DNA from: Candidatus Pacebacteria bacterium CG_4_9_14_0_2_um_filter_40_15
GTDB taxonomy: Bacteria > Patescibacteriota > Microgenomatia > UBA1400 > PJMF01
Length of the DNA stretch: 64,000 nucleotides
Assembly (NCBI GenBank): GCA_002788675.1
Contig: PFRS01000001.1
Coordinates: forward strand, 234,706-298,705
Direction: 5' to 3'
Shown here piece by piece: positions 1 through 64,000 of this stretch. A program made the position numbers and the translations under genes. Every line of letters begins with the position of its first letter. Within the stretch, counting starts at the first letter, position 1. The notes beneath the pieces are model-generated. The model was not told where the DNA came from. It did no database searches and saw only the letters and a list, made by a program, of their open reading frames with translations.

Positions 1-441
1 ATCATAGTAACCAATGCCACTGCCACACTGTGCAACATCATTGTCATATTGATTCTCTAAGCGAGCATACAACGTATATGAAGTACCGTCAGAATCGTAT
101 GCATATGATCCACCACCTGGATCAGACGGAATCTGGACCATATAAATCGTGCCATTTTTCTCCCAAAGGTCATTCCAGTCACATGAGCTCGCATCACAAC
201 CATCAATTTTTTGACTTACATCAAGTGGATAGGCATTAAAGTCATTGTAATACAGTTCGAGTGCTGACTGAATTGACGAAAGATCCGCCTTACGTCGAGC
301 ATCTCGCCCCTTCTTCTGAGAAGAAATAAAACTACCCAAGCCAATCGCTGACAACAAACCAATAATCACAATAACAACTAATAATTCAAGAAGAGTGAAC
401 CCTTTTCTAGAATTTTTTTTGGAAATTGGTAGATGATACAT
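1..441 (-). CDS. Type IV pilin-like protein (prepilin, class III signal peptide), C-terminus beyond window start
   Basis: Manual reverse-complement translation from ATG at 441: MYHLPISKKNSRKG|FTLLELLVVIVIIGLLSAIGLGSFISSQKKGRDARRKADL.... Canonical G/FTLLE prepilin cleavage-methylation motif followed by a hydrophobic helix. Not in the ORF track because it runs off the edge. Confidence 0.6.
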   Translation of the reverse strand, partial: MYHLPISKKNSRKGFTLLELLVVIVIIGLLSAIGLGSFISSQKKGRDARRKADLSSIQSALELYYNDFNAYPLDVSQKIDGCDASSCDWNDLWEKNGTIYMVQIPSDPGGGSYAYDSDGTSYTLYARLENQYDNDVAQCGSGIGYYD

Positions 442-453
442 AGTGACCACTTT

Positions 454-1167
454 CTACTGAGTACAAGATGAATACTGGATACAAGCAGGGAGATCTGGAA
501 ATGGTGCATAGGGCACACTAGCGGGACAAGCTCCATTAATAAGTGTCGTCATGTTACAAGCTGTGTTACCTTGTGGACAACAAATTCCCTCAGTAGGTAC
601 GTCAGTCGAACCACCGGTGTAATACACTGGAATTCCCTCAGACACACCATAGTTATACTCTTCTGGGCCTGGAGAAACTAATGATATTGGTATTCCACAC
701 CCAATTCCCTGATTACAACCTAACGTAGCAATGTCTGGATCGGTTTCAAGTTCTAACTTCGCATACACTCTAAATCCTCCAGAAGTATCAGAAAAATCTG
801 GATATGGAACATAGAGATACGGCGTACCGTCTGGATCGCAAGGAATTTCTGAAAGATACCCAGCTAATGCGGTAACCGAGGCATCACCACAAGTATCCAA
901 AGTACCAAAAGGTGGATACTGATTTCTATCTGAAGCATAATCCTCGTATGCTTTTTTAATTCTATCTAAATCAGATTTGCGACGTGCATCTCTTCCCTTT
1001 GCCAACTGGGTAGCAAGTTGCTGAGAAGCTAAAATAAGGAGTAACAAAAAAATAGCAGTTACAATTAATACTTCAATAAGTGAATAACCCTTTTTCTGGC
1101 TTCTTTTTTTCTTTGAGCCGAAAATCTTGTGTCGCAGCTGCTGAAAAAAATAAGAAAATGGTGACAT
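454..1167 (-). CDS. Type IV pilin-like protein with Cys-rich C-terminal domain
   Basis: N-terminal KKG|YSLIEVLIVTAIFLLLLIL prepilin motif. The globular part is rich in Cys, Gly, Pro and Tyr (GICCPQGNTACN...ACIQYSSCTQ). Tandem with the preceding pilin gene. Confidence 0.6.
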   Translation of the reverse strand: MSPFSYFFQQLRHKIFGSKKKRSQKKGYSLIEVLIVTAIFLLLLILASQQLATQLAKGRDARRKSDLDRIKKAYEDYASDRNQYPPFGTLDTCGDASVTALAGYLSEIPCDPDGTPYLYVPYPDFSDTSGGFRVYAKLELETDPDIATLGCNQGIGCGIPISLVSPGPEEYNYGVSEGIPVYYTGGSTDVPTEGICCPQGNTACNMTTLINGACPASVPYAPFPDLPACIQYSSCTQ

Positions 1168-1369
1168 ATTGGTTGATTTATAAGTACGTACTAGTAGTAA
1201 TGAGTGTACAGGAAAAAATGTGTCGAGTCTATCAAAGCATACGTCTCATATGTCACTGCCATGATTTGAGCTAGTTGTAACAGGGTTAATTCCTCTTTAC
1301 AAGAGGTCCGCAACTTGCTTAAATGGAAGGTGCAGTGGTAGTAATATAATAGTTTAAGGTATTCATACT

Positions 1370-3460
1370 ATGGAATATAAAAGAGATATGCTCCACAACG
1401 TTTCGTTGGGGGTGCTTCTAGGGACAATAGCAGCCTCGGCTCTACTTGTGGTCCCAATCACAAATTCATTCGTGACAGATACAAAGGTGTACATTTCATT
1501 GTATGCAGCATTACTAGTTTTGGCACTCTTTATAGTGTCTTCAATAAAACGACGAGCTTTTGAATTCATCTTGAATCCACTTGTGCTTAGTTCTGTTTTT
1601 TTTGCACTGACTATTGGAGCTTCATCATTTTTATCAAGCAAGTATCCAGTCGAAAATTTGCTTGGCTTTGGAGGAACACTCATTGCAAGTGGCATTATTG
1701 CTCTTCTCGCTGGAAGTGTGCTACCTAAGCGTGTTGCAAAACCACTCCTTTCAACAGTTGCAATCACGGGTGCTGTCTTAACAGTACTCTCAGGATTACA
1801 AGCTGTGGGATTTGGACCTTCTGTTATTATCAATAAACTCGTTGGCGCAGAATTACCAGGAACTCTTGTCTTTAATTTAACAGGATCTTCACTCGTAGCT
1901 CTCCAATTTATTGGTGTTGCCTTAGTTGGTGTTATCACCCACATCGTGCACAAAAAACACATTAGTAAAGTATTTGCTATTACGCTTCCTTTACTAGTTA
2001 TTGGTTTGCTGCTTCACGGTTGGTCAATGCTTCCTGGAAAAGATGCATTCGTGCAACTTCCTTCATGGAATGCAAGTTGGTCAGTAGCTTTGGATACTAT
2101 TCGCTCTCCACGTTCTGCACTTATTGGTGTCGGCGCAGCTGGCTATAGAAATGCATATAGCATCTTCAAGCCAACCTGGACCAATAGTACCGATCAATGG
2201 TCAATCATTTATAACCAAGCAGCAAATACTCCTCTCACGTTGCTTACAACAGCAGGGTTCTTAGGACTCATTGCTTGGATAGTACTTGCGCTTAAAGCTT
2301 TCAAAGCAGCACGCATAACAGCAACAGACAACAAGCCAATTGCGTACATGTTGGTGGGTACATTTGCACTTCAATTGGTTCTCCCAATGAACGTGGTTAT
2401 GCTCACACTTCAAGCAATCTTAATTGCTGCACTCGTTGCAAGTGAAAGAGACAAATACTCAGTAGCACGTTTTAAAGCAATGTCTTTCAGTGTAATCGAT
2501 CGAAATCAGGCTGCAAAACTTCCAAGAAAAAGTAGCATGGTAAGCATGTATCTTGGTGCTGGTGTAGGATTCGCTGCAGTAGTTGCAGGTCTTTACTTAG
2601 TAACACGCTCATATATGGCTTTCATGGCTGACCATCAAGCATCGCGCGCTGCTGCTGAAGATAACGCCGTAGCTGTGTATGAACTACAACAAAGAGCCGT
2701 CTCGCTCAACCCTTATTTGGATATGTTCCGCAGAAACTATGCAGTAACTAACTTACTCATTGCTAGCGCCATTTCAAATAATGCAGACCTCACTGAGGAG
2801 CAATCTACTCAAGTCGGAGAATTGTTACAGCAGGCAGTCCGTGAAGCTCGAAGCGCTACCCTCCTTGATGAATCAGATTCAGAAAACTGGGCTACTTTAG
2901 CCGAGATCTACACCAATATGATCGGTGTGAGTGAAGATGCATCACAATGGGCAACTCAAGCATATGTTGCTGCAATCGAGACTAACCCAACGGCTCCAAG
3001 TCTCAGAGTAAGTTTGGGAACTATCTTTGCTAACCAAGAGGCCTATGGCCAAGCTGCAAATATTTTCCAGCAAGCAGTTAGTCTAAAACCAGACTTCACA
3101 CCTGCAGTCTACAACCTAGCTGTGTCACTTGTGAAGCTTGAAGACTGGGTAAATGCTCAAGCAGCATACAAAGCCGTAGTCCAACAACTTGATCCTTCAA
3201 CTGAGGACTACACCAAAGTTATGGAAGAGCTTGACCTCGTCAATGAAAAAGTAGCTGAAATCGAAGCCGCTGCTAAAGCACAACAGGATGCTGCTGCAAA
3301 TGCTACTGGTTCTGAGTCTACTCCTCTTGGTGAAGTTAAATCACCTTCATTAACTGATCAAGTGATCGATGGCGGAAACGCTGTTGAAACCACTCCAGAA
3401 AATGATGTTAACTTAACTCAAGAACAACCTCCTGTTGCTGAAGAGCAACCAGCACAGTAA
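1370..3460 (+). CDS. Polytopic membrane protein, O-antigen ligase/Wzy-like core with C-terminal TPR-like and acidic tail
   Basis: About 10 predicted TM helices, then a TPR-like helical region (AVSLKPDFTPAVYNLAVSLVKLEDWVNAQAAYKAVVQ) and a low-complexity C-terminus. Family call from architecture only. Confidence 0.4.
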   Translation: MEYKRDMLHNVSLGVLLGTIAASALLVVPITNSFVTDTKVYISLYAALLVLALFIVSSIKRRAFEFILNPLVLSSVFFALTIGASSFLSSKYPVENLLGFGGTLIASGIIALLAGSVLPKRVAKPLLSTVAITGAVLTVLSGLQAVGFGPSVIINKLVGAELPGTLVFNLTGSSLVALQFIGVALVGVITHIVHKKHISKVFAITLPLLVIGLLLHGWSMLPGKDAFVQLPSWNASWSVALDTIRSPRSALIGVGAAGYRNAYSIFKPTWTNSTDQWSIIYNQAANTPLTLLTTAGFLGLIAWIVLALKAFKAARITATDNKPIAYMLVGTFALQLVLPMNVVMLTLQAILIAALVASERDKYSVARFKAMSFSVIDRNQAAKLPRKSSMVSMYLGAGVGFAAVVAGLYLVTRSYMAFMADHQASRAAAEDNAVAVYELQQRAVSLNPYLDMFRRNYAVTNLLIASAISNNADLTEEQSTQVGELLQQAVREARSATLLDESDSENWATLAEIYTNMIGVSEDASQWATQAYVAAIETNPTAPSLRVSLGTIFANQEAYGQAANIFQQAVSLKPDFTPAVYNLAVSLVKLEDWVNAQAAYKAVVQQLDPSTEDYTKVMEELDLVNEKVAEIEAAAKAQQDAAANATGSESTPLGEVKSPSLTDQVIDGGNAVETTPENDVNLTQEQPPVAEEQPAQ

Positions 3461-3483
3461 TTCTATTTTGATAGAAAACGGAA

Positions 3484-3512
3484 AAGCGCCAGGCAGAATG
3501 CCTGGCGCTTTT
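3484..3512. terminator. Bidirectional intrinsic terminator hairpin between convergent genes
   Basis: aagcgccaggc-agaa-tgcctggcgctt followed by TTTTTATTT on plus; palindromic GC-rich stem. Confidence 0.6.
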
Positions 3513-3567
3513 TATTTCTTTTCAAATTTGCTTCGCTAGTCTCTCTTTTCCAGTGAGTTCTCGAACT

Positions 3568-4827
3568 CTAAAGCTCATGAAGTAGTGCGCTGGTGAGCTC
3601 TGGAAGCCCAATTCCGGTTACACCACTAAATAAATGAACAACTATGCCCTTCTTCTTGAAAAGCTTTACAATTTCTTTTTGAAGGTCTTCGGAATACAGA
3701 TCGATTTTGTTCACACTCACTAAATTTTTCTTATCAAATTGCTTTGGATTATGCGTCGTCAATTCTTTTACAAGACTTTGATACTGATTCCACAAAAGTT
3801 GAGCTTTATCCTTATCTGAACTTGCCGTGTCATAAATTACCGACTCATCTAGAGAAAGAACATATAATAATGCTTTTGTATTCTCGATATGACGTAGAAA
3901 ATCGTAACCAAGTCCCTTGCCTTCACTGGCACCTTCAATAAGCCCAGGAATATCGGCAATAACGATCTCTCGATTACTCTCTTGTGTTTGAAGCACACCT
4001 AGGTGAGGTTCGAGTGTGGTAAACGGATAGCTAGCGATTTTTGGTCGAGCTTTGGTCACAATTGAAAGCAAAGTACTCTTACCAGCATTTGGAAATCCAA
4101 CTAATCCCACGTCAGCTAAGAGTTTAAGCTCAAGCAAAACTAAACGCTTTTCACCTTCGGTTCCGTACTCTGCTACAAGAGGTGTCGTAAGTGAGGCACT
4201 CTTAAAACGGTCATTACCTCTACCTCCAAAGCCACCCTGACAGACAACAACTTCTTGACCATGTTCTAAAATAGTAATTAATTCATGTTTGGGAATAGTT
4301 TCATCATTAAGGAGTTTGCTTGGCTGATACTCAATAAAAGCATCAAAACCATCTTCGATATATGAATCTGTTACATCAATCGACGCAATTGGTGAACACA
4401 CAGGTGTTAACTCCTGTGGCTCTGGTCTTTGACCTTCTTGCTCCAATTGATACTTCTGATGAACAATTTCTACCCACTTTAAGAGCTGGTCTGTGCCGTA
4501 CTTCGTTCTTCTCTTACGAGCTATCTTGTTCTCAGCAACGATAAGGATTTTTGTTCCAATTGGAACTTCAAGAACGATACTGGAACCCTTTTTTCCGTAT
4601 TTATTTTTATCGCCACCAAGTTGACCAATCTCTGCTTGGTATGAAACCTGACCTACAAACTCTTTCAAAGTCGAAATATTTTTATTTCCACGAAGAATCA
4701 CTGAACCACCATTACCTCCATCGCCCCCATCTGGGCCACCTTTTTGGACATACTTTTCTCTTCTAAATGACACCCGACCATTTCCACCGTCACCAGCTAT
4801 AAGGAGCAATTTTACTAAATCTATCAT
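3568..4827 (-). CDS. obg: GTPase Obg
   Basis: N-terminal Gly-rich Obg fold (AGDGGNGRVSFRREKYVQKGGPDGGDGGNGGSV); G1 motif GFPNAGKSTLLS; DIPGLIEGA switch. Confidence 0.85.
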   Translation of the reverse strand: MIDLVKLLLIAGDGGNGRVSFRREKYVQKGGPDGGDGGNGGSVILRGNKNISTLKEFVGQVSYQAEIGQLGGDKNKYGKKGSSIVLEVPIGTKILIVAENKIARKRRTKYGTDQLLKWVEIVHQKYQLEQEGQRPEPQELTPVCSPIASIDVTDSYIEDGFDAFIEYQPSKLLNDETIPKHELITILEHGQEVVVCQGGFGGRGNDRFKSASLTTPLVAEYGTEGEKRLVLLELKLLADVGLVGFPNAGKSTLLSIVTKARPKIASYPFTTLEPHLGVLQTQESNREIVIADIPGLIEGASEGKGLGYDFLRHIENTKALLYVLSLDESVIYDTASSDKDKAQLLWNQYQSLVKELTTHNPKQFDKKNLVSVNKIDLYSEDLQKEIVKLFKKKGIVVHLFSGVTGIGLPELTSALLHEL

Positions 4828-4867
4828 ACGTTCTCTCTTGCCTAAAAAGGCCAGCTTCTAAAGCTCT

Positions 4868-6013
4868 TTAATTTAAGAAGGAAAGCGGATTAAGCAATCC
4901 TCCCTTTCTAATTTCAAAATGCAAATGAGTACCCGTTGAACGACCAGTGCTTCCCATCTGTCCCAGCACTGAACCCCTAGATACTTGCTGTCCTGCACTT
5001 ACCTGAACAACACTCATATGTGCATATAAACTCACAAAACCATTTCCATGGTCTATCATTACTCTATTTCCATATCCAGAGTTGTCTAGCCAGCCAGCTC
5101 CAATAACTGTTCCTGAATCTGCTGCCAAAATTGGTCCAGCAGATCGATTCGCGATATCAATTGCTTTGTGATAAAAACTATATCCTTGTGTAATTGTACC
5201 GGCTGCAGGCCACAGGAACTGACCAGAACCTGCCCCTTGCACCACATCGACTGGTGTCGGCTGTGCGATCTTACGGACAGGGGCTGCAGTCTGTGGTGGC
5301 ACACCACCAGGAATCATAATCTGCTGGCCTGTTGCCAACTCAAAGGTTTCATCATTAATAAACTCGTTAAATGGATAGTCAACAATTACCTGAGCTTGAG
5401 CACTATCTAGACCATATTTTTTTGCAATCGAGTAAATTGTTTCACCTCGTGCAACTTTATGACGTAAACCATCTACTGGTAGAATTCTTAATTCTTGTCC
5501 TGGCTTGAGCACTGAGTTGTCAGTTAGATCGTTCTCCCACATTACCGTGGTTGAATCTAAATTATATCGAGTAGCAATCGAGCTTATTGTTTCACCGTCA
5601 GCCACAACGTGTCTAATAATTTCTCCACCTCTAAAGCGAGAAACCTCCTCTGCCTGAGAAGTTGAAAAACTATCACCAAAAACTGCAGCAGATATAACAG
5701 TCTGTGATCCTTGACCCTCAAACTCACTATCCTTGTTAGTTAACAACACTGGCCCCACCGTAATCACCAAAAACACCAAACCAATTGTGCCAAAGTGCAT
5801 AAAAGGACGGGTGTACTTACCTCGCTTTTGGTACAAAAGATCAACGAGGATATCTTTAAGTATTTCAAACTTTGAAAACCATTTATATCCCCTAGTGCGA
5901 ATGTACCAACCAACAAAGCGAGTAAACTCGCCCAGATCTGTAAATACTTGTGGTTTCTTAAACACTATTCTCGGCATACTGTGCTGTGGGTCTATTATAA
6001 CAGTCCGCGGCAC
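4868..6013 (-). CDS. LysM-domain M23 family peptidoglycan endopeptidase, membrane anchored
   Basis: TM helix near N-terminus; two LysM repeats (GETISSIATRYNL, GETIYSIAKKYGL); C-terminal M23 motifs (HGNGFVSLYAHM, GSTGRSTGTHLHFEI). GTG start per ORF track; an alternative ATG lies at 5977. Confidence 0.8.
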   Translation of the reverse strand: MPRTVIIDPQHSMPRIVFKKPQVFTDLGEFTRFVGWYIRTRGYKWFSKFEILKDILVDLLYQKRGKYTRPFMHFGTIGLVFLVITVGPVLLTNKDSEFEGQGSQTVISAAVFGDSFSTSQAEEVSRFRGGEIIRHVVADGETISSIATRYNLDSTTVMWENDLTDNSVLKPGQELRILPVDGLRHKVARGETIYSIAKKYGLDSAQAQVIVDYPFNEFINDETFELATGQQIMIPGGVPPQTAAPVRKIAQPTPVDVVQGAGSGQFLWPAAGTITQGYSFYHKAIDIANRSAGPILAADSGTVIGAGWLDNSGYGNRVMIDHGNGFVSLYAHMSVVQVSAGQQVSRGSVLGQMGSTGRSTGTHLHFEIRKGGLLNPLSFLN

Positions 6014-6027
6014 GAAGTGCCGCGGAC
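6001..6027. terminator. Perfect 12-bp GC-rich hairpin downstream of rho, overlapping the M23 gene start
   Basis: agtccgcggcac-gaa-gtgccgcggact; likely rho terminator or 5' UTR structure of the M23 gene. Confidence 0.4.
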
Positions 6028-6048
6028 TATCCAGTTTTAAACTACTTC

Positions 6049-7395
6049 TTAACTACTCTTGAGAGAAGCTAAGAACTCCTTATTAGATTTTGTCTTCTTG
6101 AGTTGCTGAATAAGTGTGGTTGTTCGCTCATTACTATCCAACATATCCAACATTCTGTGGAGCGTCATAATTGATTGATAGGTCATTGGTTCAATTAACA
6201 AGTCATCGCGACGAGTACCAGATTTTTGAACATCAAGTGCTGGCCAAATTCTGCGCTCAGCCATCTTACGACTCAAGTGTACCTCTTGGTTACCGGTTCC
6301 CTTAAACTCTTCGTAGACCAAATCATCCATTCTAGAACCAGTCTCGACTAGAGCTGTACCAATAATGGTTAAACTACCTGGAATTTCAAAGTTACGAGCT
6401 GCACCAAAGAACTTCTTTGGTGGAAAGAGTGCGGCTGGATCAAATCCACCAGACAAGGTTCTTCCTGAAGTCGGGATGGCTAAGTTATAGGCACGAGCTA
6501 AACGAGTAATTGAGTCGAGCAAGATAAGGACGTCTTTTCCAGTCTCGACCATTCGCTTTGCTTTTTCGAGGGCGAGTTCAGCAACGCGGCATTGATCTTG
6601 AGCTGCCTCATCAAAGTTACTTGCAGCCACTTCACCCTTACCGTCTGTAAGACGTGCAATGTGTCGCTTAATATCTGTCACTTCTTCAGGACGCTCACCA
6701 ACAAGCACCGCCATAATATGGATTTCTGGATGATTTGATGCCACACCAGTAGCAATATTCTTCAGAAGAGTTGTTTTACCAGCTTTTGGAGGTGAAACAA
6801 TTAGACTTCTCTGCCCTTTTCCAATTGGCGCTATCATATCGATAATACGCAAAGAAAGTGGATCTTCGCCTGTTTCTAACTTAATTAATTCATCTGGATA
6901 TACTGGAGTAAGACGTTTAAACACTGGTCGCTGTAGATTGCGAGCTTCAGCTGCAGGCAAACCATTAATGGTATCAACTCGAGTCATGCCCCAATAGCGT
7001 TCGTTGTCTTTTGGTTCACGAACTGGACCAGTAACTTCATCACCTGGTCTCATATTAAACCTGCGTATTTGAGAGGTAGCAAGGTAAGCATCACCTTCTT
7101 CGTCACCTGAAAGACTCACTCTAACTACTCCATGACCATCTCGAGATAAATCGAGTAATCCAGTAATGATTTTAGTATTTGAATCTTGGTCGTTCTTTTT
7201 ATTCTTGTTGTTAGAAGAAGGCATGCTGTAGCCTTTATCCTTCTTAAGAGGTTGAACTGCAATTTCTTTAAGAACCTCATCTCTCTTTGAAGAGGTTTTT
7301 GAAGTAGTTTTAACTTTTTCTGTCTTAACTGGCTCATCTTGAGCTTCAGGTTTGTTTGTTTCTTCATTTGAAGAAGTTATATTATTTATTGGCAT
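6049..7395 (-). CDS. rho: Transcription termination factor Rho with N-terminal K/S/N-rich extension
   Basis: Walker A SPPKAGKTTLLKNIA; Rho RNA-binding and ATPase motifs; C-terminal RRDDLLIE. Confidence 0.9.
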   Translation of the reverse strand: MPINNITSSNEETNKPEAQDEPVKTEKVKTTSKTSSKRDEVLKEIAVQPLKKDKGYSMPSSNNKNKKNDQDSNTKIITGLLDLSRDGHGVVRVSLSGDEEGDAYLATSQIRRFNMRPGDEVTGPVREPKDNERYWGMTRVDTINGLPAAEARNLQRPVFKRLTPVYPDELIKLETGEDPLSLRIIDMIAPIGKGQRSLIVSPPKAGKTTLLKNIATGVASNHPEIHIMAVLVGERPEEVTDIKRHIARLTDGKGEVAASNFDEAAQDQCRVAELALEKAKRMVETGKDVLILLDSITRLARAYNLAIPTSGRTLSGGFDPAALFPPKKFFGAARNFEIPGSLTIIGTALVETGSRMDDLVYEEFKGTGNQEVHLSRKMAERRIWPALDVQKSGTRRDDLLIEPMTYQSIMTLHRMLDMLDSNERTTTLIQQLKKTKSNKEFLASLKSS

Positions 7396-7589
7396 ATTCT
7401 TTCTGGAAATAGTTTGTACTTATAAGAATATTTTGTATGAAATCCTAGCGTGTGAATAAGAAGTATTCACTTCTGACATGGCTGGAAACACATTAAAAAA
7501 TCTCTGAAAAATTACCTAATTACTGATTAAAAAAGGGATATTGCCCTTTATTATACTCACAATTGCTTTTTTGTCAAAGTTTAGTCAAG

Positions 7590-8378
7590 TTATTCGAGTA
7601 CTTTTTGAGTATTTGTTGTGGGATCAATAAGTCGTGCATACCTAAAGTGACGAATTGGTGATTGTAGATATTTACAGGTGTACAAGATTAAATCGGCGTT
7701 ATAATCTGTAATCTCGTCACCCTCTTCACCTGAATAGATCTCGTATTCCCACTTTCGATGATCAACAATTATCTCTACTCTGTCACCGGGCTGTGTGTCT
7801 GGAAGTAAGTAAAATGAATTGTACTTCCAATAATCTGTTTGCCACCACCACTGCCATCCAAATCGATGGGCAGCAACTATCATAGGCAATCCTGTACCAT
7901 CCCCTGGTTTACCAAAGTCTGGCACCCACCAGACACCCTTTTCTAGGGCTTCTTCTGGCGTAGCTGTTGGTCTGAGTTGCGTATGCACACCAATAAGTGG
8001 AATAGAAATCCAATTGCCATCTGGCAATGTTTCATCATAATCAGGCTGGTACTGATATTCTTCTTTGTTCTCAACCGTCTGTTCTGTAGTGTACTCTCCT
8101 CCATACAGAGAAACTACCTCTGGTGGCTCAAGGGTCACTATATCAGCAGGAAAAAAGAAATAATATACAGCAGGAACAACTAAAATAGCAGCAATAAGGA
8201 CACTCAGGCCAATCAGTCCAGACAAGGCAACATTTATTACTGAAATAAGCCAAATAGGTAGTTTGTTTGTCTTTTTCTCGATTTTTCTGGCAGAAGAGAT
8301 AATAGAACCAGTCAACGCAGCCCGAGTTCGTGGAAATGTCGTTGAAAAAAAGCCAGATTTTGATTGGACAGTGAGCAT
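7590..8378 (-). CDS. Sortase-family transpeptidase (membrane anchored)
   Basis: N-terminal TM; LILYTCKY matches the sortase TLxTC catalytic-Cys motif; His-containing VVAAHRFGW segment upstream. Confidence 0.5.
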   Translation of the reverse strand: MLTVQSKSGFFSTTFPRTRAALTGSIISSARKIEKKTNKLPIWLISVINVALSGLIGLSVLIAAILVVPAVYYFFFPADIVTLEPPEVVSLYGGEYTTEQTVENKEEYQYQPDYDETLPDGNWISIPLIGVHTQLRPTATPEEALEKGVWWVPDFGKPGDGTGLPMIVAAHRFGWQWWWQTDYWKYNSFYLLPDTQPGDRVEIIVDHRKWEYEIYSGEEGDEITDYNADLILYTCKYLQSPIRHFRYARLIDPTTNTQKVLE

Positions 8379-8478
8379 AGCTCTCTCAAGTATACAATAT
8401 TATTATAGTCATTAATTATAGCATTTTTTGCTTGGAAAAGCAATGTTATGGGATAATATGGTCGAAATATCAAATAAG

Positions 8479-8504
8479 AAATTGTCCCTAGACCAGGCTA
8501 GGGA
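8479..8504 (-). terminator. Hairpin terminator after ORF 8522-8833
   Basis: ttgtccctag-accagg-ctagggacaa perfect 10-bp stem followed on minus strand by TTTCTTATTTG. Confidence 0.4.
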
Positions 8505-8521
8505 CAAAATAAAGAGGAAAT

Positions 8522-8833
8522 TTAGAGCTGGGTCATGTCAAGATTATGGATATGATCAACAACTGAAATAACTTGCCCCACTGCGGCTGCTGTATCAATT
8601 GAAATTACATACGCTTCAGGCTCAGTTCTGGCTAAGCGACGTAAAACAGCATGACCTCGTTCTTGATTGTGGAAGAAAAGTTGCACCTCTTCTCGTCTAC
8701 CATCAAAGAAGAAAGGTACTGCCAACTCATGGTTTACAACAAATTCTGGAAATGAGTATTCATTGAGCCGAAAAGTAACAATCATTCCGGGTTCAGCACA
8801 AAAACGAACAATTGGTTTTGCCACAACAATCAC
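8522..8833 (-). CDS. Hypothetical protein (possibly a gene remnant)
   Basis: 103-aa ORF with no recognisable motif; followed by 750 bp of non-coding DNA. Confidence 0.3.
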   Translation of the reverse strand: MIVVAKPIVRFCAEPGMIVTFRLNEYSFPEFVVNHELAVPFFFDGRREEVQLFFHNQERGHAVLRRLARTEPEAYVISIDTAAAVGQVISVVDHIHNLDMTQL

Positions 8834-9518
8834 CTCTTTTAAGAATTCTTGCTCTGAAACAGTCAGAGCGCCTGCTTACTTAGTTTCACCCAAGCGACCT
8901 TCAGATAAGAAGGAATTAAGGGGTTATTATAACCCACAACTGTTTATATTCAATGAATAGGTTGATTAATCAACAAAAAAGAGGTAGTAAGTGGAAGCTC
9001 AACTGCCTGCCCAACTGTCAAACTTCCACATACTACCCCTCAATATTTAGACTAAGAGTATATTTTGATATAGTAAGATGATATTTACAGGGTGCGACCC
9101 CTGCGTTACTATCAGCGTACAAGTGTTTTGACCTAGTATTGAAACACTTATCTGAGAAAAAAGCATTGTTACTCGTGGTCTGTCCAGCGATAATAATGCT
9201 TTTTTTGTACTTGTTCTTCTTTTTTGCTTCATTCACCCTTAATCACCCACTTTAACGCCGTTTATTAAGCAGCTCAACGGTATCTCTAGATGTATCTATA
9301 ACAATAGAAACACAAGTAAATCAAAATATATATTAATGTTCGTTAGTGATACCAGTCAGAGATATCACTCTCATTTAGTCGAGTATAACTCCTAGACTCT
9401 CCTCCGTCAACCTATAGTTTGACTTTGATCAATTTTATCGCATCCTATATTCAAAATGATTAACAATTTATTGATATAAATACAATTGTTATTAACACAA
9501 GAATCTTTAATTTATTTA

Positions 9519-9527
9519 TGTGGATAA
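9519..9527 (-). promoter_or_regulatory. Perfect DnaA box (TTATCCACA) upstream of the TraD/VirD4-like gene
   Basis: tgtggataa on plus equals TTATCCACA on minus; located in an AT-rich 750-bp non-coding region. Confidence 0.4.
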
Positions 9528-9584
9528 CTTTATTTATAATTACACGAAAACTCTATCGGGTTTTTACTCACTATCACTCAAAAC

Positions 9585-12017
9585 GTGCGACTCTGGTATA
9601 CTAATAGTATGGCAACGCCTCACGTATTACTCGAGCTCAGAACCGGTCGCGACAGTGCACACACACCAGAAGCATCTGTGCAATTATTTTCTGCACTTCC
9701 AGAACTCCATAACGAATGGTGGAGACGACTTGTCGGCCAAAATGAGCACCTGAGTGTTGAAATCATCACTGAAAATCAACAAATCTACTTTCAAATTTAT
9801 ACACCGCTCCGCCTCATGGAATACATAAAAGGCACTATAGCTGCCAGTTATCCAGGAGTAATGATGGCTGAGCTTAAGCGAGACATGATTGAGGCTCTCG
9901 ATAAACCTGAAACCTACTCCCAAGAGCAAAGCAGCTTTATTAGTATTGGTGACATTGCGCTTAAACGTGCAGAGTATTTACCCCTAAAAACGTATCAGGA
10001 TTTCAAAGACCTTGATCCACTCGCACCCCTTTTATCTACCCTTTCAAAACTCGATGCACTCGATAGAGTCGCTATTCAGTTCTGCATTACTCTCGACAGT
10101 GAAGAGTGGAAAAACCAAGGTCAACGCCTGATTGAAACCAATAAAAGTAGCGATTTGCTTAATGAAGTCATCACTGGCAAGCACCCTAAAAAAGCCTTAA
10201 TTGAGAAAAAAATTAAACCTTCAGCGCTGAAAGTTGCTATTAGAATGGCAGTCTCGGCACACACTAATGAGCGGAGCCAATTGCTTTTAGAAACAGTTGC
10301 CTCCTCTTTTGGAACAGTTACCGAAAGTGAAGGAAATAGTTTAGTCCTCAGAAAGATTTACTTCTGGAAAGAACAGTATCTCTCAATGATGCAGAAACGT
10401 TCGTTCCGTCGAACACGCTCGATGCACCTTTCTATCGATGAACTAGCCAGTATTCTCCACCTGCCAAGTAGCAGCCTCGAACCAATTCAAAACATCTCAT
10501 GGGGTAAGAATTTAATGGGTGAACCTCCTGAAAACCTACCGATTGTTACTCGAGAAATGCCGATTGAGCAGAAAAAAGAAATCAATCCTTTTGCAAAAAC
10601 ACTCTATAAGAACCAAGAAGCTGTGTATGGTCTTAAACGTGAAGACCGCCGTCGCCACATGTACGTGATTGGTAAAACTGGTACCGGTAAATCTACTCTC
10701 TTGGCTAATATGGCCATAAATGACCTCAAAAATGATGAAGGACTTTGTGTGATTGATCCACATGGTGACCTAGTTGAAACACTTCTTAACTACATCCCAT
10801 CTCGAAGAATCAATGACGTTATCTACTTTGACCCAGCCGATCCAGAACGAACAGTTCAGCTCAATCTCTTTGAAGGTGAAAATGTAGCTCACCGAGAACT
10901 CATCGCTTCAGGAATTGTCTCTGTCTTCCAAAAACTCTATGCATACTCCTGGGGACCACGACTTGAGTACATTTTGCGCAACGCCCTGCTCACCCTACTT
11001 AAGAGTGAAACGGCTCGCCTCTCCGACATTATCGACTTACTTACCAATAAAAAGTTTAGAGATAGCCTAGTTGAGGAACTCGATGACCCAGTCCTTAAAA
11101 ACTTCTGGCTCTATGAGTTCAACAAGCTGCAGGATCGCCAGCGAACAGAAGCCATTGCCCCAATTTTAAACAAAGTCGGACAGTTTGTGTCCTCTCCGCT
11201 CATTCGTGACGTAGTTAACTCAAGAAAAAGTTCATTCAGTATCGAAGAAGCCATGGATCAAGGCAAAATTGTCTTGGTTAATCTTTCCCAAGGAAAGCTT
11301 GGTGAAGACAACGCGACCCTTCTTGGAGCAATGCTGATTACTAAAATTCAGCTCGCAGCCATGTCTCGTGTGCATGTAGATGAAGAACACCGACGTGACT
11401 TCTATCTGTATGTCGACGAATTCCAGAATTTTGCTACAGAATCTTTCAACAAAATTCTCTCTGAGGCACGTAAATACCGTCTCAACCTGATCTTGGCTAA
11501 CCAGTACATTGCTCAGATTCCTGAAGAAGTTCAGAAGGCCATCTTTGGTAACTGTGGAAGCATTGTTAGTTTCGTGATGGGTGCCGAAGACGCCGCCGCT
11601 TTCGAGAGAGAATACGGCGAACGCTACACTAAAGAAGACTTGGTGTCACTGAGTAAACACCAGATTATCAATAAACTTTCAATCGATAACATGATCTCTC
11701 GCCCTTTCCCAGCATTTACCCTGGGGCCAGCTAAAAGTACAAATAAAAATCGAGGTAAAGTTATCAAGGTAAGTAGCGAGCGCTATGCAAAGCGCAAGAA
11801 ATCACTCGATCTTGCTGCCGAATTCCAAGCAAATAAAGAACGTATGGATCAGACTGATGAAGAAAAACAGGCTCAGATTGCTGAGGAGCAGCGTCGTGCA
11901 GAAATCAATAAAAAAGCTCGAGAAGCAGAAGGCTCACAAAAGCCTAAAAACAACAAACAAAACCAAGGGAAAAATAGTAACCAAAATCACAACAATCAAC
12001 AGAATAAGAAGAACTAA
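9585..12017 (+). CDS. TraD/VirD4/TrwB-family (type IV coupling protein-like) AAA ATPase, no N-terminal TM, K/N/Q-rich C-terminal tail
   Basis: Walker A VIGKTGTGKSTLLANM; DPHGDLVE; Walker B-like YLYVDEFQNF; C-terminal TraG-D_C-like block (ILANQYIAQIPEEVQKAIFGNCGSIVSF). Likely true start ATG at 9609 (MATPHV), with TATACT just upstream. Confidence 0.6.
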   Translation: MRLWYTNSMATPHVLLELRTGRDSAHTPEASVQLFSALPELHNEWWRRLVGQNEHLSVEIITENQQIYFQIYTPLRLMEYIKGTIAASYPGVMMAELKRDMIEALDKPETYSQEQSSFISIGDIALKRAEYLPLKTYQDFKDLDPLAPLLSTLSKLDALDRVAIQFCITLDSEEWKNQGQRLIETNKSSDLLNEVITGKHPKKALIEKKIKPSALKVAIRMAVSAHTNERSQLLLETVASSFGTVTESEGNSLVLRKIYFWKEQYLSMMQKRSFRRTRSMHLSIDELASILHLPSSSLEPIQNISWGKNLMGEPPENLPIVTREMPIEQKKEINPFAKTLYKNQEAVYGLKREDRRRHMYVIGKTGTGKSTLLANMAINDLKNDEGLCVIDPHGDLVETLLNYIPSRRINDVIYFDPADPERTVQLNLFEGENVAHRELIASGIVSVFQKLYAYSWGPRLEYILRNALLTLLKSETARLSDIIDLLTNKKFRDSLVEELDDPVLKNFWLYEFNKLQDRQRTEAIAPILNKVGQFVSSPLIRDVVNSRKSSFSIEEAMDQGKIVLVNLSQGKLGEDNATLLGAMLITKIQLAAMSRVHVDEEHRRDFYLYVDEFQNFATESFNKILSEARKYRLNLILANQYIAQIPEEVQKAIFGNCGSIVSFVMGAEDAAAFEREYGERYTKEDLVSLSKHQIINKLSIDNMISRPFPAFTLGPAKSTNKNRGKVIKVSSERYAKRKKSLDLAAEFQANKERMDQTDEEKQAQIAEEQRRAEINKKAREAEGSQKPKNNKQNQGKNSNQNHNNQQNKKN

Positions 12018-12044
12018 CTGCTCCTCCACTCTTCACTCAAGTTT

Positions 12045-13433
12045 CTATAGCAAGTCGAAATCTCTCAAAACATCCTCAACTCGTGAATGTGTCTTTTTTG
12101 ACACAATGTGTTCAAAACCCAATCTTTTTGCCTCTTTGATGCGTCTTTCAAGCAAATTAACCGAGCGAACCTCGCCCAAGAGTCCCACTTCGCCCACAAA
12201 AACTGTTCGTTTAGGAATGGTCTTATTTTTAAGCGATGATGCTATGGCGACAGCTAAACCCAAATCAATTGCTGGCTCTTTCACATCAAACCCACCAGCT
12301 ACACTTACGAAAATATCGTTCGTACCTAAGGGAACCCGACAGTGTTTTTGCAAAACGGCAGCCATAACTTGGATTCTGGAGAGCTGAACACCCCTTCCTA
12401 CTCGACGAGGCATAGCTAACTGCGACCCAATAACTAACGCTTGAATTTCAAGCAGTAACGGTCGTGTACCTTCAACCACACACACGGTAGCGGAACCTGA
12501 AATATCTTTAGTATCGTCTGTTAAAAAGAGTTCTGATGGGTTTGAAACAGATTCGTATCCGAATTCGCGCACCCGAAAGACGCCAACTTCATCCGTCGCT
12601 CCAAAGCGATTTTTTATCGCTCTAAGCAGTCGCAAATCTGCCGTTCTTTCGCCTGTTAGCTCCAATACTGAGTCAACAATGTGTTCAAGGATTTTTGGAC
12701 CCGAAATCTTACCATCTTTAGTGACGTGTCCAACCAAAAAAGTTGGAATGTGATATTTTTTTGCAGTCTTGGTTATTTTGTCGGTCGACTCTCTAACTTG
12801 TCCGACACTACCGGCCACACCACTCAGTTCAGCCGTCGTAATAGTTTGGATACTATCAACCACCACTAAACTAGGTCGCTCTTTTTCCATGTGAGTAGTA
12901 ATCACATCTACATCGGTAGAAGTAACAAAAAGCAACAACTCTTGCTGTTCTTTTGTAAGCTTAGACCCTGCAATACGTTCAATACGCAATGCAATCTGGG
13001 ATGGGTTCTCTTCTCCACAGACATACATAAGTGGAGAGAGCTTTTTTTTACTCTTTGGGGACGTGTCAGTGTTTTTTAAAATTTCGACCAACATCTGTGT
13101 GAGGATAGTAGACTTACCAATTCCTGGTTCTCCACCAATAAGCATCACAGCTCCCGGAACCATGCCTTTGTTGTTTTTTTCACCGCCCAAAACACGGTCG
13201 AACTCTCCAATACCTGTTGAAAAACGCGATTTTGCGCCGCTGAGTGACTCCACCTCTGGTAAAGACACTATCGAAGACTTTACTTTGGCAGTACTCACCG
13301 GTTTTGGAGCTGAGCTGTCGACAACTTCTTCCACAAGTGTGTTCCACTCACCACAACTACCACACTGCCCAGCCCACCTTGGAGATGACCAGCCACATTC
13401 TTGACACACAAACAATGATTTTGATTTTGCCAT
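12045..13433 (-). CDS. radA: DNA repair protein RadA/Sms
   Basis: N-terminal C4 zinc finger (CQECGWSSPRWAGQCGSCGEW); RecA-like Walker A GEPGIGKST; KNRFG motif; Lon-like C-terminal domain. Confidence 0.9.
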   Translation of the reverse strand: MAKSKSLFVCQECGWSSPRWAGQCGSCGEWNTLVEEVVDSSAPKPVSTAKVKSSIVSLPEVESLSGAKSRFSTGIGEFDRVLGGEKNNKGMVPGAVMLIGGEPGIGKSTILTQMLVEILKNTDTSPKSKKKLSPLMYVCGEENPSQIALRIERIAGSKLTKEQQELLLFVTSTDVDVITTHMEKERPSLVVVDSIQTITTAELSGVAGSVGQVRESTDKITKTAKKYHIPTFLVGHVTKDGKISGPKILEHIVDSVLELTGERTADLRLLRAIKNRFGATDEVGVFRVREFGYESVSNPSELFLTDDTKDISGSATVCVVEGTRPLLLEIQALVIGSQLAMPRRVGRGVQLSRIQVMAAVLQKHCRVPLGTNDIFVSVAGGFDVKEPAIDLGLAVAIASSLKNKTIPKRTVFVGEVGLLGEVRSVNLLERRIKEAKRLGFEHIVSKKTHSRVEDVLRDFDLL

Positions 13434-13465
13434 ACGTTTTATGATGGAGTGGTTATATGCGATAC

Positions 13466-13792
13466 TTATTCAACAGCGAGATATATCTTGCCAACAAATA
13501 GAGTGTCTCCACTATATTGACCCACAACTGTCACCGATTGATTTTCGAACTGACTAAACTCTACCCCGTAACTTTCCACTTCTTCCATCTTTCCATTTGC
13601 TGCCTTAATATAGTACTTTTCACCTTGTTTCACAAGCATACCCGATTTTGTTGTTTCACCGCTCTTATCTTCTGCTGCAGGAACCGAACCTGTTTCAGAA
13701 TTACCAGATGAACCTTCTTGTGTTTGCGTTTGTGTACATGCTGCAAGTGTAAGACTACTTACAACTAACAGTGCGAGAATATATTTTTTCAT
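13466..13792 (-). CDS. Small secreted lipoprotein
   Basis: Signal peptide with lipobox (LTLAAC) then a hydrophilic Thr/Gln/Ser-rich linker. Confidence 0.55.
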   Translation of the reverse strand: MKKYILALLVVSSLTLAACTQTQTQEGSSGNSETGSVPAAEDKSGETTKSGMLVKQGEKYYIKAANGKMEEVESYGVEFSQFENQSVTVVGQYSGDTLFVGKIYLAVE

Positions 13793-13869
13793 AGATGCCT
13801 TTCACCTACCTGACAGGTACTTGTTACTTTTAGTATGCGCAAAAGTAGTCCCTAACACAAGGGGGACTC

Positions 13870-14382
13870 CTATTTTTCCTCGAGAAGCTTTGTTGTTGAC
13901 TCGTTAGGATTATAGTCAAGAACCACTACAACTCTGCCACCATATTGTGAAAGAATAGCCTGTTTTTTATCTAAGTGCTTAGTATGAGAAGAGACTGCTA
14001 GATAGGTTGGCTGAATTTGAGAAATTACTGCCTGATGCTGTTCTGGATGTGAAAATTCTTCAGGAAGAATAACAACTATGTCGGCAGCATCTAAATCAAG
14101 GAGCTGTCTGCGTCGTTCAGCCTGAGAAAAGTGGGGTCTTGTGGGGCCTTTTATTTGGCGCACCCGAGCGTCAGACTCGAGTGCGACAATCAAGATGTCG
14201 CCCATTTCTCGAGCATTTGCTAAAAAGTGAAGATGTTCTTGGTGCAGCACATCAAACACACCAGTTACCAAAACTCGCGTTAAACCATCTGTTTCATTCA
14301 ATACATCAGCTAGAGGGGTAGGAAGCATGTACGGCGAATCAAACGTGTGAATTCGAGTATCTAGTTCGGGATCAAAAACCAT
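13870..14382 (-). CDS. Cytidylyltransferase-like nucleotidyltransferase (RfaE domain II / glycerol-3-phosphate cytidylyltransferase family)
   Basis: GVFDVLHQEHLHFL matches the (H/T)xGH nucleotidyltransferase motif; size about 170 aa. Confidence 0.5.
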   Translation of the reverse strand: MVFDPELDTRIHTFDSPYMLPTPLADVLNETDGLTRVLVTGVFDVLHQEHLHFLANAREMGDILIVALESDARVRQIKGPTRPHFSQAERRRQLLDLDAADIVVILPEEFSHPEQHQAVISQIQPTYLAVSSHTKHLDKKQAILSQYGGRVVVVLDYNPNESTTKLLEEK

Positions 14383-14408
14383 AGAGCAAGTATACCTAAA
14401 AATATTGG

Positions 14409-15347
14409 TTAGTACACCAGGCGTTTCAGGCTACTTTTCCAGTTTTCAAATACTTGGGTATGCGTGTCGCGAGGATGAAAAAAAGCAAAGGACTGCCCTA
14501 CTCGCTCTGATGTTCTATGTGGCAACATATACACAAGTTGAACTGCATACAAAACTGCGTTTAACCAAGCTGCAGGATACTTCCAAAAGAGTACCGTTGC
14601 GATCTGAGATTTGAGCAATTGCTTTGACTTCATAATATTTGGCTGAGCATGACGAGCACGTTGATACAGTTTTGGGAGAATGGATTTAGCCCAAAGATTT
14701 GTGGTGTAATACTGTCTAAACACGTTAGGTTCAGCAAGAACCCATTCAGCCTGAAACAATTCATAGGCCGTATAGATGCTGCGTTTATTTTTAGGGAGAC
14801 CCAACTGCGTCTCCTCTAACCAAAAATTAAAGCACCAACTATTTTTTTCTTCACGCTTCCAAGATCGACGTTTCTTTTTGTACCAAGCATAAGCAACAAC
14901 AACTGGCCGCACTAACCAAAGACTGTGTGGCTTAGTAATAATAAGAAAATCAACATCATCATCTTGGGTTGCATTATTCATAGCAACCGAGCCAGTAATT
15001 AACACGCCTGAAATCCAAGGAATCTTCCCCAAAAAAGCAATTAGTTCTCTGCTCTCGCGTCGTTTCTTTTTAGCAAACTTTGTTCGAGCTGTCCTAGTAT
15101 GACTTAACTCTTTTGCTGAAGACTGTACCGAAGGAATTGAAAAAAATGAATCTCTCTGATTAAGCAAACCACTGGTTTGCATTTTTTTAAGCACCTGATG
15201 AAAGTGAGTAGTTGAAACAGAAACATCTGGAAGCAGCGCTAACAATCGCTCCTTAATCTCTGCTCTACGAAGCGGAAACTCAAACTGATCGGTATACCCC
15301 ACCGCCAAAAGGATCTGTTTTGCTAGTGTGCGATCGTTTCTGTCCAT
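14409..15347 (-). CDS. Hypothetical protein, possible minimal nucleotidyltransferase fold
   Basis: GSVAMNNATQDDDVDFLII resembles a GS...D.D nucleotidyltransferase signature; otherwise basic and uncharacterised. Confidence 0.3.
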   Translation of the reverse strand: MDRNDRTLAKQILLAVGYTDQFEFPLRRAEIKERLLALLPDVSVSTTHFHQVLKKMQTSGLLNQRDSFFSIPSVQSSAKELSHTRTARTKFAKKKRRESRELIAFLGKIPWISGVLITGSVAMNNATQDDDVDFLIITKPHSLWLVRPVVVAYAWYKKKRRSWKREEKNSWCFNFWLEETQLGLPKNKRSIYTAYELFQAEWVLAEPNVFRQYYTTNLWAKSILPKLYQRARHAQPNIMKSKQLLKSQIATVLFWKYPAAWLNAVLYAVQLVYMLPHRTSERVGQSFAFFHPRDTHTQVFENWKSSLKRLVY

Positions 15348-15460
15348 GAATGCATCATAGCATTAGTGGAAGAACTGTACAAAAGCATAATTGGGCAAAA
15401 AAAAGCCTCCGATCTATGACCGGAGGCTTTACTAAAGTTAAAAATACATTTTGTTGATTT

Positions 15461-16048
15461 TTACCGAACGCCTACAACGAGCCATGCGGCTAACAACATG
15501 GACACGATTGTCCAAATGGCCGCGGCTTCTGTATGGCCGGCACGGAAATTTTCAACATAAGTCGTAATGGATTTCATTCCCAACTGGAAGCGACTAAAAA
15601 CTGCTGTGAACAGCAACGCCCAAAGGTAAAACTGGGGAAGCCGAACAAGCAAGTTTGCAGCGTAGTTTGGTAACACCGTGTAGGGTGTCATGAAGACCAC
15701 CCAACCAATGGCCAGAACTGCGAAGGCATTCACCCACGCCACTGAATCATTGGAGTCATCAGCGAGCTGTTGCTCTTTCAACAACTTACTGTTATTTGCA
15801 AACCCAATAAGGGAAGCAGTAACAGGATTGACGAAAAAACGAACAACTGCCAACAAAAGCACCACCTTGGCCAAGCCTTCCAAAATGGGAAAGCCACATG
15901 CCCAGGTGATGTCGAACATGGTAACCGGACTGGTTGCGCACGAGCTTACTGAGCGTAAAGGTAAATACTGCTGTGCGAACAACCCAACTGCAATTAAAGC
16001 CAGTGCGATCAAGGCACTTAAAAGAAGTGGTTTACGTGTACCGTTCAT
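15461..16048 (-). CDS. Integral membrane protein (hypothetical), GC-rich island
   Basis: 5-6 predicted TM helices; noticeably higher GC than flanking genes. Confidence 0.4.
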   Translation of the reverse strand: MNGTRKPLLLSALIALALIAVGLFAQQYLPLRSVSSCATSPVTMFDITWACGFPILEGLAKVVLLLAVVRFFVNPVTASLIGFANNSKLLKEQQLADDSNDSVAWVNAFAVLAIGWVVFMTPYTVLPNYAANLLVRLPQFYLWALLFTAVFSRFQLGMKSITTYVENFRAGHTEAAAIWTIVSMLLAAWLVVGVR

Positions 16049-16122
16049 GGTTATTCCTTTTTATGGTAGTGCGCTGGCGAAGCCAGCGCACTACATAATT
16101 CAACAGATTATAAAAAACTAAA

Positions 16123-17007
16123 CTAACCAGCAGCTGCCGCAATCTCTGCCATGATGTCGACATCAACGCCATTGATGTCATACTGCGCCATAGCCATGTC
16201 AGCAAAACTCACAGGTGTTTGCGCATCCAAATCCTGGTCAACAACCTTGTCTGCGCGATATTCAGCACGCGCACTGGTCATTTGACCTTGCAAATCGGAC
16301 ATGAAGTTGTTGACACCATTGTCATCAGCAGTTTGGTTGTGAGCTTTATCAGCTAACGCCAATGCCTGCTTATGAGTTTCAATTGCCAGCATAATCCCAG
16401 GGGCCTTCACTTCAATCTGACGCAGGACTTCTTCAGCCTGCTTCAGATTTGCGAGCGAAACCTGGTAGCTTTCTTCTAAGACGGCATACGTATCTTCATA
16501 CATCGCCAATTCACCAGAAGACAAAGCTTTGATTTCTTGAGCACCCTGAGCAATCTGTGCATCCAACTTGGTGGCCTCGCCATTCATCCACGCCGGAAAA
16601 ACAGACTTTTGAACAGTGATGTTAACTTGAGCTGCCAAAGCAACCAGTTCATCACTTGGAACAATCCGACCTGAATCGTTGGGCACACCGGCGGCTTCTT
16701 CACGAAGCAGCTGGGAAACCTTGTGTAACCGGCCAGCAAATACAATCATTTTTTCGCGCTGTCCCGCGAGCCGTTCCATTGGTTCCAAGGCCTGTGTGAG
16801 TGGGTCCTTGAGTGCCAACATCTGGGCGCGGATTTGACGTGCCGTCAAACGCATATCAGTGACCTGCTTTGCAGCACTGTCGCGTAAAATCGATAACACG
16901 TCTTGATCATTCAGAAATGCTTGAGCCAGCTTGTTACGTCCGTTCTCAAACATTTTTTCGACCATAGCGGAAAAGGAAATTTGTTGTACTTTTAATTGAG
17001 TAGCCAT
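16123..17007 (-). CDS. Coiled-coil stress-protein-like (PspA/IM30- or TelA-like) protein
   Basis: All-helical, no TM; N-terminal amphipathic SFSAMVEKMFENGRNKLAQAFL resembles the PspA/Vipp1 start. Assignment tentative. Confidence 0.3.
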   Translation of the reverse strand: MATQLKVQQISFSAMVEKMFENGRNKLAQAFLNDQDVLSILRDSAAKQVTDMRLTARQIRAQMLALKDPLTQALEPMERLAGQREKMIVFAGRLHKVSQLLREEAAGVPNDSGRIVPSDELVALAAQVNITVQKSVFPAWMNGEATKLDAQIAQGAQEIKALSSGELAMYEDTYAVLEESYQVSLANLKQAEEVLRQIEVKAPGIMLAIETHKQALALADKAHNQTADDNGVNNFMSDLQGQMTSARAEYRADKVVDQDLDAQTPVSFADMAMAQYDINGVDVDIMAEIAAAAG

Positions 17008-17079
17008 TGTTAATCTCTAAGCTCCTTGCTTATTTTGAATTGAAATAAAAGGTTAATAAAATTTGTCTTGGATATAAAA

Positions 17080-17901
17080 CTAAAACAACTGTTTAATATC
17101 CATTTCGGGATCAAACGGAGTGCAACGGAATAATCCGCCACGACCCCTTGCTTCATCCCGTGCGTCAATGTAAAACAGCCAATCTGTCCCTTCCATCTGA
17201 CGGGAAGTGACAAAAAATGTTCTATCGCCGTCGTATACAATACCATCAGTATTGCCTTCGACGTCAAAAAAGAACTTGCCAATATCATGAACTCGCCATT
17301 GTGTTCCCTGAGTTAAACCGCCGGGAAGAGAATAAACTATCTCTTTCCCATAAATGTTTTGCCCCAAGTTTTTGAACAACTTAGCTGGGCCAGGATCATT
17401 ATCATCGCCTTTATAAAAGTCAGCAAGTGATCCAAGGGTTGGAATCAGGGTTCCCTTCATCCAAACAAAATTACCTCCTTCAGCTGATGGAATCCGGAAG
17501 ATCCACTCATTACCTACCCAAACAGCCTTTGAAGGTCCTTCAGGTTTAGTAACCCAACGGCGCTCTCCAAACATTTCTTGAGTCTTTGGTGTTAATGTCA
17601 TTGAAGCAGTTACAACACTATCACCACCAGAAAAATCAGTGGTATAGGTAATAACATTGCCTGGTTCGACTACATCCATTTTCGCTACATTTGAGGCAGA
17701 GGCTGGCAACACATCTGTTCGTAGAACATTTACATCTTCAACATCTACCTCATCAGCAACCTTCATGCCCGAGATTCGAGCAATCAGGCGTTTCCCTTCA
17801 GGAGTTACCAGATAGCGCCGGCCGTAATAAAACAGGCCAGTGCAAGCGGCAACCAACAAAATGGAACCTAAAATCATGAGTAAACTTAAAAACGTGGACA
17901 T
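17080..17901 (-). CDS. Membrane-anchored hypothetical protein
   Basis: Single N-terminal TM (LLMILGSILLVAACTGLFYY) then a 240-aa domain with no known motif; 2-nt spacing to the upstream gene. Confidence 0.45.
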   Translation of the reverse strand: MSTFLSLLMILGSILLVAACTGLFYYGRRYLVTPEGKRLIARISGMKVADEVDVEDVNVLRTDVLPASASNVAKMDVVEPGNVITYTTDFSGGDSVVTASMTLTPKTQEMFGERRWVTKPEGPSKAVWVGNEWIFRIPSAEGGNFVWMKGTLIPTLGSLADFYKGDDNDPGPAKLFKNLGQNIYGKEIVYSLPGGLTQGTQWRVHDIGKFFFDVEGNTDGIVYDGDRTFFVTSRQMEGTDWLFYIDARDEARGRGGLFRCTPFDPEMDIKQLF

Positions 17902-17903
17902 AT

Positions 17904-19784
17904 CTAATAACCTCCGCCGTCATCATAGCCACCGCCCGATGACGAATTATATCCGCCACCATCGTTATAGCTACCAGAACTTGAACTGCTACTGGATCCA
18001 CTACTAAACCCGCCGCCATCATTACTTGAACAGCAACTTCCGCTGCTACTCGATGATGAGCTTTCGGCTGCTTGCCGGGCTGCTTCTTCAGCAGCTCGTT
18101 GAGCGGCCTCGCGGGCTCTTTCTTGGCGGTCCATCTCGTCATCATACGCTCGTTCTGCACGAGCGCCGGTGCCTTCAGCCGAATTGTACGACTGATCAGC
18201 TAAAGTACATGCGCTTTCATACTGATGAGAGTTTGCGGCATTGTTTGCCCGCGATAACAACTCAACAGCACTATTAAAGTCACTCCGGGCGCTACTACTG
18301 TAGCTCCCGTAGCTACTTACGCGTGAACTATTTGACGAAATTTCTGCCTCTGCTCTATCTTGTTTTCCTGGCCATGAAGACCGAAAACCTTCGAGAGAGT
18401 TTTTAAGAGATACTACCTGTCCACTTAGGTTACTTGCCTCTTGAAGATTGCTAATGCTTCCACCCATTTGGTTTTTTGCAGTCAAAAATTCTTGATTGCT
18501 CAAACTTTGTGAGGTGTTCGCATAGGCATCTTCAGCAAAACCAACCAAGCGCCAGGCTTCAGAAATATTGTTCTGTTTCCCGTTCCACGTTGAGGAGTTG
18601 TGGTATCTTTCGATAGTACTCCACGCACTCTCCGCAGTACGGATATCAGAAATGGCCGTTGAATGAACAGAAGAATATCGAGCCAACAGGTTGTTGGTCT
18701 CGATGTAGGCGTTGACTTGGGTGTTTGCGCTTGTCACAGACTGTTGTGCCTGCAACAAAGCAAGTTTTCCAGCTTCATACGAAGCCGGCCAATCAACTTT
18801 ACCATCAACAACAGAAACAACGAAAATATCTTTTGCAGCTTTCAAACTTTCTGCTGCATCTAATACCTGTTGCCGGGAAACACTTAGCGCGCCACTAAAG
18901 CCCCAATTGTACTGGGCATTGATGACGGATAGGCGGTCCCAAGCCGCGTTAATAGCGGCCTCTGCTTCTACGATTTTTGGTTCTGCGCCATCACGTGCCT
19001 CGACTTGGTAGTCAAGACCCGCAGTGACTTTGTGTTGGTGAACATTGATTTGATCAATGAGCACCTTTGCCCGGGTAATTTGCTCTTGTGCCGCTGTCGG
19101 GTTTCCCCGATGCGACAAATCATTCCAGTCTGGCATTAAACCAGACGCTGTGTTCATGTGCTGTTGCACACTAGACAGCTTTTGGGATGATTGTCGCAAC
19201 TCTTCTTGAAGAGGGGCCATGTATGTTTCTAACCATTCATGGGACTCTGCTCCAAAGCGAGTCTCTGCAACGTTTTGAGAACTAACCAGTTGTTCTACCA
19301 ATAAAGTGGCTTCTGCCTGATTTAATGACACCTGCTCACGCAAAGTAACATTGTAATCAAACAAGGTAATAGTGACATCAACAAACGCTTTGGCATTTTG
19401 AACCTCTACGATTGCTTGTTGATATCTCCTTACACGAGATGAAGGCCAACCACGGCCAGCATCTTGAAACGTCGAACGCGATGTTTCGAGTATAGCGTGC
19501 GCTTCAGCCAAATCTGACTGAAAACTTCGCCCATTACTAGTAATCGAAAAATCTTCAGAAAACCAGTTTTGTTCTTGGATTCTATCCTCAGCCTGTTGAA
19601 TTAAAACCTCAACTTGCCGAAGACCTTCTTCAGAGCTGTTTCTGTACGAGCGCAAAACCATGTTTGGCACGACAAAAAACAGAAATAAAGAGAATACCAA
19701 TAACCCACTGGAATACTGAATCCCCAAAAGGGGATTGCGCCCTAAGTTCCGAAAAAAGCGATCAATACTTCTTTTCAGATCCAT
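17904..19784 (-). CDS. Membrane-anchored long coiled-coil protein with Ser/Gly/Tyr-rich C-terminal tail
   Basis: N-terminal TM, about 500 aa coiled coil (EzrA-like architecture), C-terminal SSSSSSSGSCCSSNDGGGFSSGSSSSSSSGSYNDGGGYNSSSGGGYDDGGGY. Confidence 0.5.
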   Translation of the reverse strand: MDLKRSIDRFFRNLGRNPLLGIQYSSGLLVFSLFLFFVVPNMVLRSYRNSSEEGLRQVEVLIQQAEDRIQEQNWFSEDFSITSNGRSFQSDLAEAHAILETSRSTFQDAGRGWPSSRVRRYQQAIVEVQNAKAFVDVTITLFDYNVTLREQVSLNQAEATLLVEQLVSSQNVAETRFGAESHEWLETYMAPLQEELRQSSQKLSSVQQHMNTASGLMPDWNDLSHRGNPTAAQEQITRAKVLIDQINVHQHKVTAGLDYQVEARDGAEPKIVEAEAAINAAWDRLSVINAQYNWGFSGALSVSRQQVLDAAESLKAAKDIFVVSVVDGKVDWPASYEAGKLALLQAQQSVTSANTQVNAYIETNNLLARYSSVHSTAISDIRTAESAWSTIERYHNSSTWNGKQNNISEAWRLVGFAEDAYANTSQSLSNQEFLTAKNQMGGSISNLQEASNLSGQVVSLKNSLEGFRSSWPGKQDRAEAEISSNSSRVSSYGSYSSSARSDFNSAVELLSRANNAANSHQYESACTLADQSYNSAEGTGARAERAYDDEMDRQERAREAAQRAAEEAARQAAESSSSSSSGSCCSSNDGGGFSSGSSSSSSSGSYNDGGGYNSSSGGGYDDGGGY

Positions 19785-20111
19785 AGCGTCTCCTATAAAT
19801 GAAACTGTGTAATTAGATTAAATTATTTATTAACCTCCCTTTTTGTTTTTTTTCATTAAGTCAGCTGATTTTCTATCACTTTATACAGAAATGAGAAAAA
19901 AACAGCTGACTCCAAAAAAACAAATATTTGTATTTTTAACTTGTTAAAGACACCCATCCTCCGCATTAAAAAAAGCCACGAGGGCTTAGCAATGCATTGA
20001 ATGAGGTGATTGCATTTGCACAAAAAAATGAGCAAACACAATAGTCTGGGGATTGTATCAAAAAAAGCCTAGTTTGTCAACTATAGGACTTAGTATGAAG
20101 GTGTACCGAGA

Positions 20112-21986
20112 TCAGCGAGCCAAAGCCCCACTAATACCATACTGGCGAAGCACCTGGGCAACGCCCTGTTCAATAGTAGGCTGCACAGCTGAAGCTTTCT
20201 TTCCAGAGGTAACCATAGCATTAATGCCGTCTTGGTAGTATTTAATGATTTGGTCATTAATACCATTATCATGAGTATTGCTACTGAGATACCAACCATC
20301 AGCAAATGGCGCATCCTCAAGGTATGGAGCAATTAACTCATTATCGGCAAGATCTGCAGACATATCCATTCGTGGATACAGTTCACCAAAGCCACGGACT
20401 TTACTGGCTGCATCATAGAATTTTTCAAGCGTTTCTTTCTTAGAAATATACTTTAGGAAAGCGGCGGCAGCATCTTGGTTTTTGCTCTTGGCATTAATAC
20501 CCTCTGCCCAGAAACTTCCCCAAGTAAGTTGATCTTCAATAACAGGTACGTTGGTAACCCCAAAGTCTAAATCTGGATTTTGAGCCAACAGCTCATGAAT
20601 TCTCCAAGAAGGGACTATGATCATAGCAACTTCTTCTCGACCAAAAGCTGCAGTTGAATCTGGTAATTCAGAACTCCAGACATTATCGGTAGTTTGGAAA
20701 CTGGTGTAGAAACTGAGTGCATCGGCAACTTCTTGGCTACTGGTATCAGTCAGGGTAGCGCCATTTTGAAGCATAAGTAATCCAAGAATATCTGAGAAGT
20801 TATCAACGTTTTCGGCATTTCCTAAAGCAATTCCACCTCGAGAAATCTTGCCATCACTTCCTTTAATAACTAATTTTACAGCTGCTTCCTTTACACCTGC
20901 CCAAGTACTAGGAACTGGTAAACCAGCTGTAGTAAACATGTCTTTGTTATAAAGAAGAGCCAGCCCTTCATACATCATAGGAATACCGACATACTGTCCG
21001 TTTGCTTGCAGTTGTTTAGCTGCAACTGGATAGTAGGTGGTTTTATACTCGGCCGCACTCATTACAGAGTTTGGAATTGGTTTTAGTTCACCAAGCAATA
21101 TTGGTGTCCAACTTGCGTGGAATCTAAATACATCTGGGCCATTGCCGCTTGAGATAGCAGTTTGGAGACGTTCGCGATAATTTAAGTGAGATTGTTTGCT
21201 ATAAGAAACTTTTACACCTGGATTTTCTGTTTCGAACTCTTTGATCACTTCATTCATAACTTCAGAAGGTTCCCAGAGGCCCCAATATTCAATGGTAGTC
21301 TGTTCTCCTGGTACAACTTCTCTATTTGCAGTAGTTTTACCAGAAGTATCTGTAGTTTTTTGAGTTGTTGAACCTGTACTAGAACTACTAGATCCTCGCA
21401 TGAACATAAAGGCTATGCCACCAATTAGACCGAGTACAACAAGGACAATGACTCCAATAATGGCATACTTTGCCATTGGTTTTTCAACAGAAGCAAATTT
21501 AGGTTTAGCACCTGCTGCGGGTGGCTTTGCACCTGGAGCTGCTGGGGTTCCTGGTTGAGGTGGAGCTGATCCGGGTCCAGACATTACTTTTGGAGGAGAG
21601 GCGGGTGTTTGTGGTGGCATTTGTGCAGCTGTTTTTTGGGCTGCAGCAAGCGCACTAGGATCTGCAGGAATTGCGGTTACGTTATTTTTTGGAATTTGAG
21701 TACTATTCATTGATGAAAGTGCAGACAATGACTTTTGCGGTAATGCTTGAGCAGTTGGTGCTAACACGGTAGGTGCTGCAACTGGTGCTGCTTGAGGTGG
21801 TTGTGGCGCTCTTGGAGGCTGGGGTGCTTGAGGAGCAACTGGTTGAACTGGAGCAGTCACAGGTGGCACCGTTGGCCCTTGTGGCGGAGTTCCACCAACT
21901 TGTGGATTTTGTGGGACTGATGGTTTAGGCAGTGGTGTGTTCATGTGTGCTTTTGATTCTATTTGACGCTGTTCTATACAAATCAA
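20112..21986 (-). CDS. Extracellular solute-binding protein (family 1, sugar ABC-type) with Pro/Ala/Gln-rich N-terminal extension and TM anchor
   Basis: About 180 aa of PPQAP-type low complexity, a TM (YAIIGVIVLVVLGLIGGIAFMF), then a MalE-like SBP domain. No permease or ATPase genes adjacent. Confidence 0.6.
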   Translation of the reverse strand: MICIEQRQIESKAHMNTPLPKPSVPQNPQVGGTPPQGPTVPPVTAPVQPVAPQAPQPPRAPQPPQAAPVAAPTVLAPTAQALPQKSLSALSSMNSTQIPKNNVTAIPADPSALAAAQKTAAQMPPQTPASPPKVMSGPGSAPPQPGTPAAPGAKPPAAGAKPKFASVEKPMAKYAIIGVIVLVVLGLIGGIAFMFMRGSSSSSTGSTTQKTTDTSGKTTANREVVPGEQTTIEYWGLWEPSEVMNEVIKEFETENPGVKVSYSKQSHLNYRERLQTAISSGNGPDVFRFHASWTPILLGELKPIPNSVMSAAEYKTTYYPVAAKQLQANGQYVGIPMMYEGLALLYNKDMFTTAGLPVPSTWAGVKEAAVKLVIKGSDGKISRGGIALGNAENVDNFSDILGLLMLQNGATLTDTSSQEVADALSFYTSFQTTDNVWSSELPDSTAAFGREEVAMIIVPSWRIHELLAQNPDLDFGVTNVPVIEDQLTWGSFWAEGINAKSKNQDAAAAFLKYISKKETLEKFYDAASKVRGFGELYPRMDMSADLADNELIAPYLEDAPFADGWYLSSNTHDNGINDQIIKYYQDGINAMVTSGKKASAVQPTIEQGVAQVLRQYGISGALAR

Positions 21987-22211
21987 AAAGAAATGCTGCT
22001 ATATAGAGTGCATTCTCTGTTTATAATAGCATATAGGAGAGGTGATTCGAAACAAGAAAATGAATAGTATTAGGATAATTTTCTCGCCTACTATCGTCAG
22101 GTCGCTAAAATCATCCTAATACTATTCACAATGTAGTAGCTGCACTATTAACGGCAGGCCAAGAAAAACATCTTCATAGTTTGTACTGATATAATAGTAC
22201 TGATTGCACTA

Positions 22212-24026
22212 ATGAATACTGAAACAGAAAATACCAAACACTCAGTTGCTGAGATGCTCATAGGATCGGGCTTGTCTTGGCAGAGATGGGTGGTGTTAAT
22301 TGTTACTGCCTCAGTTGCACTTGTGGTTGCAGGTCTAATACTTCTCGATAAAAGCCTACAAGATAAGATTCAACCAAATACTTCGATCGACGGTGTTGCT
22401 ATTGGAGGGCTCACCAATGAAGAAGCTACAAATCTACTTCAAGAATCAATGCAAGCTGTTCCTCAAGAAACAGTAACCCTCCAAGTTGATGATATAAAAA
22501 TTGCTTCAACGAGTGCTGAATTAGGCTTGACTAAAAACACAGCCTATTTACTTGAGGTTGCGCAACTACATGGAAAAGATGATTCCTTTATTAAGCGCTT
22601 AACCATTTTAATAAAAAGTCTTACTACACCAACAATGTTGCATTCAGACTATACATTTGATACAGAAAAAATTACCACCTTTATTTCTCTACTCGATTCA
22701 AAAGTCGCAATTGAAGGTAAAGAACCATCGGTCTCTCTCCGCTACAGTGGTAATCCCCAATCTGTAACTGTCTTTGAAGGAAAAATCGGGCGAGCAATTG
22801 AGATAGAACTAACAACTGAGCGACTTCTCCAAGCAATTTCTGCAGAAACCTACACCGCAGACGCAAAAGTTGCCTCAACCAGCTCCGAGCTTTCAAAAGA
22901 TGAAAGTATTCTTTTTGAGAACTTTGCTCGAAATTATGTTGGTAAGTCAATTAATTTAGACTATTCAAAGGACACAACACTTCAGTTACTAGATACGGAT
23001 ATTGTGTCAATTCTGGACTATCCAGCAAAAGTGTCCCAAATTAGACTTGCTGAAATCATCTCTAATTGGGCTAAAGAGGTAGATAGAGATCCTCAAGACG
23101 CAACCTTTACCTACAACACCGAAACATTTGAGGTAACTGAGTTTGCTCCACATCGAGAAGGACGCGCGCTTCAACAAGATGAACTCTTACAACAACTTAT
23201 TCCAAAGATTGAAGAACAAGCACAAAGTGAAGAAACTGTCATAACAGCATCACTTCCAGTAGAAATTGTAGAACCCACCTATACTTTACAAAAAACAAAT
23301 GCCATTGGCATTTCAGAACGAATTGGATTTGGAGAAAGCTACTACCATCACAGTATTCCAACTAGAATCAACAATGTTGCCGTCACAGCCAAACGAATAA
23401 ACAATACCTTAGTTGCTCCTGGTGAAGAGTTCTCATTTAACAAAACGCTCGGTGAAGTCTCAAAAGCAACTGGCTTTCAGCCTGCATATGTTATTACTAA
23501 CGGAAAAACTGAGCTCGGTGACGGAGGCGGTGTCTGCCAAGTAAGCTCTACCCTCTTTAGATCACTCCTTGATGCCGGCTTACACATTACAAAACGGCTT
23601 CCCCACAGCTATCGAGTGAGTTACTATGAATTGAACTCTGACCCTGGTTTTGATGCCACTGTGTACTCTGGAAACGTCGATTTACGTTTTATTAATGACA
23701 CAGAAAACTATGTTTTAGTTCATACGAGCAACGATCCAGAAGATTTGCACTTAACTGTTGAACTCTATGGCACCAGTGATGGTCGCACCAGCGAAATTTC
23801 CGACTATGAAAAATGGGGTGCTACCCCTGCTCTCCCAACTGAATATATCGAAGATCCCTCACTTCCTGTAGGCGTAAAAAAGCAAGTTGACTGGGCTGTT
23901 TCAGGCCTGAAAGCTAAATTCACCCACACTGTCTGGGACAAAGATGGAAATGAACTCTACAAAAACACCTACACCTCGACCTACAGACCTTGGTCTGCAA
24001 AATATTTAGTGGGTACAAAACAATAG
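22212..24026 (+). CDS. VanW-family protein
   Basis: N-terminal TM; conserved VanW block (GFGESYYHHS..VTAKRINNTLVAPGEEFSFNKTLGE...GDGGGVCQVSSTLFRSLLDAGL). Confidence 0.75.
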   Translation: MNTETENTKHSVAEMLIGSGLSWQRWVVLIVTASVALVVAGLILLDKSLQDKIQPNTSIDGVAIGGLTNEEATNLLQESMQAVPQETVTLQVDDIKIASTSAELGLTKNTAYLLEVAQLHGKDDSFIKRLTILIKSLTTPTMLHSDYTFDTEKITTFISLLDSKVAIEGKEPSVSLRYSGNPQSVTVFEGKIGRAIEIELTTERLLQAISAETYTADAKVASTSSELSKDESILFENFARNYVGKSINLDYSKDTTLQLLDTDIVSILDYPAKVSQIRLAEIISNWAKEVDRDPQDATFTYNTETFEVTEFAPHREGRALQQDELLQQLIPKIEEQAQSEETVITASLPVEIVEPTYTLQKTNAIGISERIGFGESYYHHSIPTRINNVAVTAKRINNTLVAPGEEFSFNKTLGEVSKATGFQPAYVITNGKTELGDGGGVCQVSSTLFRSLLDAGLHITKRLPHSYRVSYYELNSDPGFDATVYSGNVDLRFINDTENYVLVHTSNDPEDLHLTVELYGTSDGRTSEISDYEKWGATPALPTEYIEDPSLPVGVKKQVDWAVSGLKAKFTHTVWDKDGNELYKNTYTSTYRPWSAKYLVGTKQ

Positions 24027-24115
24027 TTTTTTTGACTTTCTTTCTTGGGTTTGCGGTAAAAATTCTGGAATGATGCGGTAATAAAACCCCAGCACTTTTT
24101 GACGTGTAGACGGCA

Positions 24116-24145
24116 AATGACCCAGACAGTATGTCTGGGTCATTA
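24116..24145. terminator. Perfect 13-bp hairpin between convergent genes
   Basis: aatgacccagaca-gtat-tgtctgggtcatt; weak U-tract. Confidence 0.45.
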
Positions 24146-24158
24146 CAAATTAACCATA

Positions 24159-24710
24159 TTATTTCTTGAATGTGTTGCTAATATTTTCCTTTGCCTTGCG
24201 GAAAAGGAAAACAGCACCAACATACAAGGACCATTCTAAAACAAATACTAAAATGCCCCAGAGAAGACCCCCTCCTATAGCAAATCCTGTGGGCAAAATA
24301 AAACTTGTTACAACAGCGTTTAGAAGCGTGTTGTAGTTGGGATTATTTTGTTGGGCCTGATGGTGCAGTTCCAACACAAATCCAAAAGAAGAAAGGACTG
24401 CAGCATACACAAGCGCCCCTGAAATAAACTCCGCATCGGGGTTGCCAGTTGCAGCTAGCCCAAACAAATACAGGAAACCTGCAGCAATTATGGCGAAGAT
24501 AACGCCTTTAAAAGCTTTAAAGTTCCACAGTACAAAGGCTGGGACAGCAATCATGCCAATCCCAAAAACTAATAAAACATTCCAGTTAGTAAAGATATAC
24601 TCACTAAAAGGAATATCTCCATAATACCAAGCTGCGCCAAGCACTGCTAATACGAGCAGGCCAATCACAATTGGCAGAATTAAGAACTGTCTTTGATTTT
24701 CATTCAACAT
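24159..24710 (-). CDS. Integral membrane protein (hypothetical)
   Basis: 5-6 TM helices. Start set to the ATG preceded by a strong SD (AAGAGGAGGTATCCC-ATG, MLNENQRQ) rather than the longer ORF-track start at 24776. Confidence 0.5.
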   Translation of the reverse strand: MLNENQRQFLILPIVIGLLVLAVLGAAWYYGDIPFSEYIFTNWNVLLVFGIGMIAVPAFVLWNFKAFKGVIFAIIAAGFLYLFGLAATGNPDAEFISGALVYAAVLSSFGFVLELHHQAQQNNPNYNTLLNAVVTSFILPTGFAIGGGLLWGILVFVLEWSLYVGAVFLFRKAKENISNTFKK

Positions 24711-24874
24711 GGGATACCTCCTCTTAGTTGAGTTATGTGGATGGTTAATTTTAAGGTTGAATCCCCTCCCCCACACAAGACGTGCGGCTTCAGAGATAAT
24801 ACATTATTATCCCATAACATGGACTAAAATACTAGACGTAATACTATCAAACCACAACACACTATTGACAAAAT

Positions 24875-24903
24875 AGCTTTTCTATAGGATAATATCCAAC
24901 AGT
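24875..24903 (+). promoter_or_regulatory. Sigma70-like promoter for valS leader
   Basis: TTGACA (24875-24880), 17-nt spacer, GATAAT (24898-24903). Confidence 0.4.
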
Positions 24904-24954
24904 TAACAGAGCTTTGTGTTTTCACAATAGTTTTGTTCCACTGAGAACCTGGCG

Positions 24955-25034
24955 TTCTCCCGGGTGGGACAAACGTGAAAATAACAATTCTTCTGATAAA
25001 GGCCGGGTTCTTTTGAACCTGGCCTTAACTATTT
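24955..25034 (+). promoter_or_regulatory. valS 5' leader with mutually exclusive hairpins (attenuator or T-box-like)
   Basis: Segment ggccgggttc (25011-25020) can pair with gaacctggc (24955-24963) or with gaacctggcc (25025-25034). The GGGTGGGAC motif (24972-24980) resembles the T-box core GGGUGGNACC. Confidence 0.3.
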
Positions 25035-25095
25035 ATAGACCCTTTTCCCTATTTCAAATTCATTTACTCCCTCGAGTGTGATAGAATAACACTCT

Positions 25096-27345
25096 ATGGA
25101 AACACGATACAACTTCACCCAAACAGAGAAAGAAATCTATGCGTTGTGGGAAAAAGCAGGTGCTTTTAACCCAGATACAGTTGTCGTCTCTCCAGATAGA
25201 GATCCTCAAGAAAAAAAACATTTTTCAATTATTATGCCGCCTCCAAATGCCAATGACCCTTTGCACGTAGGCCATGCTCTTTTTGTAACTATCGAAGATA
25301 TTCTTATTCGCTATCACCGCATGCTAGGTGAAGATACACTCTGGCTACCAGGAACAGATCACGCTGGAATTGAAACACAGTTTGTCTTTGAAAAAAAATT
25401 GCAAAAGAATAAGCAAAGCCGTTTCGATTTTGATCGTTCCACCCTCTATTCAATGATTTGGGACTATGTACAAGAGAACTCTGGTATTGCTGTTGAACAA
25501 ATTAAACAGCTTGGCGCCAGTGCAGACTGGAGTCGGTACACCTTCACGCTCGACGAAAAAGTCGTTGAAGATGTATTAGAAACATTCAAAAACCTTCATA
25601 AAGATGGCCTGGTCTATCGAGACTTTCGGCTAGTAAACTACTGTACAAAGTGTGGAACCAGCTATTCAGAACTCGAGGTAGATCATATTGATTCGACTTC
25701 TCCGCTCTACTATGTTAAGTACCCATTTATCGATACTGAAGAAGAATTCATCACAGTAGCTACTGTTCGTCCTGAACCAATTTTTGCTGATACACATTTA
25801 GCCGTGAACCCAACTGACAAAAAACATGCCTATCTAGTAGGCAAACAGGTTAAAAACCCCCTTACTGGTGAGACTATGACAATCATCGCTGATGAGTACG
25901 TTGACCCTGAATTTGGGACAGGTATCGTCAAACTCACTCCTGCACATGATCCAAATGACTTTGAAATTGCTAAAAAGTACGATTTACCAATCAATATTGC
26001 TATTACTCCACAGGGAAAATTAACCGATATAGCGGGTAAATTTGCCGGACTTTCAGTAGTGAATGGTCGAAAAGAAATAGTTGCCTATCTAGAAGAACAA
26101 GGCTACATTGACCACGTTGATACCAAATACCAAAATCGTATTGGCATTTGCTATAGATGTAAGCGCCCAATCGAACCACTCCCCCTTCCTCAGTTTTTCA
26201 TTAAAGTAAATGATGATGAAACGAGTTTAGTCGGAAATGCACTCAAAGCTCTTGATTCAGGTGAAACCAAAATTCATGGGGCTGGCCGAGAAAAGATTCT
26301 CAGACACTGGCTTAATTCCTTGAAAGATTGGAATATTTCACGCCAAATTGTTTGGGGAATTGGTATTCCCGTTTGGTATCCAATTGAAGGTAATGAATCA
26401 AAGATTACAGTAGGCTTTTTGAATACTGACAAAAAATTCATTCAGGGCACGCTTGAAACACTACTAGAAGAAAACACTCTAGAAGAAATTAAAGCAGGAA
26501 TTCAAACCGTTTTAGCAGATGCTTCTCTCGAGTACATCGTGAGCACCACTCCTCCATCAGATGGGCTGTGGATTCAAGAGACAGACACCTTTGACACCTG
26601 GTTTAGTTCTGCACAGTGGCCAGTAGTTACTCTTAAGAATACAAAGCCTGGTGATTTTGAACGATTTTATCCAACATCAGTCATGGAAACAGGCTACGAC
26701 ATTCTCCCCTTTTGGGTGATGAGAATGATGCTTTTGGGCATCTACAGTACCGGAAAATCACCTTTTTCGGACGTGTACTTACATGGCTTGGTCAGAGACG
26801 CAAAAGGCAATAAAATGAGCAAAAGTAAAGGTAATGTTATTAATCCTCTTGAGGTTGTAGCAGAATACGGAGCTGACTCTCTTAGAATGGCTCTCGTTAT
26901 TAGAAGTACCCCAGGACAAGATAAATCTGTTGGGGAGCCAGATTTCAAAGCCATGCGCAATTTTGGCAATAAAATTTGGAATGCATCTCGATTTGCACTC
27001 CTTTCTCACGATCCAAAAAGCACCGAGGCACAAAACGATGCTGAGTTCTATAAGAAATTAGCTGATGTTGTGGCTGAAAGCAGTTCTCTTCTCGAGAAAT
27101 TACAGGTTGGCCTAGCTGCTGATTATATCTACAATGAGTTCTGGCACTGGTTCTGCGATACTAGTATCGAAGAACAAAAAGCTGGAACGCTCTCCTCTAC
27201 CGCCATTCTTGAAGGAATTGTTACATTCATGAAGCTTCTCCATCCATTTATGCCATTCGTTACTGAATCAATTTGGCAAGAATTACATTCAGAAAAGCTG
27301 GTTGATTCAGAAGCATTAATAACGACGCCGTGGCCTGCTATCTAG
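25096..27345 (+). CDS. valS: Valine--tRNA ligase (short form lacking long C-terminal coiled coil)
   Basis: HIGH region MPPPNANDPLHVGHAL; KMSKSKGN; editing (CP1) domain present; 749 aa. Confidence 0.9.
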   Translation: METRYNFTQTEKEIYALWEKAGAFNPDTVVVSPDRDPQEKKHFSIIMPPPNANDPLHVGHALFVTIEDILIRYHRMLGEDTLWLPGTDHAGIETQFVFEKKLQKNKQSRFDFDRSTLYSMIWDYVQENSGIAVEQIKQLGASADWSRYTFTLDEKVVEDVLETFKNLHKDGLVYRDFRLVNYCTKCGTSYSELEVDHIDSTSPLYYVKYPFIDTEEEFITVATVRPEPIFADTHLAVNPTDKKHAYLVGKQVKNPLTGETMTIIADEYVDPEFGTGIVKLTPAHDPNDFEIAKKYDLPINIAITPQGKLTDIAGKFAGLSVVNGRKEIVAYLEEQGYIDHVDTKYQNRIGICYRCKRPIEPLPLPQFFIKVNDDETSLVGNALKALDSGETKIHGAGREKILRHWLNSLKDWNISRQIVWGIGIPVWYPIEGNESKITVGFLNTDKKFIQGTLETLLEENTLEEIKAGIQTVLADASLEYIVSTTPPSDGLWIQETDTFDTWFSSAQWPVVTLKNTKPGDFERFYPTSVMETGYDILPFWVMRMMLLGIYSTGKSPFSDVYLHGLVRDAKGNKMSKSKGNVINPLEVVAEYGADSLRMALVIRSTPGQDKSVGEPDFKAMRNFGNKIWNASRFALLSHDPKSTEAQNDAEFYKKLADVVAESSSLLEKLQVGLAADYIYNEFWHWFCDTSIEEQKAGTLSSTAILEGIVTFMKLLHPFMPFVTESIWQELHSEKLVDSEALITTPWPAI

Positions 27346-27368
27346 ATTAAAACAAATTAAAGTAAAAA

Positions 27369-27398
27369 AGGCTCTCGCAATAGAGAGCCTTTTTTTAT
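27369..27398 (+). terminator. Intrinsic terminator after valS
   Basis: ggctctc-gcaata-gagagcc followed by TTTTTTTATTTT. Confidence 0.6.
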
Positions 27399-27756
27399 TT
27401 TCAAAACATCATTATAACTGTGCTGTCCATACATGGTCGTTATGTAACGATTAAGCGTTAATCAAGAAGTAATTAAAACCCAAAAGTAAAATGAAAAAAA
27501 ACATCTGAAAAAAAATAAAGAAATGTCACTTTTAGCTCTATAAAAAGAATATTCAAGGTACTTTCGTTAATTCACCGAAAACAATTTTTTTCTTAACAAT
27601 CTTTCACGTGTCGAGAAATGCTCATACATCGGCATTTTTATCAATCACTAAAGTAACTCATAATAATCACTATAATAGTATATTTCTGCTGCATTCAATC
27701 GAAAATTAAGAGTCTTGAAGTCATAGGTAAATACAGGCATACTATGAAGTACATCT

Positions 27757-28182
27757 ATGAAACCGTTTTTATTACTTATTTTCGAACTACGACTGCTCAT
27801 TCACATCATGTCTTTTGCCTGGGCAATTGCCAAATCTAAACTTGGTAAGCAACGATTTTTATTCATCTTCGTAATAACACTAGTAGCAGTCCTTTCGTTA
27901 ATCTCATTTTTTGTTCTCCCCCACTCATCAAATAAGGAACCAGACCTCGCCTCAGTGCCAGCTCCAAATCATAGTGAGCTCTACATAAAAGAAACATTTT
28001 CTCCTGAGGAAGTAGACAAACAACTCAACTATTGGTTAGATATTCTTGAAACACAACCCTCTCATCGAGATGTACTCATAAATATCTCGCAGCTGTATCG
28101 AGTTCGCGGTGATGAAAGTAAAGCCGTTTATTACTGGGAGCAAGCTAGAAAAGCTGATCCCAACAACATATTGTTTAAATAA
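27757..28182 (+). CDS. Small membrane-anchored protein with one TPR-like motif (hypothetical)
   Basis: TM (FLFIFVITLVAVLSLISFFVL) then an SQLYRVRGDESKAVYYWEQARKADPNN TPR-like helix pair. Confidence 0.3.
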   Translation: MKPFLLLIFELRLLIHIMSFAWAIAKSKLGKQRFLFIFVITLVAVLSLISFFVLPHSSNKEPDLASVPAPNHSELYIKETFSPEEVDKQLNYWLDILETQPSHRDVLINISQLYRVRGDESKAVYYWEQARKADPNNILFK

Positions 28183-28344
28183 ATACCCATATATGGGGTT
28201 ATTTTTACTTTTTAAAATTCCTACTTGCTTAAAGCATAATAACTATATATTATAGGTTTTATTATGAGGGAGTCTGGTGTATTTCAGACTAGATGGTAGA
28301 ATACAGGTACAAACGAAACACTGTAATAGGTAAGGAAAGATTAT

Positions 28345-29019
28345 ATGGGAAATAAAAAAATTGTATTTCACACAAAAGCTCGTGACAAAAAAACTAAGAT
28401 GAACTCATTACGTGTCGGGGGATTTATCCCTGGAAACGTATATGGATTAAGTAAAGAATCAGAGTCTATATTCTGCGAGGCAAACGCTTTTAAAAAGCTG
28501 TATGAAGAAGTAGGGGACACGGGACTTATTTACGTTAAAATTGATGATGCTAAAGAACAACCAGTACTTATTGATGAAGTTTCAGAAATGAGTGTCGGGA
28601 ACAGAGTTCTTCATGTTGCCTTCAAACGTGTTAACTTGAACGTGGCTGTATCAGCAGACGTGCCAATCGAACTTGTTGGTGAAAATGAAGTCAGAGATAC
28701 CATCGTAACTCAAGTTAAACAAGATGTTGAAGTTGAAGCACTTCCACAGAACTTGCCAGAAAAATTCGAAATCGATATCAGTACCCTTACTGAGGTTGGT
28801 CAAACCATTACCTTAGCTGATCTTAAGTTTGATACTTCAAAGATCACTCTTGTTCTTGGTGAAGACGTCGATCCAGAGTCTGAAACAATCGTTGTGCTCC
28901 AACATGTTGCAGTACAAGAAGAGGAAGAGACTGAAGAAACAGCAGCTAGTGAAGAGGCTACAACTGAAAAGGCAGCTGAATCAACCGAAGAAGCTAAATC
29001 AGAAGAAGCTTCAGAATAA
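28345..29019 (+). CDS. rplY: 50S ribosomal protein L25 / general stress protein Ctc form with acidic C-terminal tail
   Basis: N-terminal L25 fold (KARDKKTKMNSLRVGGFIPGNVYG...); acidic EEEETEE tail; SD AAGGAAAG 7 nt upstream. Confidence 0.7.
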   Translation: MGNKKIVFHTKARDKKTKMNSLRVGGFIPGNVYGLSKESESIFCEANAFKKLYEEVGDTGLIYVKIDDAKEQPVLIDEVSEMSVGNRVLHVAFKRVNLNVAVSADVPIELVGENEVRDTIVTQVKQDVEVEALPQNLPEKFEIDISTLTEVGQTITLADLKFDTSKITLVLGEDVDPESETIVVLQHVAVQEEEETEETAASEEATTEKAAESTEEAKSEEASE

Positions 29020-29046
29020 ACTTCTTTTATACAGAAAAAAAGAGAG

Positions 29047-29073
29047 CAGGGCATCCAAAAGATGCCCTGTTTT
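29047..29073. terminator. Intrinsic terminator between convergent rplY and the DUF4012-like gene
   Basis: cagggcatc-caaaa-gatgccctg followed by TTTTTATAGTTTTT. Confidence 0.6.
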
Positions 29074-29188
29074 TATAGTTTTTACTACCATTGTATTAAA
29101 AAAGAGCAATTCAGCGTTACGTTCATGTTATTTTTGTCGTTCTAAGACGTTTAAAACCTTTAAAAAGGGGAGGGGACTGAAGCAACAG

Positions 29189-32100
29189 CTATCTGAATTC
29201 AACACCATAGAAACCGTGAGAATCGCGGTGCTCAGTCTCAAATACAATGCCACTTGGGGTAACTTCAGCTTGAGGAGCAATCTTAGCAGGCTTTAGACCA
29301 GAGAAGGGGACAATGGTAACCGTTGTTGGAATATCTGTTCCGGGTTGCTTTTGATCAAAAAACGCATATGAATACCCGGCTTCACCAGACAATGGAACCG
29401 AGTATTTAAGTATTATTTCTGTCTGAGCCTGAATTGGCACCATTACTAAGAAACCCACCATTGTTCTGCCTTGTTCAATACGTTCCGTCAACTCACTTTT
29501 GCTGAGTTTTTTATTATTTACAATCACATCTGAAACTTGAGCGCTGGAATTCAAGTAGAAGCGATAGTATGCTCTGTAATCGCCCTTTGGCCAGGCATTT
29601 ATGTCTGCAGTATTTTCAATCTGGATGGTCCGAGTGTGTTGGGCAACTCCTGGAAGCAACTCAACTGTATGATCTATATTTTCTTCAAGATAGTAATTTG
29701 CTTTATTCACACCTGTGTTTGCAGCAACTTGGGCAATTGTGTCGACAGTACACACTTCAGAAGAGAATTGCATTGGACACTCTGGCTTGACCAAAGATCC
29801 TGTCCAACCCATTGTAGTTAATAGATCTTGGACAGAGGTATCTGTACTTGATATCAAGATTTCGTTTTGCTGGAGACCATCGTGGACAGCTGTGAGAAAT
29901 CCAGAGATCTTTTCAGGTTGTGCTGTTTTAATTTTATCGAGTAAACGTTCAAGAAGTAGCACTGAGTATGCTTTTTCTGTCGTACCCTTTACAAGCAGTT
30001 TTTCTGAATGATGTTCCATAAGTGCGTCGAGATTTTTAGAGGTAACTACTTCGTTGTGTTCAGCAATCTCGAGAGGGCCAAGTGCATCAACCATCATTCC
30101 TGTTGATTTGAGATCAAGTGCAATCACACCATCAATCTTGCCGCCAGCAGCTTTCGTCATAAACCATGAAGCTTTTGCTGCTGCTTGAGTAAAATCGGGA
30201 TTCCAGTTGCTGTCTCTGAAATACCATTGCTGCTCACCCAAATAGGTAGGTAAATCATCGGGTGGGGCAACAGTACCTGAAACCAAAGCATCAATGTCAT
30301 AACTGCTAAATACTTGAGAAGAAATAAGGCGTCCTTCACTAAATGTAACCACAGCAGCGGCTTGAATAAATCCACCAGTCGGCCGGAGTTCTTGTTCATT
30401 TTGAAAGAGAATGAGATAGGTCTTTTTGGTACCACCAAATAAATCTTGCATGAGTGGCAAAATTTGGTGCTGTGTCATTAACCCATTCCTCATAGCCTCA
30501 ATCTTGAGCTGATAATCGGTAAGTATGGCTGTTTTTTGAGTATCATCCTCACCAAATGGAATTTGATCGATACCAGCTGTTACTAACGAAAGATTTTCAT
30601 ATGCTGTCTCTGATTTTGATGAAAGATCTGATGAAACTTCAAATACTGATCCTTCATCTAGTCCCATAAGTCGATAATACATCGTTTGAGAAGTTTCCTT
30701 CATGTCCTCGAGAAGAAATGACACTTCGCTCAACTGAGAAGTAACAGCAACCAGGTGCTCTGCATCACTAATCAGTGCGAGATCAAAAATCGTACCATAT
30801 GATTTTGCTTGAATTTCTAGAAACGAAGCCATTTTTTGGAGATTGCTCCAAGATTGCCGATCTACTGTTTGTTGCACTGCAGTCTTGGCAACAGCTAGCA
30901 GCTGTCTTTTAACCATAAACTGGGTGCCTATAAATACAGCAATCAGAGTAGCAATACCAAAACCAACACCAATAAATCCAAGACCTCCATAAAATAACAC
31001 TTTTTTTCTTTTTGATTTACCGGTATGTTTTAGTTCTGTGTGAGCCATACTTTCGACTCGAGCCACTCTTACTGCTGTTCGAGGCTCCTTAAAAATGCGA
31101 GACAACTCGGTGTTTATATCAAGATTTTCTTGATTTTTTTTAGTTTCTGTACTATTTGTTTCTGTTTCGGTTGTAATAAAAATACCTTCATCACTGGCTC
31201 TAATTACGGTGTCTGTTTCTTCTGTTTCAACTATAAAAGTCTCTTTAAAAGCTACTGATTTTTCTTGTGGAGGAACGGCTGTTACTTCAGCCTCAATTTG
31301 TACATTTTTGTCTGGTAGCACATCGGGCTCATCATTAACATCTGCTTGGACGAAAGGTTCGAAGTTTTGTTCAACATATTTTTGAACTATTTGAGGTTGG
31401 GTATTGCGAAGCTGAATACTCGGAATATACGAATTCAGTTTTGAGGGGGCATCTTTCCAAGAACGAACAAACTCGTCTGTAATGCTAGCACTTGAAATGT
31501 ATTTTATGGTTATTTCAGATACTTCAAAAGGAATACTCGAAATAATCTCAGTTTTTTCATGTTTTATAACTAAATCTAGTTGATAATAGGAACCAAACAA
31601 CTGCGTTATTTCCTCAACTAATTGAGAACTGTGTACAGACTCTCCAGAAAAACAGAAACTATGTTGGGGTGCTGGCTTAAAAAATAAGGGAACTGCTCGC
31701 TGTACAAACGCCTCGATTGAGAGTAACGACAACTGAACTCCAGGATCATACATAATGTTTTTATTGACATGTATTGAACATATTTCTAATGGGAAAAGAG
31801 GAGTTCCAAAAAGGTTTTTGGCAAAAATAAACAACGAATTATCAAAAACTGCATTTATATCCAAAATAATTTCTCGCTGCAACTCAGTAACTTTTTTCCA
31901 GGTGGTGTGAAAAACACTGTCTGACTGCGTGACGACGCCATCCATAATTGGCTGAACAATAATAACTTTTTTTGAAAATGGTTCTATGTAATTTTTTAGG
32001 TTTTGTACGTGTTGAGTGAAGTATTCAAGCGGGGACACTAGCCAAATTATTTTATATGCATATCCCAGTGACGCTTCATCAACTGTCGTTTGTATTTCTG

Positions 32101-32278
32101 TTTCCGAACACACAATAGTGTGCAAACCCATTCCAGATACAGCTCGAGATACCTCGCTTCGCAAAGCACTAGCCTGTCCAACCACTACAACGAGTGGCGC
32201 ATCTAAGTCTAATTGTGTGACTAATTGGGGCACCATATCTTCTTTCATCTTCCATTGTAATGAAATTGTTGAAAGCAA
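29189..32278 (-). CDS. Large membrane-anchored protein with C-terminal DUF4012-like extracellular domain
   Basis: About 430-aa cytoplasmic N-terminal part, a TM (VLFYGGLGFIGVGFGIATLIAVFIGTQF), then LILFQNEQELRPTGGFIQAAAVV, which resembles the conserved QNNAE(L/I)R(P/A)TGGFIG block of DUF4012 proteins. Confidence 0.45.
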   Translation of the reverse strand: MLSTISLQWKMKEDMVPQLVTQLDLDAPLVVVVGQASALRSEVSRAVSGMGLHTIVCSETEIQTTVDEASLGYAYKIIWLVSPLEYFTQHVQNLKNYIEPFSKKVIIVQPIMDGVVTQSDSVFHTTWKKVTELQREIILDINAVFDNSLFIFAKNLFGTPLFPLEICSIHVNKNIMYDPGVQLSLLSIEAFVQRAVPLFFKPAPQHSFCFSGESVHSSQLVEEITQLFGSYYQLDLVIKHEKTEIISSIPFEVSEITIKYISSASITDEFVRSWKDAPSKLNSYIPSIQLRNTQPQIVQKYVEQNFEPFVQADVNDEPDVLPDKNVQIEAEVTAVPPQEKSVAFKETFIVETEETDTVIRASDEGIFITTETETNSTETKKNQENLDINTELSRIFKEPRTAVRVARVESMAHTELKHTGKSKRKKVLFYGGLGFIGVGFGIATLIAVFIGTQFMVKRQLLAVAKTAVQQTVDRQSWSNLQKMASFLEIQAKSYGTIFDLALISDAEHLVAVTSQLSEVSFLLEDMKETSQTMYYRLMGLDEGSVFEVSSDLSSKSETAYENLSLVTAGIDQIPFGEDDTQKTAILTDYQLKIEAMRNGLMTQHQILPLMQDLFGGTKKTYLILFQNEQELRPTGGFIQAAAVVTFSEGRLISSQVFSSYDIDALVSGTVAPPDDLPTYLGEQQWYFRDSNWNPDFTQAAAKASWFMTKAAGGKIDGVIALDLKSTGMMVDALGPLEIAEHNEVVTSKNLDALMEHHSEKLLVKGTTEKAYSVLLLERLLDKIKTAQPEKISGFLTAVHDGLQQNEILISSTDTSVQDLLTTMGWTGSLVKPECPMQFSSEVCTVDTIAQVAANTGVNKANYYLEENIDHTVELLPGVAQHTRTIQIENTADINAWPKGDYRAYYRFYLNSSAQVSDVIVNNKKLSKSELTERIEQGRTMVGFLVMVPIQAQTEIILKYSVPLSGEAGYSYAFFDQKQPGTDIPTTVTIVPFSGLKPAKIAPQAEVTPSGIVFETEHRDSHGFYGVEFR

Positions 32279-32346
32279 TGTAGGTGTAAAATATACCGCC
32301 CTTGAGAAGAACAGATCAAACTAGACCAATACCATAAAAGTGAAAC

Positions 32347-32772
32347 TTAGGCTGCTTGAGCATCAAGTGCCTGATTAACAAGAGAATCAGCCACAGCGTT
32401 TTCAGCTCGAGGTACATACTGAATTTTCCAGTCACAACCAAGACCATCCAAAAGGTGCCAGCATTGTTCTGCAAAAACCCTCATCCGTGGTTCTTTAATT
32501 TTCCAGTGTTTTTGAATTTGTTCGACAACTAACTTGGAATCTAGATTCCAAGTACACTTTTCGACAGAATTATTAGAAACATATTGTGATACCCACTGGG
32601 CTGAAGTTAGAAGAGCTGTATATTCAGCTTCATTGTTGGTACCAACTCCCAGATACTCTGAAAAATCATGCACCACTTCGCCATTTTTGACGTCTGCATA
32701 TACAACACCACCAATTGCTGCTGGCCCAGGGTTTCCTCGAGATCCACCGTCGGTAAAAATATGTAATTCCAT
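32347..32772 (-). CDS. rnhA: Ribonuclease HI
   Basis: MELHIFTDGGSRGNPGPAAIGGVV...NNEAEYTALL...YVPRAENAVADSLVN. Start set to the ATG at 32772 with SD GAGAGGA; the longer ORF-track start overlaps jag. Confidence 0.8.
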   Translation of the reverse strand: MELHIFTDGGSRGNPGPAAIGGVVYADVKNGEVVHDFSEYLGVGTNNEAEYTALLTSAQWVSQYVSNNSVEKCTWNLDSKLVVEQIQKHWKIKEPRMRVFAEQCWHLLDGLGCDWKIQYVPRAENAVADSLVNQALDAQAA

Positions 32773-32821
32773 TAGTATCCTCTCGAAATTTCTAGACTTT
32801 GTACTTGTGTATCCAGAAAGC

Positions 32822-33283
32822 TTACTTTTTGAGTTGAATAGTGAGTTTTCGATTCTTGCCAGCACCCTCTGAGATACTTTCAAGTTCACCATATTTTTCA
32901 TTTTTTGCCAAGCATGAATGAATAACAAAACGCTCATGAGCTGGGAAATATGAATTGAAGGTGTACTTTTCACCTGTTTCAAGCACTCGCTCAGCCACAG
33001 ACTCGGTGATTTCACTTAGTCTGTCTTCACGTTGTTCACGGTAATCATTTAGATTTACCATTATTTTATGTTCAGGAAATTCTTCTTGAAAAATTATCCG
33101 CACCATGCGCTGAATAGAATCGAGTGTTTCGCCGTGATACCCAATAAAAATTCCTGAATCATCTTCAGGAACTTGAATGGAAACACGAAGATATTCACCA
33201 TCTTCTACAACTGTTACTGTCATATCATCTGACTCTATTCCGCAGTGTTCAGATAATTGTGTTAAGAATGAATCAATTGTCAT
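32822..33283 (-). CDS. jag: RNA-binding protein Jag/KhpB (KH + R3H domains)
   Basis: KH-like IGYHGETLDSIQ; R3H-like C-terminus; conserved position downstream of yidC. Confidence 0.6.
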   Translation of the reverse strand: MTIDSFLTQLSEHCGIESDDMTVTVVEDGEYLRVSIQVPEDDSGIFIGYHGETLDSIQRMVRIIFQEEFPEHKIMVNLNDYREQREDRLSEITESVAERVLETGEKYTFNSYFPAHERFVIHSCLAKNEKYGELESISEGAGKNRKLTIQLKK

Positions 33284-33319
33284 GATTTTCTCTCCTTGTA
33301 AATATATGTCGATACAAAT

Positions 33320-34066
33320 TTATTTCTGGAATTTCTCAATTAAACGGCGAGAGTAGGTAACGATGCCACCCCATCCAGATACATAATACTGTTGTCCAAT
33401 ACTAAAAACCGTTGTTGCTACCCAGTAGAGCGCTAAGCCTGAAGGGAATTTTAAGGCAAAGAATCCTGTCATTATTGGCATAATAAACATCATTTGCTGC
33501 TGCATTGACTGTGCCATCTCGGCTGAATCTTCTTCTTTTTTATTTTCTTTTTGAATTTTTTTGCTTTTACTGTCGTTTGGAACGAGGTCATTTTTTTCGG
33601 CACCTGGGGCAATCATGAGTGACAAAATAAGTTGTGTTGCACCAGCTAAGACTGGCAAAATATAGCTATTGTCTGGTTGAGTCAAGTTGAGCCATAAAAA
33701 ATGGGTACTTAACGTCAAAGAAGGATCATTTAAAAATGATAATAATGATTTATATAAGAAAATAAGCACAGCAAATTGCAATAATTGAGGGATACATCCA
33801 GCTAAAGGATTAACATTATATTTTTTATATAACTCCATTTGAGCTTGTTGTAACTCTTTTTTATCTTTTCCATGCTTTTTCTTAAGTTTAGCAATTTCTG
33901 GTTGAAGATCTTGCATTTTTTTAGTTGCTTTAAGCGTTGGTAAAGAGAGCGGAATGAGTGCACTTCTAATTAAAAAGGTAAAAACAAGAATAGCTAATCC
34001 CAAACTTCCAGTGAGTTGAGCTAAAAGTGATAATAGTTGAATAAATCCCGATGTGAGAATGTCCAT
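33320..34066 (-). CDS. yidC: Membrane protein insertase YidC (short Gram-positive-type)
   Basis: YidC/Oxa1 core (NPLAGCIPQLLQFAVLIFLY...; C-terminal TM with LALYWVATTVFSIGQQ). Confidence 0.85.
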   Translation of the reverse strand: MDILTSGFIQLLSLLAQLTGSLGLAILVFTFLIRSALIPLSLPTLKATKKMQDLQPEIAKLKKKHGKDKKELQQAQMELYKKYNVNPLAGCIPQLLQFAVLIFLYKSLLSFLNDPSLTLSTHFLWLNLTQPDNSYILPVLAGATQLILSLMIAPGAEKNDLVPNDSKSKKIQKENKKEEDSAEMAQSMQQQMMFIMPIMTGFFALKFPSGLALYWVATTVFSIGQQYYVSGWGGIVTYSRRLIEKFQK

Positions 34067-34083
34067 AAGATCTTTCTAAAGTG

Positions 34084-34296
34084 TTACCAACAAGTCAAAA
34101 CTCGTCGCAACCCCCTTATTCCTCCTTTAATAATTCCTTCTGATTGCATGGCTCTAAATAAATAGGTGCCACAGCTTGGTGTGTGTTTACAGTGTATTGT
34201 TATCCCAAACACTGATGTTAACACGGTGTATCTAATACTTCGTGCTACTTGATAAGCTTTAAATAAGACTATCAATGACTTAGAACGAAGTTTCAT
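34084..34296 (-). CDS. yidD: Membrane protein insertion efficiency factor YidD
   Basis: YQ..IS...CKHTPSCGTY...GGIRGLRRVLTC matches the YidD/PF01809 signature; 4-nt overlap with rnpA. Confidence 0.7.
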   Translation of the reverse strand: MKLRSKSLIVLFKAYQVARSIRYTVLTSVFGITIHCKHTPSCGTYLFRAMQSEGIIKGGIRGLRRVLTCW

Positions 34297-34631
34297 TCTT
34301 TCTGTAGTGAACTAAACGCTTTGAGTAGTTCTTTTTCTAGCAGTTCTCTTGGAGCAGTTACCGCTGCCGATTTTGCCACTAAACATACAAAAAAGCTAGA
34401 GGAATTAAGATCTACTTCTGGAATAATCTTTTCAATTGCTGCAGTTATCTTTCTCTTTACTGCAGTTCTACCCGTTGCAAGAGCCACTCTTTTTTTAGGC
34501 ACAACAACGACTGTCCCGAAATGAGGAGCAGGAATATAAAACAGCGTAAATTTTTGTGAAAAGACCTTCTTAGCTTTTTCGAAAAAGCCTCGTTCTTGAC
34601 GAAGATTGAATGAATACTGCTTGGGCAGCAT
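34293..34631 (-). CDS. rnpA: Ribonuclease P protein component
   Basis: Basic 112-aa protein; RnpA fold motifs (KRVALATGRTAVKRKI); conserved rpmH-rnpA-yidD-yidC order. Confidence 0.8.
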   Translation of the reverse strand: MLPKQYSFNLRQERGFFEKAKKVFSQKFTLFYIPAPHFGTVVVVPKKRVALATGRTAVKRKITAAIEKIIPEVDLNSSSFFVCLVAKSAAVTAPRELLEKELLKAFSSLQKE

Positions 34632-34650
34632 GACAGGGTTACTTAATCTT

Positions 34651-34791
34651 TTTAGCTACTGCTAGACTTGCGCGGCCTTTTGCTCGGCGTCTCTTCAAAA
34701 TTGCTTTACCAGCAGCTGAAGCTAAACGCTTGAGAAAACCATGCTTGCGCATTCTTTTTAATTTTTTTGGATTCCAGGTTCGTTTTGGCAT
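34651..34791 (-). CDS. rpmH: 50S ribosomal protein L34
   Basis: Manual translation (not in ORF track, 46 aa): [46 protein letters not shown]. Typical L34 N-terminal pattern and size; immediately upstream of rnpA. Confidence 0.7.
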
Positions 34792-34870
34792 AGATCGCTA
34801 TTATACCAGGGAATTTTTTTTTGAAAAGTGTAAGATACCATCAAGGAAATTAAAATGATCTTTTTTTTGA

Positions 34871-35980
34871 TTATCCATTTACCTTAAAAGGCATAATCAC
34901 ATATTCAGCTTCTGGAACATCGGTAACTTTACAAAGTACTGGTTTAAGACTTTCACTCATTCCGAACCAAATTGAGTCACTTTTTGTTGCCTTAAGAATA
35001 TCTTGTACATATTTTGCATTAAATGCAATTTCGAGTGGTTCGCCGGTAATCTTAACTCCTGGAATTTCGCCCGAGTAGGTTCCAAGAGAAGGAGAGGACG
35101 CTGAAATAGTAACTTTGTCGGCTTCAATTGAAAATTTAATAATATTTGAAATATCTCGCGCAAAAATGAGCGCTCGTTTAATATTATCGTCAAGTTCACC
35201 AGAAGAAAAAGTTACTTCAGTAGTGAAAACACTGGGGATTATTTTCTGGTAGGGGGGATATTCACCTTCAATCAGGCGCATATAAATTTCTACATCTCCA
35301 CTTGCAAAATACACTTGCTTTAACTCTTGAGAAACCACAAATGAAACAGTCTTTTCTGAAACCTGTTGCACAATTCTATTCACTTCGTGAAGCGCCTTAG
35401 ACTGTAAAAGTAGGGTTGAGGTCGCTCTACCTACTGCATTAGCGACTTTGTAGGTGCTGAGTCTAAAACCGTCCGTTGTAACGGTGAGTAGCCCGTTTTC
35501 GGTAGGTTCAAAGAGTATTGAAGTAAGCACTGGTCTAGCCTGGTCTGTCGAAGCAGAAAAGCCAACAAATTGTTCAATAGACTGTAATTGCTCCGTATCA
35601 AAGGTGTAGGTTTCACCTTCAACTTGAGGAAATTGAGGATATTCATCAGCTGCTTGGCATTGAAGCTTGGTTTTTGAATGTTCGGAAAGGATATTGAGTG
35701 TACCTTCTATAAACTCAAGTGTTAACTTGCCGTTTCCCATAGAAGAAATTAATTCTTTAAATTGTTTTCCTGGAATAACAATCGTTCCTTCTGTTTCAAC
35801 AGAAGCTTGTAAATGAACACGAACTCCAAAATAAAGATCAGTTGCAGAAATAACACAGCCACTAGTTGTTGCTTCAAATAAAACTGAAGAGAGAACTGGC
35901 AATTGAGGATTAGATGGAATAGCCTTTGAAAGATACGATAACCCCTTATTTAAATTTTCTTGCAGTATATATGTTTTCAT
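34871..35980 (-). CDS. dnaN: DNA polymerase III beta sliding clamp
   Basis: 369 aa; three-domain beta clamp; N-terminal MKTYILQENLNKGLSYLSKAIPSNPQLPVLSSVLFEA. Confidence 0.85.
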   Translation of the reverse strand: MKTYILQENLNKGLSYLSKAIPSNPQLPVLSSVLFEATTSGCVISATDLYFGVRVHLQASVETEGTIVIPGKQFKELISSMGNGKLTLEFIEGTLNILSEHSKTKLQCQAADEYPQFPQVEGETYTFDTEQLQSIEQFVGFSASTDQARPVLTSILFEPTENGLLTVTTDGFRLSTYKVANAVGRATSTLLLQSKALHEVNRIVQQVSEKTVSFVVSQELKQVYFASGDVEIYMRLIEGEYPPYQKIIPSVFTTEVTFSSGELDDNIKRALIFARDISNIIKFSIEADKVTISASSPSLGTYSGEIPGVKITGEPLEIAFNAKYVQDILKATKSDSIWFGMSESLKPVLCKVTDVPEAEYVIMPFKVNG

Positions 35981-36265
35981 GTTTCTTCTAACTATTCTAA
36001 TATATATATCTTGTAGTTGTAGTAGTAGGTGATTTTAGATTCGTGCATAACCTCTATTTTAGATCTGGTAGCCATCTGTGAATTGCGTGTGGATTTCAGT
36101 CAAGGGCAATTGTGAATAACTTTTCTGTAAAAACGTTGAAAATTGGGAAAACTTTTCCAAAGTTATTCACATGGTACCATTTTGTTAACAACTATTCACG
36201 CAGTATCCACTTGCTTTTCCACTAAGTTTTCCACATCCGTGGATAAGTTTGTTTATGTCAAAACT
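35981..36265. promoter_or_regulatory. Candidate oriC segment: DnaA-box cluster plus AT-rich unwinding-like tract in dnaA-dnaN spacer
   Basis: At least 8 DnaA-box-like 9-mers (7-8 of 9 matches to TTATCCACA): gtggataag, tgtggattt, tgtgaataa, ttattcaca, ttttccaca, agtatccac, tgtgaattg, tattcacgc. Plus a taatatatatatc tract. Confidence 0.5.
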
Positions 36266-37894
36266 TTATCTTGATATAGCCGCCAAAGTCATTCTTAAGG
36301 CAGATATATCTTGCTGAACAACATCGTTAATAGACATTTCTTTATCTATTTTTTTAACAGCATGTAAGACACTGGTGTGATCACGTCCAGAAAACCATTT
36401 TCCAATTTCTGTGAGAGGCAAAGATAAGTCTTCTTTGAGCAAATACATAGCAATGTGACGAGCCGTCACTAACGGTTTTGATCGTCTGGTTCCTTTAATA
36501 GCGGTTTGCTTTAGCTTGTAATGATTAGCAACTGTTCTAATAATTTCGGAAGGAGTGACTTTAATAGTTGGACGTTTATCGGTAATCTCTACTCGAAGTA
36601 TATCTTGAATGAGTTCTGGTGAAATAGTTCTTCTCTTCAGTTCGACTTCAGATCTAATGCTAGTAATAATTCCTTCTATTTTCCGGGCGCTCTCGACTTG
36701 TGAAGCAATTATTTTAGCCAGTTCAATAGGAATATCCATGCGAGCTGCTTTTGCTTTGACAAGTAGAATTGCGGTTCGTAACTCGAAGGACGGTTGACCA
36801 ATATCGATCATAAGGCCTGCTTCAAATCGAGATCTTAATCTATCCTCGAGCAAAGTCATTTCATGAGGCGGTCTATCACTGGTTAAAACAATTTGGTGAA
36901 GTTCTTTGGTTAAAGCATTAAATGTATGAAAAAATTCTTCCTGAACGGCATTTTTGCCTGCAATAAATTGAATGTCGTCGATAAGCAGCACATCAGCAGA
37001 TCTGAATTTTGCTTTAAATTGATTAGCTTTTTTATTTCTTATAGCATGCACAATTTCATTAGTGAACTCTTCACCAGTTGAATAAATTATACGCATATTG
37101 GAATCATTTTTTAGAATGTTATTGCCAATAGCGTGCATTAAGTGCGTTTTTCCCACGCCTACTCCTCCATAGAGGAAGAGTGGGTTATAGGCAGAGCCAG
37201 GCCTGTTTGAGACTGCTGTAGCAGCTGCGTGGGCCATTTCATTTGTGGTTGAGACGGCGAATGTTTCAAAGGTGTAATCACTGCGAAGCCCCACTTTGCG
37301 AGAAATAGCTCCCACGCGATCTGTTTGTGCTGATGATAGGTTTTGTTCTGAAAAAAGATTCTCTGCGCGTGGAGAGGAGCTGCTCTGATTTGATTGGGCA
37401 AAAGCCGGCGGTCTGTTTTGAGAATACGTTTCTTTGTAGTTGGCATGAATAGATGGAGAATGAGACCCAGAATCCATTGAGTGCGAGTAACTTTGTGCTT
37501 CCTCTTGTCGAGGCTCTTGAGTAAGATCATTTTTAATGCTTTCGAAACCCTGAAAACCCTGCTGAGATTGGTTATTTCCAGAAGGGGACTCAAAAGCACT
37601 GCTTGGATCACCAATTTTGTATTCGATGTTGCAGTTTCTGCCTGTTTGTTTATCAAGACAGTGTTTAATTTGGAGGTGTAAGTTTTTTTTAAGGTTTGTA
37701 GAGTGAAAGGCTGTGGGACTGGTAATTGTGGCCAGTGCTTCAGACTCATCTAAAAAAATCATGTGGGTGAGGGGATTCGAGACGATCCAAGTATTAAATA
37801 CAGCTGGTGAAAGCTGCAACTGGAGTTCGGCACAGACCTGTTTCCAAATTTTTTGAACTTGAGCAGTAGTGAGGCCAGCTGAAAGCAAAGACAT
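36266..37894 (-). CDS. dnaA: Chromosomal replication initiator DnaA with long Q/S-rich linker
   Basis: AAA+ Walker A GGVGVGKTHLMHAIGN; box VII; C-terminal DnaA DNA-binding helix (ARHIAMYLLKEDLSLPLTEIGKWFSGRDHTSVLHA). Confidence 0.9.
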   Translation of the reverse strand: MSLLSAGLTTAQVQKIWKQVCAELQLQLSPAVFNTWIVSNPLTHMIFLDESEALATITSPTAFHSTNLKKNLHLQIKHCLDKQTGRNCNIEYKIGDPSSAFESPSGNNQSQQGFQGFESIKNDLTQEPRQEEAQSYSHSMDSGSHSPSIHANYKETYSQNRPPAFAQSNQSSSSPRAENLFSEQNLSSAQTDRVGAISRKVGLRSDYTFETFAVSTTNEMAHAAATAVSNRPGSAYNPLFLYGGVGVGKTHLMHAIGNNILKNDSNMRIIYSTGEEFTNEIVHAIRNKKANQFKAKFRSADVLLIDDIQFIAGKNAVQEEFFHTFNALTKELHQIVLTSDRPPHEMTLLEDRLRSRFEAGLMIDIGQPSFELRTAILLVKAKAARMDIPIELAKIIASQVESARKIEGIITSIRSEVELKRRTISPELIQDILRVEITDKRPTIKVTPSEIIRTVANHYKLKQTAIKGTRRSKPLVTARHIAMYLLKEDLSLPLTEIGKWFSGRDHTSVLHAVKKIDKEMSINDVVQQDISALRMTLAAISR

Positions 37895-38039
37895 GATATC
37901 TCGTATCTAAAACGTAGGTAATACTAATTTGGGGCAGGCTAGTGAATGATACATTTTGTTCATTCAAAACTACCTTGTTATACAAAAAGTTTTCCACATT
38001 GTGCAAGGGGCGAAATAGATTGTTGTATAGGAAAACTGA

Positions 38040-40034
38040 TTATTTCTCAGGCGGAGCGTAATCATCTATCGAATAGAGATTTTGCGATTTTCGCTCAGTT
38101 GTGTCCGTTTGCATCTTTTGCTGAAGCTTTTGTTGAGCAGCAGGCTGATTGGGTGTTTGTGCTTGAGGTGGATGTACGTTATCGGCCGCAGCAACTTTTG
38201 CTGCTTGTTGTCGTTTATATATTTCTTCAGGGTTTGTGGTAATGAGTTGATGTTCTTCATCAGAGGCAACAACGCGCAATGCTACATGGTTTTGACCTGC
38301 AAAGAAAATACCTTCACCCACATCGGCCGTGACGAGAAGCTGTCGCTCTCCTTGTGATAGGTAGAATGTTTCAGCTAAGACGGGGATTGAAGCAGTTGAC
38401 TGCTTCATTAAGAATTGAATCGAAGCATTTGTAACAATTGCTTTTCCGTAATCGTTATGGATAAAGTCTTCAACGTCCTGAGTAATAGTCGTGATGCCTA
38501 AGTAGTATTTGCGAGCGCGTTTCACCATAGAGTGAATAAATGAAGCTGAATCTGGATGTTTCATAAAGTACCAGGCCTCATCAACAACGAGAATGCGTTT
38601 TTTGAGATCTTTTTTCACACGAGTCCAGATAAAGTCCAAAATCATATACATGGCAATTGGACGCATTTCTTCTTCCATTTCTTTAACAGAGAAGACAGTC
38701 AACTGATTGGTAATGTTTATGTTTGATTTTTGATCAAAGATACCTCTAAAAGATCCAGTAATGAATTTTTCAAGGCGGGCAGCGATATCATTGGCATCAT
38801 TATTTTCCATACCAATAAGTGCTTTGTAGACGTCCTCCATGAGTGGTGGCTCGTTTGTTTGAGTAGCCGGATCCGGGGTGATACCCTTTGCTTTATAGGC
38901 TGCAACAAGTGCTCTATCAAGCAAGGCTTCTTGCTGAGCAGACATTACTCCCAACATAACTTTAAGGAGCCCATGGAGAGATATAATTTTTTGGCCGAGT
39001 TCGTTTTCACCTTCTTCATACAGATTGGAAAGATCGAATGGATTAATTTTAGATTCAGAACTAAACGTGAAGTTAATGTATTGCCCTTCAACAGCTACTG
39101 CCAGATCTTCATATTCGTGTTCCGGATCAAGTACAATCACTTCTGCACCAAACATAAGTTGTCTGAGAATTTCGAGTTTAACGGTATATGATTTTCCAGC
39201 ACCAGATTTTGCGAAGATGACCATGTTGGCATTTTCCATTTTGAAGCGGTCAAAGATGATCAATGATTCATTATGCTCGTTAATGCCATACATGATTCCG
39301 GTTTCCATGGTGAGTTCACTTGATGTGAAGGGAAAGGTTGTTGCAAGAGATGTGGTATCCATGTTTCGAGTAACTTGGAGCTTGTCCACACCCATTGGGA
39401 GCGTCGACTTAAAACCATCGTCCATTTGAAGCGTGGCTTTTTTAGAAACAATTAAGAGAGAACCCAACGTAGACTGGATAGCTTTAGTAACTCTATCGAG
39501 TTCATCTTTATCTTTTGCCTGAATAGTTACGTACAAACCAAATTGAAAGAATCTTTCAGAACCTTTTGCCAATTCTTCACGAATGTAGCGAGCGTCCTCA
39601 AGTTTAACTTCAGTATTAATGTTTGAGATTTTACCGGCACGAAGGTCTGATTGGATTTCAGCTTCCATTTCAGTAATTTTTCTTTTGAGGTTGTCAAGAA
39701 TTTCACCTGAATCGACAGGATACACAAACATTGAAACATTTATCTGATGAGGAAAGTTAATAAGTGGTGAAAGCCAGTTAGCTGGAACGGATCGGGGATA
39801 CCCCGCCACAAACAGTGTCCGGGTAAAGGTCTCATTAATTTTTTGAAAAGTGAAGTCAACTTCAATGGCTTCAGGAGCAATAATGTCTTGAATAGTGACT
39901 AAGCCTCGAGAGAACTCTTGCAGTTTTTCGAGTTCGCGCTTTTGTTTTTCAAGCTCTTTTGCTTCAGGAGTAGCTTCTGCTGGAGCAGCAGTTTTTTTCT
40001 TTCCAAATGGTAGTAGTGAGCTTAAGTCGGGCAT
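38040..40034 (-). CDS. VirB4/TrbE/CagE-family T4SS ATPase
   Basis: Walker A AKSGAGKSYTVK; Walker B ILVVDEAWYFM; ITTITQDVEDF; size and order of motifs typical of VirB4. Confidence 0.8.
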   Translation of the reverse strand: MPDLSSLLPFGKKKTAAPAEATPEAKELEKQKRELEKLQEFSRGLVTIQDIIAPEAIEVDFTFQKINETFTRTLFVAGYPRSVPANWLSPLINFPHQINVSMFVYPVDSGEILDNLKRKITEMEAEIQSDLRAGKISNINTEVKLEDARYIREELAKGSERFFQFGLYVTIQAKDKDELDRVTKAIQSTLGSLLIVSKKATLQMDDGFKSTLPMGVDKLQVTRNMDTTSLATTFPFTSSELTMETGIMYGINEHNESLIIFDRFKMENANMVIFAKSGAGKSYTVKLEILRQLMFGAEVIVLDPEHEYEDLAVAVEGQYINFTFSSESKINPFDLSNLYEEGENELGQKIISLHGLLKVMLGVMSAQQEALLDRALVAAYKAKGITPDPATQTNEPPLMEDVYKALIGMENNDANDIAARLEKFITGSFRGIFDQKSNINITNQLTVFSVKEMEEEMRPIAMYMILDFIWTRVKKDLKKRILVVDEAWYFMKHPDSASFIHSMVKRARKYYLGITTITQDVEDFIHNDYGKAIVTNASIQFLMKQSTASIPVLAETFYLSQGERQLLVTADVGEGIFFAGQNHVALRVVASDEEHQLITTNPEEIYKRQQAAKVAAADNVHPPQAQTPNQPAAQQKLQQKMQTDTTERKSQNLYSIDDYAPPEK

Positions 40035-40048
40035 TAGGTTCTATCTTA

Positions 40049-41599
40049 CTAGATTTCTGGGAGAGGAGGAAGGTCTGCTCCAGATTTTTGGTCGTTAGTT
40101 GGTGTTGCTGCTTGAACAGGTTCCGTTGTAGTGGGTATCTCAAAAATTGGTTCGATTGGTGATCCCAGTGAAGCTGCTTTATCTGGACTGGTTGTGTTCA
40201 TAACAGCACCGGCATCAGGAACAACAGCACTTATTGGTGAAGGTGCAGCTTGTTGCATATTGGGTAGTGTGGGTTTTGGTAGATCAGATGAACCAGTTGT
40301 GGAAGCAAGCGTTGGCCCTACAACCGCAGGTTTTGGTGTTGAAGGAGAACTCTTGATTGGAGATTGAGGAACAGCGACAGGTATTTCAGAAACAGTAGGT
40401 TCAGCCTCTTCAATAGTTGCTGTTTCAGTTGGAGTTGTTGTTTGTGATGGAACAGTTGTGTCTGTTGGTTTTTCAATAGCATTAGTTGGTTCTGGTTGAA
40501 TTGGTTCTGTTGAAGCAGTGGGTTCAGCTAGAGTAACAGCTACTGGCTCGGGTGATGCTAGGGGGTCTGGTGTCGCCGGTGCAGGACTTTCAGTTGGCTG
40601 GACAGCAACTTCAGGTTGTGTTTGGGCATCGTCTACAGGAGTAGGTGTTGCTGGCATTTGAGTTGGCGTATAGCCTTGAGTTGTTGCCGTTTGAGCTGGA
40701 AAAGAAGTGCTTTCTTGAGGAAGCGTTATTTCAGAAGGAAGTGTTACTGGGAAATCGGGTGATAGCTGGGCAGGAATACTTGCAGGTTCAGGAACGGGTG
40801 TTGGAAGAGCTCCTGGGAGAGTAGCTTCTTGTTCTTGAATAGCTGTAGCTGCCGCTGTGGCAACAGGAACAGGCTGATTCATGGTTGGGTTTTGAGCGTC
40901 GTTCATCGTGGCTCCTTCAACTCCAGCTGTGACCATTGGAGTGGTGTAATTACTAGTGTCAGAAATTTGCTGCCCCTCGGCCGCTTCTGGGTTATAGCTT
41001 ACATAGAAAAATTGAATGATCTCTTGAGTTGCTAGTTGTCTAGCAAAAAGTCCAATTCTTCCAAACTGGGCAAGTAAGTGATCTCGTTTTGGTTCAAGTA
41101 AATTGCGAGCCTTTTCAATTACAGCAGTGCGTTGCTCGGGGTTAATAGCTGAGGTATTTGACTGACCAGGCATGATACTCTGAGCAGGTAAAATTCCCAG
41201 CTCGATAGGCGCTGCTGAAAGTGCCACATAGAATTTTTTATCAAGAACATTTCTTTCTCTAATTAAATTACCGACAAACTCTCGATAGCGACGGATTCGC
41301 TGTTGCTGTGTTCGAGATGTTGATTGATCTTCTTGGTCTTTGAGAATTTGAAGATAGCTAGTTACGTCTTTTGTTTGTGAATGGATAATAATCTGAATTG
41401 GATAGTTAAGAGAATTGAGTAATCCTGCATAAGAATACATGATGCTGTCTTGTTCTTCTTCAGCAAGCAAACCGAAGTTCATTGCATCAACTTGAATAAT
41501 AAGAGAACAGGTACCATCCTTGAGAATTACCATGTTATTAGTAATATCGAAAATATCAAGAAATTTTTGAGTGGTTGAGTGTAAAATATTTTCAGTCAT
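40049..41599 (-). CDS. Hypothetical T4SS-operon protein: about 240-aa N-terminal domain plus 270-aa Pro/Thr/Ala-rich tail
   Basis: No TM; the tail is PTxxP/TTPTE-type low complexity; 14 nt upstream of virB4-like. Confidence 0.4.
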   Translation of the reverse strand: MTENILHSTTQKFLDIFDITNNMVILKDGTCSLIIQVDAMNFGLLAEEEQDSIMYSYAGLLNSLNYPIQIIIHSQTKDVTSYLQILKDQEDQSTSRTQQQRIRRYREFVGNLIRERNVLDKKFYVALSAAPIELGILPAQSIMPGQSNTSAINPEQRTAVIEKARNLLEPKRDHLLAQFGRIGLFARQLATQEIIQFFYVSYNPEAAEGQQISDTSNYTTPMVTAGVEGATMNDAQNPTMNQPVPVATAAATAIQEQEATLPGALPTPVPEPASIPAQLSPDFPVTLPSEITLPQESTSFPAQTATTQGYTPTQMPATPTPVDDAQTQPEVAVQPTESPAPATPDPLASPEPVAVTLAEPTASTEPIQPEPTNAIEKPTDTTVPSQTTTPTETATIEEAEPTVSEIPVAVPQSPIKSSPSTPKPAVVGPTLASTTGSSDLPKPTLPNMQQAAPSPISAVVPDAGAVMNTTSPDKAASLGSPIEPIFEIPTTTEPVQAATPTNDQKSGADLPPLPEI

Positions 41600-41638
41600 T
41601 TTTGTATACTTGTATCTTAGCTGTTTTAGCGGCTACGC

Positions 41639-42832
41639 TCAACTCAAACTTCGAACTTCAATTGGTTGTACCAAGTCTCCGGTTAATTGAATACTCATTG
41701 GTTCAAAAGAGAAGCCATCTTTGTCGACTGTTATGGTGTAATTCCCGTTTGCTAACGGCGTGGTCACAAAGAATTGACCGAGCGCATTTGTTTTAACAGC
41801 TCTGGCAACTGTGCCATCTTGTTGCAAAATTTCGATTATGGCATTAACAATGAGCTCATTATTTGGAGAAAGCACCATTCCAACGAGTTTATTTGGTTCA
41901 CTTGGAGATTCTGGGAAAGGTAGATTTGTGTTGAATTCAGCCTGGTCAGCCATCGTTTGATCATTTTTTGTGCCGTATGCTTCATTACCCATAAAGGTCA
42001 TTGAATCTTCAGCTGGTGTAGAAGTAGTGTCTGTTTCAGCCTCCACAGCTTGTTTGTTTGGATCAACAACAGCAATGAGTTGCGTTTCGGGAATGGCGAT
42101 TTCTTGAGCTACATCTTTGGCATCTTGTTGTTGTTTTGCAAGGACATTGCGTTGCGTGTACATATCAGTTAGGGCTGAGTCTGAGCTGGGAACTGCTCCA
42201 ACAGCATGAGTAGCATTTTGCTGAGGTAGTGCTTGTCCTTCAGCTGAGTACACAACATTTTCTTGGTGTAATGGTCGTAAGTTACGCACGCGCACTCCAA
42301 GTTTGGGCTTGGTGATTCTTCTTGATTTAGCTGTAGTTGGATCTGACTTAACGCTTGAAAAAGTACCCAGAATTGCATTCATTCGATCGATTTCATCTGA
42401 ATCAAATGAGTAAGGGTCTTCAACATTGGGAACAGATGTTAAGTATTCACGGATACGTTCTTTTTTAACTGGGCCTAGATCAACGTCCATCTCGGTGCGA
42501 GGACTAGACATATTTGGTGTAAAACTAAAAACTTCCGGAACATGAGCCTCTCGTTTCCAAAAGAATTGAGTTGGTTTATACATAACTCGAATAAAAGTGA
42601 GAATCCAGTGATCAAGTGGCCGTTCTTCAATGGGTAAAAATGCGATTAGTCCACCTGAAACCCCGGAAAAGAGCATAAGGGGATATTTAATAGCCGCGGG
42701 AAGATTTGTAGAGTAAAAAAGAGCAGCAAGACCTACACCCAGAGCAATTTCAACAAATTGCTTCAGAGTCATGCTTCCAATAATATGGAATTTATAACCG
42801 GTGATGTCTTGAGGAATTGGATGTTCTCTCAT
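41639..42832 (-). CDS. PrgI/VirB3-like two-TM N-terminal module fused to a large C-terminal extension with carboxypeptidase-regulatory-like beta-sandwich
   Basis: HPIPQDITGYKFHIIGSMTLKQFVEIALGVGLAALFY plus a second TM resembles PrgI-family (Gram-positive VirB3 analogue) openers; C-terminus NGNYTITVDKDGFSFEPMSIQLTG is CarboxypepD_reg-like. Confidence 0.45.
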   Translation of the reverse strand: MREHPIPQDITGYKFHIIGSMTLKQFVEIALGVGLAALFYSTNLPAAIKYPLMLFSGVSGGLIAFLPIEERPLDHWILTFIRVMYKPTQFFWKREAHVPEVFSFTPNMSSPRTEMDVDLGPVKKERIREYLTSVPNVEDPYSFDSDEIDRMNAILGTFSSVKSDPTTAKSRRITKPKLGVRVRNLRPLHQENVVYSAEGQALPQQNATHAVGAVPSSDSALTDMYTQRNVLAKQQQDAKDVAQEIAIPETQLIAVVDPNKQAVEAETDTTSTPAEDSMTFMGNEAYGTKNDQTMADQAEFNTNLPFPESPSEPNKLVGMVLSPNNELIVNAIIEILQQDGTVARAVKTNALGQFFVTTPLANGNYTITVDKDGFSFEPMSIQLTGDLVQPIEVRSLS

Positions 42833-42932
42833 GATAGGGCAGCCTCTACTTCGATGTGTTCATCATACCAGGAAATTGTCCAACAATTCTAGTCTCGTGT
42901 GATGTTTCATTTTTAGCAGTGCTCAGACACTA

Positions 42933-43565
42933 TTAGCGAGGAAAAGCCTCTGGCTGAGTTGCTTCTGTGCTTAATTGACGCCCCCAGTTGAGCATAAAGG
43001 TTTCTGTGTCGGTTGGTTCAAAATGCCAAGTTTGATTAATAACTTTATTTGAGATGTTGGCAACAATTACTAAGCCTTCATCTAAAAATACGTGTGCTTT
43101 AACATTTTCATTCACTTGAGGTGCGAATAATTCAAAGTCGGGCTCACCATAGAGAGTGATGTAGTTTGAAAGTGTATTGTTTTCATCGAACTTTGCTGGA
43201 ATCTGAATAAATTCGACAATTCCTTCTTTATTTACGAGTATCTCATTATGATAGGCTGCAAAATGTTCAGAGGAATAGGTAATATGTTGTTTTTCAGCTG
43301 GTAGATTCTCAACTTCGAGAGGTTTTCCTAACTCTTCGAGCAGTTTTGGAGTCAGTTTAAATCCAGGAGTTAGGCCTTGCCATGTGTTTTCTTGAACGGG
43401 AGGTTCTTCAATGGGAATAAACTGTTGAACTGCTGATGCGATTACCAGCAACACTGCCAAGACAGCTAAAAAGATGAAAATAATTTTTGTATATTTATTT
43501 TTTTTTGGTTGCTTTGATTGCTCGTACGCTTGATTCTGGTATTTGTGGGCATTTTGTTGTTGCAT
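42933..43565 (-). CDS. Membrane-anchored hypothetical protein (translationally coupled, TAATG overlap)
   Basis: ATG at 43565 overlaps the TAA of the upstream giant gene; TM IIFIFLAVLAVLLVIASAV; 210 aa. Confidence 0.4.
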   Translation of the reverse strand: MQQQNAHKYQNQAYEQSKQPKKNKYTKIIFIFLAVLAVLLVIASAVQQFIPIEEPPVQENTWQGLTPGFKLTPKLLEELGKPLEVENLPAEKQHITYSSEHFAAYHNEILVNKEGIVEFIQIPAKFDENNTLSNYITLYGEPDFELFAPQVNENVKAHVFLDEGLVIVANISNKVINQTWHFEPTDTETFMLNWGRQLSTEATQPEAFPR

Positions 43566-46500
43566 TAGTATTCTATCCCTCCAAAAATATTTTCTTGAAT
43601 CCATGCATATTCTACCGGATAGCGAGACTTGAATGGGAACATGCCTGTCCAGCCATCATTGCTGAAGCTGAGTGTTTGCCAGACAACATAGTCTACAACA
43701 GCTTCTGCAAATGCTTCACCCTCTGAACAGTTACCCGGAACTGGATAGGTAAAGCAGCCGGAATCTCCGGGAAGCGGAGAGGTCTGAATTGCTTTGAATT
43801 GTGTTTGTAAATCTGGCATTGATGGAACAGCTGGTTGGTTTCTAGCATTTATCATATGCCCAGTTTCATGGACTATGGTGTATTCCATCCATTCCACGCT
43901 TGAATTAAAGAAGTCACCGTAAAAACCAATTTTTTCGGTGTTCACTCTCCAACCATAGTATCCTTGAGGGCTTGGTGGCCATTTATGTAGTGAAATATCG
44001 CCTTTTTCACAGAGAAGTGACAAGTACTTGGGATTAGTTCCAACCTTGCTAATAAATGCTCTTAGGAATTTTATAATGTCATCTTTAGTCCACTCAACGG
44101 AGGTATTTACGATAGTTTGGCCAGCGTCATTTTTATATTCTGTTGGTTGATCAGCAGGGGCAAACTCAAAACATCCAATCGGAGGATCTCCTATAATTAA
44201 CATACCGAGTGCCGAGATACTTTCTCCTTGTATTAGGAGCTTTCCGCTGCCGTCATATACGTCAACAACAAAGGTAACGGTATTAATTACCAATGCATCT
44301 TCACCAGAAATTGGCAGCGTATATTCAGCTGTTTGAACGGTTGAAAATTTTTCTTGATCAAAGTTATCAATAGTTAGCGGAGAGTCTGGAACTGTTGCCT
44401 CACCGCCAAGAACCAAAAATTCGTCAGTGACGCGTTTAATTTGCAGGGCATAGCCAGGCTTGGGAAGTATTTTAATTTCGTATGAAATGTCCTTTTCCTC
44501 ATTGTTGTCAATTTCATCAGGCGTTGGTGTTTTTACTATAGTTGCGTATTTAGAGACAGTTGGAGTGCCTTTACTAATGGTAAAGGGCATCGGTACCAAA
44601 AAAGCACCCATGATGACCATAAAAACAATCAATGTCATAAATCCAGGCAAAATAACACTTGTCCCCACTGCGATTGCGGGAAGTGAGGTTAAAAATGAAC
44701 CAGTAGCTGCTGCAGCAGCTTGCAGTCCCGATACTGTTGCAGCCGCAGGAGCAGTTGCTGTCGCGGTGGATCCAGCAACGGCTTGTTGACCGATGTTAGT
44801 AACAGCCTGTACAGCATTGCCTGTTCCTTGAATAACCCCATTTGCTGCTGCTTGGGTACCTTTTGCAATTTGGAGAGGTGTTGTAGCGCTTGTTCCGCTG
44901 CCAAAGACGGAGTTTGCTCCAAATGAGGGAGCGCTGAGCCCTGCGCTAGCAGTACCAGTGGCTGGGCCCTTGCCTATGAGGTTCATGAACCAATTTTGGG
45001 CGGCTAGACCTGCGTTGGCGCCAGCAGACACTCCTAAAAATATAGCGAGTGGGCTTCCAACTCCAAGTACGCCACCTATAATTCCACCAGCAACTCCTCC
45101 AATCATACCTCCCACAGTTTGAAGGGCTTGAATGGTTTTATAGATCAGGGCGCCAACAGCGCCAGCAGTGAGACCAGTTAGGGCTAGGGCTAGTTTTTTT
45201 GTATTTTCTTTACCAATAAGTAATTCAAGTGCTCGAGCTCCAGCAACAACTGCAGTACCCACTCCGGTACCCATAGCAAGTTTTTCTGCAATTTTTTTTG
45301 CAGCTTCGGTTTTGATTTTGCTTGAGGCTGGGTTACCAGCTGCTGCCTTAAATGCGCCCGAAAGCTTTGATGCTGTTCCGGTAGCGGCAGCGACATTATC
45401 AGAACCTGATCCAGTTTTTTTGTTTGAGTCTCCGCCCGATGAGATTTGTTGCTGTGAGACGACCATTTCTTGCAAGCTTTGTTGATCGAGCGGCACTTGC
45501 TCATGCATCTGATCTAAAACTTTTTCATCAATTTGAATTACGAACTCGTTTCGAATGTGAAGGGATAGTGTTTCAGCTCGTTGAACGGTTACAACATATT
45601 CGTTCATCTCTTGAGCTATTGCTAGTTGCTCAAGTTGCGCTTCTTCAGCGACTGTTTGTTCATCAATAATTATTTGAGTGTACTTTTTTAAAAATTTTGG
45701 ATCGAGTTCAGCAATGTTAATTGGCATGGGATATCCCTCAGGAGGATGTTTGCCATCTGGGGTTGGATAATATGCTCCCAGTAGTGCCATTGCAACTGCC
45801 TGTTCTTCAGGTTTAAGGCTGCGCCAAGTTAATCCAAATATTTTTTCATTTTGTTCAAGAGCACGTTGAATTTTTTTTCCTGTTTTATCACTTGTAGTTG
45901 AAATTGCATCTGCAGTAAGTTCACCCTTTTCATCACCACTTGATGCATGAGAAGTAATGGTGTTTCTTACACTGTTGATCAACTCAACTGATTCAGCAGA
46001 GCCCAGGTCTGCATCACCAATAAGACCATCTTTAGTTTTTTCTTCTTGTGTATGTAGTGTGAGTTCAGACACTCTAATTTCAACAAATGAAACAAGAGTT
46101 CCCTTAAGGGCTTCAACTTGATCAGGAGTTAAATCATATGCGGAAAGACCAAATATAAGTTCAATTTTTTGTTTATCAAATGAACTAATAAGCCCAATGG
46201 CTTTGTCACCATGGGTAATCGCTATACTTTCAACAATTTTTTCAACATTTTTATCAACTACTGGATTTTTATCATTAATAATTGAATGCAGTTTTTTCTC
46301 AAAAATTTCTTGAGATGAGCGAACCTCGTTAAATTGAGGAACATTATTTTTTTCGTAAAAGTTTTTTTCTCTAAGTAGTCTGCTTAATCCTCGTATAGCT
46401 TTGAGTCGGGCAGTTGGACTACCAGAAAGCAGAGCTGCTAGGTCACCTTCTTTACCTAAATATTGGGTAGCGTAGTCAGTTAATTGGGCCCTCAATGCTG

Positions 46501-47308
46501 GATCAAGGTCACTCATCTCAACACCCATGCTGTCCGCAATTTGAAGCATAGTGAAGCTCGTCATCCAGCCGACACTAATGCCATATTGTTTTAGTTGTTC
46601 TTGGGAAAGTTGTTCGTTGAGTGGACGTTTAGGATCAATTACTTGATCTTTTTTGAGAAGTGTTTCAGATGCATCCTCGTCGTCTTCAGCATCACCGTCA
46701 CTTGTGTTGGGGGTATTACTTTCACTGAGTTCTTTTCTGAGTTTAATTTTAATATCCTCAGCTGCTTCTTGTGTTTCTACTTCCTCAATAATTTCATCTT
46801 CTTCTTTTTCTGGTTCAGGTTCATCACTTTTTGCAAAAGCAAGAGCTAGTTTATTTGCTAGCTCAGCAATTTCATGTCTTTTTGTCCATGTTGTTAGTTC
46901 GTCGACGACGTCAACCGGTGTGTTAGAAGCAGAAACCCAAGACTCAAGTTGTTTTTCGGTTGTTGCATATGCTTTAAATGCTTCTCGAGAAGCGGAATTT
47001 CTGAATTTTTGAGCTAAGTCGAGCAATATTGCCGCATAATCAGACCAATAAAAATTGTCATCCTGTTCTTCTATTGGGACACCATCTCTTGTGTAATGAG
47101 AAACAGTTAATTCATGTATGTTGCGATCTGAATCAAGAGGAATTCTAACAATCAAGCCAGATTGTAATTCTTCATTACGAACTACTTTTTGGAGCTCTTT
47201 AAGTACTTCTTCAAGTTGAGGACGATTCCGTTTTAATGACAGAGAAGAATTAAGTCGTTTTACGTCTTTAATTTTGACTTCTTCTGGAAGATTATTGTCG
47301 GCTGCCAT
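43565..47308 (-). CDS. Giant (1247 aa) protein: acidic coiled-coil N-terminus, Gly-zipper membrane core, C-terminal HExxH zincin-like metallopeptidase domain
   Basis: IVHETGHMINA (HExxH), with a downstream CSEGEAFAEAVVDY segment that could supply the third zinc ligand (not verified). The central region has GxxxG/AxxxG repeats (GGMIGGVAGGIIGGVLGVGSPLAIFLGVSAGANAGLAA). Confidence 0.55.
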   Translation of the reverse strand: MAADNNLPEEVKIKDVKRLNSSLSLKRNRPQLEEVLKELQKVVRNEELQSGLIVRIPLDSDRNIHELTVSHYTRDGVPIEEQDDNFYWSDYAAILLDLAQKFRNSASREAFKAYATTEKQLESWVSASNTPVDVVDELTTWTKRHEIAELANKLALAFAKSDEPEPEKEEDEIIEEVETQEAAEDIKIKLRKELSESNTPNTSDGDAEDDEDASETLLKKDQVIDPKRPLNEQLSQEQLKQYGISVGWMTSFTMLQIADSMGVEMSDLDPALRAQLTDYATQYLGKEGDLAALLSGSPTARLKAIRGLSRLLREKNFYEKNNVPQFNEVRSSQEIFEKKLHSIINDKNPVVDKNVEKIVESIAITHGDKAIGLISSFDKQKIELIFGLSAYDLTPDQVEALKGTLVSFVEIRVSELTLHTQEEKTKDGLIGDADLGSAESVELINSVRNTITSHASSGDEKGELTADAISTTSDKTGKKIQRALEQNEKIFGLTWRSLKPEEQAVAMALLGAYYPTPDGKHPPEGYPMPINIAELDPKFLKKYTQIIIDEQTVAEEAQLEQLAIAQEMNEYVVTVQRAETLSLHIRNEFVIQIDEKVLDQMHEQVPLDQQSLQEMVVSQQQISSGGDSNKKTGSGSDNVAAATGTASKLSGAFKAAAGNPASSKIKTEAAKKIAEKLAMGTGVGTAVVAGARALELLIGKENTKKLALALTGLTAGAVGALIYKTIQALQTVGGMIGGVAGGIIGGVLGVGSPLAIFLGVSAGANAGLAAQNWFMNLIGKGPATGTASAGLSAPSFGANSVFGSGTSATTPLQIAKGTQAAANGVIQGTGNAVQAVTNIGQQAVAGSTATATAPAAATVSGLQAAAAATGSFLTSLPAIAVGTSVILPGFMTLIVFMVIMGAFLVPMPFTISKGTPTVSKYATIVKTPTPDEIDNNEEKDISYEIKILPKPGYALQIKRVTDEFLVLGGEATVPDSPLTIDNFDQEKFSTVQTAEYTLPISGEDALVINTVTFVVDVYDGSGKLLIQGESISALGMLIIGDPPIGCFEFAPADQPTEYKNDAGQTIVNTSVEWTKDDIIKFLRAFISKVGTNPKYLSLLCEKGDISLHKWPPSPQGYYGWRVNTEKIGFYGDFFNSSVEWMEYTIVHETGHMINARNQPAVPSMPDLQTQFKAIQTSPLPGDSGCFTYPVPGNCSEGEAFAEAVVDYVVWQTLSFSNDGWTGMFPFKSRYPVEYAWIQENIFGGIEY

Positions 47309-47370
47309 GATTCGATTATACCAGGGAAAACAGTAGTTAGAAAGTTGGCATGTTAATTTTTTACTTTAAA

Positions 47371-49287
47371 TTATTTGGAGAAAGAGGCAATTTGTGATTT
47401 AAATTCATTTTGGTTTGCTTGAAAGACGGTAATAATTTTTTTTGCCGTTTTTTCTGGTTCTAACACAAACTCTGAAAGATTTACTTTTTTTGAAAGATAT
47501 AAAAGTATTGGGTGAGCTAATATTCTCACAGAATCGAAGAACTCATTGAAGAGAAGATCGCTCACATCCACAGATTTCTTTAATGATTCTTTTAATAGAA
47601 ATAATACATAGTCAAAGCTTTTCATGTCCTCATTATTTGAGACACCTTTTTTAAAGGCACTTTCAAGAACAGAAAAACTTTGTTCAGGATTATTGAGCAA
47701 ATCATTTTTAAGATTTTGACGTAATGCCTCTAGCTGAGCATGTTCGGATTTTGTTAAAACCAGATCATCATTTCCGCGAGAGTCACCTCTCAGGGCCCAA
47801 CCACAAGGTCCAATGGGTATGCCGTCTTCAGATAACTGGAGAGAATTTGATTTAAAGAAATCAGAGTATTCCTTGTGGTGTTCTGCTTTAATGAACCAAG
47901 TTTCTCCATTAGATAAGCGAAGTGGTAAATACTGCAATGTGTTTAGATAGTGTAATGCCTCAATTTTTTCTTTTGGTCCTAGGCTTGTTAGCATGCCTGG
48001 AATTGTTGGAATTGGTATTCCTGGAATAGCAGAAAGTATTTGTTCTGACATCATTCTAGTTGGAATAAATGTGCCTATGCCACATTGTCCAAGGCTTAAG
48101 CCTTTTGAAGTTGTTGAGAGAAGCATATTAGAAAGTGAATTATGCTCATCCACTAGATCAGATTGAATTTTTTGACCATGTAGTTTTCTTACATTTAAAT
48201 CATATATTTTGAGTAATCCATTTTTAACTTTATCTTGAGTAAGGTCTTGAATTTGCAGATCTGATGTATTATTGCTTTTCATTAACTTCAAGTAGTTTGT
48301 TTTGTTTGTGTTATTTGTATCACTCCCTTCTACCCACTTTATGAGTGGTTGATAGGCGAGAATGCCAAAAGCAATATCCAACTGCTTAATGAGCTGAGCG
48401 TATTCTTTTGACTGAACAAAATTCATCCAAAGTGGGTCAGTATGACTTTCAACTTCGGGTACTTTTGATAGTAATAGTGGAATAACTTTGCTAATATACA
48501 GGCTTAATAAAAAGTCCCTAAATTGAGCATATTTTTGTTCATCAATTTGTGGCATTTCGTGTGGTTTAACCTTCCAGGAATCAGATGACGAATAGGCTTT
48601 TTTTTCTAGTAATGAAACACATTCAAGTGTGGTGGAACAGTTTAAGTCTTTGGGTGAAACGATTTGTGTGTTATTAATTATTTTATGCGAGTCTATTCGT
48701 GAAGAGTTATCAAAACCTTCGTTTTGGGTAATGAACTTTTGAAAATCCAAATGATCTTGAAGGCTCATCCATGTTCTGTACTGATGAAGTACTACTGTGG
48801 TAGGTGAAGTCTTTTCATATACAAAAATAAATGAATGTGAATTAAGTCCAGCATATCCCTCTGAGACTAGCCCAGGAGGACTGTTCCAAACAAATAACTG
48901 GCCGACCGGTGCGGTAGAAGACCACAAGTCAAGTTTAATCATGTTGTTGGTTTCAATTTGGGCTCGACTTGGTGATTTTTTTTGATTGATGAGTTTATCT
49001 TCAAAATGTTCACCCATACCAAGAATACCTGCGGTGTAAGAACTCATCATTCCAAGAAGTCCATTCTGTTGATCGACGTCCATCTGAAAAGCAGAAATTA
49101 CTTCACCTCTAGTATATTCAGCGGCAAACGAAATGAAATTAGCTGTTAACAGTGTTGAAAGTGCATCAAAATCACGATATTCAGATAAAGCCGCGATGCG
49201 CACATACGCTGCGGCATCCCATTGATCAAACTGACTAACAACAGCTTCTTTCTGATTTATAGGGTTGCGTGATTCTTTTTGTAACAA
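47371..49287 (-). CDS. Hypothetical protein (638 aa), first gene of the T4SS-like operon
   Basis: No recognisable motif; TTG start at 49287 overlaps the U-tract of the leader hairpin; true start uncertain. Confidence 0.4.
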   Translation of the reverse strand: MLQKESRNPINQKEAVVSQFDQWDAAAYVRIAALSEYRDFDALSTLLTANFISFAAEYTRGEVISAFQMDVDQQNGLLGMMSSYTAGILGMGEHFEDKLINQKKSPSRAQIETNNMIKLDLWSSTAPVGQLFVWNSPPGLVSEGYAGLNSHSFIFVYEKTSPTTVVLHQYRTWMSLQDHLDFQKFITQNEGFDNSSRIDSHKIINNTQIVSPKDLNCSTTLECVSLLEKKAYSSSDSWKVKPHEMPQIDEQKYAQFRDFLLSLYISKVIPLLLSKVPEVESHTDPLWMNFVQSKEYAQLIKQLDIAFGILAYQPLIKWVEGSDTNNTNKTNYLKLMKSNNTSDLQIQDLTQDKVKNGLLKIYDLNVRKLHGQKIQSDLVDEHNSLSNMLLSTTSKGLSLGQCGIGTFIPTRMMSEQILSAIPGIPIPTIPGMLTSLGPKEKIEALHYLNTLQYLPLRLSNGETWFIKAEHHKEYSDFFKSNSLQLSEDGIPIGPCGWALRGDSRGNDDLVLTKSEHAQLEALRQNLKNDLLNNPEQSFSVLESAFKKGVSNNEDMKSFDYVLFLLKESLKKSVDVSDLLFNEFFDSVRILAHPILLYLSKKVNLSEFVLEPEKTAKKIITVFQANQNEFKSQIASFSK

Positions 49288-49560
49288 AAAACTCCTCGAT
49301 TGAGGAGCAGGGGCGGTTACCTTGAGGAAACAAAGAGTAATGCCCGATGCTCGTCGGTTTATTTTTCCTCACCGACCGGGCTTAGCACTTTAGATGCATT
49401 ACCGTTGCGGCACAGCTCTGGATTCACACCAGATTCCGTGAGGTTCTATTACTTTACTCACAATTAGGTGTAGTTGCAATAGGAAAACTTGATGAAAACG
49501 CAATAAAATTTTCTTTTAAGTCACTAAATTGCTCAGATTTTACACTCTTCAATACACCTG
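49288..49560 (-). ncRNA. Structured 5' leader (candidate riboswitch or attenuator) of the T4SS-like operon
   Basis: On minus strand: stems CCTCAC...GTGAGG and CTGGTGTGAATCCAG, then hairpin GCTCCTC-AATC-GAGGAG + UUUUUUG that sequesters the GAGGAG SD immediately before the TTG start. Confidence 0.3.
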
Positions 49561-49589
49561 TTTAACATCGAGTGAAGATGATATAATTA

Positions 49590-52500
49590 ATGAGTATGGG
49601 TAGATCAGAGTCAATATCAACACCACTATCTGAACAGTACAAGGCGTTAGTTGTTGATCTTGTTAATGCTATTAAGGCTAAGGATTTTGTTTCAGCTGCT
49701 AACAAAATGTCTGATATTCAGATGGTCATTTCGTATGAGATAGCCACTACAGATTATTCGAATCTAGATAATGAACGTAAATACCCAGGCCTTGCAGATT
49801 TTAATTATTTTTTTGGTGATATTGAAACAGATTGGCAAGAGATTCCCTATTTAGCAGCCCAGATTTCAGATGTGGAACCCGCTGCAGCAGTTGTAGCGGA
49901 TGATGTTGAGCCGGTAGCCTCCAAACCTGTTGCAGCTGAAGCTCCCGTAGCCCCAGAAAATAAAGAAAAAACATGGATTCAAGAATATGAAGAGAAGAGA
50001 ATAGCGTTGGCTCGACTAACGTATGCAACTCAAAAAGCTTCTGATGCAAGCTTTGCTCAAAACTTTGATTTCTTTAATGAGCTTTTAGCTGCAGATGAAG
50101 AGACGGATATTCAAGAGCTTATTGATTCAAATAAAATTGATCCGGTTGATCATTCGATTGTTGAAAAAATTAACGAACTTGTTGCGGAAATAAACCTTAG
50201 GATTCAAACTGAGTCTCTTGGAGATGAAAAAGAAAAATATGATGTTCAAAGAGAGCTAGTAGGACAATTAAAAGAATCTGTTAGATCATTTGAACCAGTA
50301 CTGGTTGCTAACAAACTATTTACTGATGTTGTCTCCTCTTATAGTTCAATACTTGTCGTAAGATCAACGTTTGACCCAGGATCCTATGATTCAATAGATC
50401 TGTTTGAAGCAGAACTAAAAACAACAACAAAAAAACTTGCTGGCATAACATCAAAGATTGATGCTTTAGATTCGATTTCAACACAACTTGATCAAAAAGA
50501 GAGAGTTAATTTTTTGCGAGAAGTTGTCTCACGAGTTTCTCGAATAATTTCAAATGGAGAAAATGAAGTTGAAACCTCTCGCAAACTCTTACAAGATGCT
50601 GAGTATATTGACTTTGTTGCAGAAGTTGATAAGAAAACAGAACTTTCCAGTCTTACTTCTGAAGTTGCTCGTCCACCAGCAGATGTCACTACGTCTGATA
50701 TAGATATTGATCGAAGAATTGACAGGTTGAAGCAAAAACTTGCTGAGTTTAAGGCCGCTATACAAGCAGACCCTTCGTTTAGTGATGCTGCAAAAGAACA
50801 GTATTTAAGAACTGATTTTAATGGTTTTGAAAAATCTGTGACAGAAAAAGCAGCATTACTTCAATTCCAAATGGATTCTAATACCACTTATAGAAAGTTG
50901 CTTGATTTAACTACAAAAGTTGCGGCAGGTGTTTCTGAAGATGAGCTGGAAAAAATTCGAGTAGAGGCAGAAAGCTACAATGGTCAAATAACAGAGTTAG
51001 AATCACGCAAAGATGCTCAACTTACTACGTACGTTGATACCCTTACTAAGGTCTATTATGATCTGTTAAAAGTCACAAAATCTAAGATTGAATCTGAAAG
51101 AAAGACGTCAGTCTTTAAAAAGCTTGAAGAAAGATTAGAAAAAGCCACTCAAACAGCAACATACGTTGTTGATTCTCATCACGATGAAGTATGGGAGACA
51201 TATGAATCTATACAACAAGCCTATGAGTCGTTTGCAGAATCATACGGAAGCAATGAAGAATTCGAAAAGAAACTTAAAATTGAATTTTATAAAATTTATC
51301 GAAGATCCATGCTTGCTGCACTTGATGAAATTGAAAGAGAAGAGCAGCCGTCCCCAGCATGGAAATCAATATTTCAAGATAAAATACTTGGAAAATCACA
51401 AAATCTTGTTCAGGATATTGTTGGAATTAGTCTGGGTAGCTTAGATGATTTTACTGAGGCAGTAAAAACTAAAGGGACTGCTGGTGCAGTTACGGTAGAT
51501 ACTCGAACCTTAACACTGCATGAGCAAAATTTAATTGAAGATTTTAATAAACTCAGAACAGAGTACGTGTCAAGAAAGTTTTTACATCTCAGCTGGACTG
51601 CAAATAGAGTTGGTGTTCTTGGTAGAGGTGAAGGAACAAGAACCTTTCCAAACTTAAATATAGATGAAAATTGGCCAATTGGTGTCGTACTTAACTACCT
51701 AATGAAGGATGGACTTCGAAGTAGTGAAGTAGGAGATGGTCAAATCTTAAGTGAAATTACCAATCCGATTATGGAAATTCAAAGGGTCGATCACCCACTT
51801 GGATTCTCGACAGATGCGGACGGAAATTTAGTTGCAACAGAAGGTGATGTTGCTCTATACGATGCTTCGAAAAGAGGTACAACCAAGCATGACGTTGCAC
51901 TTTTTGAAGATGTCTTCCTGGCGATGGATGATTGGGTTGCCGGCACTATTAAAGCAAGAAGAGGCACGGGAGATGTTCATAATGATGTTGATGGTGTAGC
52001 TGAAGACATCATGCTGTTCTTACAAAAAAAATATCCAGATAGAAAAGATGAAATAACAAAAGGAGATGTAAGAAGAGCTGTTAGATCATATCTTATCGTT
52101 ACGTATCATCAGTCGGTGAGATCGCACCGCAGTGCGATTTTATCAGATAAAATGATGTATCAGTGTTCATTTTACCTGTACAGTGAAAAGTATTCTGAGG
52201 ATGGTACTGCTGGATGGAATCCGAATTTTGTTAAGGCCATGTATGCCTATCCGTATCCTGCAGGATCTGATCTGAGCAGGGTAGATCCAATGTATGTGAC
52301 TAAGGGAAATTATGTGAATACGATTCCTGTGATTCTCGGAGAACATCCTGATATTGATGCTGAAAAACATTGGATATTTAGGGTTCTTGAAGGTAAGCCT
52401 TTTACTCAAATGGAGAATGCTTTGCGCGATGAAGGCTTTTTGGTCGACATGCAAACAGCATTTAATCATTCTGATGGAAGACCTAAAACCTTTGCTGAAC

Positions 52501-53372
52501 TAGATCCTAAAATTCAAGCTCGATTGGAAGAAGATCACTTTGTTGGCTATAATTTCTTACTTCGACCACTTATTAGAATGGCTGATACAACTCAAACTGC
52601 TCGGACAAAAGATGTTATTTTGGACACTCCAGATCCTGTAACGGGCAAACATTACAGAAGAGAAACTGTTCCAGATGAAAAAGATGCTGGTGAAATGTAT
52701 ACTCAAATGCCACCGATGGCAACAGTTTTTCTAAAGGATAAAAATGGAAATATTATTAGATATCGTGAAAAAGATGGTAGAAAAACCAGAGCAGTATCTC
52801 TCTTTGACCTCAGAAATGAAAATGACCAGATTATGTATGGTCTGATTGATTGGGACAAATATAGTATTGATTTAGCTTCAGAAGTAACTGGTTTGCATAA
52901 AAATGGTGCAAATTTCTTGGACAATTTCTTAAAGACTAAAGACGTTCTTAAATCATTAGAAGATCCAGCAAAGGTTTCAGAATTATTAAATGACGCAAAA
53001 TATGTATTGCGTCACTTACCGGATCTTGGACAGTATATTGCTGCAGGAATTCACGCAACAGATGAAGTAAAAGCCCAAGGATATGATAGTCCATATTACA
53101 TGTTAGACAAAGGATTTATGAGAACAATCATTGCTCAAATGGTCTTTCATGGTTGTTTAGCTCGAATGCTAAGTGATGAAAAACCCTGGAGAATGGCTGA
53201 TGTGCAATCATATTTAATTAAACTCTTAAGACCTGAAAGTAATGCTATATCTGTTGAAACAGCTGAAGCAATATATATCTCTCTCAATGCCGCACTCGGT
53301 CGCAAAGCTATGGTTAAAGCTGTGGTTGATCAGGCTAGAGTACAATTCAGAGAGAGATTTAAACACTCTTAG
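49590..53372 (+). CDS. Giant (1260 aa) soluble hypothetical protein, divergent from the T4SS-like operon
   Basis: No signal peptide, TM or catalytic motif recognised; coiled-coil-rich N-terminal half; TATAAT directly abuts the first ATG (possible leaderless start; second ATG at 49596). Confidence 0.5.
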   Translation: MSMGRSESISTPLSEQYKALVVDLVNAIKAKDFVSAANKMSDIQMVISYEIATTDYSNLDNERKYPGLADFNYFFGDIETDWQEIPYLAAQISDVEPAAAVVADDVEPVASKPVAAEAPVAPENKEKTWIQEYEEKRIALARLTYATQKASDASFAQNFDFFNELLAADEETDIQELIDSNKIDPVDHSIVEKINELVAEINLRIQTESLGDEKEKYDVQRELVGQLKESVRSFEPVLVANKLFTDVVSSYSSILVVRSTFDPGSYDSIDLFEAELKTTTKKLAGITSKIDALDSISTQLDQKERVNFLREVVSRVSRIISNGENEVETSRKLLQDAEYIDFVAEVDKKTELSSLTSEVARPPADVTTSDIDIDRRIDRLKQKLAEFKAAIQADPSFSDAAKEQYLRTDFNGFEKSVTEKAALLQFQMDSNTTYRKLLDLTTKVAAGVSEDELEKIRVEAESYNGQITELESRKDAQLTTYVDTLTKVYYDLLKVTKSKIESERKTSVFKKLEERLEKATQTATYVVDSHHDEVWETYESIQQAYESFAESYGSNEEFEKKLKIEFYKIYRRSMLAALDEIEREEQPSPAWKSIFQDKILGKSQNLVQDIVGISLGSLDDFTEAVKTKGTAGAVTVDTRTLTLHEQNLIEDFNKLRTEYVSRKFLHLSWTANRVGVLGRGEGTRTFPNLNIDENWPIGVVLNYLMKDGLRSSEVGDGQILSEITNPIMEIQRVDHPLGFSTDADGNLVATEGDVALYDASKRGTTKHDVALFEDVFLAMDDWVAGTIKARRGTGDVHNDVDGVAEDIMLFLQKKYPDRKDEITKGDVRRAVRSYLIVTYHQSVRSHRSAILSDKMMYQCSFYLYSEKYSEDGTAGWNPNFVKAMYAYPYPAGSDLSRVDPMYVTKGNYVNTIPVILGEHPDIDAEKHWIFRVLEGKPFTQMENALRDEGFLVDMQTAFNHSDGRPKTFAELDPKIQARLEEDHFVGYNFLLRPLIRMADTTQTARTKDVILDTPDPVTGKHYRRETVPDEKDAGEMYTQMPPMATVFLKDKNGNIIRYREKDGRKTRAVSLFDLRNENDQIMYGLIDWDKYSIDLASEVTGLHKNGANFLDNFLKTKDVLKSLEDPAKVSELLNDAKYVLRHLPDLGQYIAAGIHATDEVKAQGYDSPYYMLDKGFMRTIIAQMVFHGCLARMLSDEKPWRMADVQSYLIKLLRPESNAISVETAEAIYISLNAALGRKAMVKAVVDQARVQFRERFKHS

Positions 53373-53415
53373 GCAGTGTTCAAATGGCAATATAAAATGC
53401 ATTTAAATATAAAAA

Positions 53416-53441
53416 AAGCTCATATTTTATGAGCTTTTTTT
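53416..53441 (+). terminator. Intrinsic terminator after the 1260-aa gene
   Basis: aagctcat-attt-atgagctt followed by TTTTTTTG. Confidence 0.55.
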
Positions 53442-53650
53442 GATTATCTGGACTTGTCTAGTTTATGAACCTGCACGGTTATTATTGGCGTCTTCAGAAT
53501 TATTTTTTTGTGAATGAGTAGTATTAAATTTTCTGCTGGATTTTTGTGAAATGACTAATCTGTGAAGAGGTAAAGGGAGTGAAGTATTAATATCTCTCAG
53601 CTTAGCTTTGGGATCAGTTGTATCTTGTTGCACTATTGCGTTCCTTATTG

Positions 53651-55429
53651 TTAACTACCTGCTCTATCTTCATTTGAATTTGCTCCGCCAGCTGGTACTG
53701 CACCTGTTGAGCTTGTCTCAGCACCTCTATTACTTGGAGCCTGAACTCCACCTCTACCAGACAAGCCAGCATTTCGTAATGCCATATCATTAAGTACACG
53801 TTTTGCAATTTGGCCTGATTTACTTTCATTTCTTTCAAGTCTTCTTTGGGCTTGTCCAATTGACTCACCAACTAGGAATTGACCAGCTTCTTGTTTAGCT
53901 GCGTTGTAGGTAGATCTTATAAGTGGTTTAGCAACTTTTATACCAGTAGGAACAGCTGCACCAATTGCTGCGCCTCTCCCCGCACCTTTCCAGAAGCTAC
54001 CACCTTTACTCTTAGCTCTTACACCACCAATTGCTGCTCCAGCAGCACTTGATCCTGCTGATGCACCTAGGAAGGCACCACCCTTCATGATATTTTTAGC
54101 TCCGACGCCCTTATATCCTTCCCATCCTTTTTTAGCTCTATCCGTAGCCCAACCAGCAACCTTAGTTCCAAAGCCTTCTTTAGCGCCGACTTTTTCTTTT
54201 ATTTCTTTCACAATTTCAGGCATGGCCAAAATAAGTGCCAGCCCCATTAAAGATGAAATTGCTCCTGCTTGTCCACGACCAAGTAAGAAAGGAGGCATAA
54301 AGCCGCCACTTGTAGCGTTACCTAAGTCAGTAAATTGGTTGTAGAGAATAACTATAAAAAGAACTGTTGGGAATGCCGCTAAGTTTCCTGCGACATTGCG
54401 TAGCCAAGGTACGAAGGCATTATTACCTGGAATGGCACCCATCATGAGTGTAATTGGCGAGATAACAGTTGCAATAACCACGTTTGCGTAACTCTTAAGG
54501 AGTTCAAAGAAAAGTTTAAAAGTACCAAATATAACGGCGACGGTCAAAATTAAGGTGAGCGTCATGCCTCCAACAAATCCAAACGCAGTAGTCAGTCCAT
54601 TGTCGGCACTGACTAGGTTTGAGAGCATATTAGTAATGAGGTCAACATTCTGGTTAAATGATCCAGCAACGTTTCCAAACAAAAGTCCTCCAATTTGGAG
54701 AATATTAAAGTCGATTACATTAGCATCAGCCAGGCGTGTATCAAAGATACCAATCATTAGGAACATAAGCAGATACATTAAATCAATCATGAATCCAGCA
54801 ATAGCATACGAAAAGGTAACAAAGAGCAGCGACACAATTATACTTGGGATAGCTTGTTGTGCGGTTACGTCTGCACCATTCACTTTATTCCGGAACATAA
54901 TCATAAAACCAATAATCATGAATACAAACACAAAGAATAAGTAGGCCATATTTCGGAATGTTTTCCAGAGAGAAAGAATTGGATCAAGAGCAGCAAAGCC
55001 AAGTCCTTGAGCATACGCTGGAGTAGCAATGTGTGCGCTCTTCATAACGTCGGCAACATAGGTTCCTGTGCTTGCTGGAGGGTTTGCATACATCTGGCCG
55101 ATTAAGTAGACGAAGCCGCTTGAAACCATGTTTGGTTGTGGGACACTCGAACCAGGTCCGGTTCCGGTTCCACCAGCAGATGGAGGAGTACTTTGGGCTG
55201 GCGCATTTGCAATTTCAAATTGAATATATTTATAAACATGATGCACCAAACACTCCAAAGAAGGAGTGCCGCAGTCTTGGATAGCTTCATTATATGAATC
55301 TTTTAAGGCTGATTCGTAGGCAGGACTAAAAGGACTTTCGCCTTGAGCTTGCACGCTAGCAGGGTTCCCAAAACCAATAAGGAATACAAACGCAACTGCT
55401 AGTAGTGCGGTGAGGGCTCGTTTGAGCAT
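53651..55429 (-). CDS. TrbL/VirB6-like polytopic T4SS membrane protein with Gly/Ala/Ser-rich C-terminal tail
   Basis: Signal peptide (AVAFVFLIGFGNPASVQAQ); 6-7 TM helices in the central region; C-terminal about 200 aa of GAxxGA low complexity, typical of TrbL/VirB6 family members. Confidence 0.55.
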   Translation of the reverse strand: MLKRALTALLAVAFVFLIGFGNPASVQAQGESPFSPAYESALKDSYNEAIQDCGTPSLECLVHHVYKYIQFEIANAPAQSTPPSAGGTGTGPGSSVPQPNMVSSGFVYLIGQMYANPPASTGTYVADVMKSAHIATPAYAQGLGFAALDPILSLWKTFRNMAYLFFVFVFMIIGFMIMFRNKVNGADVTAQQAIPSIIVSLLFVTFSYAIAGFMIDLMYLLMFLMIGIFDTRLADANVIDFNILQIGGLLFGNVAGSFNQNVDLITNMLSNLVSADNGLTTAFGFVGGMTLTLILTVAVIFGTFKLFFELLKSYANVVIATVISPITLMMGAIPGNNAFVPWLRNVAGNLAAFPTVLFIVILYNQFTDLGNATSGGFMPPFLLGRGQAGAISSLMGLALILAMPEIVKEIKEKVGAKEGFGTKVAGWATDRAKKGWEGYKGVGAKNIMKGGAFLGASAGSSAAGAAIGGVRAKSKGGSFWKGAGRGAAIGAAVPTGIKVAKPLIRSTYNAAKQEAGQFLVGESIGQAQRRLERNESKSGQIAKRVLNDMALRNAGLSGRGGVQAPSNRGAETSSTGAVPAGGANSNEDRAGS

Positions 55430-55654
55430 ATATCACTATTATATCAAGAAATAAAGTAAATGACACATAAGAAAACTTTGCCTGGCTACTGCACTTATGA
55501 GAACCTCTTGAGGACGTAAGGAATACTTAAACGAATGTATACCTATTGTATAGTCCAAAGGGGGAGTGAGTTTTTGGCGAACGATTCTCATAAATGCAGT
55601 AGTCAGGACAACTTGTACCTGGAAAGATCTAGTTTGGTATAGTAGAATGCACGT

Positions 55655-56617
55655 ATGTTAGATCAGGCTCAGTTAAATACAATTCGATCCTATTTTGAAC
55701 AGGCCCATACAGTTACCATCGTTTGCGGGGTAGAACCCAGCATTGATGTTTTGGCCGCAGTTTCCGTTTTAAACCAAGCCCTTGCTTCTCAAGGAAAAGA
55801 AATTCAGTTAGTCAGTCCAAATACTATAGATTCTCCCGTTGTTTCAGGACTGGGTGGGGTAGAAGACTCAATTGGTAATCAGAACTTGGTTGTAAGTTTT
55901 CCCTATGATGAAACAGCTGTCGACAAGGTGAGTTATCATATTGGTGAAGATTCAGGTCAGTTTTTTCTTACCATAAAGCCAAAAAAAGGTCATGATCCTT
56001 TAGATTCTAATCAAGTTGAGTTCACCTATGCAGGAGTTGAAAGTGATTTGCTTGTACTGGTTGGTGTGACAAACTTCGATGAACTCAACCAGCTCTACGT
56101 TGGATATGAAGAGTTCTTTGAGAAAACTCCAAAAATTTCATTTACTGCTAATGGTTCTAAACTCGGAAACGTAAATATTTCATCTACAGGCTATTCGTCG
56201 ATTAGTGAATGCTTATTGGTTCTCTTAAACAGCTTACAAATCGATTTTTCAGTTGATAGTGCGACTAATTTGTTCTCGGCAATCGATGTGGAAACTGATT
56301 ACATGCGCTCACTAAAGGCAAGCGCTATTACTTTTGAAGCTGTGGCTCAACTCATGAGACTCGGTGCTCGCAGAGTAAGGCCTGAAAAACTACAAAAGCA
56401 AGATGTTGGGCAGAAAGTTTCGACTCGTCCTCTACAAGAAACAGAAATAGCAATTTCAAGTTCAAAATCACAAAAGAAACAAGATTCTCTAACTGAACAA
56501 CAAAATCAATCTAAGAAGATGAAACTGAAAAAACACAAACAGTCTCTTCCTAAAGATACAAGAAACCAACCTGGTGGTCTTAAGTATGATCCATCTAATG
56601 GTATTTCACGAAACTAA
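55655..56617 (+). CDS. DHH/NrnA-like fold protein with degenerate catalytic motifs
   Basis: Layout resembles NrnA-type DHH phosphoesterases (VTIVCGVEPSIDVLAAVSVLNQAL; LVLVGVTNFDEL), but the canonical DHH and GGGH motifs were not seen. Confidence 0.3.
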   Translation: MLDQAQLNTIRSYFEQAHTVTIVCGVEPSIDVLAAVSVLNQALASQGKEIQLVSPNTIDSPVVSGLGGVEDSIGNQNLVVSFPYDETAVDKVSYHIGEDSGQFFLTIKPKKGHDPLDSNQVEFTYAGVESDLLVLVGVTNFDELNQLYVGYEEFFEKTPKISFTANGSKLGNVNISSTGYSSISECLLVLLNSLQIDFSVDSATNLFSAIDVETDYMRSLKASAITFEAVAQLMRLGARRVRPEKLQKQDVGQKVSTRPLQETEIAISSSKSQKKQDSLTEQQNQSKKMKLKKHKQSLPKDTRNQPGGLKYDPSNGISRN

Positions 56618-56672
56618 CTAGTCACTCTTTTTTCACAAAATTGTATGTCGAGTAGTTGCATCCGCAACATGG

Positions 56673-59600
56673 TTATTTGATCTCACAAGTAGCAGTTCTC
56701 CATGGTGCCCAATTGCCCCATGCTTTTCTGAGATCGACCATAGCACGAATATTATTATCAGCCTTGATTTTTTCTTGCTCAGCAGTATCTTGTTCAACGG
56801 GAGTTGCTCCTGGAGGTAAATGTGAGTTGATGCGGGGTTGTGCAAATGAACCAATGGCAACTTTGGAGAGAGCACACTCATTAAGTCGTTCTTGGTCAAC
56901 AATGGTACAGGGCAGTTTGTAGGGATCATAGGTTGGGGCCGTATCGGGAATGCCACTACCATCTTTAAAAGCTCCTGGACAGCGAGGGAGCATATTTATC
57001 TGGAACAGACCAAGACTATAGTCAACAGATTTTCCTTCAAGACACCTATCATTGAACGCGTACGGACTGCTTCCGCTTTCTCTTTGACAAATAAGCGATG
57101 CTTTAAGTGCCTCGGTCGATGCATTTTCAAAACCAGCTTCAACAAAAAATGGTTCAAGATACTCAGGTGCACAGTACCCAGTGCCTAGTTTTTTAAGGCC
57201 ACAGGTCTCAAAATCTAAACTGCCATCAGCACCATCGTCGATATTTTTGAGGGCACCACCTGAACATTGCCCAAGTAAGAAGTGTTCCAAAGTTGGACAG
57301 GAGTCAATGTAACTGTGCGTGGCCGCTGTTGTAACTATAAACTCCTTGGTAACTGTATCTTTTGTTCCGACATAGACAGAGTTTAAAGAAAGTTGCACTT
57401 GTCGGAGCCAAAATCCAAGTTTTGCTCCGAGGAAACCAATACCTTTGTTGTCAGTTTCGATGGCAATTGAGACGTGTTCATTACAGACTTTAGGAATTGG
57501 TGAGGCTAACGGATCGTCTGGATCAATTGTTGTACCACAGTCCTTATCTGGATCAGGGAAATCAAATGATGCTGTGCCTCCAGCAACACCCATCAGGGCT
57601 CCTTCAATAGGGAAGCCATCTAGGATGCGCCCGCTTTGAGCTATCTGGTCCTTTTGGATGGAAGTGAAGAATGTGTTCATCATTACATTTTCAATTTCTT
57701 CGAGTTCAAAACCCATAGGGTAGACGAGGTAGTAGTCTGCAGTTGTTTTGCTCTCAGCTGGTGACCAAGTATCTGGACCGATTGTCCAGATGGTTTTAAT
57801 TTTTTCATACCAGGGATCAGCTGTTTTTGCTTTTTGTGGATCCATGTAGTTGTCATCGACAACATGGGTTCGATCGGCGTATTGACCAGAACCAAATAAA
57901 TTGAGTAGTAGTGTATTGCCCCACTCATTTAAGTACACTTTTCCATAGGGATCTTTAGGATCTCCTAGCCCTGCATAGTCATTTATTTGTACTACTGGTT
58001 CAGTTTCCTTGGTGTCACAGCCATAGGCCGCTCCGTTTACAATGTCGACAACTGCTTTACCGAGTTCATTCTGACAGGCTGGCGTTCCAACTCCATCTGG
58101 ATAGGATCCTTCATAACAGTAAATTTTGCTGCCTTCATTTTGAGATACAGCTGCTTCTGCTTGCAGTTGTATCTGACGGCGTCTTGCTGGACGATCAACG
58201 TCTTCGAGTTCTCGTATTTGATCACGTCTTAAAAGTATATTTCGAGTTAAATATGATGGATCATTCCAGTAGACACTACCAGAATCATCACCGCCACCTT
58301 TATTTGTAGCAATATCTGGAATTTTAAAGCCAATTACGAGTACCTCGTTTCGGGGCGCTCCCTTTTCAGTTTTACCTGTGAAGAAATTGAAGATTTTTCC
58401 AGCAAATTTGCCGCTTTTTTCTGGCTGTTTCATGTTGAGTGAGATAACCAAGAAGGCTAACCGATATGAGCGATTAATTTCCAGTGGCACATTTTGAAGA
58501 TCTTGTTTGAATTCAACAATATCTGGTGTTTGCTCAGTTTCTGGTGAGTAGAGACGTCTGCATTCTGCACTAATGCCTCCATCTCGATATGTCGGCATGA
58601 GTTCATGCATATCACCACGAACAGCATCTATAATCTTTCCAGTTCCTGGAACTTTTTGGGCAAGAAGGGTACATTCACCAGGATTAATGAGTTTTTCACA
58701 CATTAATTCAGTTGCTAAGAGCACTCTTGCAGATTGCACACAACGTTGTTGTTGACTAAGAAGAGAGTTTATTGGGGCTGAGTTAATTTCAGAGTAGCTA
58801 GGATCTTGGGTGTATACGTCTTTAAATCCAAAGTATTCCTCGAGAGAGCTCATAAGGTATTTAGTTCCTTCTGTGTCTCTCCAGATAGGTATTGTGGCAT
58901 TTGTCATGTCCCCCGATGCGACTGAATCAACAGCTATGTTAACCACAGGATAGGCTCCGGGATTTGATTTGTGAAGTTCAAGGTAGCGGGCAATAAGACC
59001 TGAAGTGTTGTATTTTGGTTTAATTTCAATATTCTCAGCAGCACAGTAGGCTTCATATCCGGAACTGGTTAGATCTTTTCTAATTTTATCAACGTCTCTC
59101 TCACCAGTGAGCATTCCTGAAATTGGTTGAAGATAGAACTGGTCTTGGTTTATGTTGTATTCAGGAAAGTCGCTTAAGTCGTAGCCGCCACTTCCACTGC
59201 CAGCCGTGATTGTGGAACAGCTTGTATCAACTTTTGTACCACCCCAGGTGAAGAGTTCACCCTCGACGTACACGAGCCACTCCCCTTCGCTTTGTAATTC
59301 TGCACAGACATTTCGAACAAGTGGCGTAATTTGCGCTGCGTTCATGCTGCCGGCTTTACTTGAAATAAATTCAAGAACTTTATTCAGATCTGTATCTGGA
59401 GGATCGTCACCACCCGGTGAAAGGGAAAACTCTGTAATATAAAGTTGTGAGCCGCCGGTACCTTGCACACCAACACTTTGTGTATCAGTTGAACCAGGAT
59501 CGCAGTCTTTACTGGTGCCACCGATACATCCATAGGAGTTTGCAGTTCTAATTTTTGCAGCTGAATAGGCACCGCCTAGACCAGACGTATCTAAAAAGAG

Positions 59601-60137
59601 CTGTGCTTTATATGCTGGGTCTCCCATGTACCAGTCAAGTGCCGATGGAGCTATATTTCCTAATCCTTTAACAGAATTATAGTTTGAAGCATAGCGTAAC
59701 CAGTCGGTACAACCAACATTATCGGAACTCCCATTATTGACTTCATTTCCGTAGGCAATGATGACATCATCACCAAAAGCTGCCTTAACTCTGTTGACCA
59801 TGGCAATCGCATCATCTGAAGCAACGGTACACGAATAGTTAATACGGACAATAGGGAAGAGCCCATTGTTTTTTGCGGCTTCAGCAAGATTATTGAGTGT
59901 ACCTTGATCTAGTCCCATGTCAGCCATAATGGTGACGGGAAAACCTGGCCGGTTACCGATAACGCCATTCATGACACTTATTTGAGTTCCAGGATCACCT
60001 GCACCAAGATGTGTGCCAATAGCAGCCTGTGCTCTAGCAGGCACAAGAAGGAAGAGTGTGAATAAAAGAAGACTGGAAAGTAATTTTTTGAGTGATCTCA
60101 CAGGCCTTATTATACCGTTAATTACGCTATTGAACAA
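56673..60137 (-). CDS. Giant (1154 aa) secreted protein with C-terminal VirB1/SLT-like lytic transglycosylase motif
   Basis: Signal peptide LLLFTLFLLVPARAQA. C-terminal CQRESGSSPYAFN...SLGLFQINM matches the SLT catalytic Glu-Ser and GLMQ(I/V) motifs. The N-terminal 950 aa is of unknown fold. Confidence 0.55.
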   Translation of the reverse strand: MFNSVINGIIRPVRSLKKLLSSLLLFTLFLLVPARAQAAIGTHLGAGDPGTQISVMNGVIGNRPGFPVTIMADMGLDQGTLNNLAEAAKNNGLFPIVRINYSCTVASDDAIAMVNRVKAAFGDDVIIAYGNEVNNGSSDNVGCTDWLRYASNYNSVKGLGNIAPSALDWYMGDPAYKAQLFLDTSGLGGAYSAAKIRTANSYGCIGGTSKDCDPGSTDTQSVGVQGTGGSQLYITEFSLSPGGDDPPDTDLNKVLEFISSKAGSMNAAQITPLVRNVCAELQSEGEWLVYVEGELFTWGGTKVDTSCSTITAGSGSGGYDLSDFPEYNINQDQFYLQPISGMLTGERDVDKIRKDLTSSGYEAYCAAENIEIKPKYNTSGLIARYLELHKSNPGAYPVVNIAVDSVASGDMTNATIPIWRDTEGTKYLMSSLEEYFGFKDVYTQDPSYSEINSAPINSLLSQQQRCVQSARVLLATELMCEKLINPGECTLLAQKVPGTGKIIDAVRGDMHELMPTYRDGGISAECRRLYSPETEQTPDIVEFKQDLQNVPLEINRSYRLAFLVISLNMKQPEKSGKFAGKIFNFFTGKTEKGAPRNEVLVIGFKIPDIATNKGGGDDSGSVYWNDPSYLTRNILLRRDQIRELEDVDRPARRRQIQLQAEAAVSQNEGSKIYCYEGSYPDGVGTPACQNELGKAVVDIVNGAAYGCDTKETEPVVQINDYAGLGDPKDPYGKVYLNEWGNTLLLNLFGSGQYADRTHVVDDNYMDPQKAKTADPWYEKIKTIWTIGPDTWSPAESKTTADYYLVYPMGFELEEIENVMMNTFFTSIQKDQIAQSGRILDGFPIEGALMGVAGGTASFDFPDPDKDCGTTIDPDDPLASPIPKVCNEHVSIAIETDNKGIGFLGAKLGFWLRQVQLSLNSVYVGTKDTVTKEFIVTTAATHSYIDSCPTLEHFLLGQCSGGALKNIDDGADGSLDFETCGLKKLGTGYCAPEYLEPFFVEAGFENASTEALKASLICQRESGSSPYAFNDRCLEGKSVDYSLGLFQINMLPRCPGAFKDGSGIPDTAPTYDPYKLPCTIVDQERLNECALSKVAIGSFAQPRINSHLPPGATPVEQDTAEQEKIKADNNIRAMVDLRKAWGNWAPWRTATCEIK

Positions 60138-60173
60138 TTGCGTTTGCCTGGTACCTAAATGGTAGAAAGGTAT

Positions 60174-60608
60174 TTATAAACCTGAATCAGAAGATGGAAT
60201 TCTGAACTGTGTGATGAGACTAATTCCGGTGAAAGAAGCAATCAAGTTAAGGATAATAAATGCACTCAGGGCTACCACCATACCAATAACAGCATAAGTC
60301 ATTGAACCTTTAGCAGATTGGAGTTTTCCAGTGTCTCCTCCAGAAAGCATCCAAGTGATTGCTCCAACGACAAACATTACAAATCCAGCGAGTCCTATGA
60401 TTGTAATAATTACTGTAAAAACATTTGCAATTAAGCACTCAAGACCTTGTAGTGTAGCTACATCCTGTTGACCTTCAGCTGAACCAACACAGACGCCGCT
60501 CCAGGCACGAGTTTGTGCTTGTGCAGGAGTAGCAGCCAAAAAATATACAGCTAGCATTGTAGCGGAGACATTTAGTTGTCGAATGATTTTTTTTATTGCT
60601 GGTTTCAT
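60174..60608 (-). CDS. VirB2/TrbC-like two-helix mini-protein (candidate T4SS pilin), paralog 1
   Basis: Signal peptide (AATPAQAQT); helix 1; loop WMLSGGDTGKLQSAKGSM; helix 2. Confidence 0.5.
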   Translation of the reverse strand: MKPAIKKIIRQLNVSATMLAVYFLAATPAQAQTRAWSGVCVGSAEGQQDVATLQGLECLIANVFTVIITIIGLAGFVMFVVGAITWMLSGGDTGKLQSAKGSMTYAVIGMVVALSAFIILNLIASFTGISLITQFRIPSSDSGL

Positions 60609-60655
60609 AGTAAAACTCTGTAGTTTTTATGTATGGTTACAGTATAGCAAACCTA

Positions 60656-61198
60656 CTAAGATAATGTTTTGGTGTTTTCAAGGACTTCTTGTAATGACTC
60701 AAATCCAAGAAAGTTCAAACCTAAAGTAAGAATAGCAAAACTTGAAGCTAAAATAATCAAGCCAATTATTGCTGCTATCAGACGTTGTCGTGCAGAATCA
60801 ACTTTGCCTTTATCTCCACCAGATGTGATCCAATAAAAGCCAGCGAGGATAAGTTGAAGAAAGACTAATAATGCTCCAAGAAGCATTACTAAACTTAAAA
60901 TCGCGTTAAAAAGAGTACCTACATTCGTTGCAAATCCTGTTGGAATGGTAATCCGAACATCTTTAAGAAGGTCATGTTTTATTTGGGCAGAAGTAGTACT
61001 GATTTTTTGAGCAGAGTTGGTCGCCGTTGTTGTTAAGTAGAGCGTTTCCCCGTCACGGTGTGTGGTAACGTCGTTACCTGTACCAGCAGCAAGAACAGCT
61101 CTGGGTTGGCAGAAGAAAAAAACAGTCATGAGTAAGAGTATAAAAAGTAATGTTTTTTTCATAACTAGTATTATAGTATCTATATCAAAATATATCAA
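60656..61198 (-). CDS. VirB2/TrbC-like mini-protein, paralog 2
   Basis: Signal peptide; loop YWITSGGDKGKVDSARQRLIAAIIGLIIL between two hydrophobic helices. Confidence 0.5.
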   Translation of the reverse strand: MIYFDIDTIILVMKKTLLFILLLMTVFFFCQPRAVLAAGTGNDVTTHRDGETLYLTTTATNSAQKISTTSAQIKHDLLKDVRITIPTGFATNVGTLFNAILSLVMLLGALLVFLQLILAGFYWITSGGDKGKVDSARQRLIAAIIGLIILASSFAILTLGLNFLGFESLQEVLENTKTLS

Positions 61199-61242
61199 AC
61201 ACGCTTGGCGTGTTTTTTAGCTTAAAGAAGCTAACGGCTGTA

Positions 61243-61272
61243 CCAAAAGCGCCAGGCAATTTGCCTGGCGCT
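61243..61272 (-). terminator. Intrinsic terminator after paralog 3 (same stem sequence as the 3484 terminator)
   Basis: aagcgccaggc-aattt-gcctggcgctt; on minus strand followed by TTTTGG. A second hairpin, aacacgc-ttgg-gcgtgtt plus T6, lies at 61218-61243. Confidence 0.5.
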
Positions 61273-61292
61273 TTCTAGTTTCTATTTTTAGA

Positions 61293-61700
61293 TTAGTTAC
61301 TAATTGATTTAACGTTACTGAATGCATCTCCAAGGTTTTCGAAGCCGATGAAGTTAAGAGCAATCAAGAGAATTGCGTATGATGCAGCGAGAACGATAAG
61401 TCCAAGAACAGCTGCAGTAATTTTGTTACGAGCAGATTCGGTCTTGCCTTTGTCTCCACCAGAAGTAATCCATTCGATGCCACCCCAGATGAGGTACATG
61501 AATACTAAAAGTGCTGCGAGAACCATGACGAATGAAAGCACACCATTGATAAGTCCACCAATGCTGGTTGCAAATCCTGGTCCTGGAGTAATTTCTTCTC
61601 CAGTATCAATACCTTGGGCAAGTACTGGTGAAACAGTAGCCAAGTATGCTGTTCCTGTTGCTACGGCTGTAGCGAACGATTTTTTGAGTGAGTCTGTCAT
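61293..61700 (-). CDS. VirB2/TrbC-like mini-protein, paralog 3 (terminator-flanked, candidate major subunit)
   Basis: Signal peptide (VSPVLAQG); loop EWITSGGDKGKTESARNKITAAVLGLIVL; followed by tandem terminator hairpins. Confidence 0.5.
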   Translation of the reverse strand: MTDSLKKSFATAVATGTAYLATVSPVLAQGIDTGEEITPGPGFATSIGGLINGVLSFVMVLAALLVFMYLIWGGIEWITSGGDKGKTESARNKITAAVLGLIVLAASYAILLIALNFIGFENLGDAFSNVKSISN

Positions 61701-61790
61701 GTGTCTCCTTATTTTTTTTACGGTTACAAACTTATATGTAATTATACCTATGTTCCAGACTAATAGTCAAGCATGGTTATCGAGGCGTCT

Positions 61791-62366
61791 TTAGCACTTA
61801 CTAAAGTCGTACCCTGAAATCTGATACTGAGCGCCATCTTGACAGAAGCATGGATCATAGTGGTTATAACTTAGGTGACTATCTGAGCCAAAGCATTGAA
61901 CCATTGCGATTCCTTGAGAACAATATCCAGCAGAACCACCAGCACTTACGGTTTGTTCCGTTACGGTGCAAGAAGCTTGGCCACCACCACCTCCAGCTCC
62001 ACCACCACCATTTGCAGTAGGTGATCCTAAAAAGGTAAACACTTGAATTCCTAAGAATTGTTGCACAATCATAAAGAGGGCAGTTACAGCTGAAAGAACA
62101 ATTATACCTGTGACTGCACCGGTAATTCTCTGGCGAGCTTTTTCAAGCTTGCTTTTGTCCCCTGCAGATGTGATCCATTCGATGCCACCCCAAATGAGGT
62201 AAAAGAAGACCAGTAGAGCAGCAATAAGCATGATGAAAGACATGATGCTTCCTACGAGTGGGCCAAAACCTGAAGCATGATTTGCTGGATCTAAAGAAGC
62301 TGTTCCTGGGACTGCATTGTCAACAGCTTTTTGTGCAAAATCGAGTTGTACTTGTGCGAGTTTCAT
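61791..62366 (-). CDS. VirB2/TrbC-like mini-protein, paralog 4 with Gly-rich/Cys C-terminal extension
   Basis: Loop EWITSAGDKSKLEKARQRITGAVTGIIVL; C-terminus GGGGAGGGGGQASC followed by a Cys-containing tail. Confidence 0.5.
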   Translation of the reverse strand: MKLAQVQLDFAQKAVDNAVPGTASLDPANHASGFGPLVGSIMSFIMLIAALLVFFYLIWGGIEWITSAGDKSKLEKARQRITGAVTGIIVLSAVTALFMIVQQFLGIQVFTFLGSPTANGGGGAGGGGGQASCTVTEQTVSAGGSAGYCSQGIAMVQCFGSDSHLSYNHYDPCFCQDGAQYQISGYDFSKC

Positions 62367-62386
62367 ATGTTCTTTCCAAGTGTGAT

Positions 62387-62854
62387 TTAGTGTCCTGCTC
62401 CTGGCCAGCCACCATCTGGTGCGCCGGTGCTATTTGGTGTTGGGAACGAGAGATTCAAGATTGAGAAGCTTTCACCAAAGAGCGCGGTACTTATGTAGCC
62501 AAGAATAACGAAACTTGAAACAAGGATGAGTAAACCAACAACAGCATGCATCATTCTGAGGCGGGCTTTCTCTAGTTTGCCTGAATCGCCACCTGCTGTA
62601 ATCCACTCAATAGAACCCCAAATAAAGTAGAAAAGAACGAGTAGACCACCAATATTTATGGCTGTTTCCCAGAGAGAAACCATGTAGCCGACAAAAATTG
62701 AGCCATCAGTGGCAGTTTCTGATGATTCTTGTGTTCCTCCTAAATCAGGAGTAAGGACAGGGTTGTTAATTGAGGCAAGAGCTTTTGTTGGTGAAAATGC
62801 AAACAGTGATACTGTCAGTACTAGAACGAAAAGGTAGATTAATTTCTTTTTCAT
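62387..62854 (-). CDS. VirB2/TrbC-like mini-protein, paralog 5
   Basis: Signal peptide (PTKALAS); loop EWITAGGDSGKLEKARLRMMHAVVGLLIL. Confidence 0.5.
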   Translation of the reverse strand: MKKKLIYLFVLVLTVSLFAFSPTKALASINNPVLTPDLGGTQESSETATDGSIFVGYMVSLWETAINIGGLLVLFYFIWGSIEWITAGGDSGKLEKARLRMMHAVVGLLILVSSFVILGYISTALFGESFSILNLSFPTPNSTGAPDGGWPGAGH

Positions 62855-62858
62855 AGTG

Positions 62859-63227
62859 TTATGGTGCCGGTGCTAAATCTATTAACTTTGATGCTGGTTC
62901 AAGAAGATTGAAGCCGATGATTGAGCCAATAAGTCCAATTATTCCATATGCTGCGACAACAATAACAAGACCAAGTACTCCGTGGAGCATGCGCTCACGA
63001 GCAGTTTGCAATTTTCCACTGTCACCACCACTCGTTACCCAAGAGAGTGCTGCAATAAGGAAATAGACTATAAAGAAGATAGATGCAAAAACAGTTAACA
63101 CACCAATGGAATTAGAAATAAACAACTCTAAATTTGATAGCGCACCTTCATTTGTTTCGATGCCTTCAGTAAAGGGAGCGTCTTGAGTGTTGAAGCCTCC
63201 TCCAAATTGTGCGATGAGTGTTAACAT
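62859..63227 (-). CDS. VirB2/TrbC-like mini-protein, paralog 6
   Basis: Loop SWVTSGGDSGKLQTARERMLHGVLGLVIVV; 4-nt gap to the next gene. Confidence 0.5.
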   Translation of the reverse strand: MLTLIAQFGGGFNTQDAPFTEGIETNEGALSNLELFISNSIGVLTVFASIFFIVYFLIAALSWVTSGGDSGKLQTARERMLHGVLGLVIVVAAYGIIGLIGSIIGFNLLEPASKLIDLAPAP

Positions 63228-63285
63228 AGTTCTATTATATCCTATTTGTATTTTTTTTGTACTCTATTTCTTCAAGAATGGTTTA

Positions 63286-63885
63286 CTATTCTGGAAGTGC
63301 TCCGCCAAGTGCTGGATTTAGCACAGCAGCAGAACTGCCATAGAAAATGACTCCAACAATTGCGGCAATTAAGTAGAACGAAGCAATTATGGCTAAGCCA
63401 ACAAGTCCCCATGTGATTTTATCTTTAACTTTTTCGTGTGCACTTGGGTTTCCAGCAGAGGTAACATACGTAAATCCTGCAAGAACAAAGTTAAACATAA
63501 CTATGATGCCGCCAATAACGGAAGCTAAGTTTATGATATTTGAAGCAAACTTAAAGAGGCCAATTTCACCTCCAGCTTCATCATTGTATTCAGCGACTCC
63601 TTGAGGAGGTTCAACTTCACCGATAATAGCTGAGCCACAGGGAGATGGAGATAAAAAACAAATACTTGAGCTTATACATAGGCAGCTTTTGTTGTCGACA
63701 CATTGTCCTGTATAGTTGCAAGACTGAGCTTGCACTTTTGGCGGAGTAAAAAAGAAAGCAGCTGCAAAAAACAGCCCCAAAAAAATTGAAAAAAATGTAT
63801 GTGAAAGTTTTGAATGACGTACAGACATATTATGGTGTTCCTGGTCCAGTAATAGTCGGGTTGAGTAAGTATAAGGAATTTCCAA
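63286..63885 (-). CDS. VirB2/TrbC-like mini-protein, paralog 7 (Cys-rich N-terminal region)
   Basis: Probable true start at the ATG at 63828 (MSVRHSKLSHTFFSIFLGLFFAAAFFFTPPKVQAQ signal peptide); loop TYVTSAGNPSAHEKVKDKITWGLVGLAII. Confidence 0.45.
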   Translation of the reverse strand: MEIPYTYSTRLLLDQEHHNMSVRHSKLSHTFFSIFLGLFFAAAFFFTPPKVQAQSCNYTGQCVDNKSCLCISSSICFLSPSPCGSAIIGEVEPPQGVAEYNDEAGGEIGLFKFASNIINLASVIGGIIVMFNFVLAGFTYVTSAGNPSAHEKVKDKITWGLVGLAIIASFYLIAAIVGVIFYGSSAAVLNPALGGALPE

Positions 63886-64000
63886 AAAAGACAGTACCCA
63901 AGATACCCGCTACTGCATATACGGTTACAATTAAGATCATTCCTAGAATACTCATGGTTAATCGATCACGGACTTTTATGTGTGTCTGAGAATTTCCACT
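63836..64000 (-). CDS. C-terminal part of an eighth VirB2/TrbC-like paralog running off the window end
   Basis: Manual translation ...HIKVRDRLTMSILGMILIVTVYAVAGILGTVFFGNSLYLLNPTITGPGTP* matches the ARxR-helix-2 pattern of the paralogs. Confidence 0.4.

Follow-up and report, generated by a model that had tools for sequence, protein, structure and literature searches.

A conserved GC-rich four-gene operon of CPR bacteria is bracketed by a covarying inverted repeat

Few of the ultra-small CPR bacteria have been cultivated; little is known of their envelope biology, and many of their genes carry only hypothetical annotations. In a Candidatus Pacebacteria MAG, a stretch of 64,000 nucleotides (hereafter, the window) contains a GC-rich patch, which raises the question of whether this is foreign DNA of recent arrival or a unit with a longer history and a role of its own. 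The patch coincides with a single four-gene transcription unit, in which minus-strand ORFs of 195, 294, 273, and 626 aa are tightly packed within 15461-19784, with a gap of 2 nt between the 626-aa gene and the 273-aa gene (Table 1). A preliminary description of the sequence had reported four close-packed minus-strand genes with such a gap, and the ORF positions agree; the 50-mer quoted there is located at 16688-16737. Its grouping of a coiled-coil protein and membrane proteins as a module is also borne out, given that the genes form a discrete, co-oriented, and tightly packed unit. Rather than recently inserted foreign DNA, the patch is a single conserved transcription unit.

Table 1. Features of the operon and its borders, in the order of transcription (positions are those of the window)
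Feature	Position	Strand	Description
Sigma-70-type promoter-like site	20052..20080	-	TTGACA-17-TACAAT with upstream TG; 11/12 matches
Terminator-like hairpin with T-run	19973..19987	-	Between promoter and upstream repeat arm; conserved in L007 and L010
Upstream repeat arm	19915..19942	-	Perfect core AAGTTAAAAATACA at 19929-19942; about 110 nt downstream of promoter-like site, 144 nt before ATG
Leader hairpin	19846..19924	-	Stem GTCAGCTG ... CAGCTGAC
AGGGAGG / AAGGAGG motif	19834..19840	-	Conserved; about 50 nt before ATG; distinct from the ribosome-binding site of gene 1
Gene 1	17904..19784	-	626 aa; TM segment 26-44, about 520 aa without detectable family, charged helix, Ser-rich / D-GGG-aromatic tail
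Gene 2	17080..17901	-	273 aa; TM helix at the N terminus, then basic residues, then beta-rich domain at about 83-272
Gene 3	16123..17007	-	294 aa; soluble, all-helical; structural searches give antiparallel coiled-coil matches
Gene 4	15461..16048	-	195 aa; polytopic in the membrane; five hydrophobic segments
Downstream repeat arm	15435..15462	-	Perfect core at 15435-15448, 13-26 nt past the gene 4 stop codon
Intrinsic terminator-like hairpin	15402..15430	-	13-bp stem with 7 GC pairs, then T-run; closes the transcription unit

GC content is 45.9% at 15450-19800 compared with 40.2% in the remaining window. The island is therefore real, though smaller than the 48-50% against 38-40% first estimated. 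This interval ranks third among 597 windows of the same size, about 2.5 SD over the mean, and the top-ranked windows all overlap the operon. The four genes have GC3 values of 0.52, 0.47, 0.40, and 0.365 (z-scores of 5.2, 3.9, 2.3, and 1.4), compared with 0.309 ± 0.040 for the 39 other genes, so that the shift toward G/C-ending codons proposed earlier exists but is uneven among the genes. At third positions, the shift is mostly from A3 to G3 (G3 of 0.222 versus 0.136); CGG, TTG, and CTG are raised, AGA, ATA, CTA, GGA, and TCA are avoided, and only about one-third of the GC excess is explained by amino-acid composition. These values support the earlier view that the module has its own signature in both composition and codon usage. 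L25, the sole ribosomal-protein gene in the window, has a GC3 of 0.27, which argues, from this one gene, against a generic signature of high expression.

The preliminary description took this signature as evidence of a likely horizontal acquisition. If the acquisition were recent, the operon would have come from a GC-richer donor and its composition would not yet have drifted to that of the host, which would account for its GC content, the highest of any 4.35-kb stretch in the window, for its distinct codon usage, and for its orphan proteins. However, a sister species (L007; RadA 93% identical) carries the module between the same flanking genes and with the same kind of excess (49.7% in the module, 41.8% in the flanks). 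The preliminary description had itself named orthologs of like composition at the same locus in a close relative as contrary evidence. Fourfold degenerate sites are just 32-49% identical between the window and L007, yet the GC4 excess is kept in both; with synonymous sites this near to saturation, an inherited foreign signal should have decayed. No tRNA gene was found within the window, no integrase domain in the scanned flanking genes, and no direct repeat at the borders of the module. The excess also recurs in all six loci for which flanks can be compared and scales with host GC (module and flanks, respectively: 51.1 and 42.6% in L011; 55.8 and 49.0% in L013; 56.1 and 46.4% in L017; 53.8 and 45.1% in L019, for coding sequence only). 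In every locus with flanking genes to compare, the coding sequence lies 4-10 GC points over the flanks, and, beyond L007, five of the six further loci, those having flanking genes, show the excess. Recent acquisition is thus regarded as highly improbable, and the locus of the operon is stable within the clade of the window and L007. Since the excess outlasted near-saturation of synonymous sites, something maintains it, be it selection, biased gene conversion, or repeated exchange, and it is not a remnant of recent transfer. Its survival indicates that the rule by which a GC island means recent HGT can fail.

The four genes occur together in a fixed order (about 620, 272, 260-295, and 200 aa) in all eight lineages examined, with the same order at seven loci besides the window. 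Six of these loci, from five further lineages besides L007, range from Pacebacteria-like to Taylorbacteria; the named hosts are the Candidatus Pacebacteria MAG of the window and a Candidatus Taylorbacteria MAG (L020). When 1.84 billion representatives were searched exhaustively by HMM, just 34 relatives of the 294-aa protein emerged. Only one locus was found in JGI metagenomes and only one among the 185,579 species representatives of GTDB, and no copy of the module was found in viral contigs.

Such a pattern could arise if the operon were an old cassette that moves sporadically between CPR lineages as a unit, with its GC content upheld by repeated arrival from GC-richer genomes or by frequent recombination with biased gene conversion, and with the inverted repeat at its borders being a relic of mobility or a recognition site. 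The distribution is very sparse yet includes both Candidatus Pacebacteria and Candidatus Taylorbacteria MAGs, and the module occupies at least five different genomic contexts, its flanks in L011, L013, L017, L019, and L020 differing from those in the window. The GC excess is seen wherever flanks can be compared, module-only fragments (L014) reach 62% GC, the module has tRNA genes in its vicinity in L017 and L019, and in L011 and L017 it has a gene for a tyrosine recombinase close by. However, rearranged flanks are expected anyway at such distances, and synteny between the window and L007 is stable. Neither a transposase nor a target-site duplication was seen, and the viral contigs are again without a copy. 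In addition, the promoter and the first leader element are conserved along with the module even though they fall outside the repeat-bounded segment, which implies that the repeats are not the ends of the conserved unit. A mobile cassette is thus a possible but doubtful explanation.

Upstream of gene 1, the promoter-like site, about 270 nt ahead of the first start codon, is conserved in L007 and L010, and equivalent strong sites are found 274-325 nt before the ATG in L007, L010, L011, L015, L017, and L019. The terminator-like hairpin that follows could terminate the upstream SBP gene, attenuate the module, or both. The leader hairpin is present at the same position in each lineage, with a sequence that differs by lineage. 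In L013, a motif equivalent to AGGGAGG / AAGGAGG stands ahead of an extra 69-aa ORF. Hairpins equivalent to the one that closes the transcription unit were found in L007 and L010.

A perfect inverted repeat of 11-16 nt brackets the operon in eight of eight lineages, with one arm in the 5′ leader and the other past the last stop codon, and the two arms change together between lineages. The upstream arm is positioned 95-122 nt downstream of the promoter-like site across lineages. In five lineages, none of 100 shuffles reaches the perfect core of 12-16 nt, and in two others it is reached by 1-2 of 100; L013 and L020 also carry the repeat motif. Among the core columns of seven lineages, 74 of 77 cells are paired, and both sides change in six to nine columns. 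The arms covary with a score of 0.350, compared with 0.171 ± 0.031 for shuffles (0 of 500 reach it) and at most 0.175 for slid partners; the score was computed over these seven lineages, L020 being an eighth that was added separately. Complementary segments that covary, as would be expected of an element pairing the 5′ and 3′ ends of an mRNA, are present in all eight lineages. The repeat has a bipartite structure, with a TTAA element in it. Against its significance, the window taken by itself holds eight perfect intergenic inverted-repeat pairs of at least 12 nt, among which one of 14 nt does not stand out as unique.

Two features bear on the level at which the repeat acts. First, no G-U pairs occur among the 74 paired core cells, a slightly surprising result if the core is an RNA helix, and one in keeping with a site that acts in DNA. 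Second, in the window, L007, and L010, the terminator comes after the downstream arm, whereas in L011 the arm itself lies after a GC-rich hairpin, so that this arm may not always be transcribed. The repeat may function at the DNA level instead of in RNA. One form of this would be a phase-variable operon in which the arms serve as recombination sites and a 4.5-kb inversion uncouples the genes from a fixed promoter, switching a surface structure ON or OFF. Invertible segments with a recombinase supplied in trans include the G segment of phage Mu and others of the Hin/Gin family, and the operon resembles them in having short inverted repeats around a multi-kilobase coding segment, with the genes inside and the promoter outside. 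The strictly Watson-Crick cores, identical within a lineage, are as expected if recombination homogenizes the arms; the bipartite structure with its TTAA element would fit as well, and Xer-type recombinase genes adjoin the module in L011 and L017. In contrast to the Mu G and Hin/Gin segments, however, no inverted isoform was seen in any assembly, no invertase gene is adjacent, and only a single gene set is encoded. The operon has one orientation relative to the promoter in all eight lineages and at each of six places seen among 23 contigs from the species of the window; the window, L007, L013, and L019 are without an adjacent recombinase, and no alternative set of genes is present on the antisense strand. 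An invertible operon is accordingly considered very unlikely.

Stems that form across rRNA operons during processing are cut by RNase III, a further case of long-range pairing within a bacterial transcript. Pairing between the 5′- and 3′-UTRs of bacterial mRNAs has been described for Staphylococcus aureus icaR (PMC3868564) and Bacillus subtilis hbs (PMC5737220). As in these mRNAs, complementary segments near the transcript ends of the operon could pair into a duplex by which decay, processing, or translation is controlled. The putative duplex differs from those of icaR and hbs in that it would span a four-gene, 4.6-kb mRNA, with transcription of both arms presumed, and would not cover a ribosome-binding site; unlike other 5′/3′ pairing systems, its core is free of G-U pairs. 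If it acts in RNA, the covarying repeat spanning the entire operon would represent an unusually long-range 5′-3′ interaction for a bacterial polycistronic mRNA. Together with the maintained GC excess, this operon-spanning repeat is one of two evolutionary puzzles that can be tested.

The four proteins have no matches in Pfam, NCBIfam, PHROG, or PADLOC, PDB profile searches with them were empty, and no catalytic domain is detectable in any of the four. By these sequence comparisons, the proteins lie outside every described family. Hydropathy indicates a single N-terminal TM segment in the 626-aa and 273-aa proteins, in keeping with the membrane anchors first proposed. By the same measure, the 294-aa protein lacks a TM segment and the 195-aa protein has five hydrophobic segments. 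In the latter, the first loop has one invariant Cys and another that is largely conserved, and a G-N-[DNE]-[ST] motif is conserved. No structural match was found for the beta-rich domain of gene 2, and one of the four proteins has a confident model without a PDB match. The predicted model of the gene 3 product has a pLDDT of 77, with a core above 85; its acidic linker at 223-261 (pLDDT <50) is probably disordered, and its C-terminal helix is conserved (...IMAEIAAAAG). As co-inherited proteins without a family, one of them bearing a conserved low-complexity tail, they make the operon a concrete experimental target.

The 294-aa protein had been likened to PspA or TelA. One possibility weighed was an envelope-stress module of PspA/Vipp1/ESCRT-III-like or TelA-like type that has diverged strongly, in which this protein would polymerize on the membrane, with the three membrane proteins as its anchors or regulators. 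PspA is encoded with PspBC and LiaH with LiaI. The 294-aa protein shares with PspA, Vipp1 (IM30), and ESCRT-III a soluble, helical form, flexibility in its C-terminal part, and small membrane proteins encoded alongside, and with TelA (PF05816) the form of a helical cytoplasmic protein; its all-helical, coiled-coil-like character, low-confidence acidic linker, and conserved C-terminal helix would also suit such a module. However, no member of its 27-sequence family matches PF04012 or PF05816 (at E≤1) or Snf7. PspA, Vipp1, and TelA chains are absent from the PDB profile search at E≤10, although the library contains PspA and Vipp1 chains, and no TelA chain appeared in the PDB sequence or fold searches. 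When the 27-sequence alignment was compared by hhalign with Escherichia coli PspA, whose sequence was checked against PDB 4WHE, the probability was 0.7%; a single stretch could be aligned, N-terminal in both proteins and equivalent in position, in a match that lacks significance. The N-terminal hydrophobic moment is 0.26-0.55 in five members, with no consistent signal of an amphipathic helix. Sequence, profile, and profile-profile similarity to PspA, Vipp1, or ESCRT-III is thus lacking, the fold matches being generic coiled coils only, and the operon partners are unrelated to PspB/C or LiaI/F. The likeness to PspA or TelA is not sustained, and a diverged module of this type is judged unlikely. 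By analogy, the operon may still serve in envelope stress or membrane remodeling.

The preferred explanation, held with slightly better than even confidence, is a conserved operon that encodes a structural or scaffold membrane complex and whose mRNA pairs at its 5′ and 3′ ends. A scaffold role is suggested by the lack of a catalytic domain and by the membrane and coiled-coil architecture of the parts, and protein architecture makes it the most likely one; our best guess is a non-enzymatic complex. The 626-aa protein would be bitopic, with a long, N-terminally anchored domain and its Ser/Gly/aromatic tail on the outer side, a topology for which the positive-inside rule gives weak support. The 273-aa protein would also be bitopic, its new beta-rich domain probably cytoplasmic, while the 294-aa protein would form a soluble coiled-coil hairpin that docks on the cytoplasmic side of the membrane, and the 195-aa protein would contribute five TM segments to the complex in or on the cytoplasmic membrane. 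Expression would be driven by the strong sigma-70-type promoter with a structured leader of about 270 nt, and the repeat arms would most likely pair the ends of the 4.6-kb mRNA, controlling its stability or processing. More tentatively, and with considerable doubt, the operon may encode an undescribed membrane machine of four proteins confined to a few CPR lineages, with a new beta-rich fold, a surface-exposed helical protein with a sticky Ser/Gly/aromatic tail, an mRNA clamped end to end (or DNA that is flipped), and GC content held against mutational bias, which would make it a new kind of self-contained and compositionally autonomous cassette in ultra-small bacteria.

As for the scaffold complex, EzrA offers a comparison for the 626-aa protein. 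EzrA has an N-terminal TM anchor and a cytoplasmic helical scaffold domain, and the 626-aa protein likewise consists of an N-terminal TM anchor followed by about 550 aa. The module also lies near divIC and xer genes in two lineages (L011 and L017). However, no match to EzrA (PF06160) was found at E≤1 in seven members of the 626-aa family, the protein has no significant internal repeats, and its charge bias would place the large domain outside the cell. It also bears a Ser/Gly/aromatic tail, which EzrA lacks. This unusual tail has the sequence quoted in the preliminary description and is conserved among relatives; the last 55 residues comprise 23 S, 15 G, 4 Y, and 4 D, and the tail terminates in Y or W. 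As first suggested, it may be glycosylated or prone to phase separation. Gly-rich C-terminal tails with an aromatic terminus are present in TPM-domain (YgcG-like) and DUF2207 membrane proteins, to which gene 1 is similar in placing a low-complexity G/S-rich tail with an aromatic end on a membrane-anchored protein. TPM, LemA, and DUF2207 domains were not detected in the gene 1 family. Unlike the tails of TPM and DUF2207 proteins, that of gene 1 carries D-GGG-[YFW] repeats and, in five of seven homologs, an SCC motif.

The four genes form a conserved, autonomous operon that carries a promoter, a leader, a bracketing inverted repeat, and a terminator of its own (Table). All four minus-strand open reading frames reported in the preliminary description are present, with a 2-nt gap separating the 626- and 273-aa genes, and the 50-mer quoted there lies at 16688-16737. 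The exact proteins are found in many assemblies, including NCBI GCA_002790935.1, under the name "hypothetical protein [Candidatus Pacebacteria bacterium]." Samples containing the genome include, besides that of this assembly, JGI 3300008001, 3300025158, and 3300004106 and ENA ERZ27293367. One flank of the operon carries RadA, a lipoprotein, a cytidylyltransferase, and a 312-aa protein that weakly matches a nucleotidyltransferase, and the other carries a sugar-binding ABC protein, a VanW-domain protein, and LeuRS. These neighbors are ordinary genes. No integrase domain occurs in the flanking genes scanned, no direct repeats were found at the module borders, and no tRNA was found across the window.

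Table. Positions of the operon genes and of the elements that border them in the window
Feature	Position	Strand	Basis or detail
Promoter-like site, TTGACA-17-TACAAT with TG, 11/12 matches	20080-20052	minus	sequence match
Inverted-repeat arms	19915-19942 and 15435-15462		perfect 14-nt core AAGTTAAAAATACA
Gene 1, 626 aa	17904-19784	minus	ORF
Gene 2, 273 aa	17080-17901	minus	ORF
Gene 3, 294 aa	16123-17007	minus	ORF
Gene 4, 195 aa	15461-16048	minus	ORF
Strong terminator-like hairpin	15430-15402	minus	sequence

The operon had been described by eye as a GC-rich island. The island exists, but at about half the strength first judged: GC is 45.9% at 15450-19800 vs. 40.2% in the remainder (40.6% for the whole window). 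This interval ranks third among 597 equal-size windows, approximately 2.5 SD over the mean, and all top-ranked windows overlap it. The accompanying shift toward G/C-ending codons is also real but uneven across the four genes, with GC3 values of 0.404, 0.365, 0.468, and 0.520 vs. 0.309 ± 0.040 for the 39 other ORFs of the window. It consists mostly of the replacement of A-ending by G-ending codons (G3 of 0.222 vs. 0.136). The avoided codons are AGA, ATA, CTA, GGA, and TCA, and the favored ones CGG, TTG, CTG, and GGC. Amino-acid composition (Ala and Arg up, Lys and Ile down) explains only about one third of the excess. A high-expression codon signature was set aside, as GC3 is not high in the sole ribosomal-protein gene of the window, and from this one gene a plain expression effect is weakly disfavored as the cause. 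Outside the module, the highest GC3 belongs to the TraD-like gene of the window (0.408; 0.40 in the sister species).

The same description had read the island as a recent horizontal acquisition, a reading contradicted by relatives found through the 294- and 273-aa proteins. A sister species (L007; RadA 93% and Rho 85% identical) carries all four genes between the same flanking genes, with module proteins 65-79% identical and a GC excess exceeding that of the window (49.7 vs. 41.8%), an outcome that the description itself had named as refuting its reading. GC4 of the module is above that of most flanking genes in both species. At four-fold degenerate sites, every gene is only 32-49% identical between the two, near the chance identity estimated here at approximately 0.3, so synonymous sites have largely turned over. 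Any leftover foreign signal would have decayed by now, and the GC excess is thus being maintained. The cause could be translational or mRNA-level selection, biased gene conversion at a locus that recombines often, or repeated exchange of the cassette.

The four genes recur in an identical order at L010, L011, L013, L015, L017, L019, and L020, of which L011 and L015 are near-identical and were counted as one lineage. The flanks of these loci differ from those of the window, and the module stands 4-10 GC points over its flanks in each locus with comparable flanking genes, at host GC of 42-52%. The carriers bearing an organism name are one Pacebacteria MAG and one Candidatus Taylorbacteria MAG (L020), which fall into separate major CPR groups, Microgenomates and Parcubacteria, respectively. 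The module is rare, with 34 representatives among the 1.84 billion proteins searched, one module locus in the JGI metagenomes, and one match among 185,579 GTDB species genomes. In two distant lineages (L011, 9243-10677; L017, 2811-4185) it adjoins a DivIC-like gene and a Xer-type tyrosine recombinase gene, a neighborhood that may hint at a connection with cell division or recombination or may simply reflect shared ancestral synteny. Two lineages also have tRNA genes no more than approximately 1-1.5 kb from the module (L017, 4190-4261; L019, 13832-13904), and the start of a 23S rRNA gene occupies 14167-15372 of L019.

The module proteins are orphans. The four proteins and their families have no match in Pfam, NCBIfam, PHROGs, or PADLOC, nor in sequence and profile searches of the PDB; a scan of viral contigs gave no match for them, and the model of the 273-aa protein has no viral fold match in BFVD at E ≤ 0.001. 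No entry in the searched libraries matches the four families or the module, undetected homology not being proof of absence. The 294-aa protein had been taken as PspA/TelA-like, which is not borne out, since its family has no match in the Pfam or PDB profile searches. A functional analogy to PspA or TelA is at most possible. The literature search on PspA/ESCRT-III in CPR found no papers. The AlphaFold model of the 294-aa protein, built from a 27-sequence alignment (pLDDT 77, core above 85), has helices at 34-66, 76-105, 138-164, and 166-223, followed at 223-261 by a low-confidence acidic linker with a D-x-D-L-D-A motif and then by a conserved C-terminal helix. A 30-residue insert at 106-137 is present in the clade of the window and missing from shorter members. 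Taken together, the locus is probably a conserved orphan operon, neither recently acquired nor of the PspA/TelA kind.

The 626-aa protein has one transmembrane segment (26-44), whose modest positive-inside bias puts the N-terminus on the cytoplasmic side. The approximately 520 residues after it match no family, contain conserved W-P, Y-G-S-Y, and G-T-G motifs, and show no significant internal repeats (at most 30% probability in segment-against-segment hhalign). The C-terminal part is a charged helix followed by the Ser/Gly/Tyr-rich tail, which is present as first quoted. It comprises a Ser run and D-GGG-[YFW] or GGDGGDW repeats, always ends in Y or W, and bears an SCC motif in five of seven homologs. 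The 195-aa protein has five hydrophobic segments, a first loop with one invariant and one largely conserved Cys, and a G-N-[DNE]-[ST] motif. The 273-aa protein was considered as a lipoprotein on account of a lipobox-like VAAC, and this was rejected because the Cys is not conserved in homologs. As predicted from these features, the products (two bitopic, one polytopic, and one soluble coiled coil) may form a non-enzymatic membrane complex; a scaffold-complex mechanism is possible rather than likely.

Promoters equivalent to that of the window, and likewise strong, lie 274-325 nt 5′ of the first ATG in L007, L010, L011, L015, L017, and L019. In the leader, a terminator-like hairpin is followed by a conserved TTAACA element, by another hairpin that varies in sequence between lineages, and by an AAGGAGG motif, in that order. 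An Rfam scan that covered the module with its leaders and five related loci found no family in the leaders. At 19965-20050 on the minus strand, the conserved strong promoter is followed, approximately 60-70 nt on, by the first hairpin and its T-run. This sequence is conserved in L007 and L010, and a different, GC-rich two-hairpin element occupies its position in L019 and L013. The arrangement in the window could produce a short leader RNA of approximately 80 nt or act as an attenuator before the operon. The AAGGAGG motif (19834-19840 in the window, with no ORF behind it) lies approximately 50 nt ahead of the true ribosome-binding site. In L013, the motif serves an extra 69-aa hydrophobic ORF (418-627), which lies past the upstream repeat arm and ahead of the 626-aa homolog; the motif in the window may be a remnant of a lost leader ORF.

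The inverted repeat brackets the operon in 8/8 lineages, with the upstream arm 95-122 nt past the promoter, the downstream arm 10-190 nt past the last stop codon, and cores that are perfect across 11-16 nt. In L013, an unrelated 12-nt match scores as high as the bracketing match, which was identified by the shared motif. Intergenic inverted repeats of 14 nt are not unique within the window alone, and the weight of the repeat thus rests on its conservation across lineages. The motif drifts among them (AAGTTAAAAATAC, TTAAGAATAC, GTTTTAAGAATATG, AACTTCAAGAAT, and AACTTCAAGAGA), and both arms change together. With arms registered by hand on a shared center, 74 of 77 cells in the core columns are paired, two-sided changes occur in six to nine columns, and the covariation score is 0.350 vs. 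0.171 ± 0.031 in shuffles (0/500) and at most 0.175 with slid partners.

That the arms are the terminal repeats of a mobile element is unlikely, since they leave the conserved promoter and the first leader element outside. Inversion at the arms, as an ON/OFF switch whose promoter lies outside, is improbable; against it, no inverted isoform appears in any of the 8 lineages or at the six sites shown among the 23 contigs read for the species. The reading tentatively favored is RNA pairing that joins the mRNA end to end, and for the window, L007, and L010 the predicted transcript includes both arms. Such pairing may be likened to rRNA processing stems. Among mRNAs, it would resemble the pairing of icaR (PMC3868564) and hbs (PMC5737220). 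For whole leader and trailer regions, RNAduplex z values ran from -3.3 to +0.4 and carry no weight here. A DNA-level site is a possible alternative to mRNA pairing, consistent with a core that contains no G-U pair and with the downstream arm of L011, which comes after a hairpin.

An orphan CPR operon alone would be no shock to a specialist. Searches of the literature on related topics found nothing relevant. What is unusual, and directly testable, is the combination of a GC excess that outlasts synonymous saturation, a covarying repeat that spans the operon, and a confidently modeled structure of no known fold.

Elsewhere in the window lie genes for a type IV pilin-like protein with an N_methyl motif (454-1167), Obg GTPase (3568-4827), ribosomal protein L25/TL5 (28345-29019), and the DNA polymerase III beta clamp (34871-35980). 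The minus-strand region 60174-63885 is a pilin gene array of seven tandem paralogous small genes matching the T4SS pilin family PF18895 (E of 1e-9 to 5e-5); six reach the Pfam gathering score, and the product of 62859-63227 falls narrowly under it. Together with a PrgI-family protein with a CarboxypepD_reg domain (41639-42832) and a TraD/VirD4/TrwB-like coupling ATPase (9585-12017; DUF87, TrwB_AAD_bind), the array points to a putative large T4SS-like system. A link between this system and the module was set aside, since in other lineages its genes and the module are not adjacent. A perfect 16-nt inverted repeat, ATGTTATGGGATAATA, occurs in intergenic positions 16 kb apart (8443-8458 and 24805-24820), each copy directly upstream of a minus-strand gene without known function (7590-8378 and 24159-24776). 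An identical GC-rich palindromic hairpin, AAAGCGCCAGGCA...TGCCTGGCGCTTTT, is found between genes at 3483-3512 and 61245-61274, 58 kb apart, and is probably a reused terminator.

Follow-up and report, generated by a model that had tools for sequence, protein, structure and literature searches.

The T4SS of ultrasmall, host-dependent Patescibacteria (CPR) has been reviewed in PMC12857230. According to PMC12102498, its usual composition in the phylum includes an MPF_FATA-like VirB4, TrsD, PrgI and VirB6, with a distant T4CP, no relaxase, and a location in proximity to dnaA/dnaN; VirB2 pilin arrays of 2–11 members have been found in these systems and are especially common in Microgenomatia. In Southlakia epibionticum, the SEML1_0006–0019 cluster, which contains no relaxase, is essential for epibiotic growth (PMC10633639).

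The window analyzed here is a 64-kb stretch of a Patescibacteria ('Candidatus Pacebacteria') MAG. Its part at positions 38040–64000 contains T4SS components and accessory proteins located directly beside dnaA/dnaN, and is homologous to the Southlakia cluster, likewise having no relaxase. An earlier sequence-only reading listed the parts of this block, and each of them was found where that reading had placed it. The same reading considered the part list unusual; in fact, it is the published norm of Patescibacteria (PMC12102498). The T4SS block next to the origin is real, well conserved, and was already published in 2023 and 2025; as a whole, such a locus has been described before (Wang 2023, Cell; Quinonero-Coronel 2025, Microb Genom; 2025 review). 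Only a few lineage-specific accessory proteins of the locus remain undescribed. With high confidence, the block is a chromosomal, vertically inherited T4SS of Patescibacteria (Microgenomates/'Pacebacteria'-type), which derives from a monoderm (MPF_FATA-like) conjugation machine and no longer has a DNA-processing module.

Origin Region and Coupling Protein

The genes dnaN (34871–35980) and dnaA (36266–37894), both on the minus strand, were confirmed by domain matches, namely all three DNA_pol3_beta domains in the former and Bac_DnaA (227.7 bits) with Bac_DnaA_C in the latter; the block abuts the chromosomal origin genes, as had been proposed. On their common strand, dnaA follows virB4 after a gap of 145 bp. 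The dnaA–dnaN intergenic region (35981–36265) probably contains oriC, judging by a cluster of imperfect DnaA boxes together with the GC skew. Four DnaA-box-like 9-mers with one mismatch each are present at 36111–36246 (16 in the entire 64 kb), and the cumulative GC skew has its minimum near 34–36 kb, where the sign of the skew changes.

The coupling-protein-like ATPase noted earlier at 9585–12017 (plus strand), 28 kb off, is a T4CP of the VirD4/TrwB type according to its domain matches: PF10412 TrwB_AAD_bind (49.7 bits, cut-off 20.5) and TraG-D_C (27.6 bits). Its sequence contains the Walker A motif GKTGTGKST and the Walker B motif LYVDEF. The gene adjoins radA (12045–13433) and is separated from virB4 and the T4SS block by about 26–28 kb. 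The T4CP was reported to be non-essential in Southlakia (PMC12102498), and the distant T4CP of the window may have a role other than in this T4SS.

VirB4, TrsD and PrgI

The virB4 gene (38040–40034, minus strand) encodes a VirB4 ATPase that corresponds to the C-terminal two thirds of the canonical protein. The protein matched NF045971 conju_CD1110 with 379 bits (curated cut-off 325) at profile positions 177–734 of 752 and showed Pfam matches to P-loop_TraG, AAA_10 and CagE_TrbE_VirB. The Walker A/B and DEAW motifs noted in the sequence-only reading are present (AKSGAGKS and ILVVDEAW, respectively). The adjacent gene (40049–41599, minus strand) encodes a TrsD/TraC-like protein that consists of a VirB4 N-terminal domain (aa 1–210) and a Pro/Thr/Ala-rich disordered tail of ~300 aa. 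It has a precomputed PF26593 TraC-like annotation and matches VirB4_plasma (positions 105–279, E 7.7e-8) and TrsD (E 1e-4), both below the curated cut-offs. Since VirB4 covers only profile positions 177–734 and the TrsD/TraC-like protein matches the missing N-domain, the VirB4 motor is split into two proteins. The TrsD-like gene was found in 78 of 82 related loci, with conservation limited to the N-terminal ~45% of the protein. This gene was absent from the part list of the sequence-only reading.

The PrgI/VirB3-like membrane protein (41639–42832, minus strand), previously listed as a PrgI(VirB3)-like opener, scored above the gathering threshold for PF12666 (33.5 bits, cut-off 27) and has a C-terminal beta-sandwich domain (CarboxypepD_reg, 35.8 bits); its gene is present in 73/82 loci. 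The genes for the split VirB4 motor and PrgI/VirB3 form a single co-directional string, which also includes those for the 1247-aa membrane protein with its extracellular metallopeptidase-like head and for its bitopic partner, and which runs into dnaA, dnaN, rpmH, rnpA and yidC. No VirB8-like protein was identified.

1247-aa Membrane Protein and Bitopic Partner

The 1247-aa protein (43565–47308, minus strand) has a cytoplasmic N-terminal region of ~700 aa, a Gly-rich TM cluster at aa ~730–905, an extracellular beta-rich region, and a C-terminal zincin-like head with the motif HExGHxxDxRN...EAFAE. Neither this protein nor the 1260-aa and 638-aa proteins described below showed a match in Pfam, NCBIfam or PHROG. 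All three had been presented as giants without an assignable family, which is correct for the 1260-aa and 638-aa proteins but not for the 1247-aa protein. Its family is present in 64 of 82 loci, where the gene always directly precedes the bitopic gene and PrgI, and 20 of 30 family members carry Peptidase_M23 at the C-terminus (best E 5.4e-20). The window protein has no M23, the HExxH zincin-like head being found there instead, as in the rest of its subclade. In 12 HExxH-type sequences, alignment positions H250, E251, G253, H254, R259, N260, E301 and E305 are invariant. The 1247-aa protein is the form that a family of membrane proteins with a wall peptidase takes in this locus; its counterpart in Southlakia is SEML1_0007, which has a C-terminal LAS DD-peptidase. 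A relationship of the 1247-aa protein to the VirB6 candidate was rejected (hhalign probability 2%).

The bitopic protein of 223 aa (210 aa according to gene callers; 42933–43604, minus strand) has one TM segment at aa 41–59 and no match in Pfam or PDB. It is the positional analogue of a bitopic gene found in every related locus, and the slot between the 1247-aa family gene and PrgI is occupied by three unrelated forms across the loci. The 223-aa family is present in exactly 13 loci, those in which the 1247-aa homolog has an HExxH head. The protein is a candidate for a partner of the zincin head or for a VirB8-like protein.

VirB6 Candidate, Lysozyme Giant and Pilin Array

The second sub-cluster comprises the VirB6 candidate, a lysozyme giant and nine divergent VirB2-like pilins. 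The 592-aa polytopic membrane protein (53651–55429, minus strand) has, by its hydropathy profile, a signal peptide, an exposed N-domain of ~140 aa, at least six hydrophobic segments and a Gly/Ala/Lys-rich cytoplasmic tail. Homologs with 49–50% identity occupy the same position in the related loci L087–L089, and additional members of the family were found in L069, L077 and L081, there at the upstream edge. The protein shows no Pfam TrbL match; its similarity to monoderm conjugation membrane proteins is sub-threshold (ICE_Mbov_0396_TM, E 0.029; pLS20_p028, E 0.3–0.8). Thus, of the earlier description as a TrbL/VirB6-like protein with a low-complexity tail, the topology and the tail were borne out, but the HMM searches did not assign the protein to VirB6, and it is considered a VirB6 candidate.

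The secreted 1154-aa wall-hydrolase giant (56673–60137, minus strand) has a Sec signal peptide (..ARAQA|A) and an SLT_3 (VirB1-like) lysozyme module with the ES...GLFQIN motif. The SLT_3 score was 23.8 bits for the whole protein and 29.7 bits for the C-terminal 204 aa (aa 951–1154) against a cut-off of 27, so that the SLT/VirB1-like motif reported before passes the gathering cut-off when the domain is scored in isolation. Syntenic homologs with 30–38% identity are present in L087–L089; they share the conserved N-terminal motifs GNEVNN and LYITEFSLSPGGD, and differ in the C-terminal module. The Southlakia counterpart is SEML1_0006, which contains lysozymes.

Seven VirB2-like pilin genes are located at 60174–63885 on the minus strand (60174–60608, 60656–61198, 61293–61700, 61791–62366, 62387–62854, 62859–63227 and 63286–63885). 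Their products match PF18895 T4SS_pilin with 23.8–38.5 bits (cut-off 26.6), six of the seven being above the gathering score and one at 23.8 bits; a weak TrbC/VirB2 match was also found. They share the core TM1–W(I/V)TSGGDxGK–TM2, and pairwise identity is mostly 17–50%, with the highest values of 56% and 61%. Two paralogs have Cys-rich extensions. An eighth pilin gene (63830–64000, minus strand) starts beyond the window end, and only its 3' part is in the window. Past this end, the source contig (loci L084 and L085) encodes a ninth pilin, followed by an ECF sigma factor in divergent orientation and by genes of the mevalonate pathway; the ORFs L084:6315–6779 and 5978–6328 align with the pilin core. 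The predicted array of VirB2-like two-helix mini-proteins was therefore confirmed by seven PF18895 matches and extended by two paralogs at or past the window end. Housekeeping genes (ECF sigma factor, NUDIX, mevalonate pathway) form the far border.

Soluble Accessory Proteins

The 1260-aa, 638-aa and 320-aa soluble proteins are syntenic, clade-restricted families, and would be clade-specific cytoplasmic accessories or substrates of the system. The 638-aa protein (47371–49287, minus strand) is encoded directly upstream of the 1247-aa homolog in at least 11 loci (flank length is limiting) and has 15 database relatives; the motifs QCG (aa 401–403) and GPCG (aa 493–496) are invariant. Its AF2 model (pLDDT 69.8, pTM 0.46) gave no match in a Foldseek comparison with PDB (best E 0.17). 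The 1260-aa protein (49590–53372, plus strand), syntenic with the T4SS, has a helical coiled-coil-like N-half and a conserved C-half of ~780 aa without a known fold. These two proteins are the only ones of the three giants left with no family or fold assigned.

The 320-aa protein with a basic tail (55655–56617, plus strand) has syntenic homologs with 39% identity in L087–L089. A profile of three homologs showed similarity with the TM1595 DHH/DHHA1 phosphodiesterase (E 3.6e-6) and a RecJ-like protein (E 3e-4) in PDB. This DHH-fold protein is degenerate: the DGD and DHH catalytic motifs are replaced by PS(I/L/V)D and SFT/TIH/AIS, and the DHHA1 domain is absent.

Conservation and Mobility

Relatives of VirB4 were found by tblastn (E ≤ 1e-3) in 403 species genomes, and the best 80 of the 403, with 82 loci, were analyzed. 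Across these 80 species, VirB4 is 71–90% identical and the order PrgI–TrsD–VirB4–dnaA–dnaN is collinear wherever the contig reaches; dnaA is present at 78 of 82 loci and missing only at contig ends. VirB4 was more conserved than DnaA in all 73 comparisons (median 78.5% vs. 54.9%). As the sequence-only reading had stated, none of the window ORFs showed a relaxase, integrase, VirB9/10/11 or replication-initiator domain. A relaxase and an integrase were likewise not found when about 6.6 kb of further genome was inspected along with the 64 kb, and neither a tRNA nor an att-like repeat was found. The GC content is 0.403 in the block and 0.408 elsewhere in the window.

These data bear on the possibility that the block is an ordinary ICE, or a decaying ICE remnant, inserted by chance beside dnaA. 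The best match of VirB4 is to a conjugative-transposon family (CD1110 of CTn2) and a T4CP exists in the genome, both of which would suit an ICE. However, the lack of mobility genes, a tRNA target and att repeats in the inspected stretch, the equal GC content, the housekeeping genes at the far border, and the fixed position and gene order in all 80 species, opposite to a patchy distribution, largely refute this reading, which is very improbable. Because of the collinearity in relatives, the absence of mobility signs and the conservation of VirB4 above that of DnaA, the block is regarded as fixed and vertically inherited. The earlier proposal of an apparatus that derives from a T4SS, is fixed in the chromosome and non-conjugative, and belongs to an episymbiotic lineage with a reduced genome is supported by this result and by the origin of the DNA.

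Proposed Function

In the proposed mechanism, the ATPase complex would energize a membrane channel of the VirB3/VirB6 type, the two giants with hydrolase modules would open the cell wall, that of the organism itself and/or that of the host, and the pilin paralogs would build a VirB2-type pilus or conduit contacting the host bacterium. The swapping of catalytic heads between lineages would point to the host wall as the target of the hydrolases. By analogy with the homologous Southlakia cluster, which is essential and has no relaxase, the cargo that the T4SS carries between epibiont and host most likely consists of proteins or other macromolecules, and not of DNA transferred by conjugation.

The same machine could work inward and take up DNA, nucleotides or other nutrients from the host, in analogy to the Ced system of archaea or ComB of Helicobacter. 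Such a role is unlikely, although it would suit an organism unable to make nucleotides and is in line with the lack of a relaxase, the position of the T4CP next to radA, and the co-localization of T4SS loci of class ABY1 with comF, recG and radA (PMC12102498). The matches of VirB4 to CedB (E 4e-17) and CedD (E 7e-8) also favor import, but their scores are far below the cut-offs and are due to the ATPase fold as such; similarly, the conserved DHH (RecJ/NrnA-fold) protein of the locus has no catalytic motifs. Moreover, deletion of comEC in Southlakia abolishes competence and leaves viability unaffected (PMC12857230), so ComEC-dependent DNA uptake does not explain the essentiality of the T4SS. 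A chiefly adhesive organelle comparable to the Bartonella Trw system, in which the pilin array forms a pilus of variable subunits that binds the host and there is no translocation, is quite improbable. The divergence of the nine pilins, including the two with Cys-rich extensions, the T4CP unlinked to the block, and the published comparison with pilin amplification in Bartonella and Anaplasma (PMC12102498) speak for adhesion. Against it are the very strong purifying selection on VirB4, TrsD and PrgI, the fact that two large wall hydrolases have been retained, as have several conserved accessories in the cytoplasm, and the attribution of adhesion in Saccharibacteria to type IV pili (PMC12102498, PMC10633639, PMC12857230).

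As for the location of the T4SS beside the probable oriC, this position, ancestral in the clade and fixed there, may raise gene dosage.

Core components of the T4SS block

The ORF map and profile searches confirmed every part that the sequence-only reading had listed for the T4SS block (38040-64000). The ORF at 38040-40034(-) encodes a VirB4 ATPase that scored 379 bits against NF045971 (conju_CD1110; curated cut-off, 325 bits) over an alignment restricted to profile positions 177-734; Pfam matches were to P-loop_TraG, AAA_10 and CagE_TrbE_VirB, and the Walker A and DEAW Walker B motifs are readable in the sequence. The N-domain absent from this VirB4 is encoded separately at 40049-41599(-). 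The latter protein has a precomputed match to PF26593 (TraC-like), aligns with positions 105-279 of VirB4_plasma (E 7.7e-8), matches NF041427 (TrsD) at E 1e-4, under the curated cut-off, and carries a ~300-aa tail rich in Pro, Thr and Ala; its TrsD/TraC-like identity had been overlooked in the initial reading. The proposed PrgI(VirB3)-like opener was recovered at 41639-42832(-) with PF12666 (33.5 bits versus 27) and additionally contains a CarboxypepD_reg domain. No ORF of the window matched Pfam or NCBIfam models of the VirB7/9/10 outer-membrane core or of VirB11. In addition, no HMM match was obtained for a VirB8-like protein (bitopic, NTF2-fold); a conserved bitopic slot gene, represented here by p223 (223 aa, 42933-43604(-)), is a VirB8 candidate.

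As for the TrbL/VirB6-like protein, its polytopic nature was borne out, but its family assignment was not. The 592-aa product of the ORF at 53651-55429(-) has a topology that fits VirB6 and a conserved synteny, and is VirB6-like by topology only: the best relevant HMM matches were sub-threshold (ICE_Mbov_0396_TM, E 0.029; pLS20_p028, E 0.3-0.8), and there was no match to Pfam TrbL or to the PDB.

Conservation of the block and its chromosomal fixation

Relatives of VirB4 were collected with tblastn (E <= 1e-3, one genome per GTDB species), which gave 403 species; the best 80 of them showed 71-90% identity. Most of these 80 are labelled Patescibacteria, Pacebacteria/Paceibacterota, Woesebacteria or Microgenomates, with some evidently wrong bin names; NCBI places MAGs of the 'Candidatus Pacebacteria' type in Minisyncoccota, as Patescibacteria/CPR are now called. 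The assembly collection contains the identical VirB4 sequence in 81 blocks, a 292-kb ENA contig among them. Across the best 80 of the 403 species, the order PrgI-TrsD-VirB4-dnaA-dnaN is collinear wherever the contig extends; the location near dnaA/dnaN is conserved among these relatives. TrsD was present in 78 of 82 loci, PrgI in 73 and dnaN in 72, while dnaA follows virB4 in 78, the four exceptions (L037, L038, L049 and L060) ending less than ~500 bp from virB4.

Median identity was 78.5% for VirB4, 54.9% for DnaA and 43% for DnaN, and VirB4 exceeded DnaA in 73 of 73 genomes, a contrast somewhat inflated because the compared loci were picked by VirB4 similarity. This sequence comparison indicates an unusually strong constraint for a secretion ATPase, and the slower evolution of VirB4 relative to DnaA underlines the central place of the machine in these organisms.

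An ordinary ICE would be expected to carry an adjacent relaxase or integrase and to be patchily distributed, and the collinear, strongly conserved block is the opposite of such a distribution. Neither the 64-kb window nor the ~6.6 kb past its end yielded a relaxase; searches for an integrase (in the window and beyond its end), a replication-initiator domain and a tRNA were likewise negative. These results agree with the earlier statement that no relaxase, VirB9/10/11, integrase or plasmid replication gene is visible, since no such domain was found in the window ORFs. No att-like repeat joins the block borders (the longest shared repeat, of 12 nt, lies inside virB4), and GC content is 0.403 in the block versus 0.408 elsewhere in the window. 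The ICE reading was rejected on synteny, the lack of integration and transfer genes in the window and the stretch read past its end, the absence of an att repeat and the equal GC content, and the proposed fixed, non-conjugative apparatus derived from a T4SS is supported by the same synteny, lack of mobility genes and GC content.

A peptidase-head family and its candidate bitopic partner

Three giant proteins of 1247, 638 and 1260 aa had been described as having no assignable family, and none of them matched Pfam, NCBIfam or PHROG models. For the 1247-aa membrane protein (g1247, 43565-47308(-)) the description held in this respect only, since repeated rounds of HMM searching in the fetched loci placed it in a conserved family of 64 loci with members of 1100-1680 aa. 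The position of the family is constant, directly upstream of a bitopic gene that is followed by PrgI. Peptidase_M23 was detected at the C-terminus in 20 of 30 aligned members (best E 5.4e-20). The window protein itself has no match to Peptidase M23 (LytM, HxxxD...HxH); its subclade (13 loci) instead has a C-terminal domain of ~170 aa with the invariant motif HExGHxxDxRN...EAFAE, which reads as a zincin-type signature. This zincin-like head matched no Pfam or PDB family.

The slot between the g1247 homolog and PrgI holds exactly one bitopic gene per locus (L003-L082). Its three forms (~200, ~330 and ~136 aa) are unrelated and co-vary with the HExxH, M23 and absent head, respectively: p223 was found in exactly the 13 HExxH-head loci, M23-type loci encode the ~330-aa protein, and three head-less loci the ~136-aa one. 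Only the TM helix aligns between p223 and the two other forms, which are therefore not homologous to it. PDB sequence-profile search with p223 gave nothing meaningful. The slot gene may encode a VirB8 analogue that escaped detection, or a partner specific to the head.

Given its conserved position, its M23 or HExxH heads and the co-varying bitopic gene, g1247 is therefore predicted to be a membrane-anchored wall-peptidase component, and the alignments suggest a family in which head and partner are exchanged together between lineages. The possibility that g1247 is another VirB6 paralog was discarded, as hhalign gave a probability of 2%.

The secreted SLT giant and the pilin array

The secreted giant with an SLT/VirB1-like motif was verified at 56673-60137(-) (1154 aa): it carries a Sec signal, the SLT_3 gathering score is exceeded over the C-terminal 204 residues (aa 951-1154; 29.7 versus 27 bits), and the ES...GLFQIN motif is present. 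Its relatives keep the N-terminal and central regions but not the C-terminal lysozyme module. PDB sequence-profile search with this protein returned nothing meaningful. The N-region contains conserved GNEVNN and LYITEFSLSPGGD motifs (56673-60137; L087:10175-13579; L088:7593-10175, the latter two on contigs with syntenic homologs), which are similar to the clan GH-A glycosidase motifs for the acid/base and the nucleophile. The glycosidase assignment of this N-terminal 'GNEVNN...ITEFS' region was not retained, being a motif reading that no HMM supported.

The array of VirB2-like mini-proteins was also substantiated. Seven genes at 60174-63885(-) match PF18895 (T4SS_pilin), six of them above the gathering score, and reading on along the 292-kb ENA contig revealed two more paralogs past the window end, giving nine in total. 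The ninth pilin gene is followed by genes for an ECF sigma factor in divergent orientation, a NUDIX protein and the mevalonate pathway. The ECF-type sigma factor (L084:5150-5974 on the continued source contig, approximately window 64635-65460) is transcribed divergently from the pilin array, which it may regulate; downstream of it are two small ORFs (64 and 115 aa) that are anti-sigma-like by position. Two pilin paralogs (61791-62366 and 63286-63885) carry Cys-rich extras: one, a 191-aa pilin, has a C-terminal Gly-linker followed by ~60 aa holding 8 Cys, and the other, a 199-aa ORF, has a CNYTGQCVDNKSCLC... stretch at its N-terminus. These paralogs may be tip or adhesin variants.

Clade-restricted accessory proteins

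Word-indexed homolog searches with the 1247- and 1260-aa proteins yielded almost solely self-matches; in their place, 80 fetched loci were searched with iterative HMMs, and a single exhaustive HMMER search was made. For the 1260-aa protein (g1260, 49590-53372(+)), which NCBI lists as hypothetical under a 'Candidatus Pacebacteria' MAG, the exhaustive search of 1.84 billion representatives found 21 relatives only. Their contigs have the same order and strands: g1260(+), VirB6 candidate(-), p320(+), SLT giant(-) and pilins; in one fetched locus the g1260 homolog is divergent from the g1247 gene. AF2 modelled residues 481-1260 confidently (pLDDT 86.8, pTM 0.86). Structural comparison of the giants had been proposed, and Foldseek was run for this C-terminal half and for the 638-aa protein (p638, 47371-49287(-)): neither matched the PDB (E at least 2.8 for the former; at least 0.17, on a mediocre model, for the latter). 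PDB sequence-profile search with g1260 gave nothing meaningful. The p638 and g1247 genes are neighbours in a conserved arrangement, and the p638 product carries invariant QCG and GPCG motifs.

The 320-aa protein (p320, 55655-56617(+)) had no Pfam match, while its profile matches the DHH phosphoesterase TM1595 (E 3.6e-6), a fold-level relation. The DGD and DHH positions are substituted and the DHHA1 domain is missing; p320 is thus predicted to be a DHH-fold relative that has lost its catalytic motifs. A PHROGs search returned nothing relevant. The g1260, p638 and p320 families are cytoplasmic and restricted to the clade, the first two have no known fold, and all three may supply substrates or adaptors.

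Comparison with known systems and possible function

The part list had been called unusual, which proved incorrect: the same list, with a distant T4CP (the coupling-protein-like ATPase), near-absent relaxases and dnaA/dnaN proximity, has been published in a survey of 2,474 patescibacterial virB4 genes (Quinonero-Coronel et al. 2025, PMC12102498), together with pilin arrays of 2-11 genes that are abundant in Microgenomatia. The window shares with these systems the MPF_FATA-like VirB4, separate TrsD, PrgI/VirB3, VirB2-like arrays, the far-off T4CP, the lack of a relaxase (here in the window and ~6.6 kb past its end) and the position beside dnaA, dnaN, rnpA and rpmH. In that survey VirB6 homologues were scarce in Microgenomatia and non-matching neighbours were left unannotated, whereas here a conserved polytopic VirB6 candidate for this class and five syntenic families (g1247, its bitopic partner, p638, g1260 and p320) are delineated.

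A homologous cluster next to dnaA was described in a saccharibacterium and shown to be essential (Wang et al. 2023, PMC10633639). In this organism, Southlakia epibionticum ML1 (SEML1_0006-0019), as in the window, VirB4, TrsD-like and PrgI genes lie a few genes from dnaA/dnaN with no relaxase; its six tandem PF18895 pilins have kindred parts here, and its VirB6-like protein(s) a candidate counterpart. The published counterpart of g1247 is SEML1_0007 (1113 aa, essential, with a C-terminal LAS DD-peptidase, LAS/M15-M23-like), and that of the SLT giant is SEML1_0006 (lysozymes). The two loci differ in several respects. The Southlakia hydrolase genes lie between dnaN/recF and virB4, whereas in the window virB4 abuts dnaA; the peptidase head is a LAS fold in the former and an HExxH zincin in the latter; and the two Southlakia proteins SEML1_0011 and 0013, of the 'extended VirB6' kind and bearing ARM-repeat domains, contrast with the short 592-aa candidate and a separate helical soluble protein of 1260 aa. 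There is no reported counterpart of p638 or p320, and essentiality has been shown in Southlakia only.

The monoderm MPF_FATA systems (CTn2/CD1110, pCF10 Prg, pGO1 Trs, ICEBs1 Con) have in common with the window the VirB4 family CD1110, PrgI, TrsD, multi-domain wall hydrolases (PrgK/TrsG/CwlT role) and the absence of a VirB7/9/10 outer-membrane core. However, they are mobile, with a relaxase, oriT and linked T4CP and without VirB2 pilins, whereas the system analyzed here is chromosomal and fixed, with nine pilins, an unlinked T4CP and no relaxase found. Tandem, sequence-divergent VirB2-like paralogs in a host-interaction T4SS are also known from Bartonella Trw and Anaplasma VirB, but these belong to the diderm MPF_T type, which has an outer-membrane core complex, and homology is not close beyond the pilin fold.

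On the model of established T4SSs, PrgI/VirB3 would dock VirB4 and its separately encoded N-domain onto a VirB6-type channel, wall hydrolases would open the passage, and the VirB2-like paralogs would polymerise into a pilus or conduit. By analogy with Southlakia, the system would be required for epibiotic growth without DNA conjugation. To our knowledge, no T4SS other than that of Patescibacteria is known to be indispensable for the growth of its bearer. Two rival readings, in which the T4SS acts as an importer or serves adhesion only, are retained beside this secretion machinery. The swapped hydrolase heads hint at the host wall as a target.

We consider it improbable that this origin-proximal T4SS, with components seen nowhere else and heads tuned to the host wall, constitutes a distinct subtype. 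Under such a reading, the components would be g1260 (a confidently predicted fold without a PDB relative), p638 (QCG/GPCG) and the catalytically dead DHH-fold p320, which would stand in for relaxosome/coupling functions or be translocated substrates, and the swappable heads (M23, HExxH zincin or none on g1247; SLT_3 or others on the SLT giant) would co-vary with dedicated bitopic partners. The head/partner pattern, if true, would suggest that the system is adapted to breaking through the cell walls of particular hosts, and the whole would amount to a distinct T4SS subtype having new parts.

Conceptually the locus brings nothing new, as its part list, missing relaxase, pilin array and dnaA proximity have all been published; with the two studies cited and a 2025 review that treats the Patescibacteria T4SS as established (PMC12857230) preceding it, the finding is therefore a correct rediscovery. 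Its value is usable detail for a poorly covered class, including evidence that the giant encoded beside PrgI is a wall peptidase anchored in the membrane, its catalytic head and bitopic partner being replaced as a pair between lineages. The accessory families of this clade, the head/partner co-variation and the Microgenomatia VirB6 candidate were not found in PMC10633639, PMC12102498 or the review. The suggestion that the giants are the parts most likely to be undescribed holds for the 1260- and 638-aa families, which with the 320-aa family offer the best chance of novelty, but not for the 1247-aa protein with its Southlakia counterpart.

The T4CP, the origin and the chromosomal surroundings

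The coupling-protein-like ATPase noted away from the block was confirmed at 9585-12017(+) by matches to TrwB_AAD_bind (49.7 versus 20.5 bits) and TraG-D_C; it is unlinked, 26 kb distant, and unlike TrwB/VirD4 has no predicted N-terminal TM segment. Neither it nor the SLT giant has an exact-sequence database match, probably owing to differing start-codon choice by gene callers. The T4CP gene adjoins radA, which lies on the opposite strand with the 3' ends facing (9585-13433 for the pair).

Profile searches confirmed dnaA and dnaN beside the block. Four DnaA-box-like 9-mers cluster at 36111-36246 in the dnaA-dnaN spacer, this clustering being their only notable feature, as across the whole window such boxes are not above chance (16 versus 17 expected). 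The cumulative GC skew minimum lies near 34-36 kb. The T4SS block therefore probably abuts oriC, as had been proposed. The p638, g1247, p223, PrgI, TrsD, VirB4, dnaA, dnaN, rpmH, rnpA, yidD and yidC genes form an unbroken co-directional string (33320-49287(-)). If oriC lies in the dnaA-dnaN spacer, transcription of the T4SS core genes and dnaA runs in the direction of the origin and meets replication head-on.

The remaining 38 kb of the window contain mainly housekeeping genes (Obg, Rho, RadA, LeuRS, L25, RNase H, Jag, YidC, YidD, RnpA, L34), with wall and pilus genes and several ORFs without a family match. Five successive ORFs at 14409-19784(-) (312, 195, 294, 273 and 626 aa) have no Pfam match on record and are followed at 20112-24026 by genes for a 624-aa solute-binding protein and a VanW/PG_binding_4 protein. 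A 1029-aa DUF4012 ORF with a TTG start (29189-32278(-); 1019 aa according to gene callers) is flanked by the ribosomal L25 and RNase H genes within the origin-proximal housekeeping string. At the far window end, a type IV pilin-like protein with an N_methyl motif (454-1167(-)) and a LysM and M23 peptidase protein (4868-6013(-)) are envelope/host-contact candidates unrelated to the T4SS block.

Follow-up and report, generated by a model that had tools for sequence, protein, structure and literature searches.

[quoted passage not shown] Its family comprises at least 248 clusters and is labeled hypothetical by every source, the NCBI entry being "hypothetical protein [Candidatus Pacebacteria bacterium]" (NCS98128.1, PIR64192.1 and others). 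We lean toward the reading that the protein serves the chromosomal secretion system as a lineage-specific subunit, a peptidase tethered to the membrane that cleaves the envelope from outside the cytoplasm and has a head-specific partner, and regard this as somewhat better than an even bet. What the analysis shows is the order of the domains, the class of fold, the invariance of the motifs, the linkage to the T4SS, the exchange of the head and a partner that tracks the head. The features concerned are as follows.

47315..47323, minus strand: extended -10-like box (TGGTATAAT), whose end lies 6 nt 5' of the ATG
43565..47308, minus strand: whole open reading frame, 1247 aa plus stop
46829..47281, minus strand: N1, alpha/beta domain, aa 10-160 (local pLDDT 80-90)
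46607..46828, minus strand: acidic disordered linker, aa 161-234 (36% D+E over aa 160-235)
45704..46606, minus strand: N2, helical region, aa 235-535 (structure model)
45437..45700, minus strand: long single helix, aa 537-624, running toward the membrane region (model)
44984..45283, minus strand: glycine-zipper hydrophobic region, aa 676-775 (GGMIGGVAGGIIGGVLGVG)
44699..44983, minus strand: Gly/Ala/Ser/Thr/Gln-rich low-complexity linker, aa 776-870
44573..44695, minus strand: strong transmembrane segment, aa 872-912 (reaching 2.45 on the Kyte-Doolittle scale)
44183..44572, minus strand: Ig-like beta-sandwich stalk, aa 913-1042, with the conserved junction IGDPPIGC at its end
43568..44182, minus strand: predicted lethal-factor/PPEP-like gluzincin catalytic domain, aa 1043-1247
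43856..43870, minus strand: HETGH, aa 1147-1151 (H, E and H invariant, 61/61)
43745..43747, minus strand: Tyr1188, candidate transition-state-stabilising Tyr (invariant)
43703..43717, minus strand: EAFAE, aa 1198-1202 (E1198 in 61/61, E1202 in 60/61)
43577..43582, minus strand: GGAGGG Shine-Dalgarno for the partner gene, 11-12 nt 5' of its ATG and inside the codons for the conserved C-terminal FGGIEY
42933..43565, minus strand: partner gene for a 210-aa membrane protein with a single pass; its start overlaps the preceding stop (TAATG)

The open reading frame was present as described in the original prediction once its strand had been corrected to minus, and the choice of start codon is backed by an MAA(E/D)NN N-terminus kept among the homologs. 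The extended -10-like box is retained in 10/10 loci with the same gene arrangement. Between this box and the ATG of the 1247-aa reading frame no Shine-Dalgarno was found, which together with the 6-nt distance suggests a leaderless start. The gene appears to be the first of its own predicted leaderless transcription unit and not, as had been assumed, to lie in the middle of an operon. The overlap of its stop with the start of the next gene was confirmed, with the partner ATG at 43565..43563, and recurs in loci L001 and L006.

What had been taken for a single C-terminal domain of 350 aa proved to be two, the Ig-like beta-sandwich and a zincin of ≈205 aa. The AF2 model of aa 913-1247 (pLDDT 91.5, pTM 0.85) has a zincin fold, with a mixed beta-sheet whose edge strand lies ahead of the active-site helix, and carries HETGH on this helix (aa 1138-1156) as the original prediction required of a zincin. 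HExxH occurs exactly once in the protein, the chance expectation for such a composition being ≈1%, and is intact in all 95 homologs bearing the domain (95/95). Across 61 sequences H1147, E1148, H1151, Y1188, E1198 and F1200 are invariant. The motif set YTxxHExGHxxxxR ... Y1188 ... E1198-x-F-A-E1202 is in register with PPEP-1, each element being at least 98% conserved. The EAFAE segment had been proposed as the source of a glutamate ligand, and E1198, within the predicted helix aa 1196-1209, does align with PPEP-1 E185 as a candidate third zinc ligand. Tyr1188 would be the equivalent of PPEP-1 Tyr178 and PPEP-3 Tyr190 (PMC12828418). Two Cys residues of the head, C1046 and C1100, are invariant, and C1185 and C1194 are present together in 46/61 sequences.

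A profile of the family aligned HExxH and E-FAE in register with PPEP-1 (E 0.027), anthrax lethal factor (LF; E 0.038) and the ATLF-like 9g0j (E 0.18) from the PDB, all of them weak, non-significant matches. No Pfam family matched the full protein at E ≤ 0.01, and for four C-terminal domains ATLF (PF07737) gave no hit even at E up to 10. The M34/ATLF-like zincins (the lethal factor catalytic domain, PPEP-1 (Zmp1), PPEP-2 and PPEP-3) have the same motif order of HExxH, invariant Tyr and E-x-F-A-E, but show only 9-17% identity to the present head in structural alignments. The spacing also differs (His-to-Tyr 37 here and 32-33 there, Tyr-to-Glu 10 here and 7 there), as do the two probable disulfides of the present head, its fusion behind a body of ≈900 aa (cytoplasmic part, membrane segments and Ig-like stalk) and its encoding in a T4SS cluster. 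Like the predicted head, enzymes of this kind are extracellular, and at times they are attached to the wall via extra domains (PMC12828418). The nearest characterised zincins, LF and the PPEPs, cut proteins rather than peptidoglycan, which speaks against the reading favoured here. MtfA (peptidase M90) is different in being a cytoplasmic regulator-binding aminopeptidase; its sequence gave no match and its context is unrelated.

Upstream of the head, the N-terminal half had been described as acidic and rich in coiled coils. The acidic part holds for the linker around aa 160-235, whereas an alpha/beta domain precedes this linker and a helical domain and then one long helix come after it. The model of this half is mediocre (pLDDT 67); the confident all-alpha domain of N2 covers aa 235-445, with low confidence at aa 446-480 and 513-518, and N2 is kept in 37/152 family sequences. 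N1 is presumed to be cytoplasmic because a signal peptide is absent. Fold comparison gave no match for either N1 or N2 and found no recognisable relative of the N-terminal half.

The GxxxG repeats noted at the outset are indeed present in aa 676-775, with 11 copies where shuffles that preserve the composition give 4.1 ± 1.7 (p about 5e-4), and the glycines from G733 to G745 are invariant across five full-length homologs. This region probably forms two to three membrane-embedded helices, while the Pfam glycine-zipper families gave no match to the full protein at E ≤ 0.01. The following linker is almost uncharged (no D/E, 2% K+R) and leads into a second hydrophobic segment, aa 872-912, which is far stronger than the zipper region and directly abuts the beta-sandwich. 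The sequence at its exit, MGAFLVPMPFT, is invariant among the five full-length close homologs, and in 87/108 relatives the beta-sandwich has a strong hydrophobic segment ahead of it. All four Cys residues (C1046, C1100, C1185 and C1194) are within the zincin head. Read from two properties, hydropathy and the Cys distribution, the topology would put the head outside the cell.

PrgI and TraC-like homologs adjoin the gene in 12/12 loci examined, and VirB4 is close by in 11/11 loci whose contig extends far enough, so that the suggested check for co-occurrence with VirB4 revealed a tight linkage. The protein had been regarded as an oddity in one operon, not a standard T4SS component; the oddity disappears, as the family is a conserved part of the T4SS clusters of Patescibacteria, where it is a single-copy gene with a fixed core place. 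The same cluster encodes a lysozyme-like SLT_3 protein and seven tandem VirB2-like pilins. A precedent is Southlakia epibionticum, whose T4SS cluster encodes an essential protein of 1113 aa that ends in a DD-peptidase-like domain, as well as a lysozyme/cysteine-peptidase protein (PMC10633639 Tables S1, S2; PMC12102498).

Forty-two relatives keep the beta-sandwich and then continue into an M23-type head. Of the zincin-type members 71/95 carry the junction motif IGxPxxGC, as do 37/42 of the M23 type, and the body is homologous across head types (for example in P0048, aa 11-594). The non-zincin relatives scanned have Peptidase_M23 in 12/12 cases, with NAGPA (phosphodiester glycosidase) added in 4/12. 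The parallel between the zincin and the M23 head is one of guilt by position. In a small sample of loci, the partner family goes with zincin heads in 8/8 and an unrelated family of small membrane proteins with M23 heads in 4/4, with no cross-similarity between the two families. Ordered by VirB4 identity, the loci run from zincin (90-96%) through M23 (86-87% and 79%) and back to zincin (76-77% and 60-61%). Since the head types are interleaved on VirB4 similarity and the partner family tracks the head, head and partner were exchanged as one cassette.

The VirB1-like cell-wall hydrolases of Gram-positive T4SSs (PrgK, TraG of pIP501, CwlT and CD419) and SEML1_0007 / SEML1_0006, essential peptidase and lysozyme proteins of S. 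epibionticum, have in common with the present protein a T4SS-cluster site by VirB4, VirB3 and TrsD, a membrane anchor that leaves the hydrolase domain outside the cell (predicted for the present protein), and a cluster in which a peptidase is accompanied by a lysozyme-like enzyme. SEML1_0007, likened here by its description, is of similar length (≈1100 aa) and also ends in a metallopeptidase-like domain. Known VirB1-like hydrolases use SLT, CHAP, NlpC/P60, M23 or M15-type domains, and a lethal-factor-like head with HExxH has been described for none of them; the 1247-aa protein contains none of these recognised peptidoglycan-hydrolase domains and has the zincin instead. Unlike them, it also has a putatively cytoplasmic region of 620 aa and a glycine zipper, and its gene is accompanied by that of a head-specific partner.

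Polymorphic toxin-immunity systems (CdiA-CT/CdiI, Rhs, LXG and the bacteria-killing T4SS pairs X-Tfe/X-Tfi) combine a conserved N-terminal body, a fixed junction and a variable C-terminal enzyme with a downstream gene that changes along with it. Body, fixed junction, variable head and co-varying next gene are all matched here, but the head types number just two or three, transmembrane segments are part of the body, and the gene is a single-copy core gene of the cluster. We consider it possible, at roughly one chance in four, that the body delivers or anchors a polymorphic head (zincin, M23, or M23 plus NAGPA) that would attack the host-bacterium envelope at the point of contact, perhaps once it has been cleaved off, with the partner as an immunity factor protecting the producer's own envelope. 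Head exchange at the fixed junction, the change of the downstream family with the head and the interleaving of zincin and M23 heads along VirB4 similarity all fit such an effector. So do the type B loci, where the partner is recognisable and the body is not, and the reverse situation in P0048, as well as a divergence far faster than that of VirB4 (64-67% against 96% identity for L001). Patescibacteria T4SS, which are without a relaxase, are also thought to export proteins (PMC10633639; PMC12102498). Yet the few head types are all envelope hydrolases, which housekeeping wall remodelling would predict likewise, and a transmembrane tether with a 130-aa stalk gives a short reach unless the head is cleaved off. 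The single-copy gene at a fixed core position also tells against an effector, and the partner is equally explicable as an activator or a VirB8-like structural protein. The effector or toxin idea of the original prediction thus survives in a modified form, with head and downstream gene exchanged together as in toxin-immunity cassettes.

The other role proposed at the outset, a protease maturing or trimming the VirB2-like pilins or other proteins of the machine, is unlikely, because in the sister proteins this position is taken by M23, a peptidoglycan peptidase. The pilin array does share the cluster, and the closest characterised zincins cut proteins (PMC12828418), but M23, sometimes with NAGPA, is a cell-wall enzyme and not a pilin peptidase; a head-specific partner would be unexpected for a pilin peptidase, and no pilin cleavage motif was identified. 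Still less credible is a toxin whose glycine zipper oligomerises into a pore in a target membrane, with the zincin as an accessory. Nothing beyond the GxxxG motif, whose periodicity is significant and conserved, backs a pore; the Pfam families are unmatched, the zipper is flanked on one side by a large domain that has no signal peptide and on the other by a strong transmembrane helix, as fits a resident anchor or oligomerisation segment, and the fixed place in the core cluster favours a resident subunit. We give just as little credence to an inert head, in which the zincin fold would be retained as a structural or adhesive binding module, in the manner of the lethal factor N-terminal domain. 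HExxH is gone from inactive domains of this LF-N-like kind, whereas here H, E, H, Tyr and Glu are invariant at 24-60% identity, which indicates selection on catalysis.

For the envelope-cleaving subunit that we favour, we infer the topology, zinc binding, catalytic activity, envelope substrate and role of the partner as follows. The N-terminal ≈620 residues, without a signal peptide, would remain cytoplasmic, and the glycine-zipper segment together with the strong transmembrane helix would anchor the protein in the membrane, so as to display the Ig-like stalk and a zinc metallopeptidase head extracellularly. The head would be a gluzincin of the lethal-factor/Pro-Pro-endopeptidase type, with zinc bound by H1147, H1151 and, as third ligand, E1198, and with E1148 as catalytic base and Y1188 as catalytic Tyr. 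It may cut envelope peptide bonds at the site of the machine, in peptidoglycan peptides or wall-attached proteins, thereby doing the job of the Peptidase_M23 head in the sister proteins and complementing the lysozyme-like SLT_3 protein of the cluster. The co-translated 210-aa partner might regulate, inhibit or position the head. The head could act either on the bacterium's own wall, in remodelling, or on the host. Related bacteria have swapped the zincin head for a cell-wall-cutting enzyme along with the partner gene.

The open reading frame proposed at 43565..47308 is real, encodes 1247 aa and lies on the minus strand. The C-terminal HExxH claimed for this target protein was found as a single HETGH at residues 1147–1151; the motif would occur by chance in ∼1% of proteins of such composition. 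Two regions are hydrophobic, aa 705–765 and, far more strongly, aa 872–912. The GxxxG-rich stretch described earlier has 11 such motifs in aa 676–775 versus 4.1 ± 1.7 in shuffled sequences, so the glycine zipper exceeds a composition effect. All four cysteines are found within the final 205 residues. As the original prediction stated, the stop codon and the ATG of the following gene overlap (TAATG), and the two genes are translationally coupled in the window. The whole protein has no match in Pfam, NCBIfam or the PDB sequences. The identical protein in NCBI, from Candidatus Pacebacteria / Paceibacterota MAGs with contigs up to 1.19 Mb, is a "hypothetical protein," which is the only name the family has in any of the sources. 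No paper describing the protein or its family was found in the literature searched.

The target is part of the following gene cluster, given in transcription order of the minus strand, with one distant gene added at the end.

60174..63885, minus strand: seven tandem divergent VirB2-like pilins (PF18895), first in the cluster
56673..60137, minus strand: 1154-aa protein, secreted or anchored, with a weak C-terminal SLT_3 lysozyme-like match
55655..56617, plus strand: 320-aa protein with no or a faint family match
53651..55429, minus strand: 592-aa multi-pass protein with faint similarity to an ICE transmembrane protein
49590..53372, plus strand: 1260-aa protein with no or a faint family match
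47371..49287, minus strand: 638-aa protein with no transmembrane segment and no or a faint family match
43565..47308, minus strand: the target, following the 638-aa protein
42933..43565, minus strand: the partner, a 210-aa single-pass membrane protein directly downstream of the target
between the partner and the TrsD/TraC-like gene, minus-strand cluster: PrgI/VirB3-like protein
40049..41599, minus strand: TrsD/TraC-like protein of 516 aa, resembling the N-terminal part of VirB4
38040..40034, minus strand: VirB4 ATPase of 664 aa, best NCBIfam match the CD1110 family
9585..12017, plus strand: VirD4-like coupling protein (TrwB_AAD_bind, TraG-D_C), 30 kb from virB4

VirB4 function is split in the window between the TrsD/TraC-like protein and the VirB4 that follows it, and beyond VirB4 come dnaA, dnaN, rnpA, yidC and jag. 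The cluster is a chromosomal, origin-proximal type IV secretion system (T4SS) without a relaxase, as described for Patescibacteria (PMC12102498). The pilin array at its head is in line with arrays reported for Microgenomatia and Saccharimonadia, and a VirD4-like gene separated from virB4 has been reported in many Patescibacteria. The 592-aa protein is possibly VirB6-like. A homologue of the 1154-aa protein in a relative (L011:1-3100) has an SLT_3 match on record (E ≤ 1e-5, unmarked). No RNA families were found in the window by an Rfam scan.

Word-index homology searches gave 3, 1, and 1 matches, with 3 close relatives and 1 fragment, despite the large size of the family, and an exhaustive HMMER search of 1.84 billion representatives was therefore required. 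This gave at least 248 clusters (50% identity) at E ≤ 1e-3, of which 139 reach E ≤ 1e-10. A mere 1–3 word-index matches are therefore no sign of rarity in proteins of this kind. A GTDB scan with the full-length alignment gave no match, and with the C-terminal alignment it gave two Patescibacteria MAGs.

Twelve distinct family members with DNA context were compared, and they show two arrangements. In type A (n = 10: the window, L001, L005, L006, L007, L008, L011, L012, L013, and L014) the family gene is followed by the small membrane protein, PrgI and TraC-like, and then by VirB4 and dnaA as far as the contig reaches. In L001, L005, L006, L007, L012, and L014 the gene immediately upstream encodes a recognizable homologue of the 638-aa protein; L011 and L008 have another upstream neighbor. 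In type B (L009 and L010) the order is PrgI, TraC-like, VirB4, family gene (841–916 aa) and a ∼190-aa protein. Homologues of the window PrgI and TrsD were found at 12/12 loci. VirB4, for which co-occurrence had been proposed as a check, was present wherever the contig is long enough to include it. The family is conserved, unannotated and linked to the T4SS. One whole-cluster close relative, L006 (JACKFX010000007.1), carries the GTDB title "MAG: Pseudomonadales bacterium isolate HK-STAS-PATE-16," which looks mislabelled since its gene content is Patescibacteria-like.

No Shine-Dalgarno sequence precedes the target ATG. A −10-type box, TGGTATAAT, is found at 47315..47323 (minus strand) and ends 6 nt upstream of the ATG. 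All ten type A loci have TATAAT or TATACT ending 6–10 nt before the ATG, in upstream sequence that is otherwise unrelated; the box is absent in both type B loci, where the family gene directly follows VirB4. The position of the box together with the missing Shine-Dalgarno suggests a leaderless start, conserved across deep divergence, for a transcript that would comprise target, partner, PrgI, TrsD, and VirB4. No terminators beyond chance were found inside this unit, and a promoter/terminator consensus scan of 37.8–49.7 kb did no better than on shuffled sequence. The partner has a Shine-Dalgarno, GGAGGG, embedded in the part of the target gene that encodes the conserved C-terminal FGGIEY.

The domain order of the target is an N-terminal body, the membrane region, an Ig-like β-sandwich (aa 913–1042) and a zincin head (aa 1043–1247). 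The model of the N-terminal 640 residues is mediocre (pLDDT 67, pTM 0.40). It contains an α/β domain at aa 10–160 (local pLDDT 80–90), a disordered acidic linker, a helical domain at aa 235–445 and a long helix at aa 537–624. The target has no signal peptide, a strong transmembrane segment stands immediately ahead of the β-sandwich in 87/108 relatives, and the cysteines of the two pairs that are conserved or co-occur all lie in the head. These features point to a topology with the N-terminus inside and the head outside.

The predicted structure of aa 913–1247 (29-sequence alignment A5) is confident (pLDDT 91.5, pTM 0.85). Behind the β-sandwich it has an α/β domain with strands followed by a long helix (aa 1138–1156), and the HExxH lies in this helix as expected of a zincin active site. 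A later helix (aa 1196–1209) bears E1198 and E1202. Domain dissection with sub-HMMs on the 150 sequences listed by the family search found the zincin domain in 95 distinct sequences, each with exactly one HExxH in the domain, so the motif is conserved in homologs. In an alignment of 61 zincin domains (24–60% identity to the query) H1147, E1148, H1151, Y1188, E1198, F1200, C1046, and C1100 are invariant, E1202 is kept in 60, and C1185 and C1194 are found jointly in 46. The consensus reads YTxxHExGHxxxxR ... Y ... ExFAE. Neither of the two outcomes that the original prediction named as refuting was seen.

Searching PDB sequences with the family HMM gave PPEP-1/Zmp1, a Pro-Pro endopeptidase (PPEP), at E 0.027, anthrax lethal factor (LF) at E 0.038 and an ATLF-like protein at E 0.18. 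The alignment spans HExxH to E-FAE and places E1198 opposite E185 of PPEP-1, which makes this invariant residue the candidate for the downstream Glu ligand that the original prediction suggested. PPEP-1 uses Tyr178 and a zinc-coordinating Glu from the Glu184/185 pair, and the active site of PPEP-3 consists of His153/Glu154/His157, Tyr190, and Glu197 (PMC12828418). The predicted fold, the HMM matches and the alignment of E1198 with E185 argue for a gluzincin that would work like M34 or ATLF-like enzymes, with predicted activity. Neither the target nor any of four C-terminal domains, searched with E up to 10, passed the Pfam ATLF model (PF07737), and the head is therefore not filed as an ATLF family member. 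The sole Pfam matches of these four domains at E up to 10, to M78 and a YgjP-like metallopeptidase, were single and non-significant and were rejected.

Another 42 of the listed relatives share the β-sandwich, and often also the membrane region and the N-terminal body, without a zincin. In these the β-sandwich is followed by GCWP(T/S)SG...H...DA(Y/F)DI, with the junction motif (I/V)GxPxxGC in 37 of the 42. All 12 that were scanned have Peptidase_M23 above the Pfam threshold, and four of the 12 also have a NAGPA phosphodiester glycosidase domain. The head is thus exchanged with M23, sometimes together with NAGPA, at a fixed junction. P0048, a family member of the M23 type, is homologous to target aa 11–594 and has the same cluster position. 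The order M23 and then NAGPA (PF09992) was seen in P0118, P0122, P0131, P0147, and at L014:6001-10029. M23 enzymes are peptidoglycan endopeptidases, and a NAGPA-type enzyme could cut phosphodiester-linked wall polymers, which would indicate envelope chemistry beyond peptidoglycan.

Tn-seq scores two proteins of the Southlakia epibionticum T4SS cluster as essential, one a lysozyme/cysteine-peptidase protein and the other, of 1113 aa, with a DD-peptidase-like domain at its C-terminus (PMC10633639; PMC12102498). By position and analogy, namely M23 at the sister position, the SLT_3 protein in the cluster and the two Southlakia proteins, the most likely role of the zincin head is that of a peptidase directed at the envelope. 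The 1154-aa SLT_3 protein is probably its glycan-cleaving counterpart.

The downstream partner is specific to the head. Zincin heads are followed by one ∼200-aa family at 8/8 loci, both type B loci included (BLASTP E 1e-7 to 1e-109; eight invariant residues in alignment A8). M23 heads are followed by a different ∼330-aa family at 4/4 loci (L008:8846-9856, L012:13725-14720, L013:4018-5028, and L014:10052-11011), with 5/6 pairwise comparisons significant at E 1e-6 to 4e-85. No cross matches were found between the two families (hhalign probability 3%). Both consist of single-pass membrane proteins, Pfam and PDB sequences gave no match for either, and they may be VirB8-like or inhibitors. The head types are interleaved when the loci are ordered by VirB4 identity to the window.

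VirB4 identity to the window VirB4, by head type
Zincin: L001 96%, L006 92%, L005 90%
M23: L012 87%, L008 86%
M23 and NAGPA: L014 79%
Zincin: L011 77%, L007 76%
Zincin, type B: L010 61%, L009 60%

Plain phylogenetic divergence can be ruled out as the source of this co-variation, both from the interleaving and because partner similarity survives without a recognizable body and is missing where the body is recognizable. In the type B zincin proteins no similarity to the N-terminal body of the target was detectable, yet the partner family is the same; P0048 keeps the body and has the ∼330-aa partner. Since the partner follows the head and not the body, the two have been exchanged together, as one unit, while the machine was conserved. 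VirB4 is up to 96% identical between relatives and neighboring genes 56–72%. The target evolves much faster than its neighbors: between L001 and the window, VirB4 is 96%, DnaA 86%, and the target 64–67% identical.

On balance we favor, if not by much, the reading that the target is a T4SS subunit, a peptidase that is anchored in the membrane, cleaves the envelope and has a cognate partner. The head is predicted to be extracytoplasmic, with zinc-dependent catalysis and an envelope substrate, and the partner may be a regulator or an immunity factor. The same architecture might instead be that of a host-directed effector with its immunity cassette, which is possible and clearly the less probable of the two. 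That the head processes pilin or machine components is improbable. The zincin fold is confidently predicted and has an invariant LF/PPEP-like motif set. An inert head is very improbable, and so is pore formation.

A more far-reaching proposal, which we offer as speculation and think rather unlikely, is that of an exchangeable weapon built into the T4SS, its extracellular head swapped together with the immunity or regulator gene among close lineages. A structural membrane subunit would bear an LF-like zincin, an M23, or an M23 plus a phosphodiester glycosidase, the head would suit the chemistry of the host envelope, and the host wall would be breached at the contact site, letting the episymbiont feed. 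If true, the genomes of uncultured CPR bacteria would carry in this head/partner cassette a marker of host range.

Patescibacteria account for a large part of the diversity of bacteria, and their cells live attached to those of other bacteria. Southlakia epibionticum is the one tractable species; its T4SS is essential for epibiotic growth on the host (PMC10633639, PMC12857230). The subunit favored here would place an enzyme, predicted to be active, on the cell surface and so give the T4SS a concrete, testable activity. The domains at aa 913–1247 are clean enough to express, and the catalytic residues are clear (E1148, H1147/H1151, E1198, and Y1188). Wall hydrolases associated with T4SSs are a known kind of protein, and so are LF-like zincins; their union in a large polytopic Patescibacteria-specific subunit, the cassette-like exchange of head and partner and the apparent leaderless start of the target are new. 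The finding would bring LF/PPEP-like zincins into secretion-system components, and in a new phylum. That near-identical machines have exchanged head and partner suggests that they adapted to different envelopes, and it may thus offer a handle on host specificity.
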